From a virus, in IMG/VR virus record IMGVR_UViG_3300028269_000003, positions 2,968 to 66,967 of that record: a stretch of DNA of 64,000 nt; one strand, 5' to 3'. Positions within the stretch are counted from its first letter, which is position 1; each line of letters opens with the position of its first letter. The translations under genes and the position numbers were made by a program. Of this stretch, positions 1 through 64,000 are shown piece after piece. The notes below the pieces were generated by a model that had not been told where the DNA came from, did not search any database, and worked only from the letters and a program-made list of their open reading frames with translations.

Positions 1-17
1 GAAGGTAGAGAGGTGGA

Positions 18-332
18 GTGATTATGAGTGACCCAGCGTACCCAAGAGATTTTTTCGATGAAATGTTGAGCGAAAATAGTCCATACGCTTTTTATATATT
101 TCAGTGGGCTAATTATCAAAGTAAAGAATTTGATGGCGCAAGACGTTATCGTTTGAAAATGTTACACGACATTAAACTGTTTGACGGTACTGTGTATGAG
201 CAATGCTATCCAAATGCTGATTCTTTTCACTGTAAAAATAAAATCGTTAAAGATAATGAAGTTGAATTTATCCGCATTAGTCGCAAACAACACTTCCATG
301 AATGGCAACACCCACAAGATTTAAAGGATTAA
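18..332 (+). CDS. hypothetical early phage protein
   Basis: 104-aa ORF with GAGGTGGAG RBS, first of a tightly packed + strand early cluster. Confidence 0.7.
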   Translation: MIMSDPAYPRDFFDEMLSENSPYAFYIFQWANYQSKEFDGARRYRLKMLHDIKLFDGTVYEQCYPNADSFHCKNKIVKDNEVEFIRISRKQHFHEWQHPQDLKD

Positions 333-335
333 ACC

Positions 336-662
336 ATGAACCAACAAGACAAAATCGAGTTAAGCAAGCGCGTTGCTGAAAAGCTTGGGATAGATGCGAG
401 TATTAGTAATACCTATGAAGATAGGTATTTAGAGAATGGGCATTATCAATATGAAGAAGTTACCAATACAACTTGGCTTGCAGATGACGATGCTCGGTGC
501 TTTAGACTAATGATTGATTACGGGATTACATTAAATGGTAGTTTTTGTGGTAGATTTATTTACGCAAACAATCCAGATAATGAAATTGATATAACAGAAT
601 TTACTGATGTTTACGAAGCCACTCGCATTGCAATCTTAAAATGTTTGGAGAATATGGAATGA
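336..662 (+). CDS. NinX-like early phage protein
   Basis: MNQQDKIELSKRVAEKLG...ATRIAILKCL; N- and C-termini nearly identical to 34292..34606, middle different. Confidence 0.65.
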   Translation: MNQQDKIELSKRVAEKLGIDASISNTYEDRYLENGHYQYEEVTNTTWLADDDARCFRLMIDYGITLNGSFCGRFIYANNPDNEIDITEFTDVYEATRIAILKCLENME

Positions 663-1021
663 GTAATTGGCAAGCAATAAAAGAAAACCTACACGGATGT
701 AGTAACCATTCATGTGTGATTAAAAAACCTGTCGGTATGGGCACTAATGGGCAGTGCCACTGCCTTGATGACAGAATAAAACTGCAAAAATTTGCATATA
801 TTCGCAACGAAGAAATTAAACACCAACAATCACGTATTGATGCACTTGAAGCGCAAGTGGCAGAGGCTAAAGCAAAACTTTCTAATTGGAAGCCAACGGA
901 AAAAGAAATTGCAAATTACGCAAGCGTGGAAGAATTATATCTATTTGCCAGTGAAAGTGACTTAATGAGCATTGCTATTGGTATTTTAGAGTTAGTGCAA
1001 ATTAAAATTAATGGCAGTTGA
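659..1021 (+). CDS. hypothetical early protein (Cys/His-rich N-terminus, coiled coil)
   Basis: ORF 641..1021; ATGA overlap with the upstream stop favours start 659; GCSNHSC..GQCHC motif. Confidence 0.65.
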   Translation: MSNWQAIKENLHGCSNHSCVIKKPVGMGTNGQCHCLDDRIKLQKFAYIRNEEIKHQQSRIDALEAQVAEAKAKLSNWKPTEKEIANYASVEELYLFASESDLMSIAIGILELVQIKINGS

Positions 1022-1380
1022 AGCCCTCACGCGCATTAAACAATTACAGGAAGGTGATAAATTATGAAACTATTAAAACTACGCAAGATATTTGCTAAAG
1101 AATCACTCTGTCGCGCACGTAAACGCATCAAGGAGCGTTTAAATCAATCAGCCAATGCTATGATATACGATAGAGTTTTTTATGAAGGCACAGACGGATA
1201 TTTAAGAGATAGGAATTGTTATGGCAAGTGATGGCGGAAAAGGTAGCAGACAAAGACCAACGTTTGATCAAGAACGGTTTGAATTAAATTTCGACCTAAT
1301 CTTTAGAAGTAAGGAAAAAAAGTTTGACCAAACTGTGAATAATGGTGAGTTGCTAGATGAGTTAAAGGAAAGTAGTAAAG
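1021..1380. repeat. shared block A, copy 1 (partner ~34829-35187)
   Basis: near-identical by eye, including a 103-bp exact match 1135-1237 = 34942-35044. Confidence 0.9.
1064..1231 (+). CDS. small basic hypothetical protein (55 aa, MKLLKLRKIFAKESL...)
   Basis: below the ORF-track cutoff; conserved in the second copy 34871..35038. Confidence 0.65.
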   Translation: MKLLKLRKIFAKESLCRARKRIKERLNQSANAMIYDRVFYEGTDGYLRDRNCYGK

Positions 1381-1391
1381 ATGAGCGATGA
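1221..1391 (+). CDS. small phage protein (56 aa, MASDGGKGSRQRP...FELNFDLIF)
   Basis: AGGA RBS; second copy 35028..35195 differs mostly by synonymous changes. Confidence 0.75.
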   Translation: MASDGGKGSRQRPTFDQERFELNFDLIFRSKEKKFDQTVNNGELLDELKESSKDER

Positions 1392-1584
1392 TTGCGATAT
1401 GGCACAAATCCAGATAGAGAATAACGAAAACCGCAGTATTGCTTATGCAAGTATTGAGGCTAACAAACCTATTCAGTTAAGTGATGTGTGTTTATTCTGT
1501 GGAGAAAGTACTGTTGATGGTAGGCGCTGGTGTGATAAGTTTTGTGCAACAGAGTATGAAAAAAGACAGGCATTAAAACGATAA
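1381..1584 (+). CDS. TraR/DksA-like C4 zinc-finger protein
   Basis: N-terminal DxxDxA (MSDDCDMA) plus CLFC...WCDKFC. Confidence 0.7.
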   Translation: MSDDCDMAQIQIENNENRSIAYASIEANKPIQLSDVCLFCGESTVDGRRWCDKFCATEYEKRQALKR

Positions 1585-1677
1585 AAAATCCCCTAGCTTA
1601 TCTCTATATTAGCAGTCTATTGGCTAGGGGTTATCACTAAGGGAGTGATTGAGGCTACATCATTGGAGAGGATGTAG
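1583..1677 (-). ncRNA. three-hairpin element/terminator after the lysis genes; candidate 3'UTR sRNA with anti-RBS loop
   Basis: stems CTACATC/GATGTAG, ATCACT/AGTGAT and CCCCTAGC/GCTAGGGG plus a U-tract on the - strand; all three stems covary with the copy at 35392-35484. Confidence 0.7.
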
Positions 1678-1685
1678 ATTTAACT

Positions 1686-1886
1686 TTAATGATAATTTCT
1701 CTCTAAGTCAAGAATATATTTGCCTAACTTTTCAGCATTATCACGATTTAGGCATATTCCACCGTCATTTTGTGGTATCACTTGCAGATGTGGTTTTGTC
1801 GGCTTTACCATCTGAGGCTGACACGCCGCTACCGAACTTATCAGCAAACCACTGAGCAGGATTTTCACTAAGTTTGTCATGCTCAT
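1686..1886 (-). CDS. outer-membrane lipoprotein, o-spanin (Rz1-like)
   Basis: signal peptide with lipobox VAAC, Pro-rich; overlaps 1765..1959 in another frame at the end of the lysis cassette. Confidence 0.65.
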   Translation of the reverse strand: MSMTNLVKILLSGLLISSVAACQPQMVKPTKPHLQVIPQNDGGICLNRDNAEKLGKYILDLERNYH

Positions 1887-1959
1887 TTTGAGCCTTTCTA
1901 AAGCTAATCGCTTGCAGTAGCTTTTCAAATAGACGCAGGATGATTTCTAGCGTTTTCAT
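1765..1959 (-). CDS. putative spanin partner (Rz-like position)
   Basis: overlaps the lipoprotein gene; conserved in copy 2; amphipathic rather than strongly hydrophobic N-terminus. Confidence 0.5.
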   Translation of the reverse strand: MKTLEIILRLFEKLLQAISFRKAQNEHDKLSENPAQWFADKFGSGVSASDGKADKTTSASDTTK

Positions 1960-2144
1960 TTTTTCAATTGCTTAGTACGCCATGCAGACCATACTAAACC
2001 GCCAATAGTGAGAACCGCACCTGTGACAGCCTCTACTGCGCCAGATACGGCATCAGGTTCGATGTAACCTTTAGTAACCAAGATTGCGCCCAAAGCAGTT
2101 AAGCCGTGACGAATGATAGAGCCGATAATAACTGTTAATTCCAT
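1956..2144 (-). CDS. putative holin (2 TM, Pam3-gp28-like)
   Basis: IIRHGLTALGAILV...GGLVWSAW + basic tail; next to endolysin. Confidence 0.7.
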   Translation of the reverse strand: MELTVIIGSIIRHGLTALGAILVTKGYIEPDAVSGAVEAVTGAVLTIGGLVWSAWRTKQLKK

Positions 2145-2147
2145 GAT

Positions 2148-2618
2148 TTACTCCTTAAAGTGAATAAGACATTCTACTGTACGATTAACCCAACCTTTGC
2201 CAAATCTGCCAAAGTTACTCAGGCTAGAATAAAACATAATGCGCTCGGTTGTAAATTTTAGCAATACATCATCTACTGACATTTTGTTTAGAGCAGATTG
2301 CGAAAGTCTGCCCCACTGACCATCTGGATTAGTTTTAACAGCAGTCTGCAAGATACGTACTGCACGGCTAATACCAGTATTAACAGCGCAATCAAACAAA
2401 ACGCAATGAATAGACGGATGTAACGCAGAAGGCAGTTTATCCCAATAGTCACGCTTGTATATAGCGATAGCATCATCTTTAGTCAGCTCTTTAATTTTTA
2501 GTGAAGGATAGGCACGTTTAGAGATGCCGTATTTAGTTTCACCGCCAGCATCTTGAGGGTCATTAACATATCCGCCTTCATGCTTTAGTACAAATTGAAC
2601 TGCTTTGTCAAAGTTCAT
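2148..2618 (-). CDS. endolysin, glycoside hydrolase family 108
   Basis: HEGGYVNDPQDAGGETKYGIS, FDCAVNTG, FGKGWVNR motifs. Confidence 0.92.
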   Translation of the reverse strand: MNFDKAVQFVLKHEGGYVNDPQDAGGETKYGISKRAYPSLKIKELTKDDAIAIYKRDYWDKLPSALHPSIHCVLFDCAVNTGISRAVRILQTAVKTNPDGQWGRLSQSALNKMSVDDVLLKFTTERIMFYSSLSNFGRFGKGWVNRTVECLIHFKE

Positions 2619-2862
2619 ATTTAAAGTTTCTTCGATTAAAAATATACTTAACGCTCATGCCGAACGAAAATAATAATTCAGCTACCGTCACTATATGATT
2701 CTGCAAAACTGACACAAACAGAAACATTGCAGCCATCGCAAAAAATAGATGATAAAAATATATTCCGTGACTTGTCGATTCATCCATTTTATTTAAACAA
2801 TAAATGCAATGAATAATAACGTGGATGGTGGATAGGATAACTAATAAATTAATTAGATTCAT
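2608..2862 (-). CDS. membrane protein, holin/antiholin candidate (about 3 TM)
   Basis: hydrophobic 84 aa immediately upstream of endolysin. Confidence 0.6.
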   Translation of the reverse strand: MNLINLLVILSTIHVIIHCIYCLNKMDESTSHGIYFYHLFFAMAAMFLFVSVLQNHIVTVAELLFSFGMSVKYIFNRRNFKYEL

Positions 2863-3146
2863 TTTTTAATAAACCAGTTAAATTGAATTTTCTCAGATGC
2901 TTTTATGATTAGCGGAACGGTATTTAGTGCCGTCAATCCGACTGCAAACGCTAAAGGGAAATGCAAGTTTTCAGGCAATGAAACGTAATAAAGAATCGCT
3001 GGCGTTCCATAATTCGCACCTACTGCCCCTGTAAACACAGCAGAAACGGCTTGAGGCGTGTTTAATCCTTGAATGAAGCGTAAAGATGCTACGCCACCAA
3101 AAAAACCAGCTATTAAATAGCCAGCTTTAATACCGTACTCTGTCAT
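2859..3146 (-). CDS. putative holin (about 3 TM)
   Basis: LIAGFFGGVASL...GAVGANYGTP...AFAVGL; first gene of the lysis cassette. Confidence 0.65.
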   Translation of the reverse strand: MTEYGIKAGYLIAGFFGGVASLRFIQGLNTPQAVSAVFTGAVGANYGTPAILYYVSLPENLHFPLAFAVGLTALNTVPLIIKASEKIQFNWFIKK

Positions 3147-3196
3147 GTTCTTTCCTTTTTGTTATTCCTTTAACCTATCTTTGTAGGCTATATCAA

Positions 3197-3475
3197 TTAT
3201 AGTTTTGATGCTTCAATAAATAATGCGTCTAGCATTTCATCTGTTAATCCCAATCCACCAGCTAATCCATAAACTAAGAATGAATCTCTCTCAACATTAG
3301 ATGAAAATTCCCATTCAATTTCCGCTTTTTCTCTCTGTTCTTTTATTGGCATTAAAGAGATTGTTTCATCAACCAAGTGGAGTAACCCCTTGTTATAGAG
3401 AGCTAATCTAGCCTGTCGCATTGAAACTGACTTAGGGACAATGACTGGCTCAGGTTTTATCTTAATCAAGCTCAT
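3197..3475 (-). CDS. tail-fibre-associated small protein
   Basis: SVSMRQARLAL...IEWEF...LDALF motif; homologous to C-half of 38372..38776. Confidence 0.7.
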   Translation of the reverse strand: MSLIKIKPEPVIVPKSVSMRQARLALYNKGLLHLVDETISLMPIKEQREKAEIEWEFSSNVERDSFLVYGLAGGLGLTDEMLDALFIEASKL

Positions 3476-3738
3476 AGTTTTTGTTCTCCTATCCCATCAG
3501 TTAAATCTGATTCTTCAACATACCATCTTGAACGAAACTTTTGGTCAATATTAGGGATTCCATGTTCATTAAATGTTCCATCTAATGGCAACTCTTCAAT
3601 GTTAACAATTTTATATTTTCTTCCTAAAGGAACAGATTTTTTTGCAATCGTGTTAATGTCATAATCTGACAGAGCTTGTTCTGTTGGGTAAACAATACTA
3701 ACGCTATTAACATCGTTATTATAAATAATTACTTGCAT
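3472..3738 (-). CDS. tail fibre assembly chaperone-like protein
   Basis: IAKKSVP.G..YKIV...ELP...FRSRW motif directly after the fibre gene. Confidence 0.65.
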   Translation of the reverse strand: MQVIIYNNDVNSVSIVYPTEQALSDYDINTIAKKSVPLGRKYKIVNIEELPLDGTFNEHGIPNIDQKFRSRWYVEESDLTDGIGEQKL

Positions 3739-3747
3739 ATTTTATCC

Positions 3748-5244
3748 TTAACCAAAAATAGCCACTGTAACAATGTTTGGGTCAACAGCCGCTCCAGTGT
3801 TTGCAACCGTAGTCGTAAATCTAAATGCAGAGGTAGTCGGCGCTGCTGAAATGTTACATACCCTATTAACCCCGCCGGTAGTTTCGCCAGTAAGGGCAAT
3901 TCCTGAATAGTTAGCATCTGGCATAGCTGTCGTAAAGTTTACAGTATAATCGCCAGTGTTATTATCAGTAATGCTAGAAACATTGCCAGAGCCGTTAATC
4001 GCAACCGTGCCAGAACCATTAAATCTTACCCATGCTCGGCAAGCAAACATAGGAGCATCACCTAATGCGTTTAATGCTGTTGAAATGTTAGATTGACCGC
4101 CAGCAGGAGCAACTCTAGTCGGTGCTGTTGCCCATACGCCAGCAGTAGCCTGAGTGATTCTAATATACCCTAATACACGATAAGCAACGTTACTTCGACC
4201 TGTTGTTGAATAGGCAACTAATGCACTGTCTGACCCTGTGCCGACTGTTGTGGTAGATATTAGACCTGATTCATCGAGGTTAATACCACCGGCAACGTTA
4301 ATAACTGCCGCCTCAATCGTTCCTGCATTGTTGATAGCCAATACCGCCAATCTAGCCATAGTAGCGTTTGCAGTTCCTAAAGTAGCCGTATTTGGCACAA
4401 CAACCGTTGCCGCAGAGGATAAAACAACGGTTTCAGGCGTTCCATCTGTTAGTGTTGTTGAGCGAAATTGTAAAGTGCAAGGATTTACGGTAATCGTTAA
4501 AGCGTTTGCAGCAACTGATGCATCAATGTCTTGCAAAGGTTTAAACCGCAAGTTTGTAGCCAGTTTAGTTTCTGTAACATTAGCATCTGCTATCTTTGCT
4601 GTGGTTACGGCATTATTTTGTATCTTGTTGGTAGAAACTGAATTATCCGCTAGATTTGTTGATTGAATCAAAAATAAAGAAGTATCAACTGGCGTAATTA
4701 AACCTAATTCAACTCTAGTCAATCCAGAATCTAATGCGCCACTATCTAAAACAACTGTGATTGTAGTCAATGAAGTAAAAACTGCATTTGAAATATAGCC
4801 ATACACAGTGCCAGCCGTTACGGTAGCCCTAAATCGTCTGTTAATTTGATATTGTGTTGTTTGGTCGCCGGGCAAACTAAAGCTCGTACCTGAAATATAA
4901 GTAGGCGTAATGCCGTAATCCACCCATTGAGATAGCGCAACCGTAGCATCGTTAATACCAGTGATGTTGTCTATCGTTCTGATTGGGCTAGTTGGCGGGT
5001 CTGTATCGTCAGAAGGGGCAAAAACAAACTTGTATGACGCACCTTCCGTTAACCAAATAGGTTGTGCAGGCTCCCCTCTAGAATCTAACACGATAGGATT
5101 AGGTTGCTGTGTAATGCCAGCCTCATCTGTAAAAGTTGCTTGTTTAGTTGAGCTTCCTGCAACATAAGTGAATAGCTTTGCACCGTTTGCAGGGATGCCA
5201 TTAATTAGCTGTGCGTCATTAAAAATCGGTGCGAGCTTTGCCAT
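3748..5244 (-). CDS. podovirus tail fibre / receptor-binding protein
   Basis: N-terminal particle-anchoring domain (GAKLFTY.AG..NPIVLDSRGE), VTxAKIAD repeats, C-terminal CRAWVRFNG..NVSSITD..TGDYTVNF tip domain. Confidence 0.85.
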   Translation of the reverse strand: MAKLAPIFNDAQLINGIPANGAKLFTYVAGSSTKQATFTDEAGITQQPNPIVLDSRGEPAQPIWLTEGASYKFVFAPSDDTDPPTSPIRTIDNITGINDATVALSQWVDYGITPTYISGTSFSLPGDQTTQYQINRRFRATVTAGTVYGYISNAVFTSLTTITVVLDSGALDSGLTRVELGLITPVDTSLFLIQSTNLADNSVSTNKIQNNAVTTAKIADANVTETKLATNLRFKPLQDIDASVAANALTITVNPCTLQFRSTTLTDGTPETVVLSSAATVVVPNTATLGTANATMARLAVLAINNAGTIEAAVINVAGGINLDESGLISTTTVGTGSDSALVAYSTTGRSNVAYRVLGYIRITQATAGVWATAPTRVAPAGGQSNISTALNALGDAPMFACRAWVRFNGSGTVAINGSGNVSSITDNNTGDYTVNFTTAMPDANYSGIALTGETTGGVNRVCNISAAPTTSAFRFTTTVANTGAAVDPNIVTVAIFG

Positions 5245-5273
5245 TTTATTTCCTTTTAAAATTAAATAATGTG

Positions 5274-5282
5274 TGCTATGTT
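5274..5282 (+). promoter_or_regulatory. extended -10 promoter (TGcTATGTT) for an antisense leaderless ORF
   Basis: TGn + TATGTT ends 7 nt before ATG 5289. Confidence 0.4.
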
Positions 5283-5288
5283 ATAGAA

Positions 5289-5366
5289 ATGAACATTAGC
5301 CCAATACAATTAGGTGCAATTATTGTATTTATTTTAATTGCCTGCATTTTCAGAGGTCGCTCCTAA
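5289..5366 (+). CDS. 25-aa single-TM peptide MNISPIQLGAIIVFILIACIFRGRS, antisense moron
   Basis: fills the gap between ejection gene and tail fibre; hydrophobic core plus basic tail. Confidence 0.45.
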   Translation: MNISPIQLGAIIVFILIACIFRGRS

Positions 5367-7382
5367 TCCAAGAAGTATGCCTATTGGTGCATTTTTAGTG
5401 GATTTAACCTTTACTGGCTTAACAGTTATCCCTTTAACTGGATTAAGCGCATTTCTTGATTGCGTTGCCACGATTACATCTTTTGCAGGGTCTGAAACTA
5501 AAGCGCCTCCAAAAGGAATTTTCCTAATAATTGCACTGTTTGCCACTTTATCCAACATTGACATAAACAAAGCAGAGCTTGTGTTTGAGTTATTTACTGC
5601 AGAACCTGTCGGTTGGAATTTCTCATAGCTTGAAACCCTACCAATAGCTTTAAGCATTTTAATATCTTCTGGCGTAAAGAATAAATTCATCTTTTCATCC
5701 CCAATACTTTTTAAAGCATCGTTATAGCTTTTGGGCGAAAAGTTAGCAACTTCATCAGCGCTTCCACCTGTGGCTTTATTTTTTAAATACGCTAGAATCT
5801 GACCTTTAACAGTAGTCACAGCCTCTTTATTGTTACCTAGTGCTTCACGTAACGCGGCAACATCAGCAATATTAGATTTGTTTCCTGAGCCTGTAATGTA
5901 AGTCTGCACAAACTTATCAGGCTCTACTCCATCTCTAACGGCTTTTAATGCAGGTGTTTTTTCTACTATCTGCATATAGTTTCTGTTAGCTGAGCGCGCT
6001 TTATTAAATGCATCAATAGCAGTTTTCCCTTGACCTTCAAGTAATGGCGTATTTTCTAAAGCCTCCCTTACTTTACCTAACGCAAGTCGTTCTGCGGGGT
6101 CTTTAGAGCTTCTTTGTAAAGTACCTAGATTCGTTTTTAATTGCTCTGCAACATCTACTGTGAAAGGTATTTCGCCTTTAGCGATAGCATTTAATTTGTT
6201 GCGAACATCACTAGAAATTTTACTTCCAAGTAGCGCATCATCTAATAAATTGTTAGCTGTTTGAGTAAATGTATAAGGGTCTAATTGTGCGCTTCTACCT
6301 GTTGTTTCTCTAGCTTGCTTATAATAAGAATCTATCACTTTTTTAGTAGCAGAATCTTTAATGTTAAGAACATCAATAATTTTTGCCCCAGCCGTAGCCG
6401 CGTCATCAGAACTGGCGCCAAGTGTATTTAGATTTGTGATTAACTTAACATCATTATCACGTTGCAAATTAGCCAAACTCTGAATTGCAGGGTCTTTGCT
6501 ATTCGCCGCCATCTTTGCTAGATTTCTTTGCGCTGTTATTTCTGCTGGATTAAGTGTAAGGCTTGAACTCATTGGAGTTAACCCTGTTAACTTATAGTCA
6601 GCTAATCTACGCAAAGCATCAGGAGATAAGTTGTCGCCAGTTTTCATAGCGGCGTTAACATCTTTAATCATTGAAGATTTTACTTCGTAAGGAAGTCTGT
6701 CTAAATTAACGCCTGCTTTAGTGATTGCTTCAAAAGCTCTATCATCTGCTGTACTACCAACGATATTACGCATAGTGCTTGATATGCTTTTTCCTGCGCT
6801 TTCAATAGCAGACACTCCTATTGGCAATCCAAGCCCACCTGCAACAGACGCGGCAACTTGAACGCTAGGGCTTGCACCTTGTTCTCTAGCTTCACTTCCT
6901 GCATATCCAGCGCCAACTGAGCCTGCTGCTTGCAATCCAGCATTCTTAGATAAACTGTTTAATACATATTTAGAAATCGTAGATGATGCTAGGTTAGCTT
7001 GATTAGCTGCGCCTCCAATGATACCGCCAGTTCCAGCTAATAGTTTAGAAGCCTCTGCAACGTTTCTTTCCCTTCCAGTTTCAGGTGAAGGAAATCCAGC
7101 GCGATTCAAGAGGCTTGTTGTTGCTTGCCCTAGTGGTTTTAATTCAGTTCCAAATGCCAAATTAGAACTAGCCGCCAATGGGTCTGCAATAATCCCTAAC
7201 GTATTAGCCGCGCCTTCTGCAATATACCTGCCAGTTAATCCTAATTGACGACCAAATGTTTCAACAGGCGTTCTTTCAATTTGAGGTTGCTCAACTGTTG
7301 GCTGTTCGATAGGTTGAGTTTGCGCTTGGTACTCTTCCCAAGGCTTAATCTCAGCAGTTTTATATTCTTCCCAAGGCTTCAT
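5334..7382 (-). CDS. DNA ejection/internal virion protein (P22 gp16 position)
   Basis: large Ala/Gly-rich helical protein, KPWEEY repeat at N-terminus, third of the ejection trio; TAATG coupling. Confidence 0.75.
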   Translation of the reverse strand: MKPWEEYKTAEIKPWEEYQAQTQPIEQPTVEQPQIERTPVETFGRQLGLTGRYIAEGAANTLGIIADPLAASSNLAFGTELKPLGQATTSLLNRAGFPSPETGRERNVAEASKLLAGTGGIIGGAANQANLASSTISKYVLNSLSKNAGLQAAGSVGAGYAGSEAREQGASPSVQVAASVAGGLGLPIGVSAIESAGKSISSTMRNIVGSTADDRAFEAITKAGVNLDRLPYEVKSSMIKDVNAAMKTGDNLSPDALRRLADYKLTGLTPMSSSLTLNPAEITAQRNLAKMAANSKDPAIQSLANLQRDNDVKLITNLNTLGASSDDAATAGAKIIDVLNIKDSATKKVIDSYYKQARETTGRSAQLDPYTFTQTANNLLDDALLGSKISSDVRNKLNAIAKGEIPFTVDVAEQLKTNLGTLQRSSKDPAERLALGKVREALENTPLLEGQGKTAIDAFNKARSANRNYMQIVEKTPALKAVRDGVEPDKFVQTYITGSGNKSNIADVAALREALGNNKEAVTTVKGQILAYLKNKATGGSADEVANFSPKSYNDALKSIGDEKMNLFFTPEDIKMLKAIGRVSSYEKFQPTGSAVNNSNTSSALFMSMLDKVANSAIIRKIPFGGALVSDPAKDVIVATQSRNALNPVKGITVKPVKVKSTKNAPIGILLGLGATSENAGN

Positions 7383-8632
7383 TATTTTTTCTTCCATGAT
7401 TTAGAGTCTGCTGGATTACCGCCTATATATACATATCCATTTTTTACAGTTCCTAAAGTTGGAGCTTTAGGTGAATTTGGCATCGGTTCATTTTTTGGCA
7501 TAATAGGGTCAACAGGTGGAGTATAAGCCGCTCCTGATGATTCAATCATGCCTTGAGTTGCCTGTTGTCTAGCCAATTTTTTCTGATAAATAACTTCATC
7601 ACTATCGCCAATTTGAGGGAAGTAAGTTCTGATTTCATTTTCCATTTCATCAATGCCGATAACTGCGCCTGATTCTTTTCTTAATTTAGCCCTTACCCAA
7701 TCGCGTTGCGCTTGCAGTGCTTTTTGTCTGTCTGGAGAACGTGCCAAGTTTGCAGCAGTTTCACCAGCAAATCCTAAAGTTGCCTCTCCTATTCCCGGCT
7801 TTTGTTCAACAGTATCACCTAACAGATTTTCTGCCGCAACCATTCTTTGTGCGTATTGAGCAGTTGAACGCATGCCTTCTGTTAGCTTTTCTCCAGCAGA
7901 TGGCTTGATTTGTTCTGAGGTCATTTTTTCACGCTGTAATGCACGATTCAGTCTGCCTTCTTTTGCAATTCTTTCATTAGAGGCAATGCTGTCCGGAGTC
8001 TGTGTTTTTGTCACAGTAGACAATGGCTTAACTTGACCTGTAATCGGGTCAATTTGTTGCGTAACCAAAGTGCCGCCAGTATCTCGCGTTTCTACTTTTC
8101 CTAATTGGTCTTTAGCATCTAAAGCACTTCTAAACAAAGACTCTGCGCCATTTCTGATGATATTAGGGTCATCAGGTATATTGGCTGTAAACTCATTGTA
8201 TTGGTCATCGTTTAACACGCCAACTTTACGAAGTTGACCAAAAGTCATTAAGGCATTTTCTTTTGTAGGATTATCTACAATAAACTTCATGCCATTGCCT
8301 ATTAAACCTAGCCTTTTAGTTGCCATGTCAAATTCAGTTTTAGCAACATCTGCTTTTTGTTTGGCAGATTCACCAAGTTGCTTATCTAACGCCGCACCTT
8401 GTTCATAAAATCCACCTTTATAGAGAGCATCGCGAGTTTTATTTAAATCCCCCGCACCTTGCTTATAAATATCTCTTAACATCATGCCTTGTTGTTCTGC
8501 CATGCGTTCACGCTCTAAACCTCTTAATCGGTCTTGTCGCATTATTTCAGCGTTTTGCAACTGGCTATCAGCTAATTGTGATTGCTGAACACTTCTATCA
8601 ATGTCAGCTAAATTTATGTAGTTTACTGGCAT
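7382..8632 (-). CDS. DNA ejection protein (P22 gp20 position)
   Basis: LRKESGAVIG..E...YFPQIGDS and C-terminal GYVYIGGNPAD..SW motifs; synteny. Confidence 0.75.
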   Translation of the reverse strand: MPVNYINLADIDRSVQQSQLADSQLQNAEIMRQDRLRGLERERMAEQQGMMLRDIYKQGAGDLNKTRDALYKGGFYEQGAALDKQLGESAKQKADVAKTEFDMATKRLGLIGNGMKFIVDNPTKENALMTFGQLRKVGVLNDDQYNEFTANIPDDPNIIRNGAESLFRSALDAKDQLGKVETRDTGGTLVTQQIDPITGQVKPLSTVTKTQTPDSIASNERIAKEGRLNRALQREKMTSEQIKPSAGEKLTEGMRSTAQYAQRMVAAENLLGDTVEQKPGIGEATLGFAGETAANLARSPDRQKALQAQRDWVRAKLRKESGAVIGIDEMENEIRTYFPQIGDSDEVIYQKKLARQQATQGMIESSGAAYTPPVDPIMPKNEPMPNSPKAPTLGTVKNGYVYIGGNPADSKSWKKK

Positions 8633-8641
8633 GATGATTCC

Positions 8642-9580
8642 TTATGCGTAATAAGCGCCGGGATAAGCGCCTGTTTGATTAACATCAGGATTAAATGGCG
8701 GAGTACTTACCACTGATTGATTGCCTCTACGAATGCCGTACACCAAGTTACCTAATGCAGATTGCACAGAGTTTGCGCGATTTTCGTCACGATTTAATTG
8801 TGCTTGCCATGCGTTATTAGCAGTATTCATCGCATTATTAGATGCTTGTGTAGCTGCACCGATTGCCATATTTCCTTGTGTTTGTGCCGCAGATAAACCT
8901 TGTCCTGATTGACCTGAAAGCATTTGATAAATTTGTTGTTTATTAGCGGCATCACGATTAAACGCATTTCCAAACTCATTAGATGCAAAGTCTTGATTAT
9001 AACGATTTAGCGCTTTTAAAGCTGTTCCACTATCATATCCCCCACGAGCAACCATAGCACGATTAATGCCTTTTTCGCCTTCTGCCATGCGGAAGTTATA
9101 TCCGGGGTCTTTCACAAAGTCTGCATTAGTAAACTCACGCAGAAGCCTACCATCACCCATTTTCCCTTCATTGTCTATCTTGTATTGCTCAAGACCTTTT
9201 TCCCAATCTGCCAAACGTTTTTGATAGATTTCATCGGTTTTCTGCTCAACCCAACCCATGTCTGAATTGCGACCATAGTCTTTTCCATACTTAGCGAAGT
9301 GTAATGAACGAACCTCTGCTGCCGCTTGGTCGCGAGTAGGGCGTGGCGCATAACCGCTAGTATCAATTCCTAAGTATTGAGAAAGCAGTCTGTTAGCTTC
9401 CAATCCAGTGTTTAAAAAAGGTTGCGTTTGAGCTTGTGAATTTAAAATTGATTCAGTAATTCGTTGATTTTGTAATGCGGCAGCATCTTTTGCCGCACGT
9501 TCAGCAGCTTTGCTACCGCCCATAATCCCACCCAAAACTGAACCTGCTACACTTACGCCTGTTGACCAATCAAAAGCCAT
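8642..9580 (-). CDS. DNA ejection/pilot protein (P22 gp7 position)
   Basis: Gly-rich hydrophobic N-terminus; DPGYNFRMAEG..GINR...ARGG...SG.ALKAL..Y.Q.FAS.EF motif. Confidence 0.8.
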   Translation of the reverse strand: MAFDWSTGVSVAGSVLGGIMGGSKAAERAAKDAAALQNQRITESILNSQAQTQPFLNTGLEANRLLSQYLGIDTSGYAPRPTRDQAAAEVRSLHFAKYGKDYGRNSDMGWVEQKTDEIYQKRLADWEKGLEQYKIDNEGKMGDGRLLREFTNADFVKDPGYNFRMAEGEKGINRAMVARGGYDSGTALKALNRYNQDFASNEFGNAFNRDAANKQQIYQMLSGQSGQGLSAAQTQGNMAIGAATQASNNAMNTANNAWQAQLNRDENRANSVQSALGNLVYGIRRGNQSVVSTPPFNPDVNQTGAYPGAYYA

Positions 9581-9591
9581 AATAATTTCTC

Positions 9592-9837
9592 CTAGACTAC
9601 CGTTCCGCTAGCATCAACCCACACAGATGGATTTGCTGATAATAAATAAATTGGATAACCTAAATCTGTATCAAAATACGGCCTGCCTACCCATAATCCT
9701 CTTGTTGGCCTTTGTGCCGTTGTGCCTGATTGCTGCATGGCAGTTAATGTGCCAAACAATCCAGTAAAAAACTCTTGCCAACGCAACTGAACAATATTTT
9801 CAACCTGAACTGGTGATTGGTTTGGTGGTGGATTCAT
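9592..9837 (-). CDS. small virion-associated protein
   Basis: SGTTAQRP...G.PYFDT.LG.PI...WVDASG motif; between nozzle and ejection genes. Confidence 0.65.
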   Translation of the reverse strand: MNPPPNQSPVQVENIVQLRWQEFFTGLFGTLTAMQQSGTTAQRPTRGLWVGRPYFDTDLGYPIYLLSANPSVWVDASGTVV

Positions 9838-11468
9838 GAAGAACCTTTCCGCATTTCCAATGTTGCACCAAAAATAACACGCTTAATCGGGTCTGTGATT
9901 CTAAACTTAAATACCCAATCCCTAGCTTGACCTAATCTATGCCAATTAGCGCGAGTTTTGTACTTGCCAACTTCACCCATTGACACCCATCTTTCAACGC
10001 CATAAGTGTGACCGCCATCTTTTGAAACTTGCATCATAATCTGCGGATTTGAGCCTTGCCCTGTCTGCAAACCTACGCCTGCCTCTAAATTTAACTGAAC
10101 ACTGTCACAAGTGATTCTGTCGTTGTTTTCTTCCAGATGCCTTCCTACAATTTCAAATGCAATCGGTTCGCCGTTGTCTGTGTAAGATTCAGGATTGATA
10201 GTGTAAATGTTTCCATTCTCAAAATCACTCGCCACAATTCTATTTAGATAGTTTATGCTTAATTGTGTTCTATGTCTTGTGAGATTATTACTTTCTAAAA
10301 TTGACCAGCAATTACTCAATCCATCATACAGCCATGTTCTTTCAGCAGATGGAAAATTAAGCACAAGCATTGGATGACCACCTAGCATATAAGAGTAGGC
10401 TACACAGTCGCTAACAGATGTATATCCGTTAATAATATGTTCCAATTCAGGGTTGGAAATCCTTTGTGGCAAATATCCATTCATACGCGCCACTATAACC
10501 TCGCCCATACGGTTTTTAGCAAGGTAGGCTAGTGTATTGTCATATTTAACGACTGATTGCCTAGCAGCGCATCCCCACTCATTAGCGCCACCTGAAATTC
10601 TCTCAAATGGAAAATCAAGACTTCCTGTGTTTGTCCAAAACTCTGTTGAAAGCTCACCAAATAAATGTAAGTTTCCGTTGTCAGACGCTACCACTACAAT
10701 GTCGTCAGGGTTTGATTCTGCACTAGCAAAGTCTAATGCATCCCATAAGAAACCATTGTTAATGTCAGAAATATAGAATCTTTGAGAATCAGGAGGGTTA
10801 ACAATAAAGTAACCATCTTGCCATGTAACCGTTTCAGCGCCCGGATAATCAGCATCTGTTATTTGTTGAAATTGTAAAACAGTGTAAACGCCAACAACAG
10901 AAGCCGCACCAGCAGGATTGTTTAGCATCGTATATTCAAATGTATTCAATCCTGTAACAGTAATATCAAATGTGCCGTTATAATCAGCAGAAACAGCACC
11001 TGAAACAGTAATTTGCATGCCACTAACCAATCCATGAGGCGCAGCAGTTGTCATCGTAGCAACTACTCCAACATGGGTGATGCTAGAGATAGTTTGGACT
11101 GTTGGCTGAATAAATGTGTAAATCCATCCATCAACACCATCGGTAAGCATAAGCTGGCGACCATTGTCCGCCATGTAAACTCTGCCGCTAGTCGTGTTAA
11201 TTGTGCCTTTTGATGTCTTTACACCTGAGTTATTGACTTCGTAAAACGTTCCTCTATGCACAGCATAAAAGAAATCACCTTTTTGCCATAATCCGCGTAC
11301 AGGAGTTTCACCGAAAGATGTAAACAAATCTAATCCGGGAGTGCCGTAAATTGCCACTCTTGACCTATCACCAGGAGGCTGAAACTCAAGATAGCAGTTA
11401 AGACGGTTTTGTGCAGTCACATTGACCGACTTGCCAAACATTCCAGTGCTGAATAATTCAACTTTCAT
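9834..11468 (-). CDS. tail nozzle / packaged-DNA stabilisation protein (P22 gp10-like) with inserted beta domain
   Basis: GTPGL, DGYFI, FASAESNPD, S.DGGHT..W.RLG motifs. Confidence 0.85.
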   Translation of the reverse strand: MKVELFSTGMFGKSVNVTAQNRLNCYLEFQPPGDRSRVAIYGTPGLDLFTSFGETPVRGLWQKGDFFYAVHRGTFYEVNNSGVKTSKGTINTTSGRVYMADNGRQLMLTDGVDGWIYTFIQPTVQTISSITHVGVVATMTTAAPHGLVSGMQITVSGAVSADYNGTFDITVTGLNTFEYTMLNNPAGAASVVGVYTVLQFQQITDADYPGAETVTWQDGYFIVNPPDSQRFYISDINNGFLWDALDFASAESNPDDIVVVASDNGNLHLFGELSTEFWTNTGSLDFPFERISGGANEWGCAARQSVVKYDNTLAYLAKNRMGEVIVARMNGYLPQRISNPELEHIINGYTSVSDCVAYSYMLGGHPMLVLNFPSAERTWLYDGLSNCWSILESNNLTRHRTQLSINYLNRIVASDFENGNIYTINPESYTDNGEPIAFEIVGRHLEENNDRITCDSVQLNLEAGVGLQTGQGSNPQIMMQVSKDGGHTYGVERWVSMGEVGKYKTRANWHRLGQARDWVFKFRITDPIKRVIFGATLEMRKGSS

Positions 11469-12166
11469 TAATACTCACCACGATTAGAATAACCGTAAAT
11501 TCCTGTTAAATGTCCGACCTCTGTTTTCATGACAGGGTCAGGCAAGTTTCTATTTCTTACGTTAGCTTTGGCCTCTGCTGTAATAGCTATTGCCTCTGGC
11601 GACATTTTCATGCCATATTCAGGCGCAATTTCCATCGCTAAACCATAATTTAACAACCTGTTATAGCCGGGCGGGAAAGTGTATTGCGTAGTCAAATTAG
11701 CAAAGCTAGTTAATTGTTGTGTTCTGCCGATACTGATAGTCAAATCTGATTGTGGCGCACCATATAGATAAATAGTAGCCAAAGGATAAGCGTAATCACA
11801 ATAGAAGTAATTAGGGATTCCTGATTCATTGGCTTTATATGCGATATAAGCATAGTCTTGCGAATTAATCTCTTGAAGCGGATAACTCACGCCATTAAGG
11901 TTAACTACTACATGGTCAATAATAACAGGTCTAACCGTGTCAAAATCACCTCCTACGCCTATTGTGTACGTATAAACGCTATTAACTAGCGGAAATGTTT
12001 CGGTTTCAATAGTAAATATATAGGTTTGGTCTGTTGTCCATGAGTCCAACATATCATTTAAAGACACTAAGCCATCAGATGCTTGCTCTGCCGTTGGAGT
12101 TTCGCTTTCCCCCAAAACCCCTGCTATTTTTAAAGCCTTAGTGATAATTTGCGTAGCTGATGGCAT
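11468..12166 (-). CDS. head-to-tail adaptor (P22 gp4-like)
   Basis: II..AL...GVL...ETP...DGL..LNDMLDSW and PPGY...L.Y.LA.EIAPEYG motifs. Confidence 0.8.
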   Translation of the reverse strand: MPSATQIITKALKIAGVLGESETPTAEQASDGLVSLNDMLDSWTTDQTYIFTIETETFPLVNSVYTYTIGVGGDFDTVRPVIIDHVVVNLNGVSYPLQEINSQDYAYIAYKANESGIPNYFYCDYAYPLATIYLYGAPQSDLTISIGRTQQLTSFANLTTQYTFPPGYNRLLNYGLAMEIAPEYGMKMSPEAIAITAEAKANVRNRNLPDPVMKTEVGHLTGIYGYSNRGEY

Positions 12167-12192
12167 TTTGCATCCTTTCAATAAACTTTATG

Positions 12193-12216
12193 CTAACCCC
12201 TCTTGCGAAGGGCTAG
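12193..12216 (-). terminator. hairpin after the coat/decoration genes
   Basis: CTAGCCCTTC-GCAA-GAGGGGTTAG on the - strand; weak U-tail. Confidence 0.45.
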
Positions 12217-12223
12217 TTAAAAC

Positions 12224-12622
12224 TTACTGAGCTGGAACTGAGCCGATTGTTGGGATAATTGCCCAATCAACTAAAGTAATGGCAGTGGCAGCAGCCGTAC
12301 CATAAATAGTTACAGAGCCATCAGCAGTTACCACACGTTCAACACGCAACAAAGTGCCATCAGCGGCAGCTTGAGCTACGCAAGCCCAAACTTTACTGTT
12401 GGCCTTAATCAAGTCGTTAGTAATCACTACTGAGCTTGCGCCGATAGGGATTGCTGCCGTACCTGAATAAGTATTGCATGTTTGAGCGCCAGTTGTAACA
12501 GACCCTACTGTGCTTGCAACAGCCAACCCTTGTGCAACCAATGCAGATTCTAGTTCTGCTGAGAACTCTCGAATAGAGCCGGCAACGTTGCCAGCATACG
12601 CTTTTAATAATTGAACAGCCAT
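12224..12622 (-). CDS. putative capsid decoration protein
   Basis: Ala/Val/Thr-rich 132 aa directly after coat, strong AAGGAAA RBS. Confidence 0.6.
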   Translation of the reverse strand: MAVQLLKAYAGNVAGSIREFSAELESALVAQGLAVASTVGSVTTGAQTCNTYSGTAAIPIGASSVVITNDLIKANSKVWACVAQAAADGTLLRVERVVTADGSVTIYGTAAATAITLVDWAIIPTIGSVPAQ

Positions 12623-12663
12623 GATATTTCCTTTATGAATAGCCCAAATTCATGGGCTGTATG

Positions 12664-13878
12664 TTAAACAGTGTAATATTTGCAGGACAGTTCTGGATAA
12701 GTAGCAGCCCAACCAAACAATACGTCAAAGCGCATGCCCATTACATCGTTTTTAGGGTCGTAGTACTCAGTCACTTTAACTGTCATGCCATCTTCTGTGC
12801 GTTGCGATACTGAAACATTGCCTTTTCCAGAAGGTGGCGCAAACATCGGAACCATAGCCAAGGTAAACGCATCTTTATGATACGCAACGTTAGTTGCATA
12901 AGATGTTGAAGCATTGCCGATAATCACATATGGCTGACCTGTTGTAGGCGATGCTGTAACGTTTTGGAAAGCGCCACTCGTTACAATCGCTGGACTGATT
13001 GGAATAGAGGTAGCACCTTGAGCAACGTCAGCAGTTACCACAAAGTTAGCTGCTTGACCTGTTGATTGACGAGATTGTGGGTTAACCGCAAATACGCCCG
13101 GCAATGTAATTACAGTGCCTTTAGTCAATGTGCCACCAGCAACAGCAACAACAGTAATGCTTGAGCCTGTTTGGTTAGCACCTGAAATGTTAGTGGCAGT
13201 TGCCGCACCATTGGTATGAACATCAACGTTTTGATCCATGGCTGATTTAAAGCCAAATGAATCACTTAACATGCCTGTGTCATATTGGCTTGAAATTTTA
13301 GATGGGTTGTTGAAGAATCCACCGAAACCTTGAACCAAAGCAGCATTAAAGGCAGGGTTAGCAACTACGGTACGGCTGTTTCGCTCACGGCCTGCGCCCA
13401 TTTCATCTAAACGCTGAGCCAAGCCTGTCATAGCGCCAATAGCAAGTGCTTGAGTATTAGGCAAAGCGCCTGTTGCGTTCAAAGTGTTATAGGTTGAGTA
13501 GTGAGCCAAAGCCAAGCCCTGACGGTCAATCTCGTTGGTGATTGGTGCAATTGCAGCCATAACTTTATCTTCAAGGCGAGTAACAGACAATGTGCGCTCC
13601 AAGCTAGTGAAGGCAATATCGTTACCACCTTGTGACAATGTCAGCGGAACTGTTTGTTCTACGGTTGCTTGTGGTTCAGCTACACGACCTGCACGATATG
13701 TGTAGCGAGGGGGCTTACGAATGTTAATGGTTTGACCGGGCGCATAACCTCGACTCATGTTGTCGGTGAATTCATCTTCCCAATCGCGATTAACGTTCTT
13801 GGCAAAACCCAAGTTGTTTTTGATAATAGCAAGTGCCATTTTTGACACAATACTGGTGGTGGCTAATACGTTTGACAT
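12664..13878 (-). CDS. major capsid protein (P22 coat family)
   Basis: G.TINIRKP, GVFAVNPQSRQSTG..ANFVV, AYHKDAFTLA, RFDVLFGWA motifs; follows scaffold. Confidence 0.92.
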   Translation of the reverse strand: MSNVLATTSIVSKMALAIIKNNLGFAKNVNRDWEDEFTDNMSRGYAPGQTINIRKPPRYTYRAGRVAEPQATVEQTVPLTLSQGGNDIAFTSLERTLSVTRLEDKVMAAIAPITNEIDRQGLALAHYSTYNTLNATGALPNTQALAIGAMTGLAQRLDEMGAGRERNSRTVVANPAFNAALVQGFGGFFNNPSKISSQYDTGMLSDSFGFKSAMDQNVDVHTNGAATATNISGANQTGSSITVVAVAGGTLTKGTVITLPGVFAVNPQSRQSTGQAANFVVTADVAQGATSIPISPAIVTSGAFQNVTASPTTGQPYVIIGNASTSYATNVAYHKDAFTLAMVPMFAPPSGKGNVSVSQRTEDGMTVKVTEYYDPKNDVMGMRFDVLFGWAATYPELSCKYYTV

Positions 13879-13893
13879 ATCAATTCCTTTAAA

Positions 13894-14721
13894 TTAAAGC
13901 CACTTTGCCCCTCGTTTACGTGCTTCAGCTTCATATTCTTCGATGCTCATGTCTTCTAGCTTCTTAGTAAAGTCTTTGCTTCCGTTAACAGGGTTAATCG
14001 GTGGCGGTGCATTTGATTTAATGACTGGCTTTTTAGCGGATAATTTATCCTCAAGTTTTCCAATCTCTTTAGCTTGTGCATAAGGTGACAGTTTAGAAAT
14101 GCGCTCCGCTTCTGCTGTGTCTTTAGCCAAGTGATACACCAAGTCAGAGGATATGTCACTTTCAAGAATAGCAAGGTAAGCAGGTTCTGCAATTTGCAAT
14201 TTGCTTGCACTTACGACTTCATGAAAGTCATCATATTTACTTTCGCCTTCATCCAATAAGGCATGACGACGCTCTGTTTGTCTTTCAATTTCGCTTTTTT
14301 GTTGATTTTCAATTTCAGCGCGTTTTTTGTTTTCTTCAATCTGAATAACTTTTTGTTCAGCTTTAAAGTCTGCAAGCGCTTCTAAATAATCATCATAGTT
14401 AGCAAAATTGTCAGATACTGGCTTTTCGCTTGGTTTGTCAACTTGAGCAGGTTTAGCTGGTTCAGCTTGCCTTTCTCGTAACTGGCGTTCCATTTTGCGT
14501 TCAAGCTTAGTAATTCTTTTTTGAACAATTTCATCAAGCTCGGCTTGAGTAAATGTCTTTTCAGCCTTGTTTTCATCAGAGGGCTTCTCTGCTTCCTCTA
14601 CCTTTTCAGGGATAGATGCCTGTTCTTCTGCTTTAACTTGTTCAGTTTCGGCAGGTTTGTCTGTTGCTTTGTTTTCAGCTTCATTCAAAGCGATAATTTC
14701 ATCTTGCAATGATTGTTCCAT
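13894..14721 (-). CDS. scaffolding protein
   Basis: acidic N-terminus, KTFTQAELDEIVQKR, C-terminal APPPI.PV...MS.EEY coat-binding-type tail. Confidence 0.85.
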   Translation of the reverse strand: MEQSLQDEIIALNEAENKATDKPAETEQVKAEEQASIPEKVEEAEKPSDENKAEKTFTQAELDEIVQKRITKLERKMERQLRERQAEPAKPAQVDKPSEKPVSDNFANYDDYLEALADFKAEQKVIQIEENKKRAEIENQQKSEIERQTERRHALLDEGESKYDDFHEVVSASKLQIAEPAYLAILESDISSDLVYHLAKDTAEAERISKLSPYAQAKEIGKLEDKLSAKKPVIKSNAPPPINPVNGSKDFTKKLEDMSIEEYEAEARKRGAKWL

Positions 14722-14785
14722 TACATATCTCCATTACGGACTCGGTGTAACTCGCCGATAAGTTTTACTTATAATACAACTACTT

Positions 14786-15118
14786 TTAATTAATTTCTAT
14801 ATCTTGTTCAATATTTTCACGAATAATGCTTTCGCAAAATAACTTACATTCCTCTAATGTTGGTGGTGTAAATCGTTTCCATCTAATCGCATAATCAGAA
14901 AGTAAAGTTTCATATAATATTTCAGGATTATCCATCATATATTCTGCTTGCGCTTTAAATGCGCTAGTGCATGGCGTTGTAACGTTAATCGTTCCGTCAC
15001 CTAAGTTAGTAAATGAATCTGCGCCACCTAAATCAGGGTCAAGTCCACGCCCAATTTTAGAAGCAATAGTTTTTAACGTTGATGGAACAGTGATGCTTAT
15101 CTGTGAATCGTAGCTCAT
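14786..15118 (-). CDS. hypothetical protein
   Basis: 110-aa ORF coupled to the upstream gene (TAATG). Confidence 0.65.
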   Translation of the reverse strand: MSYDSQISITVPSTLKTIASKIGRGLDPDLGGADSFTNLGDGTINVTTPCTSAFKAQAEYMMDNPEILYETLLSDYAIRWKRFTPPTLEECKLFCESIIRENIEQDIEIN

Positions 15119-16179
15119 TAGAAGCCTCTTAAACTATTGGCAAACTGCTGCATAATAACTGTTTCGCTAGCGGTTAATCCTGTGCGGAAAATAAATCTTC
15201 CATAGGTATCAACAGAAGTTCCAATGCTGTACGTGCCAACGATGTTCTGCGCTGTTTGCGTGACTGTTCCCGTAGAGCGCGAATCAATAATCGTGGCTGA
15301 CTCATAGCCAGCAGGGAACGTTCCAGACAGTAAGTCTGTGCTGTCAAATACCCAGTGATAGTTTCCTACGCCATTAGATGCCTGTGCCGCTACGGTTCTA
15401 ACGTACGTAGATAGTGAGATTCCAGTTTGAAGCATAGCGCCCCAAACATAAATGCCAGACGTTCCATCGCCAAGATATAAACCATTGGTCGCAGTAGAAA
15501 ATATTGCTATTTGTGGGTTAGAAACCACGCTTGTGGTTGTGGTGTATGTCATTGACACGCGCCACCACCCATCACCAACATCAGTTGCGCTAGAGCTTGT
15601 GACGTTAGTCGCGCCAGTAATCTGCCCTGTTGTCAGGTTTACGACAATTCTTGGCTCCGGCACCACTGATAGATGTTTCAATTCTGCGAAGTTACGACCA
15701 GCCGCTTTTATGTACGCGGAATACGTATAGGTGTTTGCTTGTGCAACATAAGACTGAAATGTTCTGTGCTGTGAGTTTGCGGTATCTTCAACGAGCTTGT
15801 CAGCGGTCAATGTTCCATCAGGCGCGATAATTGCATTGGCAGATACTGTTGAGCCTGACTTAGTCCAGCTTGCATTATCAAACTCTTCGGAGCGAAGCAA
15901 TAAGTTAACCGCACCTTTACGAAGAAACGGCTTATTTGCAGTCGTAGCTTGCGTCAGGTCTATTGTGCTAGTTGCATCATCAACCTTGCCAACAAGCCCG
16001 TCTTTAGTCGCTGGAATCGTTCCTGCTGAATCTTCCCAGTTACCAGCTACAAGTCCGCTTACAGTTCCAATGCCCGGAATGTATGAGTGAGCATCAGCGC
16101 CGTAACTTTGAAGGATAAGAAGCGCTTGCCTCTGAATGGCATTGCCTGAAAACCTTCTTAATCCAACGTCTACAATCAT
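15118..16179 (-). CDS. virion accessory protein with jelly-roll/head-spike-type domain
   Basis: NLLLRSEEFDNASW...APDGTLTADKL...GDGWWRVS...SGIYVWGAML signature. Confidence 0.65.
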   Translation of the reverse strand: MIVDVGLRRFSGNAIQRQALLILQSYGADAHSYIPGIGTVSGLVAGNWEDSAGTIPATKDGLVGKVDDATSTIDLTQATTANKPFLRKGAVNLLLRSEEFDNASWTKSGSTVSANAIIAPDGTLTADKLVEDTANSQHRTFQSYVAQANTYTYSAYIKAAGRNFAELKHLSVVPEPRIVVNLTTGQITGATNVTSSSATDVGDGWWRVSMTYTTTTSVVSNPQIAIFSTATNGLYLGDGTSGIYVWGAMLQTGISLSTYVRTVAAQASNGVGNYHWVFDSTDLLSGTFPAGYESATIIDSRSTGTVTQTAQNIVGTYSIGTSVDTYGRFIFRTGLTASETVIMQQFANSLRGF

Positions 16180-16466
16180 GATATAAACGGCATAATGTAA
16201 AGAGTGCCACCAGATGCAACTTGAATTGCGCTAACAAATCCGCTTGGTGGAATGTATAAATACTCAGCTTGAAAAGCTGGCACATACATACTTGCTGTTG
16301 TTGCTAAAGTTCCAGTAGAAGAAATCTCAACAAAGCAGTCAGTAGTAGATAAAATCCTAACGCATGAGCATGTAGGAATTGCGCTAGATACAGCAGCCGT
16401 TCCTGTATAAGCTAAGGTTATCCCTGCCAATGGTTTGGGTTGTCCGTAGGTGTCATTCTGGTTCAT
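16176..16466 (-). CDS. small beta-rich virion protein
   Basis: VRILSTTDCFV...SAIQVASGGTLYI; start 16466 overlaps the portal stop. Confidence 0.65.
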   Translation of the reverse strand: MNQNDTYGQPKPLAGITLAYTGTAAVSSAIPTCSCVRILSTTDCFVEISSTGTLATTASMYVPAFQAEYLYIPPSGFVSAIQVASGGTLYIMPFIS

Positions 16467-18591
16467 AATCTTCGCCTTTTTCAACTTTATTTTCAATAAT
16501 TAATGCTAAAGCCTGCTCAATCATGTCAAGTCGTGATAAGGCTTCGTTAAACTGCTCGGTCGTGTTTTGTTGCGCTTCCATTGCCACTTTAATGCGGTCA
16601 GTTTCAGCTCTATATCGGTCAATTTCAATTTTATCTCTATCTAAAGCTAACTTAGCCTCAGTTTCAAACCCTTTATTTTGCGCTTCAGTAAGCGCTTGTT
16701 CGCGTTCTTGAATAGCGATTGATGCTTGCTCTAGCTGATTCTGCAAGTCATTAATCATTTCAGTGGCTTGAATTTTAACTTGCTCTGCTTGCTGCATTAC
16801 AGCTTGGACTTGAGGATTGTTTTCTCCATTTTCATCGTCTTTTAATTCAGGAGGCTGTATTTTCTTCAGTCGCTCTGCCACTTCTTCCGCATAAGGCACA
16901 TCAAGCGATTTAAACAGCAAATCACCGATAACAGGCATCAGGTTAGGATTAGACTGCGCCAATGTCGTTAGGAACTCTGCGCCTTCTTCACGTTTAGTCG
17001 CAAAACTTGCGCCACTTGTAGCTATTACATCATATTTACCCACGCCAAGATTGTAGATTTTATTAACTTCATTTTGTTCATCGCGATATTCTTTAACCGC
17101 TTCTGGTTGCGTTGGGTCAATTTTAGCAAACTCTTGACTGCCATCTTCACCCAAAATACGAATCACTCGCTGAGTATCGTAATATTTAGGGATGATTTCA
17201 ACAATGATTCTACCAGCATGAGCAACAGATTTAGCTAAATTATCAGGAAAGTGAAAAGTAGCAATATCACCTTGTTGTCTTTGAGCATTTAAAGCTCTAC
17301 CTGATTTAGCGTTACTGTCTTGACCTAATGAGGCTTGATACATGCCTAAGCCAGCTTGAATATCATGTTCGCTAGTTTGAATGTCTTGCAAAAGTCCAGA
17401 AGGAACGCCAGCAAATCCTTGACGTTGCGGAGGAGGCGCTAATTGTCCATTAGTGGTTACAGGGTCGTATTCAAGATAAGCGTAGTTTACGCGGTTAGCA
17501 GATGCCCAACGTTTTGAGGTAGATTTAAACTGCCCAGTCGCCCCAATGAATGGTGCTTTAACTGTTAACGCTAAAGATTCAGCAATCGTTGAACGGTTAT
17601 AATTGTACATTCTTTGTGGGTCTTTAGCGCCTCTAACGATGCCGCGCCACCACATACGACCATCAACAACTGTCACGATGCCAAACACAGGGATAACTGG
17701 AATGTATGAACTTGCAAAAATGCTCTCTTCTAAGATTTCAGCGCCTGAAAGTTTAGCCCAGCGCACAATCTTACGATGACAATCACGCCTGTCAATAATG
17801 ATAGGTGCGTCTAACGCATCTTTGTATTTCTCTTCGTACTCGCTTAAATAAATTGAGTCACCTGATTCTGTAAGCAATAAAACATCTTTTTCATAATCAC
17901 AGTAGAAATATTCAGCAAGCCTTACTTCTTCTTCTGTCACCCAAGTATTAGTATCGCCAGCAGAGCTAGCCCATTCGCATGGGTCAGCATCAGGGTACAT
18001 TTTTTTAAAGGCTTTGCGGCTTACCATTTCAGTGATTAGACACTCTTTTTGGTCGCTTCCGTCTATTTCGTAGCTGTCAGGGTCGCGATACACGCTAAAT
18101 CTGTTGGGGATTTTTTTAATCTTGATTTCTTGCTGGAATGTACCGTTTACATATTCAGTGACAATACGAAAGAATCCGACTCCGCTATCAACTGAACCTT
18201 CACTTGCCCAATCATAAGCCAAGTCAGCGTTACTTTCGCTTTCGATATGACGGATAATGCCGTTCATCACTTCTGCTACTTCTACATCTGCTTTGTCATC
18301 AACAGGGCGAACCTTGATTGATGGGGAGTTCATGCGAATGGAGTTTACAATTTGATTTTTGTATTGATTGACTTTATCAACGGTGAGGCAAGGTCTTGCG
18401 CCTTGAGGGTCACTCTCTCGGATTTTTCGGATGTCATCAGGCCATTGCTCTAACAACCCAACAAAGCGAATGTCGTCTAGCTCTTCGGCTCGTTGCGCTG
18501 ATTCGTAGGCTTGCCCACGTTCAAAAAACGCTTTAGCACGAGCCAAAACGTCATCTTTACGGTTCTTTTCTTCTTTATCTTGCTTTTTCAT
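16453..18591 (-). CDS. portal protein (P22-like)
   Basis: RPCLTV.K, G.G.FRI..EY, KDPQRMYNY, IP..YDT.RV.RILGEDG, GKYDV....G motifs; C-terminal coiled-coil barrel. Confidence 0.93.
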   Translation of the reverse strand: MKKQDKEEKNRKDDVLARAKAFFERGQAYESAQRAEELDDIRFVGLLEQWPDDIRKIRESDPQGARPCLTVDKVNQYKNQIVNSIRMNSPSIKVRPVDDKADVEVAEVMNGIIRHIESESNADLAYDWASEGSVDSGVGFFRIVTEYVNGTFQQEIKIKKIPNRFSVYRDPDSYEIDGSDQKECLITEMVSRKAFKKMYPDADPCEWASSAGDTNTWVTEEEVRLAEYFYCDYEKDVLLLTESGDSIYLSEYEEKYKDALDAPIIIDRRDCHRKIVRWAKLSGAEILEESIFASSYIPVIPVFGIVTVVDGRMWWRGIVRGAKDPQRMYNYNRSTIAESLALTVKAPFIGATGQFKSTSKRWASANRVNYAYLEYDPVTTNGQLAPPPQRQGFAGVPSGLLQDIQTSEHDIQAGLGMYQASLGQDSNAKSGRALNAQRQQGDIATFHFPDNLAKSVAHAGRIIVEIIPKYYDTQRVIRILGEDGSQEFAKIDPTQPEAVKEYRDEQNEVNKIYNLGVGKYDVIATSGASFATKREEGAEFLTTLAQSNPNLMPVIGDLLFKSLDVPYAEEVAERLKKIQPPELKDDENGENNPQVQAVMQQAEQVKIQATEMINDLQNQLEQASIAIQEREQALTEAQNKGFETEAKLALDRDKIEIDRYRAETDRIKVAMEAQQNTTEQFNEALSRLDMIEQALALIIENKVEKGEDYEPE

Positions 18592-20027
18592 TAACCCATC
18601 CAACCGTTTGAACCGAAAGTTTCATAATAATCATCTTCTGTTTCAATGACACTTTTAACAACTTTTTCAGCAAATGTCAAGCAAAGCGAATCAGCTACGT
18701 CTGGACTTGACAATCCACGCGCTTTCATATCTTCTTTTTTCTCAATCTGAATCTGTTGTTTTGGACTGAAGCCATACTCAACCGCTTGCAATTCTTCTAG
18801 CAGTTCGTTGTCATTTGGCAATTCAGCGCCAGCTTTTAAGAACTCACGAACCAATCCCCACATTTCAGCGCGTTTATTAAAATACTTGGCTGTGTCGTTT
18901 GCAGATCGGCCAGCAACTACATCAATAATATTAGCGTTTGGTCTTAATTGCTTAACGCGGTCAATCACGCCGCCACCAACACCAACGCCATCAATAAACA
19001 CAGCATCAGGGTTAAATTCGTCTATCTGCTCAACAACTCTTGAGGCTAGCGCCATTGTATCAAGCCCTCTGTATTTAACAGGCTCATACACTTTTCTGCC
19101 TTGACGCTTAATAATCACTGATTGGTCATCACCAAACCTAGCCACGTCAACACCAAGCAGTTTTTCTAATCCTTCGTAACCTTCTGCCCTATAGTTTCTG
19201 CATGATTCAATAATGTCTGCACCAATAAACTGATTGCTGCCAGAACGAGGGAATACACCACGAACACGAACACGAACAAAGTCGCTATCTTCACCATAGT
19301 CATCAACCCATTGCTGTATTTGTTTTAACGATGCTTGCTTGGCTTCACGGCTGTCAATTTGCCTAGTAATCCATCTATGCTTAAACTTACCAAAGCACTC
19401 CCTGAATCTTCCAGTATTTTTTGTCGGGTTTCCAAATGCTAGCCACATCGCGCCGGGGGTTGTCATTGCGCCTTCTGTAACTTCCCAGATTTGGTCATGA
19501 ATACCAGATGCTTCGTCATAAATAACTAAAACGTGCTTTTCATGTGTGCCTGCAAAGGCTTCTGAGTTATTAATTGACCACGGAATTGCAGATGCAAACC
19601 ATGTATCAGGATATTCTTTGTGATAAAACTTTGTTGCTGTCCATTCAAACCAATGTTTGTTAATTGATAGACGATGCCACTTTGCTAATTCACGCCATGT
19701 TTTAGCGCTTAACTGATTGGCTGTGTTTGAGGTTACTACAATTTGAGGGAAGTCGCGGGTGGAAATAAACCAAAGAATAATCCAGCTAACAAATGCTGTT
19801 TTACCAATACCATGGCCAGAGGCAATAGCAATTCGGATTGCTTCATCTAAAGTCGTGCCGTTTTTAATTGCTTCGCCAATAACCTTTAATGTGTCTTCTT
19901 GCCATACATCAATTGACTGGTCTTTTAGTGAGCCTTCACCCCACGGAAAAACATAACGAACGAACCCTAGAGGATTATCGTAGAACTTTGCTATATCTTC
20001 TATTAATTCAATCTCTAGAGCGTTCAC
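18591..20027 (-). CDS. terminase large subunit
   Basis: Walker A SGHGIGKT, Walker B IYDEAS, nuclease GVDVARFGDD and SPDVAD. Confidence 0.95.
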   Translation of the reverse strand: MNALEIELIEDIAKFYDNPLGFVRYVFPWGEGSLKDQSIDVWQEDTLKVIGEAIKNGTTLDEAIRIAIASGHGIGKTAFVSWIILWFISTRDFPQIVVTSNTANQLSAKTWRELAKWHRLSINKHWFEWTATKFYHKEYPDTWFASAIPWSINNSEAFAGTHEKHVLVIYDEASGIHDQIWEVTEGAMTTPGAMWLAFGNPTKNTGRFRECFGKFKHRWITRQIDSREAKQASLKQIQQWVDDYGEDSDFVRVRVRGVFPRSGSNQFIGADIIESCRNYRAEGYEGLEKLLGVDVARFGDDQSVIIKRQGRKVYEPVKYRGLDTMALASRVVEQIDEFNPDAVFIDGVGVGGGVIDRVKQLRPNANIIDVVAGRSANDTAKYFNKRAEMWGLVREFLKAGAELPNDNELLEELQAVEYGFSPKQQIQIEKKEDMKARGLSSPDVADSLCLTFAEKVVKSVIETEDDYYETFGSNGWMG

Positions 20028-20265
20028 GTGCTTTTAGTAAAATCTCGTGGAATCCTACGTTAACATCACCACTTAATTCCATAGCCTTTAAATCAGGTAA
20101 GGCTTTGTCTAATAAAGTTTTCCCGATATTAACTTGTGTCTGTGATAATTCAATAGTCCCGTCAAATGCGGACATTAATCTATTGATGATTTGTGATGCT
20201 TGAATCTTAGCTCTTACATCTTCTTGATGACGCTTTCCTAATGGTCGCCCTGCTGTTTTTGCCAT
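20008..20265 (-). CDS. terminase small subunit (short)
   Basis: directly upstream of and overlapping terL; IQASQIINRL..LLDKALPDLK. Confidence 0.7.
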   Translation of the reverse strand: MAKTAGRPLGKRHQEDVRAKIQASQIINRLMSAFDGTIELSQTQVNIGKTLLDKALPDLKAMELSGDVNVGFHEILLKARERSRD

Positions 20266-20304
20266 AATTATTCACCTTTGCGAATAACACGGTTTAAGTT
20301 ACCG

Positions 20305-20694
20305 TTACCTGTAAATTTCTGTGATGATTGATGATGTTTTCTTACGCTTTAAACTTTCCATTAACATTGGGTTAACTGGAACTCTTAGCATAAGTTTAGG
20401 TTCATCTTGCACAATTATAAACCCAAATTGTTTATAAAGCGATTCCAATCTATCTTGGTCTATTCCTTCTTCGTAACCTTTAGGCTCTAAAAGAATTGCA
20501 GTTTGCGTTAAATCTGCATCTTTACCAAGTTGCTTCAGCAGTGCTTTAGCTTCGCCTTTTCCTCTGTTGTCTTTATCAACGTAAAGGTTAGATAGCCATT
20601 TTACATTAAATTCTGATAATTCTTTATGATCGTAAACAGTTAATTCGCATGAGGCATTGTTTACTTCATATTTATCAGTGCGTGATTTATCCAT
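20305..20694 (-). CDS. GNAT-family acetyltransferase
   Basis: LSNLYV...NRGKGEAKALL (acetyl-CoA motif A) and LYKQFGF. Confidence 0.8.
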   Translation of the reverse strand: MDKSRTDKYEVNNASCELTVYDHKELSEFNVKWLSNLYVDKDNRGKGEAKALLKQLGKDADLTQTAILLEPKGYEEGIDQDRLESLYKQFGFIIVQDEPKLMLRVPVNPMLMESLKRKKTSSIITEIYR

Positions 20695-20695
20695 G

Positions 20696-20845
20696 TTAAT
20701 AGCAAGTTGTTGTGCAGTTGTTATTATGACAGCAAGTGGTACATACTAAAACTTTTCCATCAACAATGATAGTGTTAGTTGAGCAACTAGCATGAGCAGT
20801 TAAAGAAATAGTCAGTAGTGTTGCAGCTAAAATAAGTTTTTTCAT
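20696..20845 (-). CDS. secreted 6-cysteine micro-peptide (49 aa)
   Basis: MKKLILAATLLTISLTAHA|SCSTNTIIVDGKVLVCTTCCHNNNCTTTCY; ATTGGAGA RBS; AxA signal-peptidase site. Confidence 0.8.
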   Translation of the reverse strand: MKKLILAATLLTISLTAHASCSTNTIIVDGKVLVCTTCCHNNNCTTTCY

Positions 20846-20869
20846 TTCAATCTCCAATGATTAAAAGGT

Positions 20870-21015
20870 TGATAGTGCGCCAGCGCTAATCTCTGGCTTA
20901 TTAATTTCATTTATGTTTCCAATGCTAAGTGATAATTGCACTCTTGTTTCAAAATCCATCATTAATTTAAACTTATCACAAGTTTAAACGTATTAGCTTA
21001 CGCATTGCACTATCA
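20870..21015 (-). ncRNA. c4-type antisense RNA (P1 C4 / P4 CI-like scaffold)
   Basis: closing stem TGATAGTGC/GCACTATCA; AATGCGTAAGCTAATACG and GCCAGAGATTAGCGCTGGC match the c4 consensus as I recall it, with compensatory GCUAAU/AUUAGC pairing. Confidence 0.75.
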
Positions 21016-21079
21016 CGGCTGGTGACTGCCGATACAAATTTGTAATCTACGCTGCTAGCAAGAAACAATCACCATGCGT
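21015..21079 (-). ncRNA. structured RNA module ACGCATGGTGATTG...CAGTCACCAGCCGT (possibly c4-2-like)
   Basis: stem GGTGATTG/CAGTCACC, closing ACG/CGT, variable interior; abuts the c4 RNA. Confidence 0.55.
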
Positions 21080-21085
21080 CATAGT

Positions 21086-21146
21086 TCGCTATTAAGCCAT
21101 TACAGCCGACCAGTTAGTACCAGTCCAGTGTTGCCACAGGTTGCGA
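21086..21146 (-). ncRNA. structured RNA module TCGCAACCTGTGGCAACACT...CTTAATAGCGA
   Basis: ends conserved with 58042-58133, interior differs; GUG-GCAA-CAC GNRA hairpin, TCGC/GCGA closure. Confidence 0.55.
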
Positions 21147-21147
21147 T

Positions 21148-21271
21148 TACCTTTCCCTACTCGCTGCGTCTATTAAGGCTCGCCGTGGTCTTTTACACCG
21201 CCGCTCTGGAATTGAACCATTCCGCTCACCTTGCCTCGTTAGTTTATTGAGATAGCATCCGCTTTCAGGTA
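21148..21271 (-). ncRNA. structured RNA module TACCTGAAAGCGGATG...ACGYAGCGAGTA
   Basis: ends conserved with 58135-58223; inner stem covaries (CTAT/ATAG vs CTGTG/CACAG). Confidence 0.65.
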
Positions 21272-21276
21272 AATCT

Positions 21277-21306
21277 ATTATAAACACAAATTATAAATTA
21301 TTGCAA
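21277..21306 (-). promoter_or_regulatory. sigma70-type promoter driving the ncRNA array
   Basis: TTGCAA-18-TATAAT; predicted start near 21270; conserved at 58229-58258. Confidence 0.7.
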
Positions 21307-21307
21307 A

Positions 21308-21532
21308 CTAATTATACATACTAAGTGATTTTAAATTGTGCTTATCTTTACATAAATCATAGTGCAAGTCTAATAGTGCTATGGCTTTGCTAAACTTAGG
21401 CTCATACACTTCATGCCTTGCTAGATGCCCGATACTTTGAGCATCTATGTTGGTCTTTTTAGCTATCGCTTCGTAAGTTAAACCAGCATTTCGAAGGTTT
21501 AATATTATCCGTTGATAGTTAAGTTTAATCAT
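21308..21532 (-). CDS. small HTH (Cro/C1-like) DNA-binding protein
   Basis: LRNAGLTYEAIAKKT...SIGHL...EPKFSKAIALL; near-identical copy at 58260..58484. Confidence 0.75.
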   Translation of the reverse strand: MIKLNYQRIILNLRNAGLTYEAIAKKTNIDAQSIGHLARHEVYEPKFSKAIALLDLHYDLCKDKHNLKSLSMYN

Positions 21533-22542
21533 GCGAATAAGTCCTGTGTTTTAACTTCAACATTGTTAAAGCGTTTGCCAGCCTCTTTTAAGTTTAATAC
21601 AGCCTGTTTATAGTAGCTGTCTTTTAACTCAATGCCGATTGCTCTACGGCCTAATGAAACTGCCGAAAACATTTCAGTTCCAATTCCAGCAAATGGAGTA
21701 AAAACAATTTCATTAGGGTTTGAATATAAATCAACTAATCTATCCATAACGTCTAATTGCGTTGGCGTTACGTGCTTTTCGTCATCATCTTCTTTACTAT
21801 CATGGTATGGCAATAAATTACCTTCTCTTACATCATCCCAAACGCTTGAGGCGTAACGCTGCCAAATGTAATGATTTAATTTGCTAATCTTGTCATTTTC
21901 TTTTGTTGATTTAAGATGCTCAATAAGTTGCTCTGCTGTAAATTTTGTTTCATTAGCGTTATTAAATGCTTTTAACATATTGGGCAAAATAAGCGTATCG
22001 CCCGCATAATGTTGCAATCCAAATGGGTGAGTTACTGGTACTTTATTTTCACCTTTCTTTTTAAAAATTAAAATGTAATCAGGATTAGCCGTAAAGCATT
22101 TAGTTGAATCTTCAACAATAAATTTGTGCATGAGCGATTGAACCATTGTTCTTATACGAACTTTTAAAGGTTCTTTCCATACTGTAATTCTGTTTTTATA
22201 TTCAAATCCATATTTTTTGTATAAATCAATAACTGCGCTTGGAAAATCTGCCAAAGTTCCATTCACTTCACAAATATCCGTAATATGCAAAGCATTAATT
22301 CTTCCTTGCTTTGTAACTCTTGCCATTTCTTTAACAAGGTATTCAAATTGCTTTAAAAATTCATCAATACCACTTACATTGCTAAAATCTCTTTCACTGC
22401 TTGAATATGTGTAAAGAGACGCAAAAGGTGGACTGTAAACAGATAAATCAATGCTTTCATCAGGCAATGATGGCAATATTTCCATGCAATCGCTGTTATA
22501 AATTGAGTATTGGTCTGTGTGTAATTGGTCTTTTGTAATCAT
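21529..22542 (-). CDS. DNA amino-methyltransferase (N4-C/N6-A, beta order)
   Basis: catalytic SPPF then SAM-binding PFAGIG..GIELK. Confidence 0.9.
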   Translation of the reverse strand: MITKDQLHTDQYSIYNSDCMEILPSLPDESIDLSVYSPPFASLYTYSSSERDFSNVSGIDEFLKQFEYLVKEMARVTKQGRINALHITDICEVNGTLADFPSAVIDLYKKYGFEYKNRITVWKEPLKVRIRTMVQSLMHKFIVEDSTKCFTANPDYILIFKKKGENKVPVTHPFGLQHYAGDTLILPNMLKAFNNANETKFTAEQLIEHLKSTKENDKISKLNHYIWQRYASSVWDDVREGNLLPYHDSKEDDDEKHVTPTQLDVMDRLVDLYSNPNEIVFTPFAGIGTEMFSAVSLGRRAIGIELKDSYYKQAVLNLKEAGKRFNNVEVKTQDLFA

Positions 22543-22554
22543 GTCATCTCTCCA

Positions 22555-23925
22555 TTATAAAAATTTTGGTAATGCTGCGTTATTTTTAAACTCTTTGCGA
22601 ACATCAGTAAAACTGTGATTGACTGCATTTACTAAGTTTTGATGTAACTGTATAGTCTTTTGTGTTTTTTGCTCTAAAGCCTCTAAAACACGTTCCTGAC
22701 CATCACTGGCCACAATGTCAATAGTTACATCACGTTTCTGGCCAAATCGCCAAAACCTGCGAATTGCTTGGTAATATTGTTCATAACTCCATGTAGGGAA
22801 AAACACAGAATGGTTACAATGTTGCCAGTTCAAACCCATGCTAGTCATCTTTGCTTTGGTGATAATTCTGTCAATGTTACCTTTGGCAAAGTTGATTAAA
22901 ATATCCTCTTTTTTATCAATAGACATTGAGCCGATAATTTCCACAGCGTCTTTGTCTAATTCTTTTAGTAATGCGCTTTCCTCGTTAAAGTTGCACCAAT
23001 AGACACTCGTTTTGCCTGCTGCCAGTTCTGCAGCCAATTCACAGCGAGGTTTAATTGTTTGTTGCTGTTCGTGTCTGACTTCTGTCATTGACTTAGCCAC
23101 AGGCGTTAATAGTTGCACCTGACCGTTAATGTCAATTAGTGATTGGTTTTCTACTGAATGATAGTTTTTAATTAATTGTGGCAATTCATAACCGTCATCA
23201 CTAAAGCCAATATCACTAGGTTTTTTAACCATGATTGACCATTGATTTACCCACGCAAAAAAGTCTTTTTCAGCATGGGGTTTAAGATAGAACTTTTCAC
23301 CGATGTTGCGATTATTGCTATCAACAGAGTTTTGGTTGTTTTTGAAAAACTTGGTTAGCATATCCATGTAACCCATATACCCCAAAGCCTCGCTAGACGT
23401 TCCTAATTCAATAAAGTCATTAGGGCTTGGTGTTGCTGTGGATAGGAAACGATATGGCACTTTTTTAATGAAAGCGGTTATCTGCTCTTTAATCTTTCCG
23501 TCAAAGTTTTTTAAGATAGAACTTTCATCAAGTATCACGCACTCAAAATCAGACGCATTAAAAAAATGTAAACGCTCGTAATTGCAAACAACAATCTTTT
23601 TTGTAAATTTACCGTCTTTGCAATGTTCAATGTCATCAATGCCAAGTTTTTCAGCTTCATCTAAAAACTGAAAGGCCACAGCTAAAGGCGTAAGAATTAA
23701 AACGCGCTTGTTATGAGTTAAAACAATATTGTTTGCGATGGATAACTGAATTAAGGTTTTACCAAGTCCAGTATCGGCAAATATACCAATACGGCCTTTT
23801 TGAACTGCTTTGTCTATAATGTATCTTTGAAAGTCGAAAGCAATGTCTGGAATCCAGTTTGCTTTAAACCCAAAGTTGCCAATAGAGTGCTTTTTTGCCT
23901 CTATAAATTGTGAATAGTTCATCAT
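22555..23925 (-). CDS. SF2/SNF2-like helicase-ATPase
   Basis: DTGLGKT, LDESS, TATPSPND, QAIRRFWRFGQ. Confidence 0.9.
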   Translation of the reverse strand: MMNYSQFIEAKKHSIGNFGFKANWIPDIAFDFQRYIIDKAVQKGRIGIFADTGLGKTLIQLSIANNIVLTHNKRVLILTPLAVAFQFLDEAEKLGIDDIEHCKDGKFTKKIVVCNYERLHFFNASDFECVILDESSILKNFDGKIKEQITAFIKKVPYRFLSTATPSPNDFIELGTSSEALGYMGYMDMLTKFFKNNQNSVDSNNRNIGEKFYLKPHAEKDFFAWVNQWSIMVKKPSDIGFSDDGYELPQLIKNYHSVENQSLIDINGQVQLLTPVAKSMTEVRHEQQQTIKPRCELAAELAAGKTSVYWCNFNEESALLKELDKDAVEIIGSMSIDKKEDILINFAKGNIDRIITKAKMTSMGLNWQHCNHSVFFPTWSYEQYYQAIRRFWRFGQKRDVTIDIVASDGQERVLEALEQKTQKTIQLHQNLVNAVNHSFTDVRKEFKNNAALPKFL

Positions 23926-23950
23926 ATCTCCAATGTTTAACCCGTAACTT

Positions 23951-23980
23951 ATTATAATTTAATTTTAAAATTTATTGCAA
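23951..23980 (-). promoter_or_regulatory. sigma70-type promoter for helicase-methylase genes
   Basis: TTGCAA...TATAAT on the - strand followed by ATTGGAGA RBS; same in unit 2 (~60705-60734). Confidence 0.65.
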
Positions 23981-23988
23981 ACTATTTT

Positions 23989-24336
23989 TTAACATTCAAT
24001 AATCATTTTTGCTTCATTCCCATATCCGCGCATAATCGTTATAGGTTCAAACTGCTTGTCATCAATGTTTAATGCTTTGGCTATTCCATCAATGGCAGCT
24101 TTACTTGCGCTTAAAAGATTATCTAAATCACGTTTACGCTTATCTGACTGCATAAAAGTTATTTTTAAAGGTAACGTATCAGCAGGTTTAAATTTTCCGT
24201 TTACGCGCTCTGTAAATGCTATTGTGAAGGCTTCTAGCATTACTTCATTTTTAATCTGTACTGTTTTTGCCCAGTGTTGCCCATTTTTGCGATTAGGCAT
24301 AAGTTCAGAGCGTGGATAACTTAACTCAATAATCAT
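23989..24336 (-). CDS. rusA: RusA-like Holliday junction resolvase
   Basis: DKRKRDLDNL...IDGIA..LNIDD motif. Confidence 0.8.
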   Translation of the reverse strand: MIIELSYPRSELMPNRKNGQHWAKTVQIKNEVMLEAFTIAFTERVNGKFKPADTLPLKITFMQSDKRKRDLDNLLSASKAAIDGIAKALNIDDKQFEPITIMRGYGNEAKMIIEC

Positions 24337-24623
24337 AATAAACCTTTGTCTATTAGCCTAAGCTGAGTTTCAATCATGCCTTCGTAATGCGCTAATTTTA
24401 AGTCTGTAATGCTTAAATCTGTTTTTAATCGCCTATCAACTGCATCATGGCAATTTGAGCAAGCATAAGCGCCGTGTATGTCAGTTACTTTTTGCGCCAT
24501 GCCATGCCCGAACCTAACGCCATTTATGTGAGCAAACACAACCGTTTCGTTATTATGATTGCATATATTAGGCAATCTGATTGTGCAACTTTCACCTTTT
24601 GCGCTTTGTGTAATTTTGCTCAT
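24333..24623 (-). CDS. DUF1364/YbcO-like zinc-binding nuclease-fold protein
   Basis: AKGESCTIRLPNICNHNNETVVFAH...AYACSNCHD..D. Confidence 0.8.
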   Translation of the reverse strand: MSKITQSAKGESCTIRLPNICNHNNETVVFAHINGVRFGHGMAQKVTDIHGAYACSNCHDAVDRRLKTDLSITDLKLAHYEGMIETQLRLIDKGLL

Positions 24624-24985
24624 GATAAACTTTCAAAGTAAAATCCATTTTCAGCGGCATATCGCAAGCAGTTATCAAAATAAGTTGCCATTTCTGCCGT
24701 GTTAAGTTTAGCGGTGCTTAGTAAGCGTTTATGGCTTTCACCGTCAATCTCGGTTATCTCGTACAAAAACTTAAAGCGAAGCAAATCGTGAGTGAAGTCT
24801 TTATCATATCCAAAGTGATTGCCAAACTGCGTTACAAATTCCCAATACAGCGCATTTGCGTTTTGGCTGCGTTTACTTTTACGCTCACTTACATTAGCCA
24901 CATAATCACCAGTTTCAACAAGCTGTGTTACCTTGCTGATGAAGTTAGGTAGATTGTGTTTTGATAGGTGAAAGTTTTTAATCAT
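24620..24985 (-). CDS. NinB/Orf-family recombination protein
   Basis: KRSQNANALYW...STAKLNTAEM..Y motif. Confidence 0.75.
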   Translation of the reverse strand: MIKNFHLSKHNLPNFISKVTQLVETGDYVANVSERKSKRSQNANALYWEFVTQFGNHFGYDKDFTHDLLRFKFLYEITEIDGESHKRLLSTAKLNTAEMATYFDNCLRYAAENGFYFESLS

Positions 24986-25169
24986 GATTAATTGAATTAT
25001 CTTTTTCCATTTCTTCTGCCCACTCTTTAGCAATTAATCCTGCACCAATCATTTCAGCGCCATGTGCAGATAGTGGATTTAATCCGTAGTAATAATCAAT
25101 AGCAGTTCCTACTTCTATCATTTCTTTAGATAATTTATGTAATCTATTTATAATTTCTTTTTTAGTCAT
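24978..25169 (-). CDS. hypothetical protein
   Basis: coupled ORF; occupies the slot held by a C5-methyltransferase in unit 2. Confidence 0.6.
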   Translation of the reverse strand: MTKKEIINRLHKLSKEMIEVGTAIDYYYGLNPLSAHGAEMIGAGLIAKEWAEEMEKDNSINHD

Positions 25170-25353
25170 AGCAATGTTCTCTATGCAACTCAATCAACTT
25201 AGCACCTAGCTTATAGCTTATGTCAGTCTTTACGCCGTAACGTGCCATTTTTTGAAGCCTTGATGGCTGAACGTCAATCTCTCTAGCTACTTTTGCTAAA
25301 GGCTTATAATTGCGTCTTAATTCAATTAATATTTTTTGCCAGTTAACCATCAA
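25162..25353 (-). CDS. small HTH DNA-binding protein
   Basis: NWQKILIELRRNYKPLAKVAREI...LGAKLIELH; resembles 21308..21532. Confidence 0.7.
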   Translation of the reverse strand: MMVNWQKILIELRRNYKPLAKVAREIDVQPSRLQKMARYGVKTDISYKLGAKLIELHREHCYD

Positions 25354-25768
25354 TCACTACTCCTAAAGCCTCACGCGCATACCGCAAACTAATATCAGGA
25401 TATGCACTAGGGTTAGCAATTATTTTACGCGCCCACGCTTTCATATCTCGTTTAGGCTGCGTCATTTTTTCTACCGCCTCTTTTACCTCCATTGCATGAC
25501 GGTGATTTTCAGCTTTAGCCAACGGACTTGGTAAACGTGCAAATATTGTTGGCTTTGGCTTGCATAGTTCAATGATGTCTTTAACAGTAGGCATATGTTT
25601 GCTACTATCAACCCAGTCATCAAATGCTTTGCTTACAGTTTCAAATTCATATTTTTCAAGTTTAGAAAACCAGTAGCGCAAAGTTTCAATGTCAAATTCT
25701 TTATTGTCATAAGAATTGCAAACAATACGCATCATCAGCATAAATGGCTTTTTGTCTTTATCAATCAT
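25343..25768 (-). CDS. putative helicase loader/replication accessory protein
   Basis: directly after the initiator; YWFSKL...V..AF..W....KHMPT..DI motif. Confidence 0.65.
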   Translation of the reverse strand: MIDKDKKPFMLMMRIVCNSYDNKEFDIETLRYWFSKLEKYEFETVSKAFDDWVDSSKHMPTVKDIIELCKPKPTIFARLPSPLAKAENHRHAMEVKEAVEKMTQPKRDMKAWARKIIANPSAYPDISLRYAREALGVVIDG

Positions 25769-26433
25769 CAGAATGGCACTCCGTTATCGTTAGGCTCTTC
25801 ATCTTCCCATTTTTTTGAGTTAATATAGCTCGCTGGATATGGGATATATTTTCCACCGTCTTTAATCCAATCCATGCTTTCTTTTTGCCAACTTAAAGCA
25901 TATAAAACATTATCCAAAATTGGCTTTTCTTTCTTCCATGCTTTTATTGCATCACCTTTGTTTTTCTTTTTTGGGTAGTTTAGCCAGAAAGTTTCAAAAT
26001 CTTGCTCATATGAATTTTTAACCTTAACTAAACTTACCTTACCTATACTAACCTGTGATTCCAAACTGTATACATCCTGTATACATTCTGTATCCAATGT
26101 GTATACATTGTTTTCTTTAAGAGATAATTTATCCTTCTCTTCTGTATAAACAGTTGGCTTGTAGCGGTCTTTCTGAATTAGATTGTGTATGCGCCAATGC
26201 TTAATTACGCACACACCATTTTGAAATGGAATAACAAAGTTTTTAGCTAGCAATAACTTTAAATCGTCATCATTACAACCTAGCATCCTTTGTATTTTTT
26301 TTGCATTATTTATAAATCCGTCATCATCAGCTCTCATTGATAAATGAAAATATAAACATTGACTTGATAGCGGCATATCTAAAAAAGCATCACTATCAAT
26401 TATTGTTTTAGCAAACATTCTACGCTCTGCCAT
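25768..26433 (-). CDS. replication initiator (replisome organiser)
   Basis: MAERRMFAKTIIDSDAFLDMP..Q.LYFHL N-domain; FETFW..YPKK...YIPYPASYIN..KWEDE C-domain; internal iterons. Confidence 0.85.
   Translation of the reverse strand: MAERRMFAKTIIDSDAFLDMPLSSQCLYFHLSMRADDDGFINNAKKIQRMLGCNDDDLKLLLAKNFVIPFQNGVCVIKHWRIHNLIQKDRYKPTVYTEEKDKLSLKENNVYTLDTECIQDVYSLESQVSIGKVSLVKVKNSYEQDFETFWLNYPKKKNKGDAIKAWKKEKPILDNVLYALSWQKESMDWIKDGGKYIPYPASYINSKKWEDEEPNDNGVPF
26066..26109. repeat. four 11-bp iterons (CTGTATACATC/CTGTATACATT/CTGTATCCAAT/GTGTATACATT), putative origin
   Basis: tandem 11-bp period inside the initiator gene, next to a 5-nt periodic tract (26021-26054). Confidence 0.75.
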
Positions 26434-26451
26434 ATAAAACCTTTAACCAAT

Positions 26452-26549
26452 AAAAAAGCCGCTAACCAACATAGTGCAAGTATGTCAATTAACGGCTAAC
26501 TGCTTAATAGCAGTAAGTAAATCAGCCTCTTGCACAAGCATTACTTACT
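26452..26549 (-). promoter_or_regulatory. two-hairpin attenuator leader (c4-a1b1-like) upstream of the initiator
   Basis: 17-bp terminator stem (4 G-U pairs, valid only on the - strand) + U5; loops GUGCAAG and CUUGCAC are exact complements. Confidence 0.75.
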
Positions 26550-26563
26550 ACCACTACAACATT

Positions 26564-26592
26564 AATATATACCCAATTCACAGGCTTGTAAA
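26564..26592 (-). promoter_or_regulatory. sigma70-type promoter for the attenuator/replication operon
   Basis: TTTACA-17-TATATT. Confidence 0.55.
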
Positions 26593-26805
26593 TGGGTTTT
26601 CGTGATACACATAATTAGCTACATAACACACCTCGCCAAACTGATTTTTAACCTCTTTGCGCTCGGTTTTAATATCCCATCCTTGCTGGCGTAATTCTAA
26701 AATACGTGCGCCAAGCCTATATGTTCCGAGATAATTCCATGCGGTCAATGGGTCAATGCTGCCGTGAGTTTTAAGGTATTCTGCTACTCGGTTTAGTTGT
26801 GTCAT
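26578..26805 (-). CDS. winged-HTH protein (HTH_39-like)
   Basis: TQ..RV.EYL..HGSI....A...G.YRL.ARI.ELR..G.DI.T. Confidence 0.8.
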   Translation of the reverse strand: MTQLNRVAEYLKTHGSIDPLTAWNYLGTYRLGARILELRQQGWDIKTERKEVKNQFGEVCYVANYVYHENPFTSL

Positions 26806-26809
26806 TTTA

Positions 26810-26953
26810 TTAAGTCCTTTTTATTATGATAAGTAAAGATAATTGACCAAAAATACATCCACTTAAAAACAACCATTGTTTGGTTAAATTAAAAACTTCA
26901 ACTGATAAATAAAGTGAAATAACATAAAAAACCATTAATAAAATCCATTTCAT
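26810..26953 (-). CDS. 47-aa two-TM membrane protein
   Basis: MKWILLMVFYVISLYLSVEVFNLTKQWLFLSGCIFGQLSLLIIIKRT; ATTGGAGA RBS; first gene of the leftward operon. Confidence 0.65.
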   Translation of the reverse strand: MKWILLMVFYVISLYLSVEVFNLTKQWLFLSGCIFGQLSLLIIIKRT

Positions 26954-26984
26954 TTTTATATCTCCAATGTGTTAACGTGAAACA

Positions 26985-27049
26985 ATCATAATTTATATTT
27001 TAATTTTATGCAAATAATATTTGCAATTTACTTTTAAAGCGATTATAGT
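26985..27049. promoter_or_regulatory. back-to-back divergent promoters with central palindrome
   Basis: leftward TTGCAT-17-TATGAT, rightward TTGCAA-17-TATAGT; TGCAAAT-AAT-ATTTGCA (27009-27025) spans both -35 boxes. Confidence 0.75.
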
Positions 27050-27084
27050 TACATACATGCAGTAAACATTATTGGAGATAAAAA

Positions 27085-27642
27085 ATGATAGAAATTAAAC
27101 ATAGATACACAAATCAAGTTTTATGTAGTTTTGATGTGGATAGTTTAAAAGATGCTGTAATTTCTGCGGTTAAAAAAAGTTTCAACTTGAGTGGTGCTGA
27201 CTTGTTCAATGCTGACTTGTGCGGTGCTGACTTGCGCGGTGCTAACTTGTGCGGTGCTGACTTGCGCGGTGCTAACTTGTTCAATGCTAACTTGCGCGGT
27301 GCTGACTTGTTCAATGCTGACTTGTGCGGTGCTGACTTGCGCGGTGCTAACTTGCGCGGTGCTAACTTGTTCAATGCTGACTTGCGCGGTGAAATTTTAG
27401 CAATAACTCCTATTTTTATTAATGGTTTAATTTGGGATATTACAATAACAGAATCATTTTTAGAAATTGGATGCCAGCGCCATAAACATGAAGCATGGGA
27501 AAAATTTACTTATGATGAAATATCATCTATGGAATCACGCGCATTATATTTTTGGAAGCAAAACAAATCATGGTTACTTTTAGCATGTAAATCACACAAA
27601 AAAGAATCATTAGCTAAACGTAAAGAGGTGGAGAAAAAATGA
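27085..27642 (+). CDS. pentapeptide-repeat protein
   Basis: about 13 A(D/N)Lxx repeats; first rightward early gene. Confidence 0.9.
   Translation: MIEIKHRYTNQVLCSFDVDSLKDAVISAVKKSFNLSGADLFNADLCGADLRGANLCGADLRGANLFNANLRGADLFNADLCGADLRGANLRGANLFNADLRGEILAITPIFINGLIWDITITESFLEIGCQRHKHEAWEKFTYDEISSMESRALYFWKQNKSWLLLACKSHKKESLAKRKEVEKK
27193..27390 (+). repeat. 15-bp coding tandem repeat (GCT(G/A)ACTTG-nnnnnn)
   Basis: encodes the pentapeptide repeats. Confidence 0.9.
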
Positions 27643-27977
27643 CTGGCATATATGGAAATACACGAGAAGATAAAATCAGAGAGCGCGAATTAGATGCTTA
27701 TCTAAATTCACGCGGCGAGTGGACTGATGATGACAAAGAAAAAGCTAAATCAGAATTATTTGATGACATTACATGGAATGGTGCGAAGTGGGATGAAAAA
27801 CTCGAAGGCTGGCGCATGGAAATGTTTATTGATTGGGAAAATGTAATGACCAGCCGTATGCCACGTGAAGAAAAGTTAGCAGAAATGACTGACATACAAA
27901 CTCGGTGCGTAGAAAAATATTGCAACGATGAAGTAGAAAAAAATCCTGACCTATATTGCGAAAGGTATTGCCGATAA
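27639..27977 (+). CDS. hypothetical early protein
   Basis: coupled ORF with GGAG RBS. Confidence 0.7.
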   Translation: MTGIYGNTREDKIRERELDAYLNSRGEWTDDDKEKAKSELFDDITWNGAKWDEKLEGWRMEMFIDWENVMTSRMPREEKLAEMTDIQTRCVEKYCNDEVEKNPDLYCERYCR

Positions 27978-28183
27978 TGGATTTAACGACTGTATCAATC
28001 GGTGATGCTGAGTTAGATATTTACTATACCTTTGATGTAAGTAACGGTGAGTTGCATATCCACGAAATCAGCAATCTGGATAACGTGGTCAATCTTAAAC
28101 CTTTACTTGCCCCACAAGTGATAGCAGATATTAAAAACGCATTGATGGATAAAATTTTAAACAGTAGTAACGTAGTAAGTTAA
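27977..28183 (+). CDS. hypothetical early protein
   Basis: TAATG coupling suggests start 27977. Confidence 0.65.
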   Translation: MDLTTVSIGDAELDIYYTFDVSNGELHIHEISNLDNVVNLKPLLAPQVIADIKNALMDKILNSSNVVS

Positions 28184-28197
28184 TTGGAGATGATGAA

Positions 28198-29265
28198 ATG
28201 GCACTATTAAAACCAGCAGTAAATAAAATGGCTTATGCAAAAATAGGCTTATACGGAACAGCGGGTAGCGGTAAAACAAGAACAGCAACTGAAATTGCCA
28301 TTGGATTACACAAAGCAATCGGAAGTAAAAAACCTATTGCGGCTTTTGATACTGAGCCTGCATTTAGCTTTGTTTTGCCTTTCTTTCAAAAAGCAGGAAT
28401 TGAGTTATTGGTAGCAGATGAAAGTCGTGCATTATCAGACTTAATGGCTTTTATGGATGAAGCTGAAAAAGTATCTGACATTGTAATTATTGATTCAATT
28501 ACCCATGTGTGGCGCGATGCTCAAGAAAGCTACTTAGCTAGACTTAACCAAACTCGAAAACAATACAACAAAAAACCCTTGCCAGCATTAGAGTTTCAGC
28601 ATTGGCGACCAATTAAAGCGGCATGGGCAGAATTTACAGATAGATTTTTGTCATCAAAAATGCACGTTATTGTTTGCGGTAGAGCTGGAACAATTTATGA
28701 ATATCAAGACAAAGATGATGGCTCAGGTAAAAAAGAACTTATTAGCACTGGCTCACGGATGGCAACAGAAAAAGAGCTTGGGTATGAGCCTAGCCTTTTA
28801 GTTGAAATGATTGCAGACCGTGAAAAAGGTAAAACTGTAAACATTGCTTGGGTGCAAAAAGACCGCAGCGATACAATCAACGGTGCTGAGTTATTAATGC
28901 CAACATATAAAAGTTTTGAGCCTCACTTTAAGGCATTAAATATTGGAGGACAGCATTTTGAAAGCATGGATAAGCGTAACTCTCAAGAGATGTTTGCTGA
29001 TGCTGATGAAAGTGGGTTTGATGTTGAATTAAAACGCAGAACTGTATTATGCGAGGAAATAGCAGAACTTCTTAAAAAATACTATCCATCTCAATCAGTA
29101 GAGGACAAGCAAAAACGAGTTGAGCTTGTTGAGCAATTCTTTGATACTCGTTCATGGACTAAAGTTGAAAGTTTACGTGCCGATGTTCTTAAATCAGGAT
29201 ATGAAGCCATGAAAGCTAAATTAGAAATAGATTTTGAAAGTAAAACAGAAAGTGAGAGTAAATAA
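28198..29265 (+). CDS. AAA ATPase, Sak4-like single-strand annealing recombinase
   Basis: Walker [19 protein letters not shown], directly upstream of ssb. Confidence 0.75.
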
Positions 29266-29717
29266 TGGCTTCATTAAACAAAGCAATGATTTTGGGTAAC
29301 TTAGGCAAAGACCCAGAGGTTAGATATATGCCTAATGGTGAAGCTGTTGCTAATTTTAGCATTGCGACTACCGATAACTGGAAAGACAAAGACGGCAACA
29401 AACAAGAGCGTACAGAATGGCATAACATTGTCATGTATCGCAAACTTGCTGAAATTGCTGGAGAGTATCTAAAGAAAGGCTCACCAGTTTACATTGAAGG
29501 CAAACTGCAAACTCGCAAATGGCAAACAAAAGAAGGTCAAGACAGACATACGACTGAAATTATTGTTGACAGTATGCAAATGCTAGGCACTAAAGCGCAA
29601 AATAATGATGCAGGTGATAGCAATACTCAAGCAAAACAAAATAACGCGCCTAAAACGCAGGAAAATCAAGCTAATGATGCTTTTGAAGGCATGGAAGATG
29701 ATATCCCTTTTAATTAA
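29265..29717 (+). CDS. ssb: single-stranded DNA-binding protein
   Basis: NK...[11 protein letters not shown]...ERTEWH...YLKKGS.VYIEG.L.TRKW; acidic tail DDIPF. Confidence 0.97.
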
Positions 29718-29767
29718 GTCCGTTTTAGTTTAACATGCCTCACGGACTATAAATATATGAGGCTTTT

Positions 29768-30193
29768 ATGAAAACTTGTTTTAAATGTAAAAAAACCAAA
29801 AGCTATGATGAGTTTTATAAACATAAGCAAATGGGTGATGGATATTTAAATAAATGTAAATCTTGCACAAAAGAAGATGTTTATAAACATAGACATTTTA
29901 GTGAAGCAAGAGAAAAAATACTTGCTTATGACAGAGAAAGGGGAAATAGGCAAAATAAAGAATATTTAAAACTTTATCGTGAAAAGTATCCAAAAAAATA
30001 CAAAGCTCATGGAATTGTTGCAAGAGCAATTAGAGCTAAAAAATTATTTAGGATGCCTTGTGAAGTTTGTGGAAATTTAATAACAGACGGTCATCATGAT
30101 GATTATGACAAACCATTAAATGTTAGATGGTTATGTGCTGAGCATCATCGTGAATGGCACGCAAAAAATGGTGAAGGGCTAAATGCATTTTAA
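29768..30193 (+). CDS. HNH-type endonuclease / zinc-finger protein
   Basis: CFKC..CKSC N-terminal finger; PCEVCG...HHDDY.KPL.VRWLC..HH..WH. Confidence 0.8.
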   Translation: MKTCFKCKKTKSYDEFYKHKQMGDGYLNKCKSCTKEDVYKHRHFSEAREKILAYDRERGNRQNKEYLKLYREKYPKKYKAHGIVARAIRAKKLFRMPCEVCGNLITDGHHDDYDKPLNVRWLCAEHHREWHAKNGEGLNAF

Positions 30194-30195
30194 TA

Positions 30196-30429
30196 ATGAT
30201 TAAATGGACTAAAAGCAAAATAGGCGACCACATAAGCAAAACAGCTATCCAGCATGAAAACTATGTTATTGCTAAGTTTGTTACCTATATTAACGGTGAG
30301 AGAGTAGAGCGTTACTTACTAAGTGACGTTTCTACTTATCCGCATAAAAGTTTGAAATGGTTTGATAACAGCCAATCGGCTAAAGATTATACAGAAAGGT
30401 TAATAAATGGAAAATTTAATGAGAACTGA
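30196..30429 (+). CDS. hypothetical protein
   Basis: 77-aa ORF in the early operon. Confidence 0.6.
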   Translation: MIKWTKSKIGDHISKTAIQHENYVIAKFVTYINGERVERYLLSDVSTYPHKSLKWFDNSQSAKDYTERLINGKFNEN

Positions 30430-30613
30430 TGAAGTAAAAAAAAGATTGCAGACTGTAAATATGCGACATTGTTCTAATCATACAGGTATCGGTTATTACA
30501 GAATTGTTTACATGAAGATTGGAAAATTCTTACAGTTTAAAAAAGGCGAGTGTGAAAAACTGATGGAATACTTTGAAAAGATGGATAAAGTCAATGAGAT
30601 TATAGAGGTGTAA
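30407..30613 (+). CDS. hypothetical protein (possible HTH)
   Basis: 68-aa coupled ORF. Confidence 0.55.
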   Translation: MENLMRTDEVKKRLQTVNMRHCSNHTGIGYYRIVYMKIGKFLQFKKGECEKLMEYFEKMDKVNEIIEV

Positions 30614-30614
30614 T

Positions 30615-30974
30615 TTGGAATACACGTATAGCAAAAAAGACTTTAATAAATTCGTATCATACTGTAAGTTTTGGCTTAACAAGTTTGGCATAACTGAATG
30701 GGAAATTGATTTTAAGCACCATCAAATTGATTCAGCAGCCAGAACAACTTACAATTGCACAGCTAAACTTGCTTGCTTTCAATTAACCATTAGAGGCAAA
30801 GGTGATTTCTGCTTACAAAGTGATTTAAACCGATTGGCGTTACATGAAGTTATTCATTTGTTGCTAGCTGATTTTTGTTATTCCATAAGCGAAACAAAAG
30901 ATTATCAAAGTGACTTAGCAATTGCACATGAACACGCAGTAGTTATGAGATTAATGAAAGCAATACTTAACTAA
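30615..30974 (+). CDS. putative zinc metallopeptidase-like protein
   Basis: HExxH (ALHEVIH) with a downstream E; TTG start after GAGG. Confidence 0.6.
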   Translation: MEYTYSKKDFNKFVSYCKFWLNKFGITEWEIDFKHHQIDSAARTTYNCTAKLACFQLTIRGKGDFCLQSDLNRLALHEVIHLLLADFCYSISETKDYQSDLAIAHEHAVVMRLMKAILN

Positions 30975-30979
30975 ACAAT

Positions 30980-31055
30980 GCGCCGTTAGCTCAATGGATA
31001 GAGCAGTCGTTTTCTAGGCGATAGGTTGAGGGTTCAAGTCCTTCACGGCGCGCCA
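30980..31055 (+). tRNA. tRNA-Arg (anticodon TCT)
   Basis: full cloverleaf: GCGCCGT/ACGGCGC acceptor, GCTC/GAGC D-arm, loop TTTCTAG, TTCAAGT T-loop, encoded CCA; 76 nt. Confidence 0.93.
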
Positions 31056-31064
31056 AACAAAATT

Positions 31065-31259
31065 ATGAGAGCATTTACAAAACCTAACGGACAACCTAAA
31101 ACTCATCGCAGACCTCGCGTATGTGAACATTGCAGACAAAATATAAAAGGTGCTTGCTTGCTGCCGTTTAGATTAACTTTAAAATTAAGATGGCTGCATA
31201 AAAAATACAATATGCCATATATACGCAAAGATAAGCAGCTAGAAAATATGCGTAGATAA
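31065..31259 (+). CDS. small basic hypothetical protein
   Basis: ATG just after the tRNA; CEHC motif; no clear RBS. Confidence 0.4.
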   Translation: MRAFTKPNGQPKTHRRPRVCEHCRQNIKGACLLPFRLTLKLRWLHKKYNMPYIRKDKQLENMRR

Positions 31260-31280
31260 TTTAAAATAATTTACATTATT

Positions 31281-31323
31281 TTGCAAAAATAGTTTGCATT
31301 TTATTTTAAACTGTTTTATAGTT
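31281..31323 (+). promoter_or_regulatory. second early promoter with TGCAAA-N5-TTTGCA palindrome
   Basis: TTGCAT...TATAGT followed by TAC, closely resembling the promoter at 27021-27052. Confidence 0.65.
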
Positions 31324-31354
31324 ACTACATAAACAACGCAAACGGAGAAATAAA

Positions 31355-31594
31355 ATGAAATACTTAACACAATCAGAAATTCAAGAAGCATTAAACAGAG
31401 GTGCTATTTTGCATAAATCACCTGGCCATGATGCTAGAGTTTATTTGACTATTGATAAAAATACATACGTTCCACCTGTTGGTAAAGTTAAACCATCAAC
31501 ATTGTCTAAATTAATTGAATCAAAATCAGTTGTTGATGTAAAAGTTCCAGAAGTTTTTCGATTTAGTGCTTTTGATGCTTGCTACGCTGTTTAA
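31355..31594 (+). CDS. hypothetical early protein
   Basis: GGAGA RBS after promoter. Confidence 0.7.
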   Translation: MKYLTQSEIQEALNRGAILHKSPGHDARVYLTIDKNTYVPPVGKVKPSTLSKLIESKSVVDVKVPEVFRFSAFDACYAV

Positions 31595-31596
31595 TA

Positions 31597-31746
31597 ATGC
31601 TGCGCTTTATCATCATAGACGAGTTTGGTGGCAGGCTTCGCGCCTTTGCTACCAAACGTGAAGCAAAGCAGTTTATACGCAATAAACGTGGGTGTAGTGT
31701 GTGTGAGATTAGTATTTTTGATGTAAGTGAAGAGTGTTTATTTTAA
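31597..31746 (+). CDS. 49-aa hypothetical protein (MLRFIIIDEFGG...)
   Basis: fills the gap between flanking genes. Confidence 0.55.
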   Translation: MLRFIIIDEFGGRLRAFATKREAKQFIRNKRGCSVCEISIFDVSEECLF

Positions 31747-31760
31747 TTGGAGAAATAAAA

Positions 31761-32039
31761 ATGGAAAACTTAGATACTGTTGAAGTAAAACAAAGTAAAA
31801 AAGAATTATTAATATTAGCTAATCAAAAAATATTAGAACTTGAAAAAGAAGTAGAAAGACAAAAAGGATATGTTGAAATGTATCGTAAAGAATCACAAGA
31901 ACGTAAAAATCAAATTGATGAAATCCATGATTTTTTAGATGGGCTCCCGAATGTAATGCCTAAAACTAAAGATAATTATTATGAAAACAAAGTTTCAACA
32001 AGATTGCTTTCTTGGATTGCGTCTAAAGCAAACATTTAA
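31761..32039 (+). CDS. coiled-coil hypothetical protein
   Basis: ATTGGAGA RBS supports start 31761. Confidence 0.7.
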   Translation: MENLDTVEVKQSKKELLILANQKILELEKEVERQKGYVEMYRKESQERKNQIDEIHDFLDGLPNVMPKTKDNYYENKVSTRLLSWIASKANI

Positions 32040-32041
32040 TC

Positions 32042-32155
32042 ATGATTGACTACAAAAACCACAAGCCATCAACAGAAATAACCGAAGCAGATATATGGGG
32101 CGCTGTGTCTTTATTGCTACCTTTTGTCTGTGTGATTATTCTTAACTTACTTTGA
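32042..32155 (+). CDS. 37-aa single-TM peptide
   Basis: MIDYKNHKPSTEITEADIWGAVSLLLPFVCVIILNLL; fills the gap exactly. Confidence 0.55.
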   Translation: MIDYKNHKPSTEITEADIWGAVSLLLPFVCVIILNLL

Positions 32156-32156
32156 G

Positions 32157-32600
32157 GTGAATATGTATAACGTAACTAAAGACCCCGAAGCGCTTAATAT
32201 TAAAGATGCTATTCAAGCAATGCTTTTACAGCAACCTTTAACACCAAAAGAAGTGCAGGATATTCTAGGTTTGGATAAGACGACTACTACAAACTATTTT
32301 ACCTCGCTCAAAAAACAAGGTTTAATCGGCTGGCATGACAATTACAAAACTGGTCACGTAGCACGTAGAAAATATATTGCTTACAAAAACAAGCCTAAAT
32401 TTAGCGAGATTATCAATCATCGTTTAGCTGGTAGACAGCAAGTGGCAAACGACAAGCGAGAGCAAAAACGCCAAGAAGTTAGCAGAGCAAAGCAAAATCC
32501 TAACGTATCAATGGTTGTCAGCATTGACGACTATCACACCAAATCAAACCGCAGCCATAAACATGAATGGCGTGGTTATAACTCAATGAATGGACTTTAA
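32157..32600 (+). CDS. winged-HTH DNA-binding protein
   Basis: PLTPKEVQDILGL...TTTNYFTSLKKQGLI. Confidence 0.7.
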   Translation: MNMYNVTKDPEALNIKDAIQAMLLQQPLTPKEVQDILGLDKTTTTNYFTSLKKQGLIGWHDNYKTGHVARRKYIAYKNKPKFSEIINHRLAGRQQVANDKREQKRQEVSRAKQNPNVSMVVSIDDYHTKSNRSHKHEWRGYNSMNGL

Positions 32601-32601
32601 C

Positions 32602-32763
32602 ATGGTTACCAAAGACGAAGAAACCGCTCTACAAAGCGATAACAAATATTTTATGGATGATGATGCCAACGAGTACGAAAAAATGGCTGTAATCATGTTT
32701 TACGTAGCTGTGCTGTGCATTATTGCACTGTTCTTTTTGATAAGTATGCAGTGTTATGGATAA
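32602..32763 (+). CDS. 53-aa C-terminally anchored membrane protein
   Basis: acidic N-half then AVIMFYVAVLCIIALFFLI. Confidence 0.6.
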   Translation: MVTKDEETALQSDNKYFMDDDANEYEKMAVIMFYVAVLCIIALFFLISMQCYG

Positions 32764-32953
32764 AGACTATCCACTACTAACGGTTTATGTTGTAGCTGCC
32801 AGTTGCATGGTTGCCGTGATGATAGTAGGGCAATGGTATGACGCATTAACTCATGTGCCAAAAGTTGAGTACGTTCCGTGCAGCGTTACGATTAACAACA
32901 TGGCACGTAAATTAAATGTGACTTTATTAGATATGTGTGAATTGGAGAGATAG
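32756..32953 (+). CDS. small single-TM protein
   Basis: LLTVYVVAASCMVAVMIVG. Confidence 0.6.
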   Translation: MDKDYPLLTVYVVAASCMVAVMIVGQWYDALTHVPKVEYVPCSVTINNMARKLNVTLLDMCELER

Positions 32954-32955
32954 TT

Positions 32956-33132
32956 ATGTGGAAAATTATAGGATTTTTTGTAGGCTTTACCTTAACAATG
33001 ATTTTGTCTTGGTATGGTGGAATTGATTTTAATGAAAGAGGCTTTCCTCAAGCGTGGTTTACTTTTATCAGTATCATGATTGGTATTTTTATTGCGATAA
33101 ATGTAAAAATATATGAGGCTGAATCAAAATGA
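32956..33132 (+). CDS. 58-aa two-TM protein
   Basis: MWKIIGFFVGFTLTMILSWYGGIDFNERG...; ATTGGAGAG RBS; ATGA overlap with the next gene. Confidence 0.7.
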   Translation: MWKIIGFFVGFTLTMILSWYGGIDFNERGFPQAWFTFISIMIGIFIAINVKIYEAESK

Positions 33133-33506
33133 AACCCATCCAAAAAGGCATGACCACAGCCGTAACTCGTGGTGAACTTGAAGCTGCAAAACGTGAAGGT
33201 CGTGCGCCTGTTGCAGATGTTACGCAGTTGACTTGGTTTGAGGATGTTAAAATGTATCAATCAATAGCCGGATTACACATGAGAATGATAGCTAAATGGT
33301 ATAGCGGTGGATTTTATAATAGAGGTCTAGAAAGTGATAAAGACCTCTTCGCCCCGCCTGAATATGAGTGGCAGTGGATTGTGCAACATAATGACGGCAA
33401 TTTTGCTATGACTAATGACCATTTTAAAACAGAAAAAGACGTTCATAGGAACTTTGCGGTTAAAGTCATCGAACCCTACGAACCATCAAAAAGAGAGGTG
33501 GAGTGA
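33129..33506 (+). CDS. hypothetical early protein
   Basis: 125-aa coupled ORF. Confidence 0.7.
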   Translation: MKPIQKGMTTAVTRGELEAAKREGRAPVADVTQLTWFEDVKMYQSIAGLHMRMIAKWYSGGFYNRGLESDKDLFAPPEYEWQWIVQHNDGNFAMTNDHFKTEKDVHRNFAVKVIEPYEPSKREVE

Positions 33507-33508
33507 TT

Positions 33509-33607
33509 ATGGAAAATAGAACTTACAGGTATTGTGTTCGCTGTAAAAAATTAACACTATGGAATCTGCTTAATGATACGTGCTCAAATTGCGGATTGGG
33601 GAAATGA
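33509..33607 (+). CDS. 32-aa micro zinc finger (CVRC...CSNC)
   Basis: GAGGTGGAG RBS; fills the gap. Confidence 0.55.
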   Translation: MENRTYRYCVRCKKLTLWNLLNDTCSNCGLGK

Positions 33608-33608
33608 A

Positions 33609-33926
33609 ATGACACAAAAACACAAACACGCTGATGTGCTTATTGCAATCGCAGAAGGTAAAGAGGTTGAGTATTTACACCCTGCAACATTTATATGGGA
33701 ACTTTCTGATAATACTTCTGTAAATCCTTTACTCCAACTTGAATACGAATGGCGCATCAAACCTGAACCAAAGCCTGATGTTGAGGTGTATGTTGGATGG
33801 GAAAATGTTATAACTGATGAATTACAAGAGATACCTAAGGAAAGTGTCACTAACTATGCTCACGCAATCAAACTTACCTTTGATGCTGAAACTAACGAAT
33901 ACAAATCTACGGAGGTGATTAAATGA
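33609..33926 (+). CDS. hypothetical phage protein
   Basis: HKHAD.LIA.AEG..VEY...EWRIKP motif common in phage early genes. Confidence 0.7.
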   Translation: MTQKHKHADVLIAIAEGKEVEYLHPATFIWELSDNTSVNPLLQLEYEWRIKPEPKPDVEVYVGWENVITDELQEIPKESVTNYAHAIKLTFDAETNEYKSTEVIK

Positions 33927-34288
33927 GTTTGCGCTTACCTCTCGAGAAAAAGCCAAAACAAGCTTTTCAGTTTAATGATTGCTTACCATTTTTAGAAAAC
34001 TCAAGAGCAGTATTAATTCACCGACCAAGATTTATTGCAATGTATCATTTGGGTGAAATATTTGGCAGAAAATATCCACCGCACTTAGGTATTACGATGT
34101 ATTGCAGAAATAGCGTTACAGGTGGAAAAAATCTTACATTTTTAAATACGCTTAATGATGAAATGATTTTGTGTGTGAAGTGTGAAGAAAACGCTGTTAA
34201 AGCAGGGTTGCCTAGCGCAGAAAGCATCTGCTGTAAGCATGTTCACATCGGCGGGGTAAAATCTTATAAACTATGTTGCAAAGATTAA
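33923..34288 (+). CDS. Cys/His-rich hypothetical protein
   Basis: GGAGG RBS, ATGA overlap. Confidence 0.65.
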   Translation: MSLRLPLEKKPKQAFQFNDCLPFLENSRAVLIHRPRFIAMYHLGEIFGRKYPPHLGITMYCRNSVTGGKNLTFLNTLNDEMILCVKCEENAVKAGLPSAESICCKHVHIGGVKSYKLCCKD

Positions 34289-34291
34289 ACA

Positions 34292-34606
34292 ATGAACCAA
34301 CAAGACAAAATTGAGTTAAGCAAGCGCATTGCTGAAAAGCTTGGGATAGATGCTTGGGTTGACATTACGCCTGACCGAGAAGCACACACACTTTTATGGC
34401 TTGCAGACGATAACGCAAGGTGCTTTGAGTTGATGGTGAAGTATGGACTTGAAGTTTATATCTATGAAACTTTTGTTACGGTTTACGGAAGAAACAAGTC
34501 TGACGAAGGTGCAGACCCATACGCAGAAGAATATTACAAAGACCACACCAGCCCAGAAGAAGCCACACGCATAGCTATTTTAAAATGTTTGGAGAATATG
34601 GAATGA
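34292..34606 (+). CDS. NinX-like early protein (paralog of 336..662)
   Basis: shared termini with 336..662. Confidence 0.65.
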   Translation: MNQQDKIELSKRIAEKLGIDAWVDITPDREAHTLLWLADDNARCFELMVKYGLEVYIYETFVTVYGRNKSDEGADPYAEEYYKDHTSPEEATRIAILKCLENME

Positions 34607-34905
34607 GTAAACAATTCATAGAAACAACATTTTGCGGATTTACAGCAAAAGAAGTAATGGAAATGAAATCACGCATTGATGAACTTGAAGCAGAACTACA
34701 TTCTATAAATGTAAATTGCCAAGGATGGATTAAAAAAAGCAATAGCCAAAAAGAGCAGTTGGCATTAGCGATTGATGCGCTTGAAAATTATGCAGATGGT
34801 GGATATACAACCCCATTTTGCGCAGAAAAAGCCCTCACACGCATTAAACACTTACAGGAAGTGGAAAATCATGAAACTATTAAAACTACGCAAGATATTT
34901 GCTAA
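34603..34905 (+). CDS. coiled-coil hypothetical protein
   Basis: same slot as 659..1021; shares SRID.LEA. Confidence 0.65.
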   Translation: MSKQFIETTFCGFTAKEVMEMKSRIDELEAELHSINVNCQGWIKKSNSQKEQLALAIDALENYADGGYTTPFCAEKALTRIKHLQEVENHETIKTTQDIC

Positions 34906-35038
34906 AGAATCACTCTGCCGCGCACGTAAACGCATCAAGGCGCGTTTAAATCAATCAGCCAATGCTATGATATACGATAGAGTTTTTTATGAAGGCACAG
35001 ACGGATATTTAAGAGATAGGAATTGTTATGGCAAGTGA
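34871..35038 (+). CDS. small basic protein (copy of 1064..1231)
   Basis: near-identical copy. Confidence 0.65.
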   Translation: MKLLKLRKIFAKESLCRARKRIKARLNQSANAMIYDRVFYEGTDGYLRDRNCYGK

Positions 35039-35195
35039 TGGCGGCAAAGGTAGCAGACAAAGACCAACGTTTGACCAAGAGCGGTTCGAACTTAATTTTG
35101 ATTTAATCTTTCGCAGTAAGGAAAAGAAGTTTGACCAAACTGTGAATAATGGTGAATTGCTTGATGAATTAAAGGAAAGTAATAAAGATGACTGA
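35028..35195 (+). CDS. small phage protein MASDGGKGSRQRP (copy of 1221..1391)
   Basis: mostly synonymous differences from copy 1. Confidence 0.75.
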   Translation: MASDGGKGSRQRPTFDQERFELNFDLIFRSKEKKFDQTVNNGELLDELKESNKDD

Positions 35196-35394
35196 CACAA
35201 GTGACCCATTAGATGTAGCAAGTATTAATGAGCAAGTTAATTGTGATATGAAGGTAAAAGAGATACAGGCATTAGCCAGTAAAGAATTACCAAAGAGTGA
35301 TATTTGTTGGGGATGTGGCGAACCTACAAAAGACGGTAGACGTTGGCATAACGTAGATTGCAGGAAATTATGGGAGGACTTTGGAAGACAATAA
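35188..35394 (+). CDS. TraR/DksA-like zinc-finger protein
   Basis: DPLDVA (DxxDxA) plus CWGC...WHNVDC. Confidence 0.65.
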   Translation: MTDTSDPLDVASINEQVNCDMKVKEIQALASKELPKSDICWGCGEPTKDGRRWHNVDCRKLWEDFGRQ

Positions 35395-35484
35395 AAAAAT
35401 ACCGCTAACTTATCTCTATACAAGCAGTCTAGTGGTTAGCGGCATGGTTATTTCAACCATTAAGTCATCATTGGAGAGGATGAT
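35392..35484 (-). ncRNA. three-hairpin element/terminator, copy 2
   Basis: TCATC/GATGA around ATTGGAGAG; ATGGTT/AACCAT; CCGCTAAC/GTTAGCGG + U-tract. Confidence 0.7.
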
Positions 35485-35493
35485 GATTTAACT

Positions 35494-35694
35494 TTAATGA
35501 TAATTTCTCTCTAAGTCAAGAATATACTTTCCCAACTTTTCAGCATTATCACGATTTAGGCATATTCCACCGTCATTTTGTGGTATCACTTGCAGATGTG
35601 GCTTTGTCGGCTTTATCATCTGAGGCTGACACGCCACCATTGAAGTGATTGCGAAACCAATCAGAAGGGCTTTGACTAAGTTTGTCATGCTCAT
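35494..35694 (-). CDS. o-spanin-like lipoprotein
   Basis: lipobox MVAC; copy of 1686..1886. Confidence 0.65.
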   Translation of the reverse strand: MSMTNLVKALLIGFAITSMVACQPQMIKPTKPHLQVIPQNDGGICLNRDNAEKLGKYILDLERNYH

Positions 35695-35767
35695 TTTGAG
35701 CCTTTCTAAAGCTAATTGCTTGTAGTAGCTTTTCAAATAGACGCAGGATGATTTCTAGCGTTTTCAT
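35573..35767 (-). CDS. putative spanin partner
   Basis: copy of 1765..1959. Confidence 0.5.
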   Translation of the reverse strand: MKTLEIILRLFEKLLQAISFRKAQNEHDKLSQSPSDWFRNHFNGGVSASDDKADKATSASDTTK

Positions 35768-35952
35768 TTTTTAAGTTGCTTAGTGCGCCATGCTGACCAT
35801 ACTAGACCACCGATAGTGAGAACTGCACCTGTTACAGCCTCTACCGCACCAGATACAGCGTCAGGTTCGATGTAACCTTTAGTGACCAAGATAGCGCCCA
35901 CAGCAGTTAAGCCGTGACGGATAATAGAGCCGATAATAACTGTTAATTCCAT
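35764..35952 (-). CDS. putative holin (Pam3-gp28-like)
   Basis: one residue different from 1956..2144. Confidence 0.7.
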   Translation of the reverse strand: MELTVIIGSIIRHGLTAVGAILVTKGYIEPDAVSGAVEAVTGAVLTIGGLVWSAWRTKQLKK

Positions 35953-35955
35953 AAT

Positions 35956-36426
35956 TTACTCCTTAAAGTGAATAAGACATTCTACTGTACGATTTACCCA
36001 ACCTTTGCCAAATCTGCCAAAGTTACTCAAGCTAGAATAAAAAATAATGCGCTCGGTTGTAAATTTTAGCAACACATCATTGACCGCCATTTTATTTAGA
36101 GCAGATTGCGAAAGTCTGCCCCACTGACCATCTGGATTAACTTTAACAGCACTTTGCAAGATACGTATTGCACGGCTAATACCAGTATTAACAGCGCAAT
36201 CAAACAAAACGCAATGAATAGTCGGATGTAAGTTAGCAGGGAGTTTATCCCAGTAGTCACGCTTGTAAATAACCATAGCATCATATTGAGTCAAATCTCT
36301 AATATTAAGATGGGGATAAGCACGTTTTGATATACCGTAGCGGGTTTCACCGCCAGCATCAAACTTATCATCACTATATAAACCTTCGTGTTTTAGTACA
36401 AATTGAACTGCTTTGTCAAAGTTCAT
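35956..36426 (-). CDS. endolysin, glycoside hydrolase family 108
   Basis: HEGLYSDDKFDAGGETRYGIS; paralog of 2148..2618. Confidence 0.9.
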   Translation of the reverse strand: MNFDKAVQFVLKHEGLYSDDKFDAGGETRYGISKRAYPHLNIRDLTQYDAMVIYKRDYWDKLPANLHPTIHCVLFDCAVNTGISRAIRILQSAVKVNPDGQWGRLSQSALNKMAVNDVLLKFTTERIIFYSSLSNFGRFGKGWVNRTVECLIHFKE

Positions 36427-36680
36427 TGCTTGTCCATCTTATTGTCTATCTTAGCTTCAATTCTGTCTAGCTTGGTAAAAATAGCGGCCGCGATTTTGTC
36501 CAGTTCTTCACGTTTGACATAAGTACCTGCCACCAATACCTCAATTTGCTGAACTTTATCGGCAAGCATAGCATCCGCCTTTCGTAATTCATCAATCGAA
36601 CTTTTAAGATTATTCAAAACCCAGCCTCCTAAAGCCCCTATAAGTGCAAAAGCCGTGTTAATTAAAGTTTGTGTGTCCAT
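36423..36680 (-). CDS. single-TM coiled-coil lysis-module protein (holin/antiholin candidate)
   Basis: LIN.AF.LIGALGGW + YVKREE...KLDRIE.KID. Confidence 0.65.
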   Translation of the reverse strand: MDTQTLINTAFALIGALGGWVLNNLKSSIDELRKADAMLADKVQQIEVLVAGTYVKREELDKIAAAIFTKLDRIEAKIDNKMDKQ

Positions 36681-36715
36681 GTTTTCCCTTTTTACTTTAG
36701 CACTTCTTAATGAGG

Positions 36716-38206
36716 CTATACGATGTTAATAGTTGCTTGCTGTCCTGCAATACTTGACCTTAGTGATATTAAATTGCCAGCAGTTCCTTGTAAACTAAAT
36801 TGTTGCAAATTAGTTGTAGTGTTAGCTGGTAAAGTTACAGTTGCAGGCTGAACTGTGTTGGTTATATCAGCAAAGGCATTTGCGCCCGTAATAGATAAAT
36901 TTCCAGCCCCACCTTGATTTAAAATGCAAGTATAACTATTCCCACCGCCAGCAAATGTTTTAGAGCTTGCCGAGTTCATGCTGATAACGCCTGAGCCTGT
37001 TGTGGTGAAGTTTGTGCCTGATACTGTCCACCCACCAGCAACATCAATCTGCCCGCCTGCAAAACTGATACTACGAATATTATTATTTGATGATGACCAA
37101 CCGCCAGTCGATAAAGTATTTCCGTTTAAATCTATCGTTCCCAATGTATGGGTAAAGGTTCTTGATGCATTTTGTAATAAATCATCGGCTAATATTAAAT
37201 TCCCTGCTGCAAATTTTGTCACTGGAAAATCTAAAACCTGACCGTTACCTGTATATGTTTGATTTCCAGTTGTCGCTGCAAATCTTAAATTGCTAGCACC
37301 AGCCGTTAATGTTGCATTTAATGAAAAGGTAACATCGCCATAAATATTTCTTAACTCATTAGTTAAAGAGCCAGAAAATCCAGTTAAGTTAATGCCTCTG
37401 ATATTAGTAAATCCTACCAACGCATCAGAACCTGCGGATACAATAAAATCTAGTGCTTGAGCCTCAGCAAAAGAAACGTTTACTGTTCTAGTGCCTACGC
37501 TTCCAGAATAATTTAGCTCAACAGTTGGAGTTCCTGTGTAACTAAAGTTTGTGACTGTTGCCATATTGAAAATAATTGTATTATTTCCAGTAAGCAATAT
37601 TTTTCCTGTGCCGAATTGAATTGCTCTAGTATTCGTATTGCTACTAGCAAAAGTAGATGCAGTTAATGTTTGATTGTTTAAATTAAGATTTCCTGCTGTC
37701 AAGGTATAAGCGCCTGTGCAAGTCATAGAATAACCGTTTAAATCTACATCACCTAATGTTTGAGTGATAATGCCAGTTTTAGTGAATGCACTACCTAACG
37801 CCCATGAACCTCCAGAACCATTAAATATTACGCTACCTGTTGTTACTTGAACACCATTTGTGGTGATTGTTTTGCCTGTTGTCGTAGCTGCAAAAGTAAT
37901 ATTTCCTGTATAGGTTCTAGTAAGGTTAGATGCTGGATAAGCCAATGAGCCAAAAATAGACCATGCCGCACTTCCTGCTAATGTCATTGTTTGGTCAAGT
38001 CCGCTTACTGTAATATCTTGACATACAGCGCCTGTGTTAATAGTTACAGTAAATCCAGTACCAGCATCTGAGTTTGCATTAAATATAACATCATCGGCAC
38101 TTGTAGGTGCTACTGCACCACCAGCACCACCATCTGTATCAGACCAGTTTGTAGTTGTTGAAGCATTCCATGTGCCACTTCCACCTACCCAATATTTAGT
38201 CGCCAT
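36716..38206 (-). CDS. beta-helix-type virion/adhesin protein
   Basis: MATKYWVGGSGTW...NWS...P...DDVIF start; G/T/S/N-rich repeats (GxxDLNGxxL). Confidence 0.7.
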   Translation of the reverse strand: MATKYWVGGSGTWNASTTTNWSDTDGGAGGAVAPTSADDVIFNANSDAGTGFTVTINTGAVCQDITVSGLDQTMTLAGSAAWSIFGSLAYPASNLTRTYTGNITFAATTTGKTITTNGVQVTTGSVIFNGSGGSWALGSAFTKTGIITQTLGDVDLNGYSMTCTGAYTLTAGNLNLNNQTLTASTFASSNTNTRAIQFGTGKILLTGNNTIIFNMATVTNFSYTGTPTVELNYSGSVGTRTVNVSFAEAQALDFIVSAGSDALVGFTNIRGINLTGFSGSLTNELRNIYGDVTFSLNATLTAGASNLRFAATTGNQTYTGNGQVLDFPVTKFAAGNLILADDLLQNASRTFTHTLGTIDLNGNTLSTGGWSSSNNNIRSISFAGGQIDVAGGWTVSGTNFTTTGSGVISMNSASSKTFAGGGNSYTCILNQGGAGNLSITGANAFADITNTVQPATVTLPANTTTNLQQFSLQGTAGNLISLRSSIAGQQATINIV

Positions 38207-38375
38207 TGCTTACCTCAATTTCTTCTTGAGGTGCAGTCACAATCACATACCAATCATCAAAGCGTTTTTGTTTCATGGCTTCAATTTCGGCATTGGTGAA
38301 AGTATGGTTATCAGTCAAGACAATAGCGTCTTTCAGCGTGTAGCCGTCTTGAGTGATTTCAAAGTTAATGGTCAT
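38196..38375 (-). CDS. 59-aa conserved-looking partner protein
   Basis: MTINFEITQDGYTLKDAIVLTDNH...EIEAMKQKRFDDW; overlaps both neighbours. Confidence 0.65.
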   Translation of the reverse strand: MTINFEITQDGYTLKDAIVLTDNHTFTNAEIEAMKQKRFDDWYVIVTAPQEEIEVSNGD

Positions 38376-38776
38376 AATGTAGATGCTAGATTAAATAAAT
38401 TATCCAATTCATCTTGAGATAACCCAAGCGCAATCGCCATGTTTTGGACTAAGGAATCATTTTTATTAACTTCTGTTGCATATTCCCATGTAATTTTATC
38501 AGCCTCACTACCTTGTTGAATTGCTAAATTTACATTAGTTAACAATCCTTCTTGAAGCAAAGCTAATCTTGCTTGTCGCATTGAAACTACTGATGGTTTT
38601 GGCGGTAAAGGTGCAGGCGCAGGTTCTAAAAACTCACCGTTTACATAAGTCCATTCTGTTGTGCAGTTTGATGGGCAATCAATCCAATATAAAGGTTCTG
38701 CAATAGGAAAAGTCTTATTGTTGGCTTTAACTTCTACGATACGATTGTTTTCATTAGGTGATATAAGCGCTTTCAT
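38372..38776 (-). CDS. tail fibre assembly protein
   Basis: WIDCP....WTYVNGEF..P N-domain plus SMRQARLAL..WEYA domain. Confidence 0.7.
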   Translation of the reverse strand: MKALISPNENNRIVEVKANNKTFPIAEPLYWIDCPSNCTTEWTYVNGEFLEPAPAPLPPKPSVVSMRQARLALLQEGLLTNVNLAIQQGSEADKITWEYATEVNKNDSLVQNMAIALGLSQDELDNLFNLASTL

Positions 38777-39747
38777 TATCTGTACTCCCAAACGATTACA
38801 ACTCCAGCAGTTGCAGAAACAGTTCCAGAACCAGCTCCAGCAGCTCCTACTGTAACAGTTTCACTAGAAGCTAATGCTGTTGCAAGTATTTTTTCTCTAG
38901 AATATCCACCGCCGCCTCCACCTGCTACTTTTACTATTGTTGATGCAATTGCGGAATTATAATCAGTTGAACCGTTACCAAAACCAGTTATTGCAGAAGT
39001 TCCACCAACGGCTTGAATATTTGAAGTTGTAGAAATGCCTTCAACATAACCTGTTAAAATAGCACCTCTAGTTCCTGAAATATTTATATCACCTCCGCTT
39101 CCAGTTCCACCTGCGCCTCCAGCACCAGTAGTTGAAGCAACACCGCCACCAGTTGCAGATAAAAATGTACCAAAAGATGAAGTGCCTCCACTACCAGTTT
39201 GCCCACCCCCGCCGCTAACAACTTCAACAATTACAAATGATGGATTATTAGTTGCTTTTGTGTAAGTGCCTGATAATGTAAAAACTTGATACCCAATTAA
39301 TGAGCCAGTGCTAGGAACTGTTCCCATTGTCCAGAAAGCAGAACCTGTGCAAGTAACTACCGCCCAACCGCCAGCGGCAATTGATTTAGTATTAGCACCA
39401 TCAATCTGTTCGGTAGAGTTAGGGTCAATCGTGATTGTGCCTGAGCCTGTATTAATAACTGCAAAGTTAAAACCATCGGCTAAAGTTGCTGCCGCAGTTA
39501 GTGATAAAGTAAAAGTACCGCTACAAAGAATAACTTTACCTCTATCAGACGTAAGTACCGTGTAGTTTGCTGTTTTTGCTACGGTATCAGCGCCTAATGA
39601 ACCTAAAGTAGCTAAAGCAGTTCCTACTGTACCGTCAGAGCCAAATAATCCTGCTAGAAACTCTCTTTGGTCTGTGATTGCACTTTTAAAATCACCTTCG
39701 GTTACTGCTGAGTCGGTAAATGCTGTTGATAATGGTAACGCTGTCAT
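38776..39747 (-). CDS. glycine-rich tail fibre protein
   Basis: KTANYTV..SDRGK..ITIDPN.TEQIDG domain plus FT.SGTYT..GGGG..ETVTVGA.G..GVVIVWEY domain. Confidence 0.8.
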   Translation of the reverse strand: MTALPLSTAFTDSAVTEGDFKSAITDQREFLAGLFGSDGTVGTALATLGSLGADTVAKTANYTVLTSDRGKVILCSGTFTLSLTAAATLADGFNFAVINTGSGTITIDPNSTEQIDGANTKSIAAGGWAVVTCTGSAFWTMGTVPSTGSLIGYQVFTLSGTYTKATNNPSFVIVEVVSGGGGQTGSGGTSSFGTFLSATGGGVASTTGAGGAGGTGSGGDINISGTRGAILTGYVEGISTTSNIQAVGGTSAITGFGNGSTDYNSAIASTIVKVAGGGGGGYSREKILATALASSETVTVGAAGAGSGTVSATAGVVIVWEYR

Positions 39748-39757
39748 AATTTATCCC

Positions 39758-42751
39758 CTAAGTCCACATTAATGTTGTATCGTCAACATTCCACATCAAT
39801 GTCGTATCATCTACATCCCACATATAATCTGCACTTGAGCCATATTGTACACTCACCCATGCGCTTCGTGTAATACCAATAGCCGCAACACGAATCACTG
39901 TTCTAGCACCATATTGAGCAATCGCAGTAAAGCTAGACGCTGAAGTATCACCAATACGAGTCCAGCCATTTCCATTATCTGAAATCTCAATTAAATATCT
40001 TTCAGCACCAGCAGAAGGTTCCCATGACAAAAACATTTTAGTGACATCTGCAGGGTCAGAGCGTGCAATCAAACCTCGCAATACTGGTCTTGTGTTTCTA
40101 GTCGGTAATTGCCATGCTGATTCAGTTGGCGCTACACCCGTGTCAGCATCATAAACAAATTCTGAATCAACTACGCATGAAATTTCTACACGCTCTAAAC
40201 CTCTAGGCTTAATTCCTAAAACTTTAGCAGTTACATAAAGTGAATTAGCTAAACCAAATGCAAAGTGTGTACGCTCTCTGTCAATGCCAAAATCAATAGT
40301 AATTGATGGAGTTTCTAATAAAGTAACTTCGTAGTCAGTTACAGCAGATGCGCTTGCAAATAACCATCCTAAATTATTGCCTGAATCTGTACTAAATACT
40401 GCTGTATAAGTGCCAGTAGGCGTTAAACTAATATCTTGAATGTCTAAATAGTATCTTTCGTTAGGCGCTTGATAACGTTCAACTTCATAGGCTTCTGAAA
40501 CTGAACCATCACGATTTCTAAAAGCAATGTAATATGTGCCCACATCGAAACTTACTGGCTCAGACAATCTCATGTAGCCAGTTGCAGAATCGTACTCAAC
40601 GACTTCACCTGAATATCCCCAACTTGGCATATCGTGTTGAACGGCAATCAAATCGCCAACAGTAGGAATGTAACCTTCCATTTCAGTCTGAAAAGATACC
40701 ATGCGTCTGCGATAACGGTTAGCCGCAGCCATGTACATACCTTCACGATAGGCTTGGTCACGACTTGAACATCCAAATAGTTGTCTTTTTACAACAAGGG
40801 ATTCAGTAGAATCAGGCAATGCTGCACGAACTACTTTTTGTTGAAATGTTCCGTTATCCCAATACTCTACGTCTATTGCGTCTGCCGTTTCTTCATTAGG
40901 CATTAAATAAGACATTTTAAAAGTATTTTTTGCAATGTTTCGCATTGAAAATAATGCAACTGGCGATTCTTCTGAATCTCTAGTGATGTAAACGCTACCA
41001 GATTGCAGATAAGGCATTGCACGACCAACTCTAGCAACTTGTGTCAACGCTTCCCATGCTGGTTGTTGTCCGTCATAAATACCATCAAAGTTATCACCAC
41101 GACTTGCCCATACAGAACTCAAAGCAAGTAACTGGTCGCCATCAATGCGTGAAGTAGATAGCCCCATGCCATAAGATGCTGTGACTATATCTGCTATTGC
41201 CCATGCAGGGTTGCGAGTAGCAACTGCGTTAGTCCATGTTGAACCATCCCAAGTAGGCAACATACGAGTACAAACTACATTGATTCTACGGCTTGAAGTT
41301 TGATTAAGCTGATTAGATGCTTTTAACTTCATTGCAAGCATTGTAATATTGCCGTAGTTTTGACTGCCTTTAATGTAACCTCTTAAACCTGCCCAGTTTA
41401 CGTCGTTGCCGTAGCGAGTGTCTGTTTGTTTTAGATTTGTACGTGCAAATCTAGCTTCATATCGACCTGTTGCAACCCCGACTTGTTGCGAGAATCTTTG
41501 AGGTGTAGTCGTAGCTAAAGTTACTGTTTGACTAAAAGCATCAGTCCAACTTCCTACTGGTGACCCGCTATCATCAATTTCACGATATTGCCCAGCGTAA
41601 GTGACTGTAACGTTATCTAAACCACCGCTATCATTTGCGTAATAAAGACCTCTAGGCAATACAATATCAAATCCAATGGCAGTAATATCTGTGCCAGCCG
41701 CATTAACTACAAATCCACCCAAAACAGTTACTATGACAACGTTTCCTGAAGTTGTAAGCGAACCGCTTGCGGTTACAGTAAACGTATCAGCAGTTGGTGT
41801 ACTAGCTACTTGAAAAAATCCACTTACAGCAGTACCGCTAGTAAATGATAAGTAAACAGCATCGCTTGTATCATAACCATGATTGACTTTAGTAACAGTT
41901 ATCGTAGTGCCTGATTGAGAGTATGTGCCGCTTGTTGATAAACTTTCTTGCCCAGACACTTCAACAGAAGTAACCACGTTTGCAGGGAATAAAGTAATTT
42001 CTTCGTTAAAGCAAACTTGATATTGAATATCCTCAAACACGCCATTGGCATCATAAATCTCACCATCTTGAGTAACTGTGCTTGCAACGATTGAATCCTC
42101 TAGCCTAATTTGCTCAATATCATATTCACCTTGACCAATACAAAAAAGCTGATACAAAAATTGTTCGTTGCCTGAATATTCTGTATATGGCTGTGCCGCA
42201 AAGTCCATGTATATTTGATTGCGACCATAAGCAACTGGGATTGCTTGACCAATACGAGCTTGGTTGCCTTGCGCTGACAAGTTATAAGTAGGCGATGCTG
42301 ATTGTTGTTGCTGTATTGACCTTTGAGAAAGTGAAGGCGATGGGTCACGGACTAATGCATTAACTAAAGCGTTACCTGCAAAATTAATGCCTGCGGCAAG
42401 CGCCTTCAAACCAAGTTCACTTAATCCTAAACCTAAAGAACTATTAATTCCTGCTGCTAATGGTGTTGCATAAATAGCAATAGTAATTGATAAAATTATT
42501 TTAAGAGGATTAGAGCCGCCACCGCCACCACCTTGTGGCAATGTAATGAAAGTTACTATCTCACCATCGTTTACAGTGCGATTCCAGCCGTTATTTTCTC
42601 TAAGTAATGGCTTACCATTAACCAAGCAAATAAATGGCTCAGAACGCTTTGGCGCAAGCGCAGATATGCGTTTTTTACGCTTAATGGACACAATCTCACG
42701 GTTTCTAGCAGGGTGAAACGGATTGTTTGCATAAATAACGGTTGCTTGCAT
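39758..42751 (-). CDS. tail tip / host-specificity protein (TipJ-like, gpI-like N-terminus)
   Basis: QGNQARIGQAIPVAYG, TRNPAWA, FDG.YD, GDLIAVQHD, C-terminal Fn3-like domain. Confidence 0.9.
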   Translation of the reverse strand: MQATVIYANNPFHPARNREIVSIKRKKRISALAPKRSEPFICLVNGKPLLRENNGWNRTVNDGEIVTFITLPQGGGGGGSNPLKIILSITIAIYATPLAAGINSSLGLGLSELGLKALAAGINFAGNALVNALVRDPSPSLSQRSIQQQQSASPTYNLSAQGNQARIGQAIPVAYGRNQIYMDFAAQPYTEYSGNEQFLYQLFCIGQGEYDIEQIRLEDSIVASTVTQDGEIYDANGVFEDIQYQVCFNEEITLFPANVVTSVEVSGQESLSTSGTYSQSGTTITVTKVNHGYDTSDAVYLSFTSGTAVSGFFQVASTPTADTFTVTASGSLTTSGNVVIVTVLGGFVVNAAGTDITAIGFDIVLPRGLYYANDSGGLDNVTVTYAGQYREIDDSGSPVGSWTDAFSQTVTLATTTPQRFSQQVGVATGRYEARFARTNLKQTDTRYGNDVNWAGLRGYIKGSQNYGNITMLAMKLKASNQLNQTSSRRINVVCTRMLPTWDGSTWTNAVATRNPAWAIADIVTASYGMGLSTSRIDGDQLLALSSVWASRGDNFDGIYDGQQPAWEALTQVARVGRAMPYLQSGSVYITRDSEESPVALFSMRNIAKNTFKMSYLMPNEETADAIDVEYWDNGTFQQKVVRAALPDSTESLVVKRQLFGCSSRDQAYREGMYMAAANRYRRRMVSFQTEMEGYIPTVGDLIAVQHDMPSWGYSGEVVEYDSATGYMRLSEPVSFDVGTYYIAFRNRDGSVSEAYEVERYQAPNERYYLDIQDISLTPTGTYTAVFSTDSGNNLGWLFASASAVTDYEVTLLETPSITIDFGIDRERTHFAFGLANSLYVTAKVLGIKPRGLERVEISCVVDSEFVYDADTGVAPTESAWQLPTRNTRPVLRGLIARSDPADVTKMFLSWEPSAGAERYLIEISDNGNGWTRIGDTSASSFTAIAQYGARTVIRVAAIGITRSAWVSVQYGSSADYMWDVDDTTLMWNVDDTTLMWT

Positions 42752-43131
42752 TATTTCGCCCTGTAAATTCCAGTGATGTTATATGGAAATGATTTTAACT
42801 TGTTTTCAGGTGTATAAACAACTCCTGTGTTACGAACGCAATGCAAAATTGCACCATCAACCCAAATTCCAACATGAGTTGGTCTTTTAGATTGCGACAT
42901 TAAAACAGCATCACCATTTTGCGCTAGTTTAGTGCTTTCAATTTCTACCCAGTTATTTCTTTCGTTATGACCAACAAATGCTCTAACGCACTCTAATGTA
43001 TTAAATGCATCAACATCAATCACGGGAACGTCACGACCAAACTGTTCTTTTTGCACTTTGCGAAAAAAAGCCCAGCAATCATGTTCACCATAAACCCATG
43101 CTTGACCGATATAATCACTAACAAAACTCAT
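42751..43131 (-). CDS. NlpC/P60 tail-tip protein (lambda gpK-like)
   Basis: DCW...HVGIW...ILH. Confidence 0.85.
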   Translation of the reverse strand: MSFVSDYIGQAWVYGEHDCWAFFRKVQKEQFGRDVPVIDVDAFNTLECVRAFVGHNERNNWVEIESTKLAQNGDAVLMSQSKRPTHVGIWVDGAILHCVRNTGVVYTPENKLKSFPYNITGIYRAK

Positions 43132-43655
43132 TGTGATAACAACCCTGCAAATCGTTGTAAATCGTAAACATCTCTAGGAAATGGTCTGTTTGCATAATCC
43201 CCAAATCCACAGCGTGCCGTGATGCGAAAAATATCCGCTTCCACTTCTTTTAGCGTCATTGTTAGCGGTGGGTCATTTTGCGGTGCTGATAAATCGGTTG
43301 ATAAGTAGCAACGATAAGTCACTTCAATTAAATCTTGAGAGTTAGCCGCCAAATCCAAATAAGCCATAATGTCACGGCTTACGTTATCAATCGTCAAAAG
43401 TAACTCAGGTGATGAACCGCTGGTCACATCAGGCAACTCCAAATCAAATGCGTATTGAACAAATAGCACTTCTTCACTTGGGTTTTCAGGTGCAGTCGAT
43501 TCTAAAAAAGCCTCTAAATCGGCTTTATCTCTTACCACTCGCAAAGGTGTTGTAAACTCTGGATGCCTAAACTCTAGCGTGTGTAAGATAACTTCACCAG
43601 CAGGCGCAGTAGCGTAAGCCTCTTTAATTGCTTGCGATAGTGTAGCGTCAGGCAT
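43128..43655 (-). CDS. DUF1833 / gpL-like minor tail protein
   Basis: TLEFRHP....RVV...LTIDNV...VTYR.YLS.DLSAP. Confidence 0.8.
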   Translation of the reverse strand: MPDATLSQAIKEAYATAPAGEVILHTLEFRHPEFTTPLRVVRDKADLEAFLESTAPENPSEEVLFVQYAFDLELPDVTSGSSPELLLTIDNVSRDIMAYLDLAANSQDLIEVTYRCYLSTDLSAPQNDPPLTMTLKEVEADIFRITARCGFGDYANRPFPRDVYDLQRFAGLLSQ

Positions 43656-44011
43656 TACGCACCTCTAACTTCAACGTTTGCTGATACTGACCAATGACCG
43701 CCTTGCACATAAGAATATTGATAAGGCGCAGTAAAGCGAACATCATACGTTTGAAACCCATCGCCTACGTCTAATTCCATTGTGAAAAAGTCAGAGCCTT
43801 TGTTTACAGTTGTGTCAAAGAAAGTCTTAAATGTAGCCATATCAGCGGCACGAAATAACCAGTTCATCGTCATTTGATGGTTAGTCGCTGTAAATCTTTG
43901 ACGCTGACGCATTGAGCCAGCTTCCATTTCTGTACGAATAAAAGCTAAATCTTGACTACCGCCATAATTATCTATGTTAGGTTTAGGTAAATCAGTAGGA
44001 AACGCTGCCAT
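43655..44011 (-). CDS. distal tail protein (gpM-like)
   Basis: IRTEMEAG..RQR.RF; directly after tape measure. Confidence 0.8.
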   Translation of the reverse strand: MAAFPTDLPKPNIDNYGGSQDLAFIRTEMEAGSMRQRQRFTATNHQMTMNWLFRAADMATFKTFFDTTVNKGSDFFTMELDVGDGFQTYDVRFTAPYQYSYVQGGHWSVSANVEVRGA

Positions 44012-45963
44012 TATGTACCTGCCATTCTATTTAAACCATATCTACGTTCTAATGTAGGTGCGATACCACCACCACGCTGTAAGTCACGATTCATTATGCC
44101 GTATAACTGTTCAACCATAACTTTGATTGACATTGAACCGTCTGGGTTTTGTTGTTGCTGCACGTTGGCTCTAGTTCCTTCAGCTTCAACAATCTGAATG
44201 TTTACAATTTGATTTCCGCCTAGCTTACTGTTTGATGTAATGCTTCCGCTAGTGTTAGGCGTAAATAACTCCATGCCATTTTCGCCAACAATGTAGCTTT
44301 TTCCACTAGATACATTGCCGCCCATTGCTCTAGCGCCACCATAGTTTAGATATGGGTTTTGGTCTATGCTATAAGCACCAGCGTCAGAGCCTACGCCACC
44401 ATTAATAAATGAGCCTATTGCACCACCAATACTTCCTAAAAAGCCACCTATACCACCGCTAGATTCCACTGCACCACTTAATGACTTAAACAATGGGTCA
44501 AAGATATATTTCTGATTAACAAACTGAAGCAAACGCATAGACATATCTTGAATCATGTCACCAAATGAAAGTTTGCCACTTACTGAAAATTCAGCAAGTG
44601 AACGAGCCATGTCACGACTATAACCATCAATGGCATTTTTTAAATCTTCAAAGTCATTTTTTTGGCTGTCGGTCATTTCTTTGTGGATACGTTGCGCTTC
44701 TGCAAAGTTTTCATCTGCTCTGCGCTGGTTAATATCCAAATGACGTTTTGCTATTTCTTGCGAATCTTCTAAGCGTTTTTGTTCTGCGTCATATATCTGT
44801 TCATTAACCCAGATTGCTACGTTTAGACGTTTTACTTCTAAAGCGTTAGCATCTTCTGCCGCTTTTTTTCTAGCACGTTCTAAATCTTTAATGTTAGCTT
44901 TTTCTTGAACAACTACATCTTGTCTGCGTTTTCCTGAATCTGCGCCCATTACTGCACTAGGCGCTGTGATGCCACTTAACCTGCCAGCTGCTTCAATACG
45001 CATATCTTCTGCAAGTTCACTAAGCCTTGCAAATTCTTCAGTTAATTTTCCAGTTCCCCAAGTTGAAGGTGAAGTTAATACGCTGAAAAATACTTTTGTT
45101 TTCTCAGCAGCAGACCCCATTGTGATGCCTAAGTTTTCAAAGTCAAAAATTAAAGGCTTAATAACATTGTCGCCTACAAAACCTAACCCACTTGTTAAAG
45201 TATCAGCTAGTGCAACATAGGCAGGCGTTAATGATTGACCAACTGTAATGGATAAGTCTGTAAATGATTTTAATAGTTTAGCGTTAGCCCCATCTACGCC
45301 ATTTGCAGCAATAGCAGCGTTACCTAACTGACCCTCTGTTTCAGCCAATATACCGTTATATTCAGCTTGGCGTTTTTCTGCCATTGTTAAGTCATTGACT
45401 GACTTGTTAATTTGAGCGGCATACTCTTTCCACATCACCGAAACGTTTTTAGTGACACCAGCGTTATCAACTAATACAGAGTTTTCGTTTTTTATACCTT
45501 CTGTTGCAGACACAACAGCTTGACCAAAATCTAAAGATGCTTGACGACCAAATGCGGCAGCGTCTTTAAAACGCTCAATCATAGTTACCGCTTCTTGTGT
45601 GCTAAAACCTCTAGCCAGCAAGTTCTTAAGTGCAGTAGCCGCCTCTGTGGTGCTTAATAACCCATCTTGAGTGGTTTGCAATGCAAGGTTAAGTGTTTTT
45701 TCAACATCTTCGCCTGCGTAACGTGCAACACTAGCCAAACCATTAAGTGAATTTTGATAAGCAGTTGCCGCATTGATTGTTTGCTTAAGTGTGTAAGAAA
45801 TCACACCGAGAGCGGCAGCAGATTTTAAATAAGTTGCGCTAAGTGATTCAGTAGCAGATTCAGTTTTTTTGCTAGTGCTGCTAAAATTTGATAAGTCTTT
45901 ATCAGCAGTCTTTACTTGGCTAGTATCAACTTTAATCTGCAAGGAAGCTATATCAGTTGCCAT
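44011..45963 (-). CDS. tape measure protein (650 aa)
   Basis: DIASL.IKVD start, helical Ala-rich body, GARAMGG.V..G..YIVGENG.ELF.P. Confidence 0.92.
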   Translation of the reverse strand: MATDIASLQIKVDTSQVKTADKDLSNFSSTSKKTESATESLSATYLKSAAALGVISYTLKQTINAATAYQNSLNGLASVARYAGEDVEKTLNLALQTTQDGLLSTTEAATALKNLLARGFSTQEAVTMIERFKDAAAFGRQASLDFGQAVVSATEGIKNENSVLVDNAGVTKNVSVMWKEYAAQINKSVNDLTMAEKRQAEYNGILAETEGQLGNAAIAANGVDGANAKLLKSFTDLSITVGQSLTPAYVALADTLTSGLGFVGDNVIKPLIFDFENLGITMGSAAEKTKVFFSVLTSPSTWGTGKLTEEFARLSELAEDMRIEAAGRLSGITAPSAVMGADSGKRRQDVVVQEKANIKDLERARKKAAEDANALEVKRLNVAIWVNEQIYDAEQKRLEDSQEIAKRHLDINQRRADENFAEAQRIHKEMTDSQKNDFEDLKNAIDGYSRDMARSLAEFSVSGKLSFGDMIQDMSMRLLQFVNQKYIFDPLFKSLSGAVESSGGIGGFLGSIGGAIGSFINGGVGSDAGAYSIDQNPYLNYGGARAMGGNVSSGKSYIVGENGMELFTPNTSGSITSNSKLGGNQIVNIQIVEAEGTRANVQQQQNPDGSMSIKVMVEQLYGIMNRDLQRGGGIAPTLERRYGLNRMAGT

Positions 45964-46294
45964 TTAATAATCCCCTATCCATTGCCCTTAAAGTCATCAA
46001 TTCCCAATTAGTTAGCTTTCTGTTAGTTACCCTTAACCAAGATTCTATCTCAGTGCAACTAATTGGGTTTGCGTTCATGCCGTATTGCCTAGTAAAACTT
46101 AAATCAGAAAACAAACCTATAAGATATTTTACTTTATTTGGCACATTTGGTGATATTAATTCGTCAGGCATCTTGCGTGTACGTTTATACACAGCCTGTA
46201 AATGTTCTCGTAAAGTATGACCATCTTTTTGTTTAACGTTTAACTTTGTTTCATGCTTAACAAACTCTACGAGAGAATCTGTTAAGCCTTGATA
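45953..46294 (-). CDS. tail assembly chaperone, -1 frameshift extension (gpT-like)
   Basis: open -1 frame from the slippery site; L.EHL..V...G.NPI...EI..W......WE...LR.MD. Confidence 0.8.
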   Translation of the reverse strand, partial: YQGLTDSLVEFVKHETKLNVKQKDGHTLREHLQAVYKRTRKMPDELISPNVPNKVKYLIGLFSDLSFTRQYGMNANPISCTEIESWLRVTNRKLTNWELMTLRAMDRGLLNGN

Positions 46295-46710
46295 AAATTT
46301 GCTATATCCATCATCCCACGTTGCACTTGCGTTCGTATAATTGGATATTGTTTATAAATACGTTCAGCTTCATCAATGCTAAAACTTATTTCTTTTCCAT
46401 TTTCAATTAAACCTTTCCAGCCTTTAGTGTATTTAGCTAGAAATTTAGCAGTAATTTCAGCATCAAATTTATCAACTAAAATCTTGTTTTGCGCCAACTG
46501 TTTTTTAGTAGGATTTTCAGGAAGTTTATTTTCTTCTTTGTAATCCTCAATTTCAGCGAATAAAATGGATAAATCATCTTGATAATTTGTTGACATAGCA
46601 CCAACCACAGTGATTTCTAAGCCCATAGGCTCGTTATCTAGTGGGTTCAATATCTTTATATCAACTCCGTTATTTGATGCGCCTATAACGTCAAGTTTTG
46701 AAATATCCAT
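46282..46710 (-). CDS. tail assembly chaperone (gpG-like)
   Basis: between tail tube and tape measure; ends ...ANFIKA. Confidence 0.85.
   Translation of the reverse strand: MDISKLDVIGASNNGVDIKILNPLDNEPMGLEITVVGAMSTNYQDDLSILFAEIEDYKEENKLPENPTKKQLAQNKILVDKFDAEITAKFLAKYTKGWKGLIENGKEISFSIDEAERIYKQYPIIRTQVQRGMMDIANFIKA
46294..46300 (-). promoter_or_regulatory. -1 ribosomal slippery heptamer A AAT TTT
   Basis: X XXY YYZ in correct phase, three codons before the chaperone stop; -1 frame joins 45953..46192. Confidence 0.8.
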
Positions 46711-46718
46711 TTTTACCC

Positions 46719-47915
46719 TTATGCTGCTGAATCTTGAACAATAAGAGTTGTTTTATCTTCACCAGTGCCTGTGTCATTAAACAATGCTTGATAACTGATA
46801 GTTTGCACTAACCCTTTTTCACCGTCATCTTTTGTTGCAGAACCTAATTTAACTCTAGGCATTACAAATGATACAAAGTCGGGGTTTTTAGCATTTGAAG
46901 TCGTAAACACAAACATCAATGCGACTTCATCTTCATCAATGAAAGCATCACGCAAATCACCGTTTTCAAAGAAAGCTGTCAATTCACCTGTTACTACCAC
47001 ACGACCTTCAAAAATGTCTGGGTAAGTGTTTGAGCCTACAACTGGTTCAGCACTCATATTACCTGCAACGTTAATAGTTAGACCAGTCAATACTGTTTGA
47101 CGTGAGCCTAAAGCGTATGCCAAGCCGTTTACAGACGCTAATATGCCTGTGTTAGTAGTAGCAGTAGGGCTGGTAAAATATTCAGCCTGCGCTGTTGTAA
47201 TATCTTTACCCATAAAGTCAATGCCGATTGTAGCCATACCAGTAGGTGGTAAAGCCACATTAACTGAGTTTACCTTGCATCCAGTAAACAATTCAGATTC
47301 ATCAACATCATCATGGAAGTGTTCAATACTGAATGAATCGTCAGTTTGTGCTGTTTCAGGGGTGTAAGATTTTTTACCAACTACTGAAATTGTAACTGTA
47401 TCGCCAGCAACTTCATCTGTCAGCACTACACCATCCAGCGGAACGATATTCAATGTGCCAGCCGCAACACCAGTGACTAAGCAATAATGGTCATTGTTGT
47501 TTGCGGTAGTGAAACCTGTCGCTGAGATAACGTCACCAACTTTAAAGCCGTCAGTTACAAAGCCGCTTGATGAATCTGTTAATGTTGTGCCTGTGCCTGC
47601 TACTGCGTAAGTAGTGCCTGCGCCAGTAGATGCGCCTGCTACAAAGTCTTTACGCAAAGCAGCCGCAATAAACTGTGAATAAGTCTTAGGTGATAATTCA
47701 CCATTGATTGAACCAGCAACACTACGCACACCATGACGATAATCTGCCACTTGATAATCAGTACGAATTTCTGCTGATTGATATGCTTCTTTAGTTAATG
47801 ATAAGTCTGAAGTCACTCTGCGGAGTAATTGACCGCCAGTTGCACCAGCAGCCACACCCCAAGTTGTTTCTTTTTTAAATCTGACCTGTTTAGCTACGCC
47901 TGTCGCTAATGCCAT
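46719..47915 (-). CDS. major tail tube protein
   Basis: KKE.TWG...LRR...S.EIR.D.Q....RHG..SV.G.INGELS; strong RBS; no sheath gene nearby. Confidence 0.88.
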   Translation of the reverse strand: MALATGVAKQVRFKKETTWGVAAGATGGQLLRRVTSDLSLTKEAYQSAEIRTDYQVADYRHGVRSVAGSINGELSPKTYSQFIAAALRKDFVAGASTGAGTTYAVAGTGTTLTDSSSGFVTDGFKVGDVISATGFTTANNNDHYCLVTGVAAGTLNIVPLDGVVLTDEVAGDTVTISVVGKKSYTPETAQTDDSFSIEHFHDDVDESELFTGCKVNSVNVALPPTGMATIGIDFMGKDITTAQAEYFTSPTATTNTGILASVNGLAYALGSRQTVLTGLTINVAGNMSAEPVVGSNTYPDIFEGRVVVTGELTAFFENGDLRDAFIDEDEVALMFVFTTSNAKNPDFVSFVMPRVKLGSATKDDGEKGLVQTISYQALFNDTGTGEDKTTLIVQDSAA

Positions 47916-47930
47916 AATAATTTCCTTTCT

Positions 47931-48344
47931 TTAAAAAACATCAGCCTGATAACGAATAGAAACAGGCAAAATATACCAGCCTTCAACATTTAAAGCAGGG
48001 TTAATGCTTGGGCTGTTTAATACTCTAACTACAATTTGACCTACTGTAAATGACTGTCCTCTAGCAAAATAATTTAGCAAGCTATCAGCCGTAGTAGTTG
48101 CTGTGGCAGTGCCGTCACCTTCTTTAAGATAAATGCTTGCTTGCAAGATGCCTACGTAGCGTTTGTGTGCATCACCTAGTGATGGGTTTTCAGTTTCAGC
48201 AGGCAGCAAGTTTAACCTTAAATAAGCAGTATTTTGTGCAGGCTTATAAGGTACGTTTTCCCATGCAATAGGAAAGTTAGCGTTAGCTGCTGACCATGCG
48301 CCAACTGCAACTTCTAATGCTTGTCTGACCGATTTAACACTCAT
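47931..48344 (-). CDS. tail terminator (DUF4128-like)
   Basis: IAWENV...YLR..LLP...G..Q...F.RG...PVSI.Y. Confidence 0.8.
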   Translation of the reverse strand: MSVKSVRQALEVAVGAWSAANANFPIAWENVPYKPAQNTAYLRLNLLPAETENPSLGDAHKRYVGILQASIYLKEGDGTATATTTADSLLNYFARGQSFTVGQIVVRVLNSPSINPALNVEGWYILPVSIRYQADVF

Positions 48345-48736
48345 GCGTATTTACCTGCTATTTCCATTACTGAAATTCTAGCCATACCTTGTGGTGCTTG
48401 ACCTGAATAACCCATCTCTAAACGATAAGAATAAGGCAAGTTATTTGTAATATATATAGAATTGTCTTTAACTTCCCATTTTTTAGTTGCCGCATCTGCT
48501 TCAGTAAAAATTCCAGAGCTTGGCGCACTACCAAATGGTTGATTGTCTAATCTATCTGATTGATTTGTGTATGGGTAATTTATCCCAACATACCAGTTAC
48601 CACGAAAACGACCAGAATCTACTGGGCTTTTCTGTACAACTTTAACATACAAATCCAAAGCAATTTTACGGACTACTAATTTAGTATTGCCATTAGCTTT
48701 CTTTGTCCATTTATCTATGTCAATAGTGAAACTCAT
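48341..48736 (-). CDS. HK97 gp10-like tail completion protein
   Basis: SPVDSGRFRGNW...IYITNNLPY..RLE.G.S.QAP.GM. Confidence 0.85.
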   Translation of the reverse strand: MSFTIDIDKWTKKANGNTKLVVRKIALDLYVKVVQKSPVDSGRFRGNWYVGINYPYTNQSDRLDNQPFGSAPSSGIFTEADAATKKWEVKDNSIYITNNLPYSYRLEMGYSGQAPQGMARISVMEIAGKYA

Positions 48737-49089
48737 ACTCGAACCTGCATTTCATGTATGACTACTAACCCAGCAGGATTGATAGTTTTAATGCTAATAA
48801 TGCGATAAGTTACACCATCAAAAATAAACAAATCTGTAACGTCAGGCGTTACATCACCTTTAATGATTGCTTTTCTATCTGTAACTTCAACCATTGAATC
48901 AACTGCGTTAATCTGGCTTTGTGTGTAATTTAACAAAACCCCATAAGTAGAATAGTCATTAATGGTTATTACACTTAAACCTGTGTCTGGGTCATAATCA
49001 CCTGATGTTTGCTTTCTTAACGTGCAAGCCTTGCCTTTGCTTTCAATCAAGCGTGAGGCGGTATCTTGCAGGTTTTGATAGAAACTCAT
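48733..49089 (-). CDS. head closure/stopper protein
   Basis: FY......A.RLI...G......YDP.TG...I.PAG......QVR. Confidence 0.75.
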   Translation of the reverse strand: MSFYQNLQDTASRLIESKGKACTLRKQTSGDYDPDTGLSVITINDYSTYGVLLNYTQSQINAVDSMVEVTDRKAIIKGDVTPDVTDLFIFDGVTYRIISIKTINPAGLVVIHEMQVRV

Positions 49090-49916
49090 GCTCTTAACAC
49101 TTTACGAAATGAGCCACTAGAACCAGTAGCAAGATAAGGCGCAAGCAAATTATCTATTGCACGATATTTTGTATACTGTGGCTGTGATTTATCATATTCA
49201 ACTTCAATCACATCAACCTTTTCACGAATTGTAGCTCTAGCCAAGTCAGGTGCTAATTCACCACTGTTAGCTTTATATGCCAATTCAGCGCAAGCATTAA
49301 TAACTTCTAACGGCACATTGTCTGATGGATAATAATAATTGCCACCAAGCATTTGATAACCGTTAATTGTGCTGGCTTCGTAGTCTTCACGTTCCATAAA
49401 ATTGCGTGGAAAATCTAAAGCCTGTTCTGCGCTAACTCGAACGCCTTTCCAACGCATACGATAGACTTGCTGTAAGTAATCAGTTGCTTGCACTAGCAAA
49501 CTTTGTCTTTCGCCTGCTGTAATTAAAGCCCAAGATAGATTCCCACGTTTTGCGTGATAATCATTAGCATCATCAAGGCTACATAATGAGATAGCGTCTG
49601 TTTTACCAGTACCATCTTCAACAATAAACCAATCGCCCAAAACAGTAATTGTTTCAGCAGTTGTTGCAGAAGTTGAGCCTGTGTTATTTGTAGCCGTTAT
49701 AACGCATTGAAGTTGATGGTCTGTATCATCAGCAATAACGACATAATGAGAAAGAGTTGCGCCTGCAATATTTTCAACATTAGCATTAACTCTTTGCCAT
49801 TGATAAGAGTAAGAAGTAACACCACCAGTCCATGTACCATTACTTACAGACAAAGTTTCACCAACGGCAACAGTTCCGCTAATGACTGGGAGAACGGTAT
49901 TGACTGGAGCTGCCAT
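49086..49916 (-). CDS. head-tail adaptor with N-terminal Ig-like domain
   Basis: PVNTVLPVISG...VGETL..SNGTW..YSYQW Ig domain fused to IVEDGTG...QALDFPR...EKVD.IEVEY adaptor. Confidence 0.8.
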   Translation of the reverse strand: MAAPVNTVLPVISGTVAVGETLSVSNGTWTGGVTSYSYQWQRVNANVENIAGATLSHYVVIADDTDHQLQCVITATNNTGSTSATTAETITVLGDWFIVEDGTGKTDAISLCSLDDANDYHAKRGNLSWALITAGERQSLLVQATDYLQQVYRMRWKGVRVSAEQALDFPRNFMEREDYEASTINGYQMLGGNYYYPSDNVPLEVINACAELAYKANSGELAPDLARATIREKVDVIEVEYDKSQPQYTKYRAIDNLLAPYLATGSSGSFRKVLRA

Positions 49917-50128
49917 TATTCAATCCTTACAATAGATTTATGTTTTAACTGAAACCTAACTGCATATTCGCTAGTTTCAAATATTTCACCTATTTTACGA
50001 CCATCAACTGGCTTGACGACTTTAACTTTAATCAAACCGTTATTTTGTTTCGGCAATTCTATCACTTCATTAATTTCTTGTGTAATAACTTTTTGTTGTG
50101 TAACAACTTTTGATTTAGTTCTAGCCAT
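49916..50128 (-). CDS. small head-region protein
   Basis: KVKVV...IGE......VR.QLKHKS, similar to the C-terminus of the upstream gene. Confidence 0.6.
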   Translation of the reverse strand: MARTKSKVVTQQKVITQEINEVIELPKQNNGLIKVKVVKPVDGRKIGEIFETSEYAVRFQLKHKSIVRIE

Positions 50129-50816
50129 TTAGAATCTCCAGAGATTTATGTTTAATTTGCAATCTAACTTCATGCGCTGATACTGTTAAAACAGTGCCTA
50201 TCGGCCATTGATAGCCACGATACTCAAATGGTGCAACAACTTTAACTTTAACTTGACCTTCTAATGCTTCGCCAAATATCTGCGGTATTACAAAATCATT
50301 AAACTTTTCTGCTTTGTCGTATTGCTTAAAATATTTAGTAAGGCAACCGCTAACAACTCTGTTTTCACATTTATTATGTTTGATAAATTTTTCATGCATT
50401 TGCATGATTCGTTTATCGCCATTATAACAATCAAATCCTGCATAGATAATAGGGTGCGCTCCCATCAAGTAAGCAACCCATGATGCTATTACGCCACTGT
50501 TAAACAGATACGGATAATCAGGCCAACGGCATATTTGATACTGCCCCCAATGCCACGGACTAATTACAGGCGCATCTGAATATTGCCTTAACCAATCACG
50601 CATCCATGCTTTATTGCCTGTGTGAATATTATCCATGCAAACAATGTAATCAACTTTTCTGCGCTTTGCGCCATGCTCATTTACAGAAATGTAAACATCA
50701 GCATCAATTTGCTTTAAGTCATCATCTAGCGATTTGCCACCACCCATTATACAAATTGACTTGCCTGCATGAGCCATAATCAAATCAGATAAAGGTGCTA
50801 CTTGGTCAAACTTCAC
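50121..50816 (-). CDS. putative glycosyltransferase (Maf/DUF115, sialyltransferase-like fold)
   Basis: ICIMGGGKSL..ISVN..DY..C.D and NSG..A...A.LMGA..II.AGFD; GTGA overlap gives start 50816. Confidence 0.65.
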   Translation of the reverse strand: MKFDQVAPLSDLIMAHAGKSICIMGGGKSLDDDLKQIDADVYISVNEHGAKRRKVDYIVCMDNIHTGNKAWMRDWLRQYSDAPVISPWHWGQYQICRWPDYPYLFNSGVIASWVAYLMGAHPIIYAGFDCYNGDKRIMQMHEKFIKHNKCENRVVSGCLTKYFKQYDKAEKFNDFVIPQIFGEALEGQVKVKVVAPFEYRGYQWPIGTVLTVSAHEVRLQIKHKSLEILNG

Positions 50817-51373
50817 AGCCCAACATCCCAAGGTCTTGGCTTGCCATGAAAACATACAATATCAGCATCATCAGGTATGCCTTTTTTACAGTGATATTTC
50901 CATGAATAAACATTCATAATATCTTGCCACCGTTGGGCATCTTTAACAAATGGCAAAATAAAGCCTTGGTCACCGCTAGGCCATTTAACGTGCTTTGCCA
51001 TATTGCCTTGTGGGTCTTTTATGAAAGCATCCCAAATCTTTGCTCTAGTTTCTTGTGTAAGATACATTAAACCTGACCCGATTACATTATCATCACCGAA
51101 ATCAGTTAATACTGTATCTACATTTACATTCTCAGGTTCGTTGATAACCAAAGTGTCTAAATCATAAAACATCACATCGCCATGTATGTCTGGGCGGCAT
51201 ATTTCTATTTTTGCCCACCATTTAGCCCAGTCATACCATAAAGATAGTGTTTTAATGCCTTCAATCTTCACGTCTGATAGGCATACAAGGTTTTTTACTT
51301 GGCTTGATAGTCTATGCACATGGTCAGGATTAAAATCGCCACCAGAGCGCAATACGCAAATATTAGTAATCAT
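50813..51373 (-). CDS. GT-A glycosyltransferase (GT8-like)
   Basis: WWAK.E, DxD motif YDLD, GDQGFI, CFHGKPRPW. Confidence 0.85.
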   Translation of the reverse strand: MITNICVLRSGGDFNPDHVHRLSSQVKNLVCLSDVKIEGIKTLSLWYDWAKWWAKIEICRPDIHGDVMFYDLDTLVINEPENVNVDTVLTDFGDDNVIGSGLMYLTQETRAKIWDAFIKDPQGNMAKHVKWPSGDQGFILPFVKDAQRWQDIMNVYSWKYHCKKGIPDDADIVCFHGKPRPWDVGL

Positions 51374-51888
51374 TCAAACACCATTAAATCTAAATCAGTG
51401 TTATATCTTGGATATGGCACTTTGATAATGTTAGGCACTTTGCCAATCATGTTTATATATTCTGATATGTCACGATTAAAAACAGGTGGGGTGCCTTTCC
51501 TGCGCCATTTCCTACCTGTAATTTCACCAATAACTATGCGTTCATAGTTTTTCATTATTTCAATAACTGACTCTATTTCATCATCAGGAATATGTAAAAG
51601 AACTGTATAAGCAAGCACGGTGTCAGCAGGCTTCCATTCATTAACATATTTATATCTTGGATTGTTTATTTTAGCCTGTTTTAAAGCGTGTGTATTTATA
51701 TCGTAACCTTGATACATTAAAGAATTAAAGTAAGGCGATAAACGACCATCACCGCACCCAAATTCAAACACATAACCTCTACACGCCATCTGCAATGCAC
51801 GTTCTAATCCAATCTCAGGATAACGTTCGTTAGGCGGTGTAATATGGTCTAAATCAATGTTGTTTAGCCAGTAATCTTTTGTACTCAT
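51370..51888 (-). CDS. class I SAM-dependent methyltransferase
   Basis: VFEFGCGDGR, GYDIN, D.V..YTVLLHIPD. Confidence 0.85.
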   Translation of the reverse strand: MSTKDYWLNNIDLDHITPPNERYPEIGLERALQMACRGYVFEFGCGDGRLSPYFNSLMYQGYDINTHALKQAKINNPRYKYVNEWKPADTVLAYTVLLHIPDDEIESVIEIMKNYERIVIGEITGRKWRRKGTPPVFNRDISEYINMIGKVPNIIKVPYPRYNTDLDLMVFE

Positions 51889-51892
51889 AAGC

Positions 51893-51927
51893 AAAAAGGG
51901 AGAAAGCCAATTAAGACAATCTCCCTT
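51893..51927 (-). terminator. intrinsic terminator after major capsid gene
   Basis: AAGGGAGA...TCTCCC followed by TTTTT on the - strand. Confidence 0.7.
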
Positions 51928-51947
51928 CCGTTCCCCTTACTTTATCA

Positions 51948-52916
51948 CTAAGCTGCTTGGCTCAATGTAAGTACACCAGCGGTGTGTTTGATTGATGTAG
52001 CAGTTTTTGTCCAATTACTTCCTGTTGCCAATTCAGCATCAGTTGGGGATTTAACTGAAGTTGACCAGCTATAACCTTTAAGACCTAGACCAAATGTGTA
52101 ATCAGCTTGGAATGTAGTCTTAATGCGTTGTGAGCCGTTGACTGTTTCAATGTTAGTTACCAAGTCGCCTGCATTGTGGCAAACAATACCACCAGCAGCC
52201 AATGACAATACTTTGATGTCATTAGTTGCAGTAGCTGGAGTTTCACGCAATGCTGGTGCGTCAGTTACAACAATACGTTTGCCAAGAATATCAACAACAG
52301 TAACGTTACCTGCAACAAACAATTGTGAAGCATTAGTCAAGTTCAAGCCAACCAAAGCATGGTAAGTTGCCCCATCCATTACGTCAGCAACAAGCAACTG
52401 TGAAGAATCACCAAACAAAGCGTGACCTTGATTAATGTCTGCATAAGTAATTGCACGCCCAGTGCCAGTATCATAAACCGCAGTAGCACCTACGTTTTCG
52501 ATTGCTGCAACAGCAGAAGCGATACCTGCGTTCAACATATCTTTAACGATAGATTCTGACAAGTTTTGTGAGATGGCTGCCAATGCTGCTTGTGGGTTTG
52601 TGCGAATCCATGATAACTGTGCAGGTTCCCATGCAATAGGACCAAATCCACCAGCCACTTTTACAGTATTGTCTTGCAATTCAGCTACGTTAGTTGCTGA
52701 TGCTGATGTGTTTGTTGCATAGCGGTCAACACGACGTTGCGCAGCGTGAAGGCTTGAGAACATAGATTTCATTAAGAAATCACCGTCGAAACCTTCAGTA
52801 GTTAATTGAATAGCACCTGCTGATGCCTCGTTAAACTTATCCACCATTTGTGAAACGGTTTCAATAGTTGCTTCCTTAACGTATTCGTTAAAGACCTTCA
52901 TATCTGATAAAGCCAT
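51948..52916 (-). CDS. major capsid protein (siphovirus unit)
   Basis: LSDM.VFNE...KFNEAS.GAI.L...LGK..VVTDAPAL...GLKGY.W....SPTDAELATG.NW; follows scaffold, followed by terminator. Confidence 0.9.
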   Translation of the reverse strand: MALSDMKVFNEYVKEATIETVSQMVDKFNEASAGAIQLTTEGFDGDFLMKSMFSSLHAAQRRVDRYATNTSASATNVAELQDNTVKVAGGFGPIAWEPAQLSWIRTNPQAALAAISQNLSESIVKDMLNAGIASAVAAIENVGATAVYDTGTGRAITYADINQGHALFGDSSQLLVADVMDGATYHALVGLNLTNASQLFVAGNVTVVDILGKRIVVTDAPALRETPATATNDIKVLSLAAGGIVCHNAGDLVTNIETVNGSQRIKTTFQADYTFGLGLKGYSWSTSVKSPTDAELATGSNWTKTATSIKHTAGVLTLSQAA

Positions 52917-52936
52917 GATAAATTCCTTTTAGTTAG

Positions 52937-53563
52937 TTAAGCCGATTCATTTAGGCCAAACTTACTACCAAAATATTCAGCACGTTCTTTTAAATTGCCG
53001 TCAATCTTGCCCTTAGTTTGACCAGAGCCGCCAGATGAACCGCCACTTGAACCACCACCGCTGTTAGCAGGTGCAGATACAAAGTATCGACCTTCTTCTG
53101 ACTTTGCCCACTCATTTACAAAATCTGCAAGTGCTTTATCGCCTACTTTAGCAATACGAGTATCACCTTCAGCTACTAATTGCACTTGACTGGCTAATGT
53201 AGATTTAACGGCTTTCAGAAATGCTGGATTGGTTACACCGACTTTAGTCAATGCTTCAGTTAATCCATTTTCAACAAGTAATTTTTGTGTAAAACCAGAT
53301 TCCGCTTCAAGTTGTTTTTGAATATTGCTTACAGCCTCGTTAGCCTTTTTCAAATCCTTTTCATACTTCGATAATTGCTCTTTATATGAATCACGTTCGC
53401 TTTCTAGTTTTTCCAAGTCCTCAGGACTTACTTGTTTACCTTTACGCAACTGCTTCACTTCGTTTAAAAGTTCATCACGCTTTTCTGCTAAAGGGCGTGT
53501 TGCTTCTTCTACTGCGTGTTTAATTGCGTCTTTAATTTCTGGGTCGTTAATATCAATAGCCAT
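52937..53563 (-). CDS. scaffolding protein
   Basis: coiled coil L..K..ELL.E.K, C-terminal SGGGS tract. Confidence 0.8.
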   Translation of the reverse strand: MAIDINDPEIKDAIKHAVEEATRPLAEKRDELLNEVKQLRKGKQVSPEDLEKLESERDSYKEQLSKYEKDLKKANEAVSNIQKQLEAESGFTQKLLVENGLTEALTKVGVTNPAFLKAVKSTLASQVQLVAEGDTRIAKVGDKALADFVNEWAKSEEGRYFVSAPANSGGGSSGGSSGGSGQTKGKIDGNLKERAEYFGSKFGLNESA

Positions 53564-53570
53564 GTTATGT

Positions 53571-53624
53571 TCCCTCAGGGATGTTGTGGACTCAGTCCGA
53601 AAATAAATATATTAGGCTCAGCCT
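53571..53624 (-). promoter_or_regulatory. three C-UGA-G triloop hairpins in the scaffold leader
   Basis: TCCC-TCA-GGGA, GGAC-TCA-GTCC, AGGC-TCA-GCCT; one overlaps the RBS. Confidence 0.6.
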
Positions 53625-53660
53625 TAATATCATATTGTTATATTAAACCTTTTTTTATGT

Positions 53661-54713
53661 TTATGTAAATAATTCGCCATCTAAGCGTTCTAATTCTTTT
53701 AATGTGTAAACCTTACCACGCTCATTTACAAATCTGTCCAGCGTCATGCCTTCACGAAATAATTTGCCTTTAGCTTTACCTAGCACTTCATCTTGAAACT
53801 TAGCAGGCTTTTTGCGTAACCATTCTTGATAGGTTAATGATTCAGGCACTTGCCCATCCATGCTTGCCCTAGTTGATTGCGGCACTTCTTCAGCATCAAA
53901 GCCTAATTCTTGCCATGATTTAATCACTACTGTGTAAGTAGAGCGGCAGTTAAAGTGGGCGGGCAATGATGGTTTAGCCTGACCTATTCTGTAAATGTTA
54001 CCATCACGGCTAGCGCATAATTCAGTAGTTCTGGCATCTAGTGTTGCTGTATAGCGATAACCTTTAATCAAGTCTTGGTTTTCATCATAAAAAGACTCTC
54101 TAGCGTAGTTTGCTGTATGTGCTACGGCTGTTCTGACAACGGCTTCAGCATTACGTTTATTGATTGCCAATATACCATCTTCATAATTTAACGCACGACT
54201 ACCTCTAATGCGTTTAGTTATCTGTGGGATTGTTTGACCTTCAACAAAGCCAATTCTCACAGCATCACGAATCTTTGCACTTGCATCGGCTTCTAAACCG
54301 CTAACCCATTCAGATAACAGTCTGCCTTGAAACGGTCTAGCCATAGCTGCGGCATATACTTGTCTAGGTGCTGGACTATTAAACTCTAAAGCTAAAGGCA
54401 CTGCATTATCAAATAGGTTTGTTTGGTAGCCTAACTCATAAGCAGTTAATTCTGAAAGCGATACATCAAGTTCATCAGCAACTGATTGATATGCTTTTTC
54501 GTTAATTTTTCGGATTGATTTTAATTGTTCATCAATGCGTTCAACGCTAGGTGATTCAGGTAAACGTTCTAGTTGTTTGATTAATTGAGCATACAAATCT
54601 GAATCAGTACGTTTTAGCAAAGCAATAATCTTATTGACTATGCCGTTGCCATATCTGATTAAACCTATCTGATGCGATACTTCTGCATCAAGTATTTTGT
54701 CATTAACGCCCAT
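53661..54713 (-). CDS. minor head protein (SPP1 gp7/MuF family)
   Basis: VRTA..H, ATLDART...C..RDG, P.HFNCRS, RASMDGQVP. Confidence 0.9.
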   Translation of the reverse strand: MGVNDKILDAEVSHQIGLIRYGNGIVNKIIALLKRTDSDLYAQLIKQLERLPESPSVERIDEQLKSIRKINEKAYQSVADELDVSLSELTAYELGYQTNLFDNAVPLALEFNSPAPRQVYAAAMARPFQGRLLSEWVSGLEADASAKIRDAVRIGFVEGQTIPQITKRIRGSRALNYEDGILAINKRNAEAVVRTAVAHTANYARESFYDENQDLIKGYRYTATLDARTTELCASRDGNIYRIGQAKPSLPAHFNCRSTYTVVIKSWQELGFDAEEVPQSTRASMDGQVPESLTYQEWLRKKPAKFQDEVLGKAKGKLFREGMTLDRFVNERGKVYTLKELERLDGELFT

Positions 54714-56128
54714 TATGATGCTACATCATCATCCGTATTTAAATCAATCGTAAGATTAGGCTGTGCATTGGCAATCTTTTCCTGTTCATCTTCCATTGAT
54801 TCATCAGCATCAATAATTTCACCGTTTTGTAAATTCTTAAACAGCGTGTCGTAACTGATTGCGCCTGCTTGCCATGATTTAACGAGTTCAGCTAATTCTT
54901 GCGGTGACATTTTAGCTGGGTGATAGTCAGTGTTAAGTTTAAACTCAATCTCTTGCGTAATGCCTTCCCACTGAGCCATGAAGTTAAGCATTTTCTCTAA
55001 TTGCTGTGAAATCATTTTGGCAATCCCAGCCAATACAGATGATTCGCCATTAACACGCAGTTTCATTGTTCCTTCTGCTTCAACGCCTGCTTTTTGTTGC
55101 TCAAGCATCCTAGCGCCAATCACTGCCATTTGTTTTTCTTTGCGGTCTAGGTTTTTCTCTAGCGCACCCAATCCTTGACCACTAAACTCAATAAACTTTC
55201 CGTCTGCGTTTTCGTTATTGCTTACAATAGCCGTCTGTGAGCCTAGATATATTTTTTCATTTTCATCTAAAGTAACACCAGCCAAAAACAGCATAGGCAA
55301 GCCAGTAAAGTGTGTGCCATATTCGTAATCAGCACTAACACGATAATGAGCAAGGTTTAAATCAACCAAGTCTAACAATGGTGGATATTCAGGATTAATG
55401 TCATTATCAAATGCACCAAATGAATAGAAAGGTATAAATGGTATTGGCCTGCCATTCATTAGTGGAATAATCACATCGCTGACCTGCTCAAGACCGCCAT
55501 TGCCTTCACGATAAACAACTTGTGAATAAACACCATCAACTAATCTTAAAACACGATACTGAGTGCCATATTCGCTTTCATAAGCATCAACTGACTGTTC
55601 GTATTGTTCTGCCAATACAACTAATGTCGGTTGCATTGAGTTGTTAATGCGCTCAACCTTCCAGTTAATGATTGATTCAGTAGCGTAAAAACTGGCATAC
55701 GGTCTAAGGTTTAATTGTGCTGCTGTTGCTGCGTTAGGTGGTCGTTCTGTTACTTGCGGAAACTCTACCAATACACCACAACGATATACTGTCAAAACTT
55801 CACGCAGTATCTTTTCTGCAAACGCATCAGTTGTTGTATCTTTTAAATCAAGGTCTTTGTATATGCGTTCAAATGAATCAGGATATTCGCTGTATGGCTC
55901 TTTGCGAAACACCATGCCACTCAAGCCGTCTAACGTGCGACCGCTAGCATTAAAATATGTTGCTCGCATTTTATAGGCTAGATAGTCTTGCGGTGTCTGA
56001 CCAGCTAACACTGGCAAATAAGCTTGCCCTCGTTCATGCACTGCATATTGCCCTGCAAAAGCATCACGGCATTTCTGCCAGATAGGTTTCATCTTTTCGT
56101 ATGTTGGGTGCAAGGTATTGATAGCCAT
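54713..56128 (-). CDS. portal protein (DUF4055 type)
   Basis: YLP......Y.AY..RA.Y.N...RT, ESIINW, PPLLDL..LNLAHYR.SAD. Confidence 0.9.
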   Translation of the reverse strand: MAINTLHPTYEKMKPIWQKCRDAFAGQYAVHERGQAYLPVLAGQTPQDYLAYKMRATYFNASGRTLDGLSGMVFRKEPYSEYPDSFERIYKDLDLKDTTTDAFAEKILREVLTVYRCGVLVEFPQVTERPPNAATAAQLNLRPYASFYATESIINWKVERINNSMQPTLVVLAEQYEQSVDAYESEYGTQYRVLRLVDGVYSQVVYREGNGGLEQVSDVIIPLMNGRPIPFIPFYSFGAFDNDINPEYPPLLDLVDLNLAHYRVSADYEYGTHFTGLPMLFLAGVTLDENEKIYLGSQTAIVSNNENADGKFIEFSGQGLGALEKNLDRKEKQMAVIGARMLEQQKAGVEAEGTMKLRVNGESSVLAGIAKMISQQLEKMLNFMAQWEGITQEIEFKLNTDYHPAKMSPQELAELVKSWQAGAISYDTLFKNLQNGEIIDADESMEDEQEKIANAQPNLTIDLNTDDDVAS

Positions 56129-56130
56129 AA

Positions 56131-57360
56131 TCATATTCCCATGATTTTAGTTCGCATTATACTGCGAGATTGTATTGGATAGCGATACGCAATGAAATAG
56201 GTAGCACTATCAATTACATGGTCAAAGCCTGATGTTTTGTCTGGCTCGCCATTTTTATCGTATGCCTGACGCTCTAATGCTTCAACAAGTGAAGGGCAAG
56301 TGTCAGGATTAACACGATATTTTCTTGATTCTATCATGGAATTTGCAGATAAAACTCTATCTTTTACTGCTGGGTTTGCGTTATTTACTAAAATATTAAA
56401 TCCATGATGCCGCAAAATAGCTATGTCAGATTCACTGGCATTTTGTGATTTACGGCTGTTGCCACTTGCATCAGGATAAATATAAATGGCATGGCCTTTA
56501 TCTTTGTACCGTTCTTTTAACATTCTTGCGATAGTTGGGGTGTCAAAAACGCCAGTATATTCTTTGACTGCGTGCGGTTCGTTATTACGAAGAACATGAA
56601 TGACTGCACTCATGTTGGTCACGTTAAAGTCCATGCCAATATGCAATGGCTCACCATCTTTTATCGTTTCAAATGTTTCATTTAGCTTGCGGTCAAATGT
56701 TGGATATACTGAACCTGCTGTTAAGTTTACAAACTCACCATCAAGATAAGCTGATAATAGATTGCTTGGGTATGTTTTTTTTAAGTTTTCAATGTAATCA
56801 GGCGGAAGATTTATTTCATTTTCATAAGTGCTAGCTTTGTAAATAACATAGCCGTCTTTTTTTTCTTTTACCCATCTATCGTAAACAAAGCGATAGCCTT
56901 CTGGAGTTGTTGCCACTGCAACGGTATTTTTAATGCCGCACTTTTGGCGATTACGAGCGATTACTTTATTCCAGACTTCTCTGGCTTTTTCTTTTTTAAG
57001 CGTATCAAGTTCATCAAGTATTGAGTGTGCAACTTCATAACCTACTATGCGTTCTGGGTTTTCCATTGTGCGAAACAATATGCGACCAGCGTTAGGAAAC
57101 TCAATGTAAGATGATTGACGATTAAGTTTATATGCCCATTGTTTACGCTCGCACAGTTCTGGAAAGCGTTTAAAGGCAATATCTTCAACAAGTGGGTAAG
57201 TAGGTAAGTAGTAAGCAATGTCACAGTCTTTAAACATAGACTTAAACATCATCGCTCTAGCTATTGCGGCTGCTGTTTTTCCAGAGCCAAAGCCGCCAAC
57301 AAATGCAGGAAAAGTTTCAAATGATGTGGCAAATGCTTTTTGTGTCTGTGTTAATGCCAT
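56131..57360 (-). CDS. terminase large subunit
   Basis: Walker A GGFGSGKT, LDELD, TTPEG, GMDFN, YPDASG, DH..D...Y; different family from 18591..20027. Confidence 0.95.
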   Translation of the reverse strand: MALTQTQKAFATSFETFPAFVGGFGSGKTAAAIARAMMFKSMFKDCDIAYYLPTYPLVEDIAFKRFPELCERKQWAYKLNRQSSYIEFPNAGRILFRTMENPERIVGYEVAHSILDELDTLKKEKAREVWNKVIARNRQKCGIKNTVAVATTPEGYRFVYDRWVKEKKDGYVIYKASTYENEINLPPDYIENLKKTYPSNLLSAYLDGEFVNLTAGSVYPTFDRKLNETFETIKDGEPLHIGMDFNVTNMSAVIHVLRNNEPHAVKEYTGVFDTPTIARMLKERYKDKGHAIYIYPDASGNSRKSQNASESDIAILRHHGFNILVNNANPAVKDRVLSANSMIESRKYRVNPDTCPSLVEALERQAYDKNGEPDKTSGFDHVIDSATYFIAYRYPIQSRSIMRTKIMGI

Positions 57361-57734
57361 TAAACAAAATCATCAGGCGATACGTTTGGCAATTCACTAA
57401 GAGTAACACTTGCTGCAACTTCTTGCTTATCTGAATAGCCATGTTTAGTTAAAATTAACTTAGTTATAGTTGAATTAAAATTGCCTTTTAGACCTTCATT
57501 TAACAATTTAGATTCTTGCAATTTCATAATTCCGTCTAAAATGTTCTGAAATTCTTCAGACTGTTTTGCATATTCATAAATATTATTTCTACCTTTTTCA
57601 GTATAACAAGCCAAACCAGCAATAGATGGTATAACTTCACCTACTGCTTCATAACCGCCATAAAGATATTCTTTAGCTTTCTCTAATGTTTCAGCTAATT
57701 GGCTTGGTCTACCTACTTTATTTTTTTGTGTCAT
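57360..57734 (-). CDS. terminase small subunit
   Basis: GRPS...PSIAGLA..Y...L.G.FN..I.KLIL..HGYSDK. Confidence 0.85.
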   Translation of the reverse strand: MTQKNKVGRPSQLAETLEKAKEYLYGGYEAVGEVIPSIAGLACYTEKGRNNIYEYAKQSEEFQNILDGIMKLQESKLLNEGLKGNFNSTITKLILTKHGYSDKQEVAASVTLSELPNVSPDDFV

Positions 57735-57739
57735 TTAAT

Positions 57740-58018
57740 TTACCTAATCATTCTCATGTCATCTTCAAATTTGCCTTTACATAAAGCAAAAGCATCATCC
57801 CAACGCATTTTATATTCTACATTGTTTTTATATTGCTCATAGTCTTTCATAAATTGGTCATAACTGCCACCTGCTGCACGACCACTAGCACACCCATGTT
57901 TAACTGCGTCTATCAATTCTTGCGGTGCGCCTTGAGCTTCACCAATTTGCTGAATCCTGTCACCTAACGACACACATCCTGTCAGCATCATAACTGATAA
58001 TAATATTGTTGTTTTCAT
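57740..58018 (-). CDS. lipoprotein
   Basis: MKTTILLSVMMLTGC lipobox; GCASG..Y...W.D.F..C; ATTGGAGA RBS. Confidence 0.8.
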   Translation of the reverse strand: MKTTILLSVMMLTGCVSLGDRIQQIGEAQGAPQELIDAVKHGCASGRAAGGSYDQFMKDYEQYKNNVEYKMRWDDAFALCKGKFEDDMRMIR

Positions 58019-58041
58019 TTTAATCTCCAATGATTAAATTT

Positions 58042-58223
58042 TCGCTATTAAGACTGCGCCATAGTTTGGGCGAACCCTACAAATCTATCGCTTTACAATC
58101 CAACGTAATGTTTAGTGTTGCCACAGGTTGCGACTACCTACCCATACTCGCTACGTCTGTGTCTGTTCTAATCTCAGAACGATGGCTAGGTCTATGGCAT
58201 CTCACAGCATCCGCTTTCAGGTA
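58042..58223 (-). ncRNA. two structured RNA modules (homologs of 21086-21146 and 21148-21271)
   Basis: conserved ends, different interiors, covarying stem. Confidence 0.6.
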
Positions 58224-58228
58224 TATCT

Positions 58229-58258
58229 ATTATAAACATTATTTATAAATTATTTCAA
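58229..58258 (-). promoter_or_regulatory. sigma70-type promoter for the ncRNA array, copy 2
   Basis: TTGAAA-18-TATAAT. Confidence 0.7.
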
Positions 58259-58259
58259 A

Positions 58260-58484
58260 CTAATTAATCAGACTAAGCGATTTTAAATTATGCTTATCTC
58301 TACATAAATCATAATGCAAATCTAAAAGTGCTATGGCCTTGCTAAACTTAGGCTCGTATATCTCATGCCTTGCTAAATGCCCGATACTTTGAGCATCTAT
58401 GTTAGTTTTTTTAGATATTGCTTCATAAGTTAAACCAGCATTACGAAGGTTTAAGATTATTCTTTGATAATTAATTTTAATCAT
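58260..58484 (-). CDS. small HTH DNA-binding protein
   Basis: near-identical to 21308..21532. Confidence 0.75.
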   Translation of the reverse strand: MIKINYQRIILNLRNAGLTYEAISKKTNIDAQSIGHLARHEIYEPKFSKAIALLDLHYDLCRDKHNLKSLSLIN

Positions 58485-60679
58485 GCGAATAAATCCTGTG
58501 TCTGCTTGCTTAGTTCGTTGATATTCTTAACAGCTTGCTCAAAATATGACTTTTTGAGTTCACTACCAATAAACCTACGCCCCATTTTAACGGCCGTGTA
58601 ACCTTCGCTACCAACTCCCGTAAACGGACTAAACACTAAATCATTAGGTGCAGTCCATAAATCTAAGGCGCGTTCAATAACATCAAGCTGCAATGGGCAT
58701 ATATGTTTTACATCATCATCTTCACGCGCATCACGAAAGTTTAATGTTCTCGATTGGTCAATATCAAACCATACTGGGCTTGCGTATTTCTGCCATTTTT
58801 CAACTGGAAACTCTTCTGCTGTATGTGATACAGGGTGAGGATTAACGCCATCTTTACGCATAATAACAAGATAATCTGCTAATCCTTGCCTACTCATTGC
58901 GCTGTCTTTTTTAATCGTTTTATGAAGCAATCCAAGCGCTTTAGTGCGCTGCATTGCGACTACTGGGTCTTTCCATATACAAACTTCACTATGATATATC
59001 CATCCTTTTTCACAGAATAATCTAATCAACTCACCGCGAAAATCACGAATGCCGATAAACCCATCATTTACTTTGCTAGTAGGCAAGTTCATGCAATGCA
59101 CAGCCATCAATCTGCCTGGCTTTGTTATTCTTAACATTTCATCTACCAAGTAACCAAAGTGCTGATAAAAGTCTGAATGGGTTTTACTGTTACCCATATC
59201 GCGGTCACTGTTTGAGTAGGTAAACAATGAAGCAAAAGGCGGTGAGTAAATTGTAAAGTCTATGCTATCTGATTCAATCTCACGCGCTAAATCAATACAA
59301 TCTGCGTTATGCACAGTCCAGCCATCGCCATGATATACATCACGCACATAATCATCTTTTTCAAGAATTGCGCCAAATACTTCTTTTTTCATTGACTCGC
59401 TCATATGTTTCACCATCTCCATGCCCATTTGATTATTCTGCTCTTCTTTGCGTTTAATGTTAGCAACTACCGCGCCTTCTGATTCTGCACTTACTACGTG
59501 TACGTTGACTTCTTTTTCTTGACCGAAACGATAGAACCTGCGAATAGCTTGATAATACTGCTCCCAACTGTCTGATAAACCTACAAAAACAGTGTTATGG
59601 CAATTTTGAAAGTTCATGCCAGCACCTAGAATTTTAGGCTTGCTAACCAATACGCGCAGATTGCCATTTAAAAAGTCATGCACTGTTTTTTCTTTATGCT
59701 CAATAGTATCTGAACCTGACACATCAACCGCGCCATTAATTAACTTGCATAGCTTTTCAGCCTCTTCGTTACGGTGACACCATAAAACAAACTGCTCATC
59801 GCTTGCATTTACAATTTCAGCAACTTTAGCCACGCGGTCATCTATTGATTCTTTACGTGCTTTGTTACGTTCGAGCAAGCCAGTAGCAATATCAGCAAAT
59901 AAGTCAGTAGTCGGTTCTGATTCAACTACGTGTTCAATCATGTTTAATGGCGGCAATATATAAGCACTACCATCAAAACCTAAATCAGCAGGGCTTCGGA
60001 TAACAACTGACCATGTAGCTAACCATTCCCAAAATTTAGTGCGACCATGCCCTTTTAATATCCATGTTCCAGTATCGCCAGCATCATTGATAAAGTAAGT
60101 AGCTAGCATTTCAGCCATTCCCATAATGCCTAAAAACTCGCACTGGTTGCCTAATTCCATAAAGTCATTGGGTGAAGGCGTAGCAGTACAACTCAAACGA
60201 TATGGCACTTGCTGACACGCTTCAATCATTGAATTTCTAGTTTTTCCGTCACGGTTTTTTAAAATGCTAGACTCATCAAGTACAACGCCTGCAAATTCTG
60301 ACAAATCAAAATGCTCTAGCATTTCATAGTTTGTGATATTGATTCCGTCTTTTATATTTTCACCGCTACGGCAATAATGAATATCAATTCCAAACTTCTG
60401 CCCTTCTCGCACTGTTTGTTGCGCTACGCACAAAGGCGCAAATATAAGCACGTTGCCATTAGTGTGATTAACAACTTCCTGCGCCCATGAAGTTTGCATT
60501 AAAGTTTTACCAAGTCCAGTATCAGCAAATATAGCTGCACGACCTCGCTTTAATGCCCACTTAACAATTACACGCTGGAAATCAAACAAGTTAGAATTAA
60601 GTGCATTTTCATCAACGTCAAATCCGCTAATGATTGGGACTATTTTTTTTGCCTCTATAAATTCTTCGTATTTCATCAT
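58481..60679 (-). CDS. fused SNF2-like helicase / DNA amino-methyltransferase
   Basis: DTGLGKT, LDESS, TATPSPND, RFGQ then SPPF and PFTGVG in one frame. Confidence 0.9.
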   Translation of the reverse strand: MMKYEEFIEAKKIVPIISGFDVDENALNSNLFDFQRVIVKWALKRGRAAIFADTGLGKTLMQTSWAQEVVNHTNGNVLIFAPLCVAQQTVREGQKFGIDIHYCRSGENIKDGINITNYEMLEHFDLSEFAGVVLDESSILKNRDGKTRNSMIEACQQVPYRLSCTATPSPNDFMELGNQCEFLGIMGMAEMLATYFINDAGDTGTWILKGHGRTKFWEWLATWSVVIRSPADLGFDGSAYILPPLNMIEHVVESEPTTDLFADIATGLLERNKARKESIDDRVAKVAEIVNASDEQFVLWCHRNEEAEKLCKLINGAVDVSGSDTIEHKEKTVHDFLNGNLRVLVSKPKILGAGMNFQNCHNTVFVGLSDSWEQYYQAIRRFYRFGQEKEVNVHVVSAESEGAVVANIKRKEEQNNQMGMEMVKHMSESMKKEVFGAILEKDDYVRDVYHGDGWTVHNADCIDLAREIESDSIDFTIYSPPFASLFTYSNSDRDMGNSKTHSDFYQHFGYLVDEMLRITKPGRLMAVHCMNLPTSKVNDGFIGIRDFRGELIRLFCEKGWIYHSEVCIWKDPVVAMQRTKALGLLHKTIKKDSAMSRQGLADYLVIMRKDGVNPHPVSHTAEEFPVEKWQKYASPVWFDIDQSRTLNFRDAREDDDVKHICPLQLDVIERALDLWTAPNDLVFSPFTGVGSEGYTAVKMGRRFIGSELKKSYFEQAVKNINELSKQTQDLFA

Positions 60680-60742
60680 ATCTCCAATGTTTAAACCGTA
60701 ACTTATTATAATTTAATTTTACAATTTATTGCAAACTATTTT

Positions 60743-61090
60743 TTAACATTCAATAATCATTTTCGCTTCATTTCCATATCCGCGCATAATCGTTATAGGT
60801 TCAAATTGCTTGTCATCAATGTTTAATGCTTTGGCTATTCCATCAATGGCAGCTTTACTTGCGCTTAACAGATTATCTAAATCACGTTTACGCTTATCTG
60901 ACTGCATAAAAGTTATTTTTAAAGGTAACGTATCGGCAGGTTTAAATTTTCCGTTTACGCGCTCTGTAAATGCTATTGTGAAGGCTTCTAGCATTACTTC
61001 ATTTTTAATCTTTACTGTTTTTGCCCAATGTTGACCATTTTTGCGATTAGGCATAAGTTCAGAGCGTGGATAACTTAACTCAATAATCAT
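60743..61090 (-). CDS. rusA: RusA-like resolvase
   Basis: one residue different from 23989..24336. Confidence 0.8.
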   Translation of the reverse strand: MIIELSYPRSELMPNRKNGQHWAKTVKIKNEVMLEAFTIAFTERVNGKFKPADTLPLKITFMQSDKRKRDLDNLLSASKAAIDGIAKALNIDDKQFEPITIMRGYGNEAKMIIEC

Positions 61091-61377
61091 AATAAACCTT
61101 TATCTATTAGCCTAAGCTGCGTTTCAATCATGCCTTCGTAATGCGCTAATTTTAAGTCTGTAATGCTTAAATCTGTTTTTAATCGCCTATCAACTGCATC
61201 ATGGCAATTTGAGCAAGCATAAGCGCCATGTATATCTGATACTTTTTGCGCCATGCCATGCCCGAACCTAACGCCATTTATGTGAGCAAATACTACGGTT
61301 TCGTTATTGTGATTGCATATATTAGGCAATCTGATTGTGCAACTTTCACCTTTTGCGCTTTGTGTAATTTTACTCAT
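61087..61377 (-). CDS. DUF1364/YbcO-like protein
   Basis: one residue different from 24333..24623. Confidence 0.8.
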   Translation of the reverse strand: MSKITQSAKGESCTIRLPNICNHNNETVVFAHINGVRFGHGMAQKVSDIHGAYACSNCHDAVDRRLKTDLSITDLKLAHYEGMIETQLRLIDKGLL

Positions 61378-61739
61378 GATAAACTTTCAAAGTAAAATCC
61401 ATTTTCAGCAGCATATCGCAAGCAATTTTCCATATAAGCCGCCATTTCTGCCGTGTTAAGTTTAGCGGTGCTTAGTAGCCTTTTATGGCTTTCACCGTCA
61501 ATCTCGGTTATCTCGTACAAAAACTTATACCGTAAAATGTCATGCGAGAAGTCTTTATCATATCCAAAGTGATTGCCAAATTGCGTTACAAATTCCCAAT
61601 ACAGTGCATTTGCGTTTTGGCTGCGTTTACTTTTACGCTCTGTTACATTAGCAACATAATCACCAGTTTCAACAAGCTGTGTTACCTTGCTTATGAAGTT
61701 AGGTAGATTGTGTTTAGATAGGTGAAAGTTTTTAATCAT
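61374..61739 (-). CDS. NinB/Orf-family protein
   Basis: near-identical to 24620..24985. Confidence 0.75.
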   Translation of the reverse strand: MIKNFHLSKHNLPNFISKVTQLVETGDYVANVTERKSKRSQNANALYWEFVTQFGNHFGYDKDFSHDILRYKFLYEITEIDGESHKRLLSTAKLNTAEMAAYMENCLRYAAENGFYFESLS

Positions 61740-62365
61740 TCCGCAAACAATCCAAAATTAACTGGCTGCTGTATATTCATAGAACAATTTAAAATATGTA
61801 AACCTAGCTCTGGGTCTACCATGTTACGCAATGCTTTTCGTTTGTCTTTGATTTTCGTTTTATCAATATTAAATCCATAAACTTCACCATAACCTTTTAT
61901 TTCACTGTGTTTTCTATCATCAGTTACTTGAAATCCATGAATATTAAAATTACACCAATAATAATGCCTGTGAATTTCTGCATCAGGCGGTATTAATGGC
62001 GTGTAATATGGCTTAACGTTTTCAATAACAAATTTACATTGAACCGGCGCAAAGTTTTTAAGCAATATTATTTCTTGATACAAGCTCATGTCAGGATAAA
62101 CCGCCTCGTATTGACCAGCATGAACTCCACACCGCCTAATATCTGAATGACTTGGGCATGGTGGACTTGACCAAATAAAATCAAATTCTTTGTAATGGTT
62201 AAGCAAATATTCGTGAGCATCGGCAACGATTACCTTGTCATTAGGAAAATATGATTTATAAACGTCAGACGTTGCCTTGTCATACTCAATAGCGGTTATA
62301 TCATGTTCATCACCCCATAACTTCCGATTTCCTCCAATACCAGCATACAAATTTAATATTTTCAT
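61736..62365 (-). CDS. compact DNA cytosine-C5 methyltransferase
   Basis: LYAGIGG (motif I), SPPC (IV), IENV (VI), RN.V (X). Confidence 0.85.
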   Translation of the reverse strand: MKILNLYAGIGGNRKLWGDEHDITAIEYDKATSDVYKSYFPNDKVIVADAHEYLLNHYKEFDFIWSSPPCPSHSDIRRCGVHAGQYEAVYPDMSLYQEIILLKNFAPVQCKFVIENVKPYYTPLIPPDAEIHRHYYWCNFNIHGFQVTDDRKHSEIKGYGEVYGFNIDKTKIKDKRKALRNMVDPELGLHILNCSMNIQQPVNFGLFAE

Positions 62366-62367
62366 TT

Positions 62368-62556
62368 TCACTCTCCACAATGTTCTCTATGCAACTCAAT
62401 CAACTTAGCCCCTAGCTTATAGTTTATGTCAGTTTTTACGCCATATCGTGCCATTTTTTGCAGCCTGTAAGGTCTAACGTTAATCTCTCTAGCTATCTTT
62501 GCTAGTGGCTTATAGTTGCGTCTAAGCTGAATTAATATTATTTGCCAATTAACCAT
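62368..62556 (-). CDS. small HTH protein
   Basis: homolog of 25162..25353. Confidence 0.7.
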   Translation of the reverse strand: MVNWQIILIQLRRNYKPLAKIAREINVRPYRLQKMARYGVKTDINYKLGAKLIELHREHCGE

Positions 62557-62974
62557 CAACAACCGCTCCCAATGCCTCACGCGCATAACGTAAACTAATT
62601 TCAGGATATGCGCTAGGGTTAGCAATTATTTTGCGTGCCCACGCTTTCATATCTCGTTTAGGCTGCGTCATTTTTTCTACCGCCTCTTTTACTTCCATTG
62701 CATGACGGTGATTTTCAGCTTTAGCCAACGGACTTGGTAAACGTGCAAAGATTGTAGGCTTTGGCTTGCATAATTCAATGATGTCTTTAACAGTTGGAAA
62801 GTGTTTACTTGAATCAACCCAAGCATCAAAAGCACCGCTAACAGTTTTTAAATCATATTCGTTAAGCTTTGAAAACCAGTAGCGCAAAGTGTCTTTATCA
62901 AATTCTCGATGACTAAAACTTGAGCATACAATTTTCATCATTAAAGCAAATTCTTTTTTGTCATTGTCAGTCAA
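62549..62974 (-). CDS. putative helicase loader/replication accessory protein
   Basis: homolog of 25343..25768; C-half near-identical. Confidence 0.65.
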   Translation of the reverse strand: MTDNDKKEFALMMKIVCSSFSHREFDKDTLRYWFSKLNEYDLKTVSGAFDAWVDSSKHFPTVKDIIELCKPKPTIFARLPSPLAKAENHRHAMEVKEAVEKMTQPKRDMKAWARKIIANPSAYPEISLRYAREALGAVVDG

Positions 62975-63651
62975 AATGGCTCTCCTTCAATTTCAGCATC
63001 AGGCTCATCTTTCCATCTCCCCTCATTTAAATATGTTGTTGGATTAGGTATATATCCATCACGCCATTTTTTACTTTCTATTTGCCATGACAACGCAAAC
63101 ATAACATCGTCAATTCTAGGTTTTTTAGATTGCCATATTTTTATTGCTTTATCTTTTCCTACTTTTTTTGGATAAGCTTTCCAAAAAACATCAAAATCTG
63201 AAATTGATTTTTTAGTCACTATATTTGAATCAGGAATCAATGAATCAGGAATCAATGAATCAGCAGGAGTGAAACTGTTATTTAACGGTTTATTAACGGT
63301 TAAACCGCAAGTGCTTGAATTTTCATCAAATTTTGGATATACAGAATCTTTTTCAGTATGATGTGGATTTTGATGTTTTTCAAAATTAATAATTTGAATT
63401 AATGCTAAATCTCCAACAATGTAACGATAGATAAACCCTAACCGTGACAACTCGGTTAGATAACCGTTAATATCTACATTTTCACGGTATGGAAACGTTT
63501 CTGCTTTAATCCTTAACGGTCTATCCTCAAGCCTTCCAGCTTTATCAGCTAAACACCAAAGACTTGTAAAAAGAATAGTAAGCATAGGGTCTGCCACCCC
63601 AAGCAATTCATTTTTAAACAATGATGGTTTTATATTTCTAGCGCGAGCCAT
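62971..63651 (-). CDS. replication initiator
   Basis: MARARNIKP..FKNE.L..LW.LAD..GRLEDRP.RIK N-domain; FDVFW.AYPKKVGK..YIPNPTTYLN..RW.DE C-domain. Confidence 0.85.
   Translation of the reverse strand: MARARNIKPSLFKNELLGVADPMLTILFTSLWCLADKAGRLEDRPLRIKAETFPYRENVDINGYLTELSRLGFIYRYIVGDLALIQIINFEKHQNPHHTEKDSVYPKFDENSSTCGLTVNKPLNNSFTPADSLIPDSLIPDSNIVTKKSISDFDVFWKAYPKKVGKDKAIKIWQSKKPRIDDVMFALSWQIESKKWRDGYIPNPTTYLNEGRWKDEPDAEIEGEPF
63226..63303. repeat. putative origin repeats in initiator 2
   Basis: TGAATCAGGAATCAA x2.5 (63226-63263) and TTAACGGTT at 11-bp period (63282, 63293). Confidence 0.65.
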
Positions 63652-64000
63652 TTAAAACCTCCATTAATTCATCTAATGCTTGATTAAACTCACTCCAATT
63701 TCTACAATCTTTTGCAAGTTCTTTTAATTCATCTAAATCAACACCAATTTCGTATGCTGATTTTAGTTTTTTAACTAAAGCATACTCATTGCAATAAGCA
63801 TATCTATTTTTGCATATACCTTTTATGTAATGAATTTGTCTTAAATAATCAGGCTGAGTATTTATATTGCATATTCCACTAATTTTGTTAAATGCTAAAT
63901 TTACACTGTCATAATCGTATGGCTGGTCTTTAACTTCAATTAAATATTTTTTTGATATTTCTATTGAATCTAAAACTACATTTAACCCAAATTTTTTTAT
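63638..64000 (-). CDS. partial CDS (C-terminal 120 aa), possibly an HNH-associated phage protein
   Basis: open frame from the window edge ...YIKGICKNRY...ELAK.CRNWSEF...NGSR*, overlapping the initiator start. Confidence 0.6.
   Translation of the reverse strand: MKKFGLNVVLDSIEISKKYLIEVKDQPYDYDSVNLAFNKISGICNINTQPDYLRQIHYIKGICKNRYAYCNEYALVKKLKSAYEIGVDLDELKELAKDCRNWSEFNQALDELMEVLNGSR

Follow-up and report, generated by a model that had tools for sequence, protein, structure and literature searches.

A viral record with podovirus and siphovirus virion modules is most likely two phage genomes joined at a 127-nt repeat

Does one phage genome encode two different virions? IMG/VR record IMGVR_UViG_3300028269_000003 (66,967 nt, ~38% GC, rated 100% complete) raises this question, since its hallmark genes are duplicated: there are two TerL genes, two portals and two major head proteins. 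The stretch that we analyzed (the window) is 64,000 nt long and corresponds to bases 2968-66967 of the record; 2,967 nt lie upstream. Coordinates below are those of the window unless the record is named. A sequence-only reading of the window had proposed a podovirus and a siphovirus genome joined head to tail, and offered three explanations: a cointegrate, tandem elements or a chimera assembled from two co-occurring phages. Based on our results, we conclude that the record is very probably a chimera in which the assembly merged two separate phages that are mosaically related and come from one river community. The 'double' genome is most likely not a real feature. We refer to the P22-like podovirus part as unit A, to the siphovirus part as unit B and to the 127-nt repeat between them as V.

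The two virion modules are indeed unrelated, as had been proposed. The module of unit A (3197-20265, minus strand) encodes TerL (18591-20027), a 716-aa P22-type portal (16453-18603; phrog_156, 1.2e-131), a scaffold (13894-14721), the major head protein (12664-13878), the head closure protein Hc3 (9834-11468), a DNA-ejection protein (8642-9580) and a tail fiber or spike (3748-5244). PHROGs matched 8 of its 10 large ORFs (E<=1e-5), and no tape measure or tail tube families were among the matches. A P22-like virion is defined here by a large portal, a scaffold, an HK97-fold head protein, a gp10-type closure protein and ejection proteins without a tape measure, and unit A has these features (phrog_156, phrog_8865, phrog_283, phrog_578 and phrog_598). 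The best tblastn matches of its portal are annotated 'phage P22 like portal protein'. All 12 GenBank relatives with this portal type among the tblastn matches listed have genomes of 33.6-38.8 kb, which makes the record about double the length expected of one genome. Among IMG/VR contigs with the same portal type, the four longest are 35.5-37.2 kb.

The rest of unit A comprises early, lysis and small-ORF regions. On the minus strand, the early/replication block (20305-26805; PHROGs matches for 9 of 10 ORFs) encodes a DnaD-like initiator (25768-26433), whose nearest phage matches are in Firmicutes phages, a helicase loader (25343-25768), NinB (24620-25033), HNH (24333-24623), RusA (23989-24336), a helicase (22555-23925), a DNA methyltransferase (21529-22542) and an HTH protein (21308-21532). 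The lysis region (1583-3146, minus strand) contains a GH108 endolysin (2148-2618; Pfam PF05838, 2.2e-24), which scored 44.5% against Acinetobacter phage endolysins in tblastn. The proximal half of the small-ORF block (27085-30974, plus strand; PHROGs and Pfam) encodes a pentapeptide-repeat protein (27085-27642), an AAA_24/Sak4-like protein (28198-29265), SSB (29265-29717), an endonuclease (29768-30193) and a last ORF that ends inside V (30615-30974); these ORFs have no counterpart in the part of unit B present in the record. According to the ORF list and homology, the distal end of this block occupies 1-1021 (plus strand) and begins at record base 1, in a copy of the tRNA-Arg. Phage A would be a self-closing P22-like podovirus of 33,896 nt (record 1-33896).

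Unit B has the organization of a siphovirus. Its virion module (36716-57734, minus strand; PHROGs matches for 9 of 10 large ORFs) encodes the small terminase (57360-57734), TerL (56131-57360), a 473-aa portal (54713-56134; phrog_145, 8.8e-135), a head morphogenesis protein (53661-54713; phrog_241), the major head protein (51948-52916; phrog_247), a tail protein (46719-47915), a tail assembly chaperone (46282-46710; phrog_313), a probable tape measure (44011-45963; weak matches to tape-measure families, E 1e-9 to 1e-6) and a J-like central fiber (39758-42751; phrog_469 and phrog_31). The chaperone before the tape measure, the J-like distal tail protein and the lack of a sheath family among the PHROGs matches, in a scan that covered part of the small ORFs, are the marks of a long siphovirus tail. 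The portal has at most 34.5% identity to any GenBank phage. The early/replication block (57740-64000, minus strand; PHROGs) is cut by the end of the record and encodes a fused helicase-methyltransferase (58481-60679), RusA (60743-61090), HNH (61087-61377), NinB (61374-61739), a methyltransferase (61736-62380), a helicase loader (62549-62974), an initiator (62971-63651) and an open ORF (63638-64000). The lysis region (35394-36680, minus strand), recognized by homology to unit A, includes a homolog of the GH108-type endolysin (35956-36426; 85% aa identity to that of unit A). The distal half of the small-ORF block (31057-34905, plus strand) has patches of 75-95% nt identity to record 128-3988 in unit A. 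About 33.1 kb of phage B would be present, with a few kb missing between the replication genes and the tRNA.

How closely are the two units related? Self-blastn of the whole record and a repeat search recovered all five near-identical block pairs that had been reported, at 84-95% nt identity: 1021-1384 and 34829-35191 (93.4%), 1583-2618 and 35394-36426 (87.8%), 21254-21549 and 58206-58501 (89.2%), 23891-24985 and 60645-61739 (95.2%), and 25147-25782 and 62353-62985 (83.5%). In total there are 15 matches between the units (~5.65 kb, 75-100% identity). Several of these lie in the 2,967 nt upstream of the window, where the sequence-only reading could not see them, and record 1-3988 as a whole is homologous to 30930-34829 (protein pairs 50-96% identical).

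The inference that a podovirus and a siphovirus share one chassis has a real basis but was overstated. Only 21 of the 61 ORFs of unit A have a homolog in unit B, and 14 of the 61 are at least 83% identical in amino acid sequence. RusA, HNH and NinB are 94-99% identical between the units. The replication initiators are diverged (32%), as are the helicase and methyltransferase (37-39%), which are two separate genes in A and a single fused gene in B. In the virion modules, one of 18 unit A ORFs matches unit B (blastp, E<=1e-4), a 92-aa protein with 43% identity. Gene order is alike in both units, and the patches of high identity are flanked by unrelated or diverged genes. By sequence comparison, then, the early and lysis backbone of A and B is a patchwork and not a single common chassis. 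Lambdoid-type phages classically show modular relationships of this sort. We attribute the common blocks, which are real, to the swapping of early, nin-type (NinB-HNH-RusA) and lysis modules by two phages that probably infect the same host. A near-identical NinB-HNH-RusA cassette and an identical tRNA region beside unrelated virions are consistent with modules having been exchanged recently among phages of one host range.

The place where unit A passes into unit B suggests how the two could have been joined. Record nt 1-127 are identical to record nt 33897-34023 (30930-31056, plus strand) at 127 of 127 positions, and the first difference is at base 128. V contains the whole tRNA-Arg(TCT) gene (30980-31055; ARAGORN and Rfam) and 50 nt upstream of it, and it sits inside a co-directional phage operon and is not the 3' tRNA core of an att site. 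No other exact repeat in the record reaches 127 nt; the next longest are 107 nt (24367-24473 and 61121-61227) and 103 nt (1135-1237 and 34942-35044). The longest exact matches had been put at ~100 bp. The 103-nt match is real, and the two longer repeats exceed it; the 127-nt repeat was missed because one copy is outside the window. The JGI metaSPAdes workflow, as its description gives it, uses k-mers of 33, 55, 77, 99 and 127. We infer that k=127 was the last k for this record and that the probable false join lies within an exact repeat of that length, so that the passage from A to B could not be resolved by k-mers. Two circles with a common stretch of k=127 would form a figure of eight in the assembly graph, the same graph that a cointegrate would give. 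The assembler would have gone around the A loop before exiting into B, which could explain why the contig begins exactly at base 1 of the 127-mer.

Two metagenomic data sets bear on whether A and B are physically linked. X1 and X2 are riverine metagenomes of 2019, possibly from one campaign, that we examined as Logan contigs. X1, in which 94% of the query words occur, may have been the source sample of the record and is hence not independent. In X1, a 21,410-nt contig that matches the A-specific stretch 20001-23998 has a depth of 30.8, and a 22,763-nt contig that matches the B-specific stretch 37990-40000 has a depth of 11.4, these depths being means over whole Logan contigs and not from mapped reads; the extents of both contigs beyond the compared 20 kb are estimated from their lengths. 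Stretches exactly shared by the units have depths of 40.3-41.6 (~41.5), close to the sum of A and B. In X2, A-type contigs have depths of 10.1 and 9 and B-type contigs 4.2-4.3. Unit A thus exceeds unit B in depth by a factor of 2.7 in X1 and of about 2.4 in X2. Unequal depth is what had been named as the mark of a chimera.

Closure of each unit into its own circle had been named as a second mark, and we find it for unit A only. A 1,281-nt contig in X2 (record 12, depth 8.29) spans 30707-31056, the end of unit A and V. Beyond V it continues through 405 intervening letters, a piece with 8 mismatches, another 123 letters and a piece with 9 mismatches. Record 533-644 and 768-938, which follow the first copy of V, have 8 of 112 and 9 of 171 mismatches and the spacings 405 and 123; the spacings expected along the path into unit B, 190 and 234, differ from those of the X2 contig. 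Its loose 30-nt end corresponds to record 939, directly after 938. The contig therefore links the end of unit A, by way of V, to the start of the same unit, which closes unit A into a genome of 33,896 nt, although simplification of the k=31 graph could in principle be a source of such a contig. In searches beyond the record, no near-identical unit B contig was found elsewhere.

Could the two phages nonetheless form one molecule? A stable ~70 kb cointegrate, with both virion modules in one replicon, would account for the path that the assembler itself gave and for the collinearity of the units; its graph would be indistinguishable from the one formed by two circles, and recombination genes (AAA_24/Sak4-like, SSB, NinB and RusA) are at hand. 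However, the module depths differ in both metagenomes, the A-to-A junction is present in X2, and the contig does not circularize (in self-blastn, the two ends of the record share no direct repeat of 10-499 nt). Given the 33.6-38.8 kb of relatives with the unit A portal type and the headful capacities of T=7 capsids, ~70 kb would not be expected to fit one head of either type. We regard such a genome as extremely improbable. Two prophages or plasmid-like phages adjoining in one host replicon are also very unlikely. Prophages do occur in tandem at tRNA genes, and the boundary here is at a tRNA-Arg, but the repeat is a whole tRNA and 50 nt within a phage operon, unlike an att core, the depths are unequal and unit A is self-closing. 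Moreover, six-frame searches of the whole record found no Phage_integrase (PF00589), Resolvase (PF00239) or Peptidase_S24 (PF00717) domain, whereas the same searches matched 14, 12 and 10 of 14 control genomes, respectively, and no host gene was seen among the annotated ORFs of both units (PHROGs and Pfam). The reported lack of an integrase and of host genes thus held up. Neither equal copy number nor a site-specific recombinase or att junctions, as expected of a cointegrate or tandem prophages, was found.

In a mixed situation, most genomes of A and B would be free and A-B cointegrates would arise as a minority during co-infection; this is unlikely too, though less remote. Such molecules could form by homologous recombination at the identical tRNA-Arg stretch or at other common blocks and be resolved by the phages' own Sak4-like, SSB, NinB and RusA proteins, a scenario we consider doubtful. 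The depths would permit up to 11.4 of the 30.8 units in X1 to be linked, and in the RusA-NinB block of an A-type contig from X2, all 10 of 10 positions that differ from unit A have the B allele, which could reflect real recombinants. However, popping of k=31 bubbles with both phages present could equally produce this allele patchwork, and no observation requires linked molecules. If such cointegrates did exist, the contig and the X2 alleles would capture module exchange across morphotypes in progress. Chimeric assembly of two phages, favored by V, the unequal depths and the self-closure of unit A, remains by far the better explanation.

The record resembles assembly-graph chimeras and concatemers in that it is ~2x the expected length, has doubled hallmark genes, and has its join and its end at a k-length repeat. 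The CheckV paper describes artefacts of concatenated genomes among IMG/VR contigs, in its account the same genome repeated 2-6.8 times and detected by k-mer frequency. In contrast to those concatemers, this record joins two different genomes and most of its k-mers are unique, so the k-mer-frequency test, as described there, would not be expected to flag it.

The two phages themselves resemble known groups. Lambdoid mosaicism crosses morphotypes: the podovirus P22 and the siphoviruses ES18 and lambda/HK97 share early, nin and lysis modules. A and B are similar in that they have the same gene order, patches of 84-95% nt identity beside unrelated virion modules, and a nin-type region with NinB and RusA (phrog_72 and phrog_34 in both units). 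They differ from lambdoids in the DnaD-like initiator, smaller genomes, riverine origin and ~38% GC, and in that neither an integrase nor a CI-type (S24) repressor was detected, which is firm for unit A only, as B is incomplete. Unit A is also similar to freshwater P22-like podoviruses, including Rhodoferax phage P26218, phage DSL-LC05 and uncultured phages from Manatee Spring. Their genomes (33.6-38.8 kb) match its 33,896 nt, and their portals are 37-43% identical to that of unit A over 82-99% of its length. The relationship is distant, and megablast against GenBank phages gave no nucleotide-level match.

The main value of this analysis is in quality control. A record rated 100% complete most likely consists of two genomes connected through a k-length repeat, and claims about genome size, gene content or 'dual morphology' drawn from it would be wrong. 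There is no support for the head-to-tail join of A and B, and what is most likely left is the ordinary sharing of modules among phages. Both phages co-occur in riverine metagenomes of 2018-2019. They provide a modest, clean example of modules shared between a podovirus and a siphovirus, adding members to a known pattern and not a new pattern.

Both halves of the record carry a complete virion module, and the two modules are unrelated, as the sequence-only reading had proposed and as PHROGs scans confirm. In unit A, the P22-like podovirus part (record 1-33896), 8 of the 10 large ORFs match PHROGs, including the portal (phrog_156, 1.2e-131), scaffold, major head protein, Hc3 head closure and ejection protein. 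In unit B, the siphovirus part that makes up the rest, 9 of 10 large ORFs match, and the module is of the long-tailed type, with a portal (phrog_145), head morphogenesis protein (phrog_241), major head protein (phrog_247), tail chaperone, tape measure and J-like fibre. By blastp, just one of the 18 unit A virion-module ORFs matches anything in unit B. Elsewhere in the unit B head-tail region, a 276-aa protein (49086-49916, minus strand) matches Pfam DnaT_2 (9.7e-40), a putative DnaT-like ssDNA-binding domain. Among the minus-strand genes after the unit B capsid gene, 51370-51894 gave a sub-threshold match to Methyltransf_12 (21.5 bits; cut-off 30), and a Pfam search of 50121-50855 and 50813-51373 gave no match.

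The one protein similarity between the virion modules found by blastp is between a 92-aa protein (3197-3475, minus strand) and a 139-aa protein (38372-38791, minus strand), which are 43% identical over 76 aa and both adjoin tail fibre genes. The pair may be a common fibre-assembly or host-recognition accessory, which would suit a single host for both phages.

Outside the virion modules, units A and B are mosaically related. All of the shared blocks listed in the earlier reading were recovered by self-comparison of the record and a repeat search, at 83.5-95.2% nucleotide identity. The whole-record self-comparison yielded 15 HSPs between A and B with a total length of about 5.65 kb, of which several fall in the 2,967 nt of the record that precede the window. 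Profile searches likewise agreed with the non-structural gene set described there: a DnaD-like initiator, helicase loader, NinB, HNH, RusA, helicase, methyltransferase, AAA_24/Sak4-like protein, SSB and endonuclease, and a GH108 endolysin for lysis. By blastp, 21 of the 61 unit A ORFs have a homologue in unit B, 14 of them with at least 83% amino acid identity. The close pairs include RusA (99%), HNH (99%), NinB (94%), endolysin (85%), helicase loader (83%) and several small ORFs (88-98%). Other pairs have diverged: the initiators are 32% identical, and the helicase and DNA methyltransferase, which are separate genes in A (456 and 337 aa; 21529-23925, minus strand) and a single fused 732-aa gene in B (58481-60679, minus strand), are 37-39% identical. 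The diverged helicase/methyltransferase region is bordered on each side by blocks of 89-95% nucleotide identity. The visible part of B lacks an equivalent of the unit A stretch that runs from the pentapeptide-repeat gene through the endonuclease gene (27085-30974), since the matching region of B falls past the end of the record. The first gene of this plus-strand operon (27085-27642) encodes a 185-aa pentapeptide-repeat protein (PF00805, 7.3e-21), and its DNA consists of 15-nt tandem units, with a 96-nt register in 12 overlapping copies.

The order of the two units in the record depends on a repeat that lies partly outside the window. The first 127 nt of the record are identical (127/127) to record 33897-34023 (window 30930-31056), with a mismatch at base 128, and no other exact repeat in the record reaches 127 nt (the two that follow in length have 107 and 103 nt). 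The repeat consists of a tRNA and 50 nt upstream; the tRNA-Arg(TCT) at 30980-31055 is the sole RNA gene detected, and Rfam at gathering thresholds found no other family in the whole window. The record is thus laid out as repeat, unit A, repeat, unit B, with a unit A period of 33,896 nt and unit B truncated in its replication region at the record end. The JGI metagenome workflow uses metaSPAdes with k = 33, 55, 77, 99 and 127. We infer that the record was assembled in this way; a record that starts on an internally repeated word of length k has the form that would be expected of a path from a branching vertex of the k = 127 graph. In such a graph, two circles sharing the repeat and one cointegrate circle would give the identical figure of eight, so the assembled order across the repeat is by itself uninformative. 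IMG/VR classifies the 66,967-nt record, of which the window covers bases 2968-66967, as linear and 100% complete; a terminal repeat of 10-499 nt was not found in it, and GC content is 33-45% along the whole window.

Contig depths and contig paths bear on whether A and B are joined in nature. Six riverine metagenome runs contain part of window 26001-36000, and the best four of the six (X1-X4) were compared, as Logan contigs, with window 20001-40000. X1 covers 94% of query words and could be the sample from which the record came; X2 may share its campaign. A 1:1 cointegrate predicts equal depths of A and B. In X1, a 21,410-nt contig on A-specific sequence has a depth of 30.8 and a 22,763-nt contig on B-specific sequence a depth of 11.4, and contigs on exactly shared stretches have depths of 40.3-41.6, about the sum of the two. 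In X2, A-type contigs have depths of 10.1 and 9, and B-type contigs 4.2-4.3. X3 and X4 have depths of 0-4; B-specific bins 36676-40000 are nearly without cover in X4, where A-specific pieces are present, but missing cover is not counted as evidence and is not taken to show A in the absence of B. One X2 contig (record 12; 1,281 nt, depth 8.29) spans window 30707-31056, which takes in the end of unit A and the repeat. Past the repeat it diverges from unit B, with 405 and then 123 intervening letters before pieces with 8 and 9 mismatches. These are an exact fit to record 533-644 (8/112 mismatches) and 768-938 (9/171), which have spacings of 405 and 123, unlike the spacings of 190 and 234 on the unit B path; a loose 30-nt continuation was located at record 939. 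The contig therefore fits the sequence after the first copy of the repeat, so that in X2 unit A runs from its end into its own start and closes on itself, whether as a circle, a concatemer or a terminally redundant genome. Self-closure of unit B was not visible among 95 JGI metagenome loci compared with the record by blastn, in which matches were of only 65-82% identity and at most 433 nt.

The sequence-only reading had offered a real joined genome as one of its options and had tied a chimera to unequal depth and closure of the units on themselves; unequal depth and the self-closure of unit A are what was found. Its observation of two modules and shared blocks stands, and we conclude that the A-to-B join is very probably an artefact of assembly. 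Genome sizes of relatives bear on the same question: each of the 12 best-listed GenBank records that carry a related portal is 33.6-38.8 kb long, and the longest IMG/VR contigs with one are 35.5-37.2 kb. Unit A, at 33.9 kb, falls within this range, and the 67-kb record is about twice as long. Given the capacities of T=7 headful packagers, neither head type would be expected to hold about 70 kb. There is a small chance that a minority of the molecules are genuinely joined as A-B. In the X2 A-type contig of depth 10.1, window 24115-24686 has the B base at 10 of 10 positions differing from A (across the RusA-HNH-NinB block, A and B differ at 53 positions), a patch that reflects either real recombinants or bubbles popped by the k = 31 assembler.

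A close copy of either phage was not found in the GenBank phages, IMG/VR or JGI metagenome contigs searched. Megablast of window 3000-27000 and 36000-60000 against GenBank phages gave no match, so there is no close cultured relative against which to check the ends of either unit. In IMG/VR protein searches, the unit A portal had relatives no closer than about 44% identity (21 loci), and the unit B portal had none. Exact IMG/VR DNA searches, which may skip the record itself and near copies, gave no match to the 76-nt tRNA or to a 56-nt stretch of the shared HNH/NinB block. In JGI metagenome contigs, 74 loci match the replication initiator of unit B, the best full-length ones at 55-68% identity. 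Host signals conflict, each indicating a different direction: the endolysin is nearest to those of Acinetobacter phages (44.5%), the initiator N-terminal domain is nearest to Firmicutes phages (57-75% across roughly half of its length), and the portals point to freshwater or proteobacterial phages. In the unit B tail-fibre region, a 41-nt stretch between two genes (38329-38369) is present in X1, X2 and X4 contigs that share identical, unlike flanks on both sides, absent from the record; these may belong to a third relative or to a variant of the tail-fibre region.

A and B are both real phages, found together in the same runs and mosaically related. Theirs is the modular pattern that has long been familiar from P22, ES18, lambda and HK97, except that the record has no integrase or S24 repressor (Phage_integrase, Resolvase and Peptidase_S24 domains were not found in six-frame searches of the record, in which controls gave matches). 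The biology that remains is that A and B are new members of an already known kind of mosaic relationship.

What the first reader, a model, noticed from the sequence alone, without database searches (positions are those of the whole stretch)
1583..1686. Covarying three-hairpin RNA at the end of the late operon whose loop is antisense to the early-gene ribosome-binding site
Seen on the - strand after the last lysis gene: hairpin 1 CTACATC-[CTCTCCAAT]-GATGTAG, hairpin 2 ATCACT-5nt-AGTGAT, then terminator CCCCTAGC...GCTAGGGG plus a U-tract. In the second copy (35392-35484) the stems change sequence but still pair (TCATC/GATGA; ATGGTT-5nt-AACCAT; CCGCTAAC/GTTAGCGG). The 9-nt loop and most of the terminator interior stay invariant. 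The loop CUCUCCAAU is the exact complement of AUUGGAGA(G), the RBS of at least nine early/middle genes. Inference: a 3'UTR-derived sRNA made with late transcription that blocks translation of a whole gene class through a shared RBS 'barcode'. Alternatively the + strand displays the RBS as a decoy for a repressor protein.
Basis: partly seen in the sequence, partly recalled or inferred. Interest (0 to 1): 0.82.

Follow-up and report, generated by a model that had tools for sequence, protein, structure and literature searches.

The report
Structured gap between two converging phage operons
A 95-base stretch with three hairpins sits where a phage's late and early operons run into each other; it most likely stops and protects transcripts, and its proposed role as an RNA that silences early genes remains possible but unproven.

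Summary
Three hairpins lie on the - strand at 1677-1590 and again at 35483-35402. Their stems differ between the copies but still pair. The hairpin-1 loop, CUCUCCAAU, is the exact complement of ATTGGAGA(G). That 8-mer occurs 11 times against 1.9 expected, and 9 occurrences are ribosome-binding sites of early or middle genes.

Three points weaken the sRNA reading:
- The element fills the gap between two converging operons, so terminator hairpins are expected there.
- The two phage units are 88% identical here, so an unchanged 9-nt loop is what chance gives.
- On the + strand the loop is simply a further copy of the early-gene RBS, followed by ATG.

One result is new. Hairpin 3 is a separate module. 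Its 25-nt loop recurs, with 1-2 differences, in four other viral contigs, with an unrelated stem and in another gene context. Six of its 8 pairs changed on both sides and all cells pair. Hairpins 1 and 2 were found nowhere else. Rfam has no match.

My best reading is a two-way termination and 3'-end protection zone that includes a conserved-loop hairpin of unknown ligand (0.45). The anti-RBS sRNA reading gets about 0.2. No expression data were available.

The parts
1655..1677 (-). Hairpin 1, copy 1: 7-bp stem and 9-nt loop CUCUCCAAU. On the + strand the loop reads AUUGGAGAG, followed by ATG TAG.
   Evidence: Folding energy is -6.1 kcal/mol on the - strand and -7.5 on the + strand.
1633..1649 (-). 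Hairpin 2, copy 1: 6-bp stem and 5-nt loop. It is a weak hairpin with no conserved sequence.
   Evidence: Energy -4.7 kcal/mol. Three of 6 pairs changed on both sides and 4 of 5 loop letters differ from copy 2.
1583..1630 (-). Hairpin 3, copy 1: 8-bp G+C-rich stem, conserved 25-nt loop (1622-1598), then A + U6. The U-tract overlaps the stop codon of the converging + strand gene, which ends at 1584.
1683..1711 (-). Sigma-70-like site TTGACT-17-TAAAGT inside the end of the spanin gene. It is placed to start an RNA just before hairpin 1. Consensus match only.
   Evidence: present in both copies, 9 of 12 matches. The number of such sites is not above the shuffle expectation (2 found against a mean of 1.7).
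1686..1928 (-). Last gene of the late (lysis) operon, an Rz-like spanin. Its stop codon is 8 nt before hairpin 1.
   Evidence: PHROG phrog_8971, E = 2.7e-16.
1381..1584 (+). Last gene of the converging early operon: a 67-aa zinc-finger protein. The unit-2 counterpart at 35188-35394 matches DksA-like zinc-finger phrog_54.
35465..35483 (-). Hairpin 1, copy 2: 5-bp stem with the same 9-nt loop. On the + strand it extends to a 12-bp stem with a G-U pair, followed by ATG ATG ATT TAA.
   Evidence: Energy -6.0 kcal/mol on the - strand and -10.8 on the + strand.
35444..35460 (-). Hairpin 2, copy 2.
35393..35442 (-). Hairpin 3, copy 2: stem CCGCUAAC/GUUAGCGG, 25-nt loop (35434-35410), then UA + U7.

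Best explanation
The 95-nt gap is the meeting point of two converging transcription units. It works as a two-way transcript-end zone.

Hairpin 3 plus its U6-7 tract ends the late (lysis) transcripts on the - strand and shields their 3' end. Hairpin 1, read on the + strand and followed by AUUUAACUUUAAU, does the same more weakly for the early operon. Hairpin 2 is a spacer hairpin. Only pairing matters in the stems, so they drift by compensatory change.

The hairpin-1 loop is, on the + strand, one more copy of this phage's leader cassette (ATTGGAGA, then ATG). It is held in a hairpin and opens only 1-3 codons. Its complementarity to the early RBS on the - strand follows automatically from that.

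Hairpin 3 is a separate, portable module. Its 25-nt single-stranded loop is conserved among otherwise unrelated phage contexts, so it is probably the binding site of an unknown protein or RNA.

What is shown: the geometry, the folds, the covariation and the recurrence of hairpin 3. What is inferred: termination, protection of RNA ends and ligand binding.
For: - Geometry. The + strand ORF ends at 1584 and the - strand spanin ORF ends at 1686. The same arrangement holds at 35394 and 35494.
- A U6 or U7 tract directly follows hairpin 3 on the - strand.
- Strand asymmetry. Hairpin 3 has U-G outer pairs that pair only on the - (sense) strand: UG in 3 of 5 distinct rows at columns 3-43. The extension in copy 2 also holds a G-U pair. 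Hairpin 1 of copy 2 is more stable on the + strand (-10.8 against -6.0 kcal/mol).
- Stem covariation in hairpin 3. All 40 cells pair and 6 of 8 pairs changed on both sides. In 0 of 500 shuffles did the paired share or covariation score reach the observed value. Slid registers pair only 22-43%.
- The loop recurs in L003-L006, after ssb or another gene, with the stem TTGATGC/GCATCAA.
- The hairpin-1 motif has the orientation of the + operon and is followed by ATG 2 nt later in both copies.
- Several ATTGGAGA sites lie 15-35 nt behind TTGCAA-17/18-TATAAT-like promoters, so the motif is part of a repeated promoter-leader cassette.
- Bidirectional terminators are documented in phage transcriptomes: 15 of 132 transcript ends in phage 201phi2-1 (PMC11512511, passages seen).
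Against: - Hairpins 1 and 2 are weak (-4 to -7.5 kcal/mol).
- The consensus terminator scan reports 0 terminators in either region, because its loop limit is 8 nt.
- A 25-nt loop is atypical for an intrinsic terminator.
- In L003-L006 hairpin 3 is not followed by a U-tract, so termination cannot be its conserved role.
- The + strand tail after hairpin 1 is only moderately U-rich and lies in the spanin coding sequence.
- Nothing explains why an RBS copy should sit in a terminal hairpin loop. A purely vestigial RBS would be expected to decay, although two copies at 88% identity cannot test that.
Confidence: 0.45

Rival explanations
1. A - strand RNA of about 95-100 nt is cut from the late-operon 3' UTR or made from its own promoter. 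The C/U-rich loop of hairpin 1 pairs with the AUUGGAGA leaders of early and middle genes. This shuts off their translation once late transcription is running.
For: - Exact 8-9-nt complementarity to 9 RBSs, all outside the late blocks.
- Predicted duplexes of -11 to -14.4 kcal/mol for 7 of 109 called ORF leaders, all early or middle. The best late-gene leader reaches -9.0.
- A sigma-70-like TTGACT-17-TAAAGT sits just upstream in both copies.
- An A/U-rich single strand precedes hairpin 1, and a terminator with U6-7 ends the RNA.
- G001, a phage that has hairpin 3 but no hairpin 1, does not use ATTGGAGA as an RBS. It has 1 ATTGGAGA in 37 kb, and 2 of its 9 TTGGAGA sites precede ORFs of 89 or more codons.
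- Loops of phage c4 RNA are proposed to pair around an RBS (PMC12197685, passages seen).
Against: - There is no expression evidence of any kind.
- Loop identity between the copies is expected by chance at 88% identity.
- The promoter match is not above the shuffle expectation.
- The 42-nt perfect run upstream is matched or exceeded by 5 other runs in the same alignment.
- The X5 variant has a one-letter deletion in the loop and another in a stem arm.
- Seven of the 9 RBSs have T, not G, after ATTGGAGA, so the ninth loop base usually does not pair.
- The two units count as one evolutionary observation, and no covariation between loop and RBS can be shown.
- The + strand reading explains the same letters.
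Confidence: 0.2
2. A + strand function. The hairpin displays AUUGGAGAG plus AUG at the end of the early transcript. It acts as a decoy or high-affinity site for whatever recognises this RBS class: 30S subunits, a translational repressor or an RBS-cutting nuclease. Alternatively it acts as a start-stop mini-ORF.
For: - The motif has the + orientation, and ATG follows 2 nt after it in both copies, opening 1 codon in copy 1 and 3 codons in copy 2.
- Hairpin 1 is as stable or more stable on the + strand. The whole copy-2 element has a z-score of -4.43 on the + strand against -3.25 on the - strand.
- T4 RegB cuts GGAG in the Shine-Dalgarno sequences of early genes, with an A-rich 3' context, GG*AGRAYARAA (PMC3014915, passages seen). 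The window's leaders read GGAGAUAAAAA and GGAGAUAUAAA.
Against: - None of the 30 proteins scanned against PHROGs, nor the 10 scanned against Pfam, has a hit named RegA, RegB or an RNA-binding repressor.
- The spacing from the Shine-Dalgarno sequence to ATG is too short for good initiation.
- The mini-ORF is not conserved as a peptide.
- The + transcript must first pass hairpins 3 and 2.
- For copy 1 the + strand fold is not better than shuffles (z = -1.41, 21 of 200).
Confidence: 0.1
3. A DNA-level element. The conserved 25 bp flanked by inverted repeats is a site for a DNA-binding protein or a module-exchange junction, and RNA plays no part.
For: - The homology block between the two units starts exactly at the element (1583 to 35394), while the adjacent + strand genes are unrelated in DNA.
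- The same 25 bp occurs in different gene contexts in other phages that share a replication initiator at 73% identity.
Against: - U-G wobble pairs in the stem work only in RNA, or in one single strand.
- No second copy or half-site cluster occurs elsewhere in either genome. With up to 3 mismatches there are only the 2 self matches, and half-site scans give only scattered hits.
- The 25 bp shows no dyad or repeat symmetry of its own.
Confidence: 0.08

Closest known systems
Intrinsic (Rho-independent) and bidirectional terminators at converging phage operons
   Same: G+C-rich stem followed by a U6-7 tract at the end of an operon, with an A-tract on the other side. Position between two converging genes. 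Stems vary while pairing is kept.
   Different: The loop is 25 nt and conserved in sequence, whereas typical loops are 3-8 nt. The same hairpin occurs in other phages without a U-tract. Two further small hairpins precede it.
P1/P7 c4 RNA and P22 sar RNA (phage antisense RNAs that cover an RBS)
   Same: A small structured phage RNA whose exposed loop is complementary to a ribosome-binding site (c4: PMC12197685 passages; sar: recalled).
   Different: Those RNAs act on one neighbouring target (ant). Here the proposed targets are 9 dispersed genes that share one RBS word. There is no Rfam match to C4 or any other family, and nothing shows that the RNA exists.
T4 RegB endoribonuclease and RegA repressor (protein-based shut-off of early genes through their RBS)
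   Same: A class of early genes is marked by a GGAG-type RBS with an A-rich 3' context and could be shut off after transcription (PMC3014915 passages).
   Different: That effector is a protein. No homologue was detected among the 30 proteins scanned against PHROGs or the 10 scanned against Pfam. The element here is an RNA or DNA hairpin.
3'UTR-derived sRNAs in temporal gene cascades (for example the Campylobacter flagellar sRNA)
   Same: In concept: an RNA released from the 3' end of an operon of one temporal class regulates genes of another class (PMC11187230, listing and abstract start only).
   Different: That is a bacterial system with mapped RNAs and targets. Here nothing is mapped.

Membership tests
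Intrinsic terminator | G+C-rich stem directly followed by a U-tract on the transcribed strand | tested here: met
   Stem CCCCUAGC/GCUAGGGG followed by A + U6; stem CCGCUAAC/GUUAGCGG followed by UA + U7.
Intrinsic terminator | Short loop (3-8 nt) | tested here: not met
   The loop is 25 nt. The consensus scan reports 0 terminator-like sites in 1300-2000 and in 35100-35800.
Intrinsic terminator | Transcripts end there | not testable with these tools
   No RNA data were available (one search lists no holder on record as RNA).
Trans-acting base-pairing sRNA (3'UTR-derived) | A discrete stable transcript | not testable with these tools
   Only contigs of runs on record as DNA, or probably DNA, could be laid.
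Trans-acting base-pairing sRNA (3'UTR-derived) | An accessible seed complementary to its targets | tested here: met
   The 9-nt loop is complementary to ATTGGAGA(G) at 9 RBSs, with duplexes of -11 to -14.4 kcal/mol.
Trans-acting base-pairing sRNA (3'UTR-derived) | Seed conserved beyond background, or co-varying with its targets | tested here: inconclusive
   Only two related copies, at 88% background identity. The X5 variant has a 1-nt loop deletion. No other homologue of hairpin 1 was found.
Trans-acting base-pairing sRNA (3'UTR-derived) | Its own promoter or a processing site | tested here: inconclusive
   TTGACT-17-TAAAGT is present in both copies but such sites are not above the shuffle expectation.
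Any Rfam family (including C4 antisense RNA) | Covariance-model match | tested here: not met
   At gathering thresholds the window matches only tRNA. At E up to 10 on 1500-1760 there are 4 matches, all far below their family's gathering score; the best overlapping the element is NsiR1 at 17.1 against 39 bits.
Structured RNA hairpin under selection (hairpin 3 module) | Pairing kept by compensatory change across independent contexts | tested here: met
   Six of 8 pairs changed on both sides, all 40 cells pair, 0 of 500 shuffles reach this, and slid registers pair 22-43%. There are only 3 stem versions.
T4 RegB/RegA-type RBS control | A phage-encoded RegB- or RegA-like protein | tested here: not met
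   No such hit among 30 proteins scanned against PHROGs or 10 against Pfam. Many small ORFs have no family hit at all.

The most novel reading that the evidence does not exclude
The late operon ends in a roughly 95-nt RNA whose hairpin-1 loop pairs with the shared AUUGGAGA leader of the promoter-proximal early and middle genes. One late-made RNA would then switch off a whole temporal gene class through a common RBS word. Its terminator hairpin would carry a second, separately conserved 25-nt loop that recruits a factor shared with other freshwater phages.
Probability: 0.2. Interest if true: 0.8.

Novelty: new variant of a known kind. Interest (0 to 1): 0.45.

Why it matters
If the simple reading is right, this is an ordinary operon-end structure with one unusual part: a terminator-like hairpin whose large loop is conserved across unrelated phage contexts. 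That part is a small unclassified RNA motif worth adding to motif collections.

If the bolder reading is right, it would be the first phage RNA shown to shut off a temporal class of genes through a shared RBS word. T4 is known to do this with the protein RegB. Such a system would give a compact, programmable switch.

Either way, the RBS class is real and testable. ATTGGAGA precedes 9 early or middle genes and no late gene.

Tried and rejected
**Rfam.** No family matches.

**INPHARED phage records.** blastn of 1300-2200 gave no match. tblastn with the endolysin reached at most 44.5% identity among the 25 listed rows, to Acinetobacter and Vibrio phages, so no close named relative exists.

**More copies of the hairpin-3 loop.**
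- Pattern scans of IMG/VR: one search gave 4 of 4 true hits; one search gave 4 true among 53.
- Searches gave 85 and 84 stretches. Among the loci fetched in those two calls and examined, the best new match has 4 mismatches to the 26-mer and lies in what looks like coding sequence.
- Genome contigs: 1 stretch, with no flanking inverted repeat and inside what reads like coding sequence.
- Metagenome contigs: 0 of 5 stretches carry the rest of the loop or an inverted repeat.

**More copies of hairpin 1.** The 15-mer scan gave 103 stretches. In the loci returned, none outside the window's own record has the downstream loop-3 words.

**Searches through neighbouring proteins.**
- Spanin relatives: 0 of 9 loci show the element downstream.
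- Relatives of the 56-aa early protein: 0 of 8 loci have ATTGGAGA, CTCTCCAAT or TATAGAGATAA.
- The helicase has more than 588 relatives. Of the 80 loci kept, ATTGGAGA occurs 0-3 times each. In the 32 loci examined, 0 have it before the helicase start.

**Covariance model R1 of hairpin 3.** It hits only G000 (2), G001 (1) and G002 (1) among 5 records. It finds nothing real in 97 loci totalling 1,067,315 bases: one 13-nt partial match at E = 1.9.

**Protein search with the spanin.** One relative, P0001, at 82% identity.

**Sequencing runs.** No RNA holder is listed. The four runs laid are contigs, and X5 is labelled 'RNA? (probably DNA)'. Nothing can therefore be said on expression. Five of the 13 substitutions of the X5 contig were not printed, so its full sequence is unknown to me.

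**Ideas considered and dropped.**
- Sigma-70 promoter inside the hairpin-3 loop. No -35 box is conserved, the -10-like TATAGA lacks the final T, and scans gave nothing on either strand there.
- Loop 3 as an antisense seed against the phage's own genes. Only self matches occur at 11 nt or more, and the scattered 9-10-mers lie mostly on non-coding strands.
- Binding-site repeats of loop 3. None found.
- A conserved promoter signal in the 42-nt perfect run upstream of hairpin 1. The run is not exceptional.
- An antisense ORF at 1649-1855 (+), opened in frame by the X5 deletion. It is absent in copy 2.
- Resemblances to phage-RNA-polymerase promoters and to CRISPR repeats. These were only recalled, did not fit copy 2 or lacked the needed palindrome, and were not tested.

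**Not seen.** Supplementary files of the papers were not opened. They could hold lists of phage terminators or sRNAs that bear on novelty.
Full report
**What the window is.** The window is 64 kb of a 66,967-base IMG/VR virus record. It holds two related phage units about 33.8 kb apart.
- Each unit has a long - strand block and a + strand block of early genes.
- The - strand block runs from replication and recombination genes, through terminase, portal and tail genes, to a lysis cassette. Its early part includes a DnaD-like initiator, a helicase loader, NinB, RusA, a DEAD/SNF2 helicase and a methylase. The lysis cassette comprises a holin, a lysozyme-family endolysin and an Rz-like spanin.
- The + strand block includes a pentapeptide-repeat protein, an AAA_24 ATPase, SSB, an HNH/EndoVII-like nuclease, a tRNA-Arg and many small ORFs. 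It ends in a small zinc-finger protein.
- The units are mosaic. They share only a few DNA segments, one of which is 1583-2618 against 35394-36426 at 87.75% identity.

**The observation.**
- Both copies of the element were read and folded.
- The element fills the whole gap between the stop of the + strand zinc-finger gene (1584; 35394) and the stop of the - strand spanin gene (1686; 35494).
- It is therefore the meeting point of two converging operons, not only the end of the late operon.

**Is the conservation pattern more than chance?**
- Across the aligned 1,085 columns, 924 are identical. At about 88% identity an unchanged 9-nt loop has a probability of roughly 0.3. The 22 of 25 identity of the hairpin-3 loop is also unremarkable within this pair.
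- What stands out is the opposite. The 30 columns that cover hairpin 2 and the 5' arm of hairpin 3 are only 15 of 30 identical, yet every hairpin survives.
- Pairs changed on both sides: 3 of 6 in hairpin 2, 2 of 8 in hairpin 3 and 1 of 7 in hairpin 1. The two outer pairs of hairpin 1 are lost in copy 2.
- The 42-nt perfect run upstream of hairpin 1 carries a sigma-70-like TTGACT-17-TAAAGT. Five other perfect runs in the same alignment match or exceed it. It therefore adds no weight to the promoter.

**The RBS class.**
- ATTGGAGA occurs 11 times against 1.86 expected, and 0 of 100 shuffles reach 11.
- Nine sites lie 1-7 nt before real ORF starts. All nine are outside the terminase-to-lysis blocks: 9 of 57 ORF calls there against 0 of 52 inside, Fisher p = 0.003.
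- Several sites sit 15-35 nt behind TTGCAA-17/18-TATAAT-like promoters. These are at 27021-27049 (+), 27026-26997 (-) and 23980-23951 (-). The promoter at 21306-21277 (-) reads through a non-coding array to the site at 20851.
- The word is thus part of a repeated promoter-leader cassette.
- It is specific to this phage lineage, not to the host. G001, which shares the hairpin-3 module and a 73%-identical initiator, has 1 ATTGGAGA, and only 2 of its 9 TTGGAGA sites precede ORFs of 89 or more codons. None of the 32 helicase relatives examined has ATTGGAGA before the helicase start.
- The predicted loop-leader duplexes are -11 to -14.4 kcal/mol for 7 of 109 called ORFs, all early or middle. Three further ATTGGAGA genes were missed only because my ORF caller chose an upstream start codon. 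The best late-gene leader is -9.0.

**Two readings of the same letters.**
- On the - strand the loop is an anti-RBS.
- On the + strand, the strand of the early operon that ends 78 nt upstream, it is a tenth and eleventh sense copy of the cassette. ATG follows 2 nt later and opens 1 codon (ATG TAG) or 3 codons (ATG ATG ATT TAA).
- Orientation alone cannot separate these readings.
- Energetics lean slightly towards a split: hairpin 3 belongs to the - strand and hairpin 1 to the + strand.
- For hairpin 3, the U-G outer pairs and the G-U extension in copy 2 pair only on the - strand.
- For hairpin 1, the energies are -7.5 (+) against -6.1 (-) kcal/mol in copy 1, and -10.8 (+) against -6.0 (-) in copy 2.
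- Each of these two hairpins is followed by a U-rich tail on its own strand: AUUUUUUAU on the - strand and AUUUAACUUUAAU on the + strand. This is the layout of two face-to-face terminators.

**Hairpin 3 is a separate module.**
- The loop word was found in four other IMG/VR contigs, L003-L006. There the 25-nt loop differs at 1 position from copy 1 and at 2 from copy 2. The stem is TTGATGC/GCATCAA and unrelated.
- The context also differs. The hairpin lies directly after the ssb stop codon in three contigs and after another gene in L003. No U-tract follows it. Next comes a GGCC-GAAAGCG...GAGUAGGCC fold.
- On the six-row alignment (5 distinct rows) all 40 cells pair and 6 of 8 pairs changed on both sides. 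In 0 of 500 shuffles did the paired share or covariation score reach the observed value. Slid registers pair 22-43%.
- The loop has no internal complement and stays open in the folds.
- A covariance model found it once each in the complete records G001 and G002, twice in G000, and nowhere else.
- Further pattern scans of viral, genome and metagenome collections gave only chance matches.
- Hairpins 1 and 2 were not found outside this record. The one exception is a contig of run X5 that lies on 1528-1787 with 13 substitutions and 3 indels. Its indels include one-letter deletions at 1669 (in the loop word) and 1675 (a stem arm).

**What it most likely is.**
- I put 0.45 on a two-way transcript-end zone. 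Hairpin 3 is the - strand terminator and 3' protector and carries a conserved ligand-binding loop. Hairpin 1 is the + strand end hairpin and holds an orphan copy of the leader cassette.
- The anti-RBS sRNA reading keeps about 0.2. It is coherent: the seed strength, the class of targets, the terminator, a possible promoter, and the absence of both hairpin 1 and the RBS word in G001 all fit. It rests on one evolutionary observation and no RNA evidence.
- A + strand decoy or mini-ORF gets 0.1. T4 RegB shows that early-gene GGAG sites with an A-rich tail can be a protein's target (PMC3014915, passages). No RegB- or RegA-like protein was detected here.
- A purely DNA-level site gets 0.08.

**Comparison with known systems.**
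- The nearest kinds are intrinsic and bidirectional terminators (PMC11512511, passages).
- Next come phage anti-RBS antisense RNAs such as c4 (PMC12197685, passages).
- The third is the T4 RegB/RegA protein system.
- Two full-text searches and the passages I read listed no phage RNA that represses a class of dispersed genes through a shared RBS word. This is not proof of absence, because supplements and subscription journals were not searched.

**Verdict.** The structure is real and under selection for pairing, and hairpin 3 is an unclassified conserved-loop motif. The attractive sRNA mechanism is possible but not favoured. Interest 0.45.

Noticed in passing
L174 1-127 (record start) and window 30930-31056: The first 127 bases of the record are 100% identical to the tRNA-Arg region inside the window. 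The record therefore looks like two related phage genomes strung together at an exact repeat, or a tandem pair. The second unit is incomplete at the window end.
   Followed up: partly
window 27021-27049 (+), 27026-26997 (-), 23980-23951 (-), 21306-21277 (-): TTGCAA-17/18-TATAAT-like promoters sit shortly upstream of ATTGGAGA leaders. The RBS word appears to be part of a repeated promoter-leader cassette at the heads of early and middle transcription units.
   Followed up: partly
window 21271-21155 and 58225-58140 (-); L003-L006 just after the hairpin-3 homologue: A fold with a conserved 5' C(C/U)GAAAGCG and a 3' G(C/U)GAGUAGG encloses inserts of different length. It occurs behind a promoter in both units and directly after hairpin 3 in the other phages. 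It is an unassigned RNA module shared by these phages.
   Followed up: partly
window 1649-1855 (+): In the X5 contig variant, the one-letter deletion at 1675 would put the ATG after the RBS word in frame with a roughly 60-codon ORF antisense to the spanin gene. Copy 2 has no such ORF, so it is probably meaningless.
   Followed up: partly
window 22555-23925 (-): The DEAD/SNF2-type helicase has more than 588 relatives in IMG/VR, and the 80 loci kept show 75-89% identity. Many have A/T-rich leaders without a Shine-Dalgarno sequence. The gene is far more widespread than the rest of this phage.
   Followed up: no
window 29768-30193 (+): An HNH/endonuclease VII-like gene (phrog_2340, E = 8.7e-36) directly follows ssb. 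In G001 and G002 the corresponding position holds hairpin 3 and the non-coding fold.
   Followed up: no
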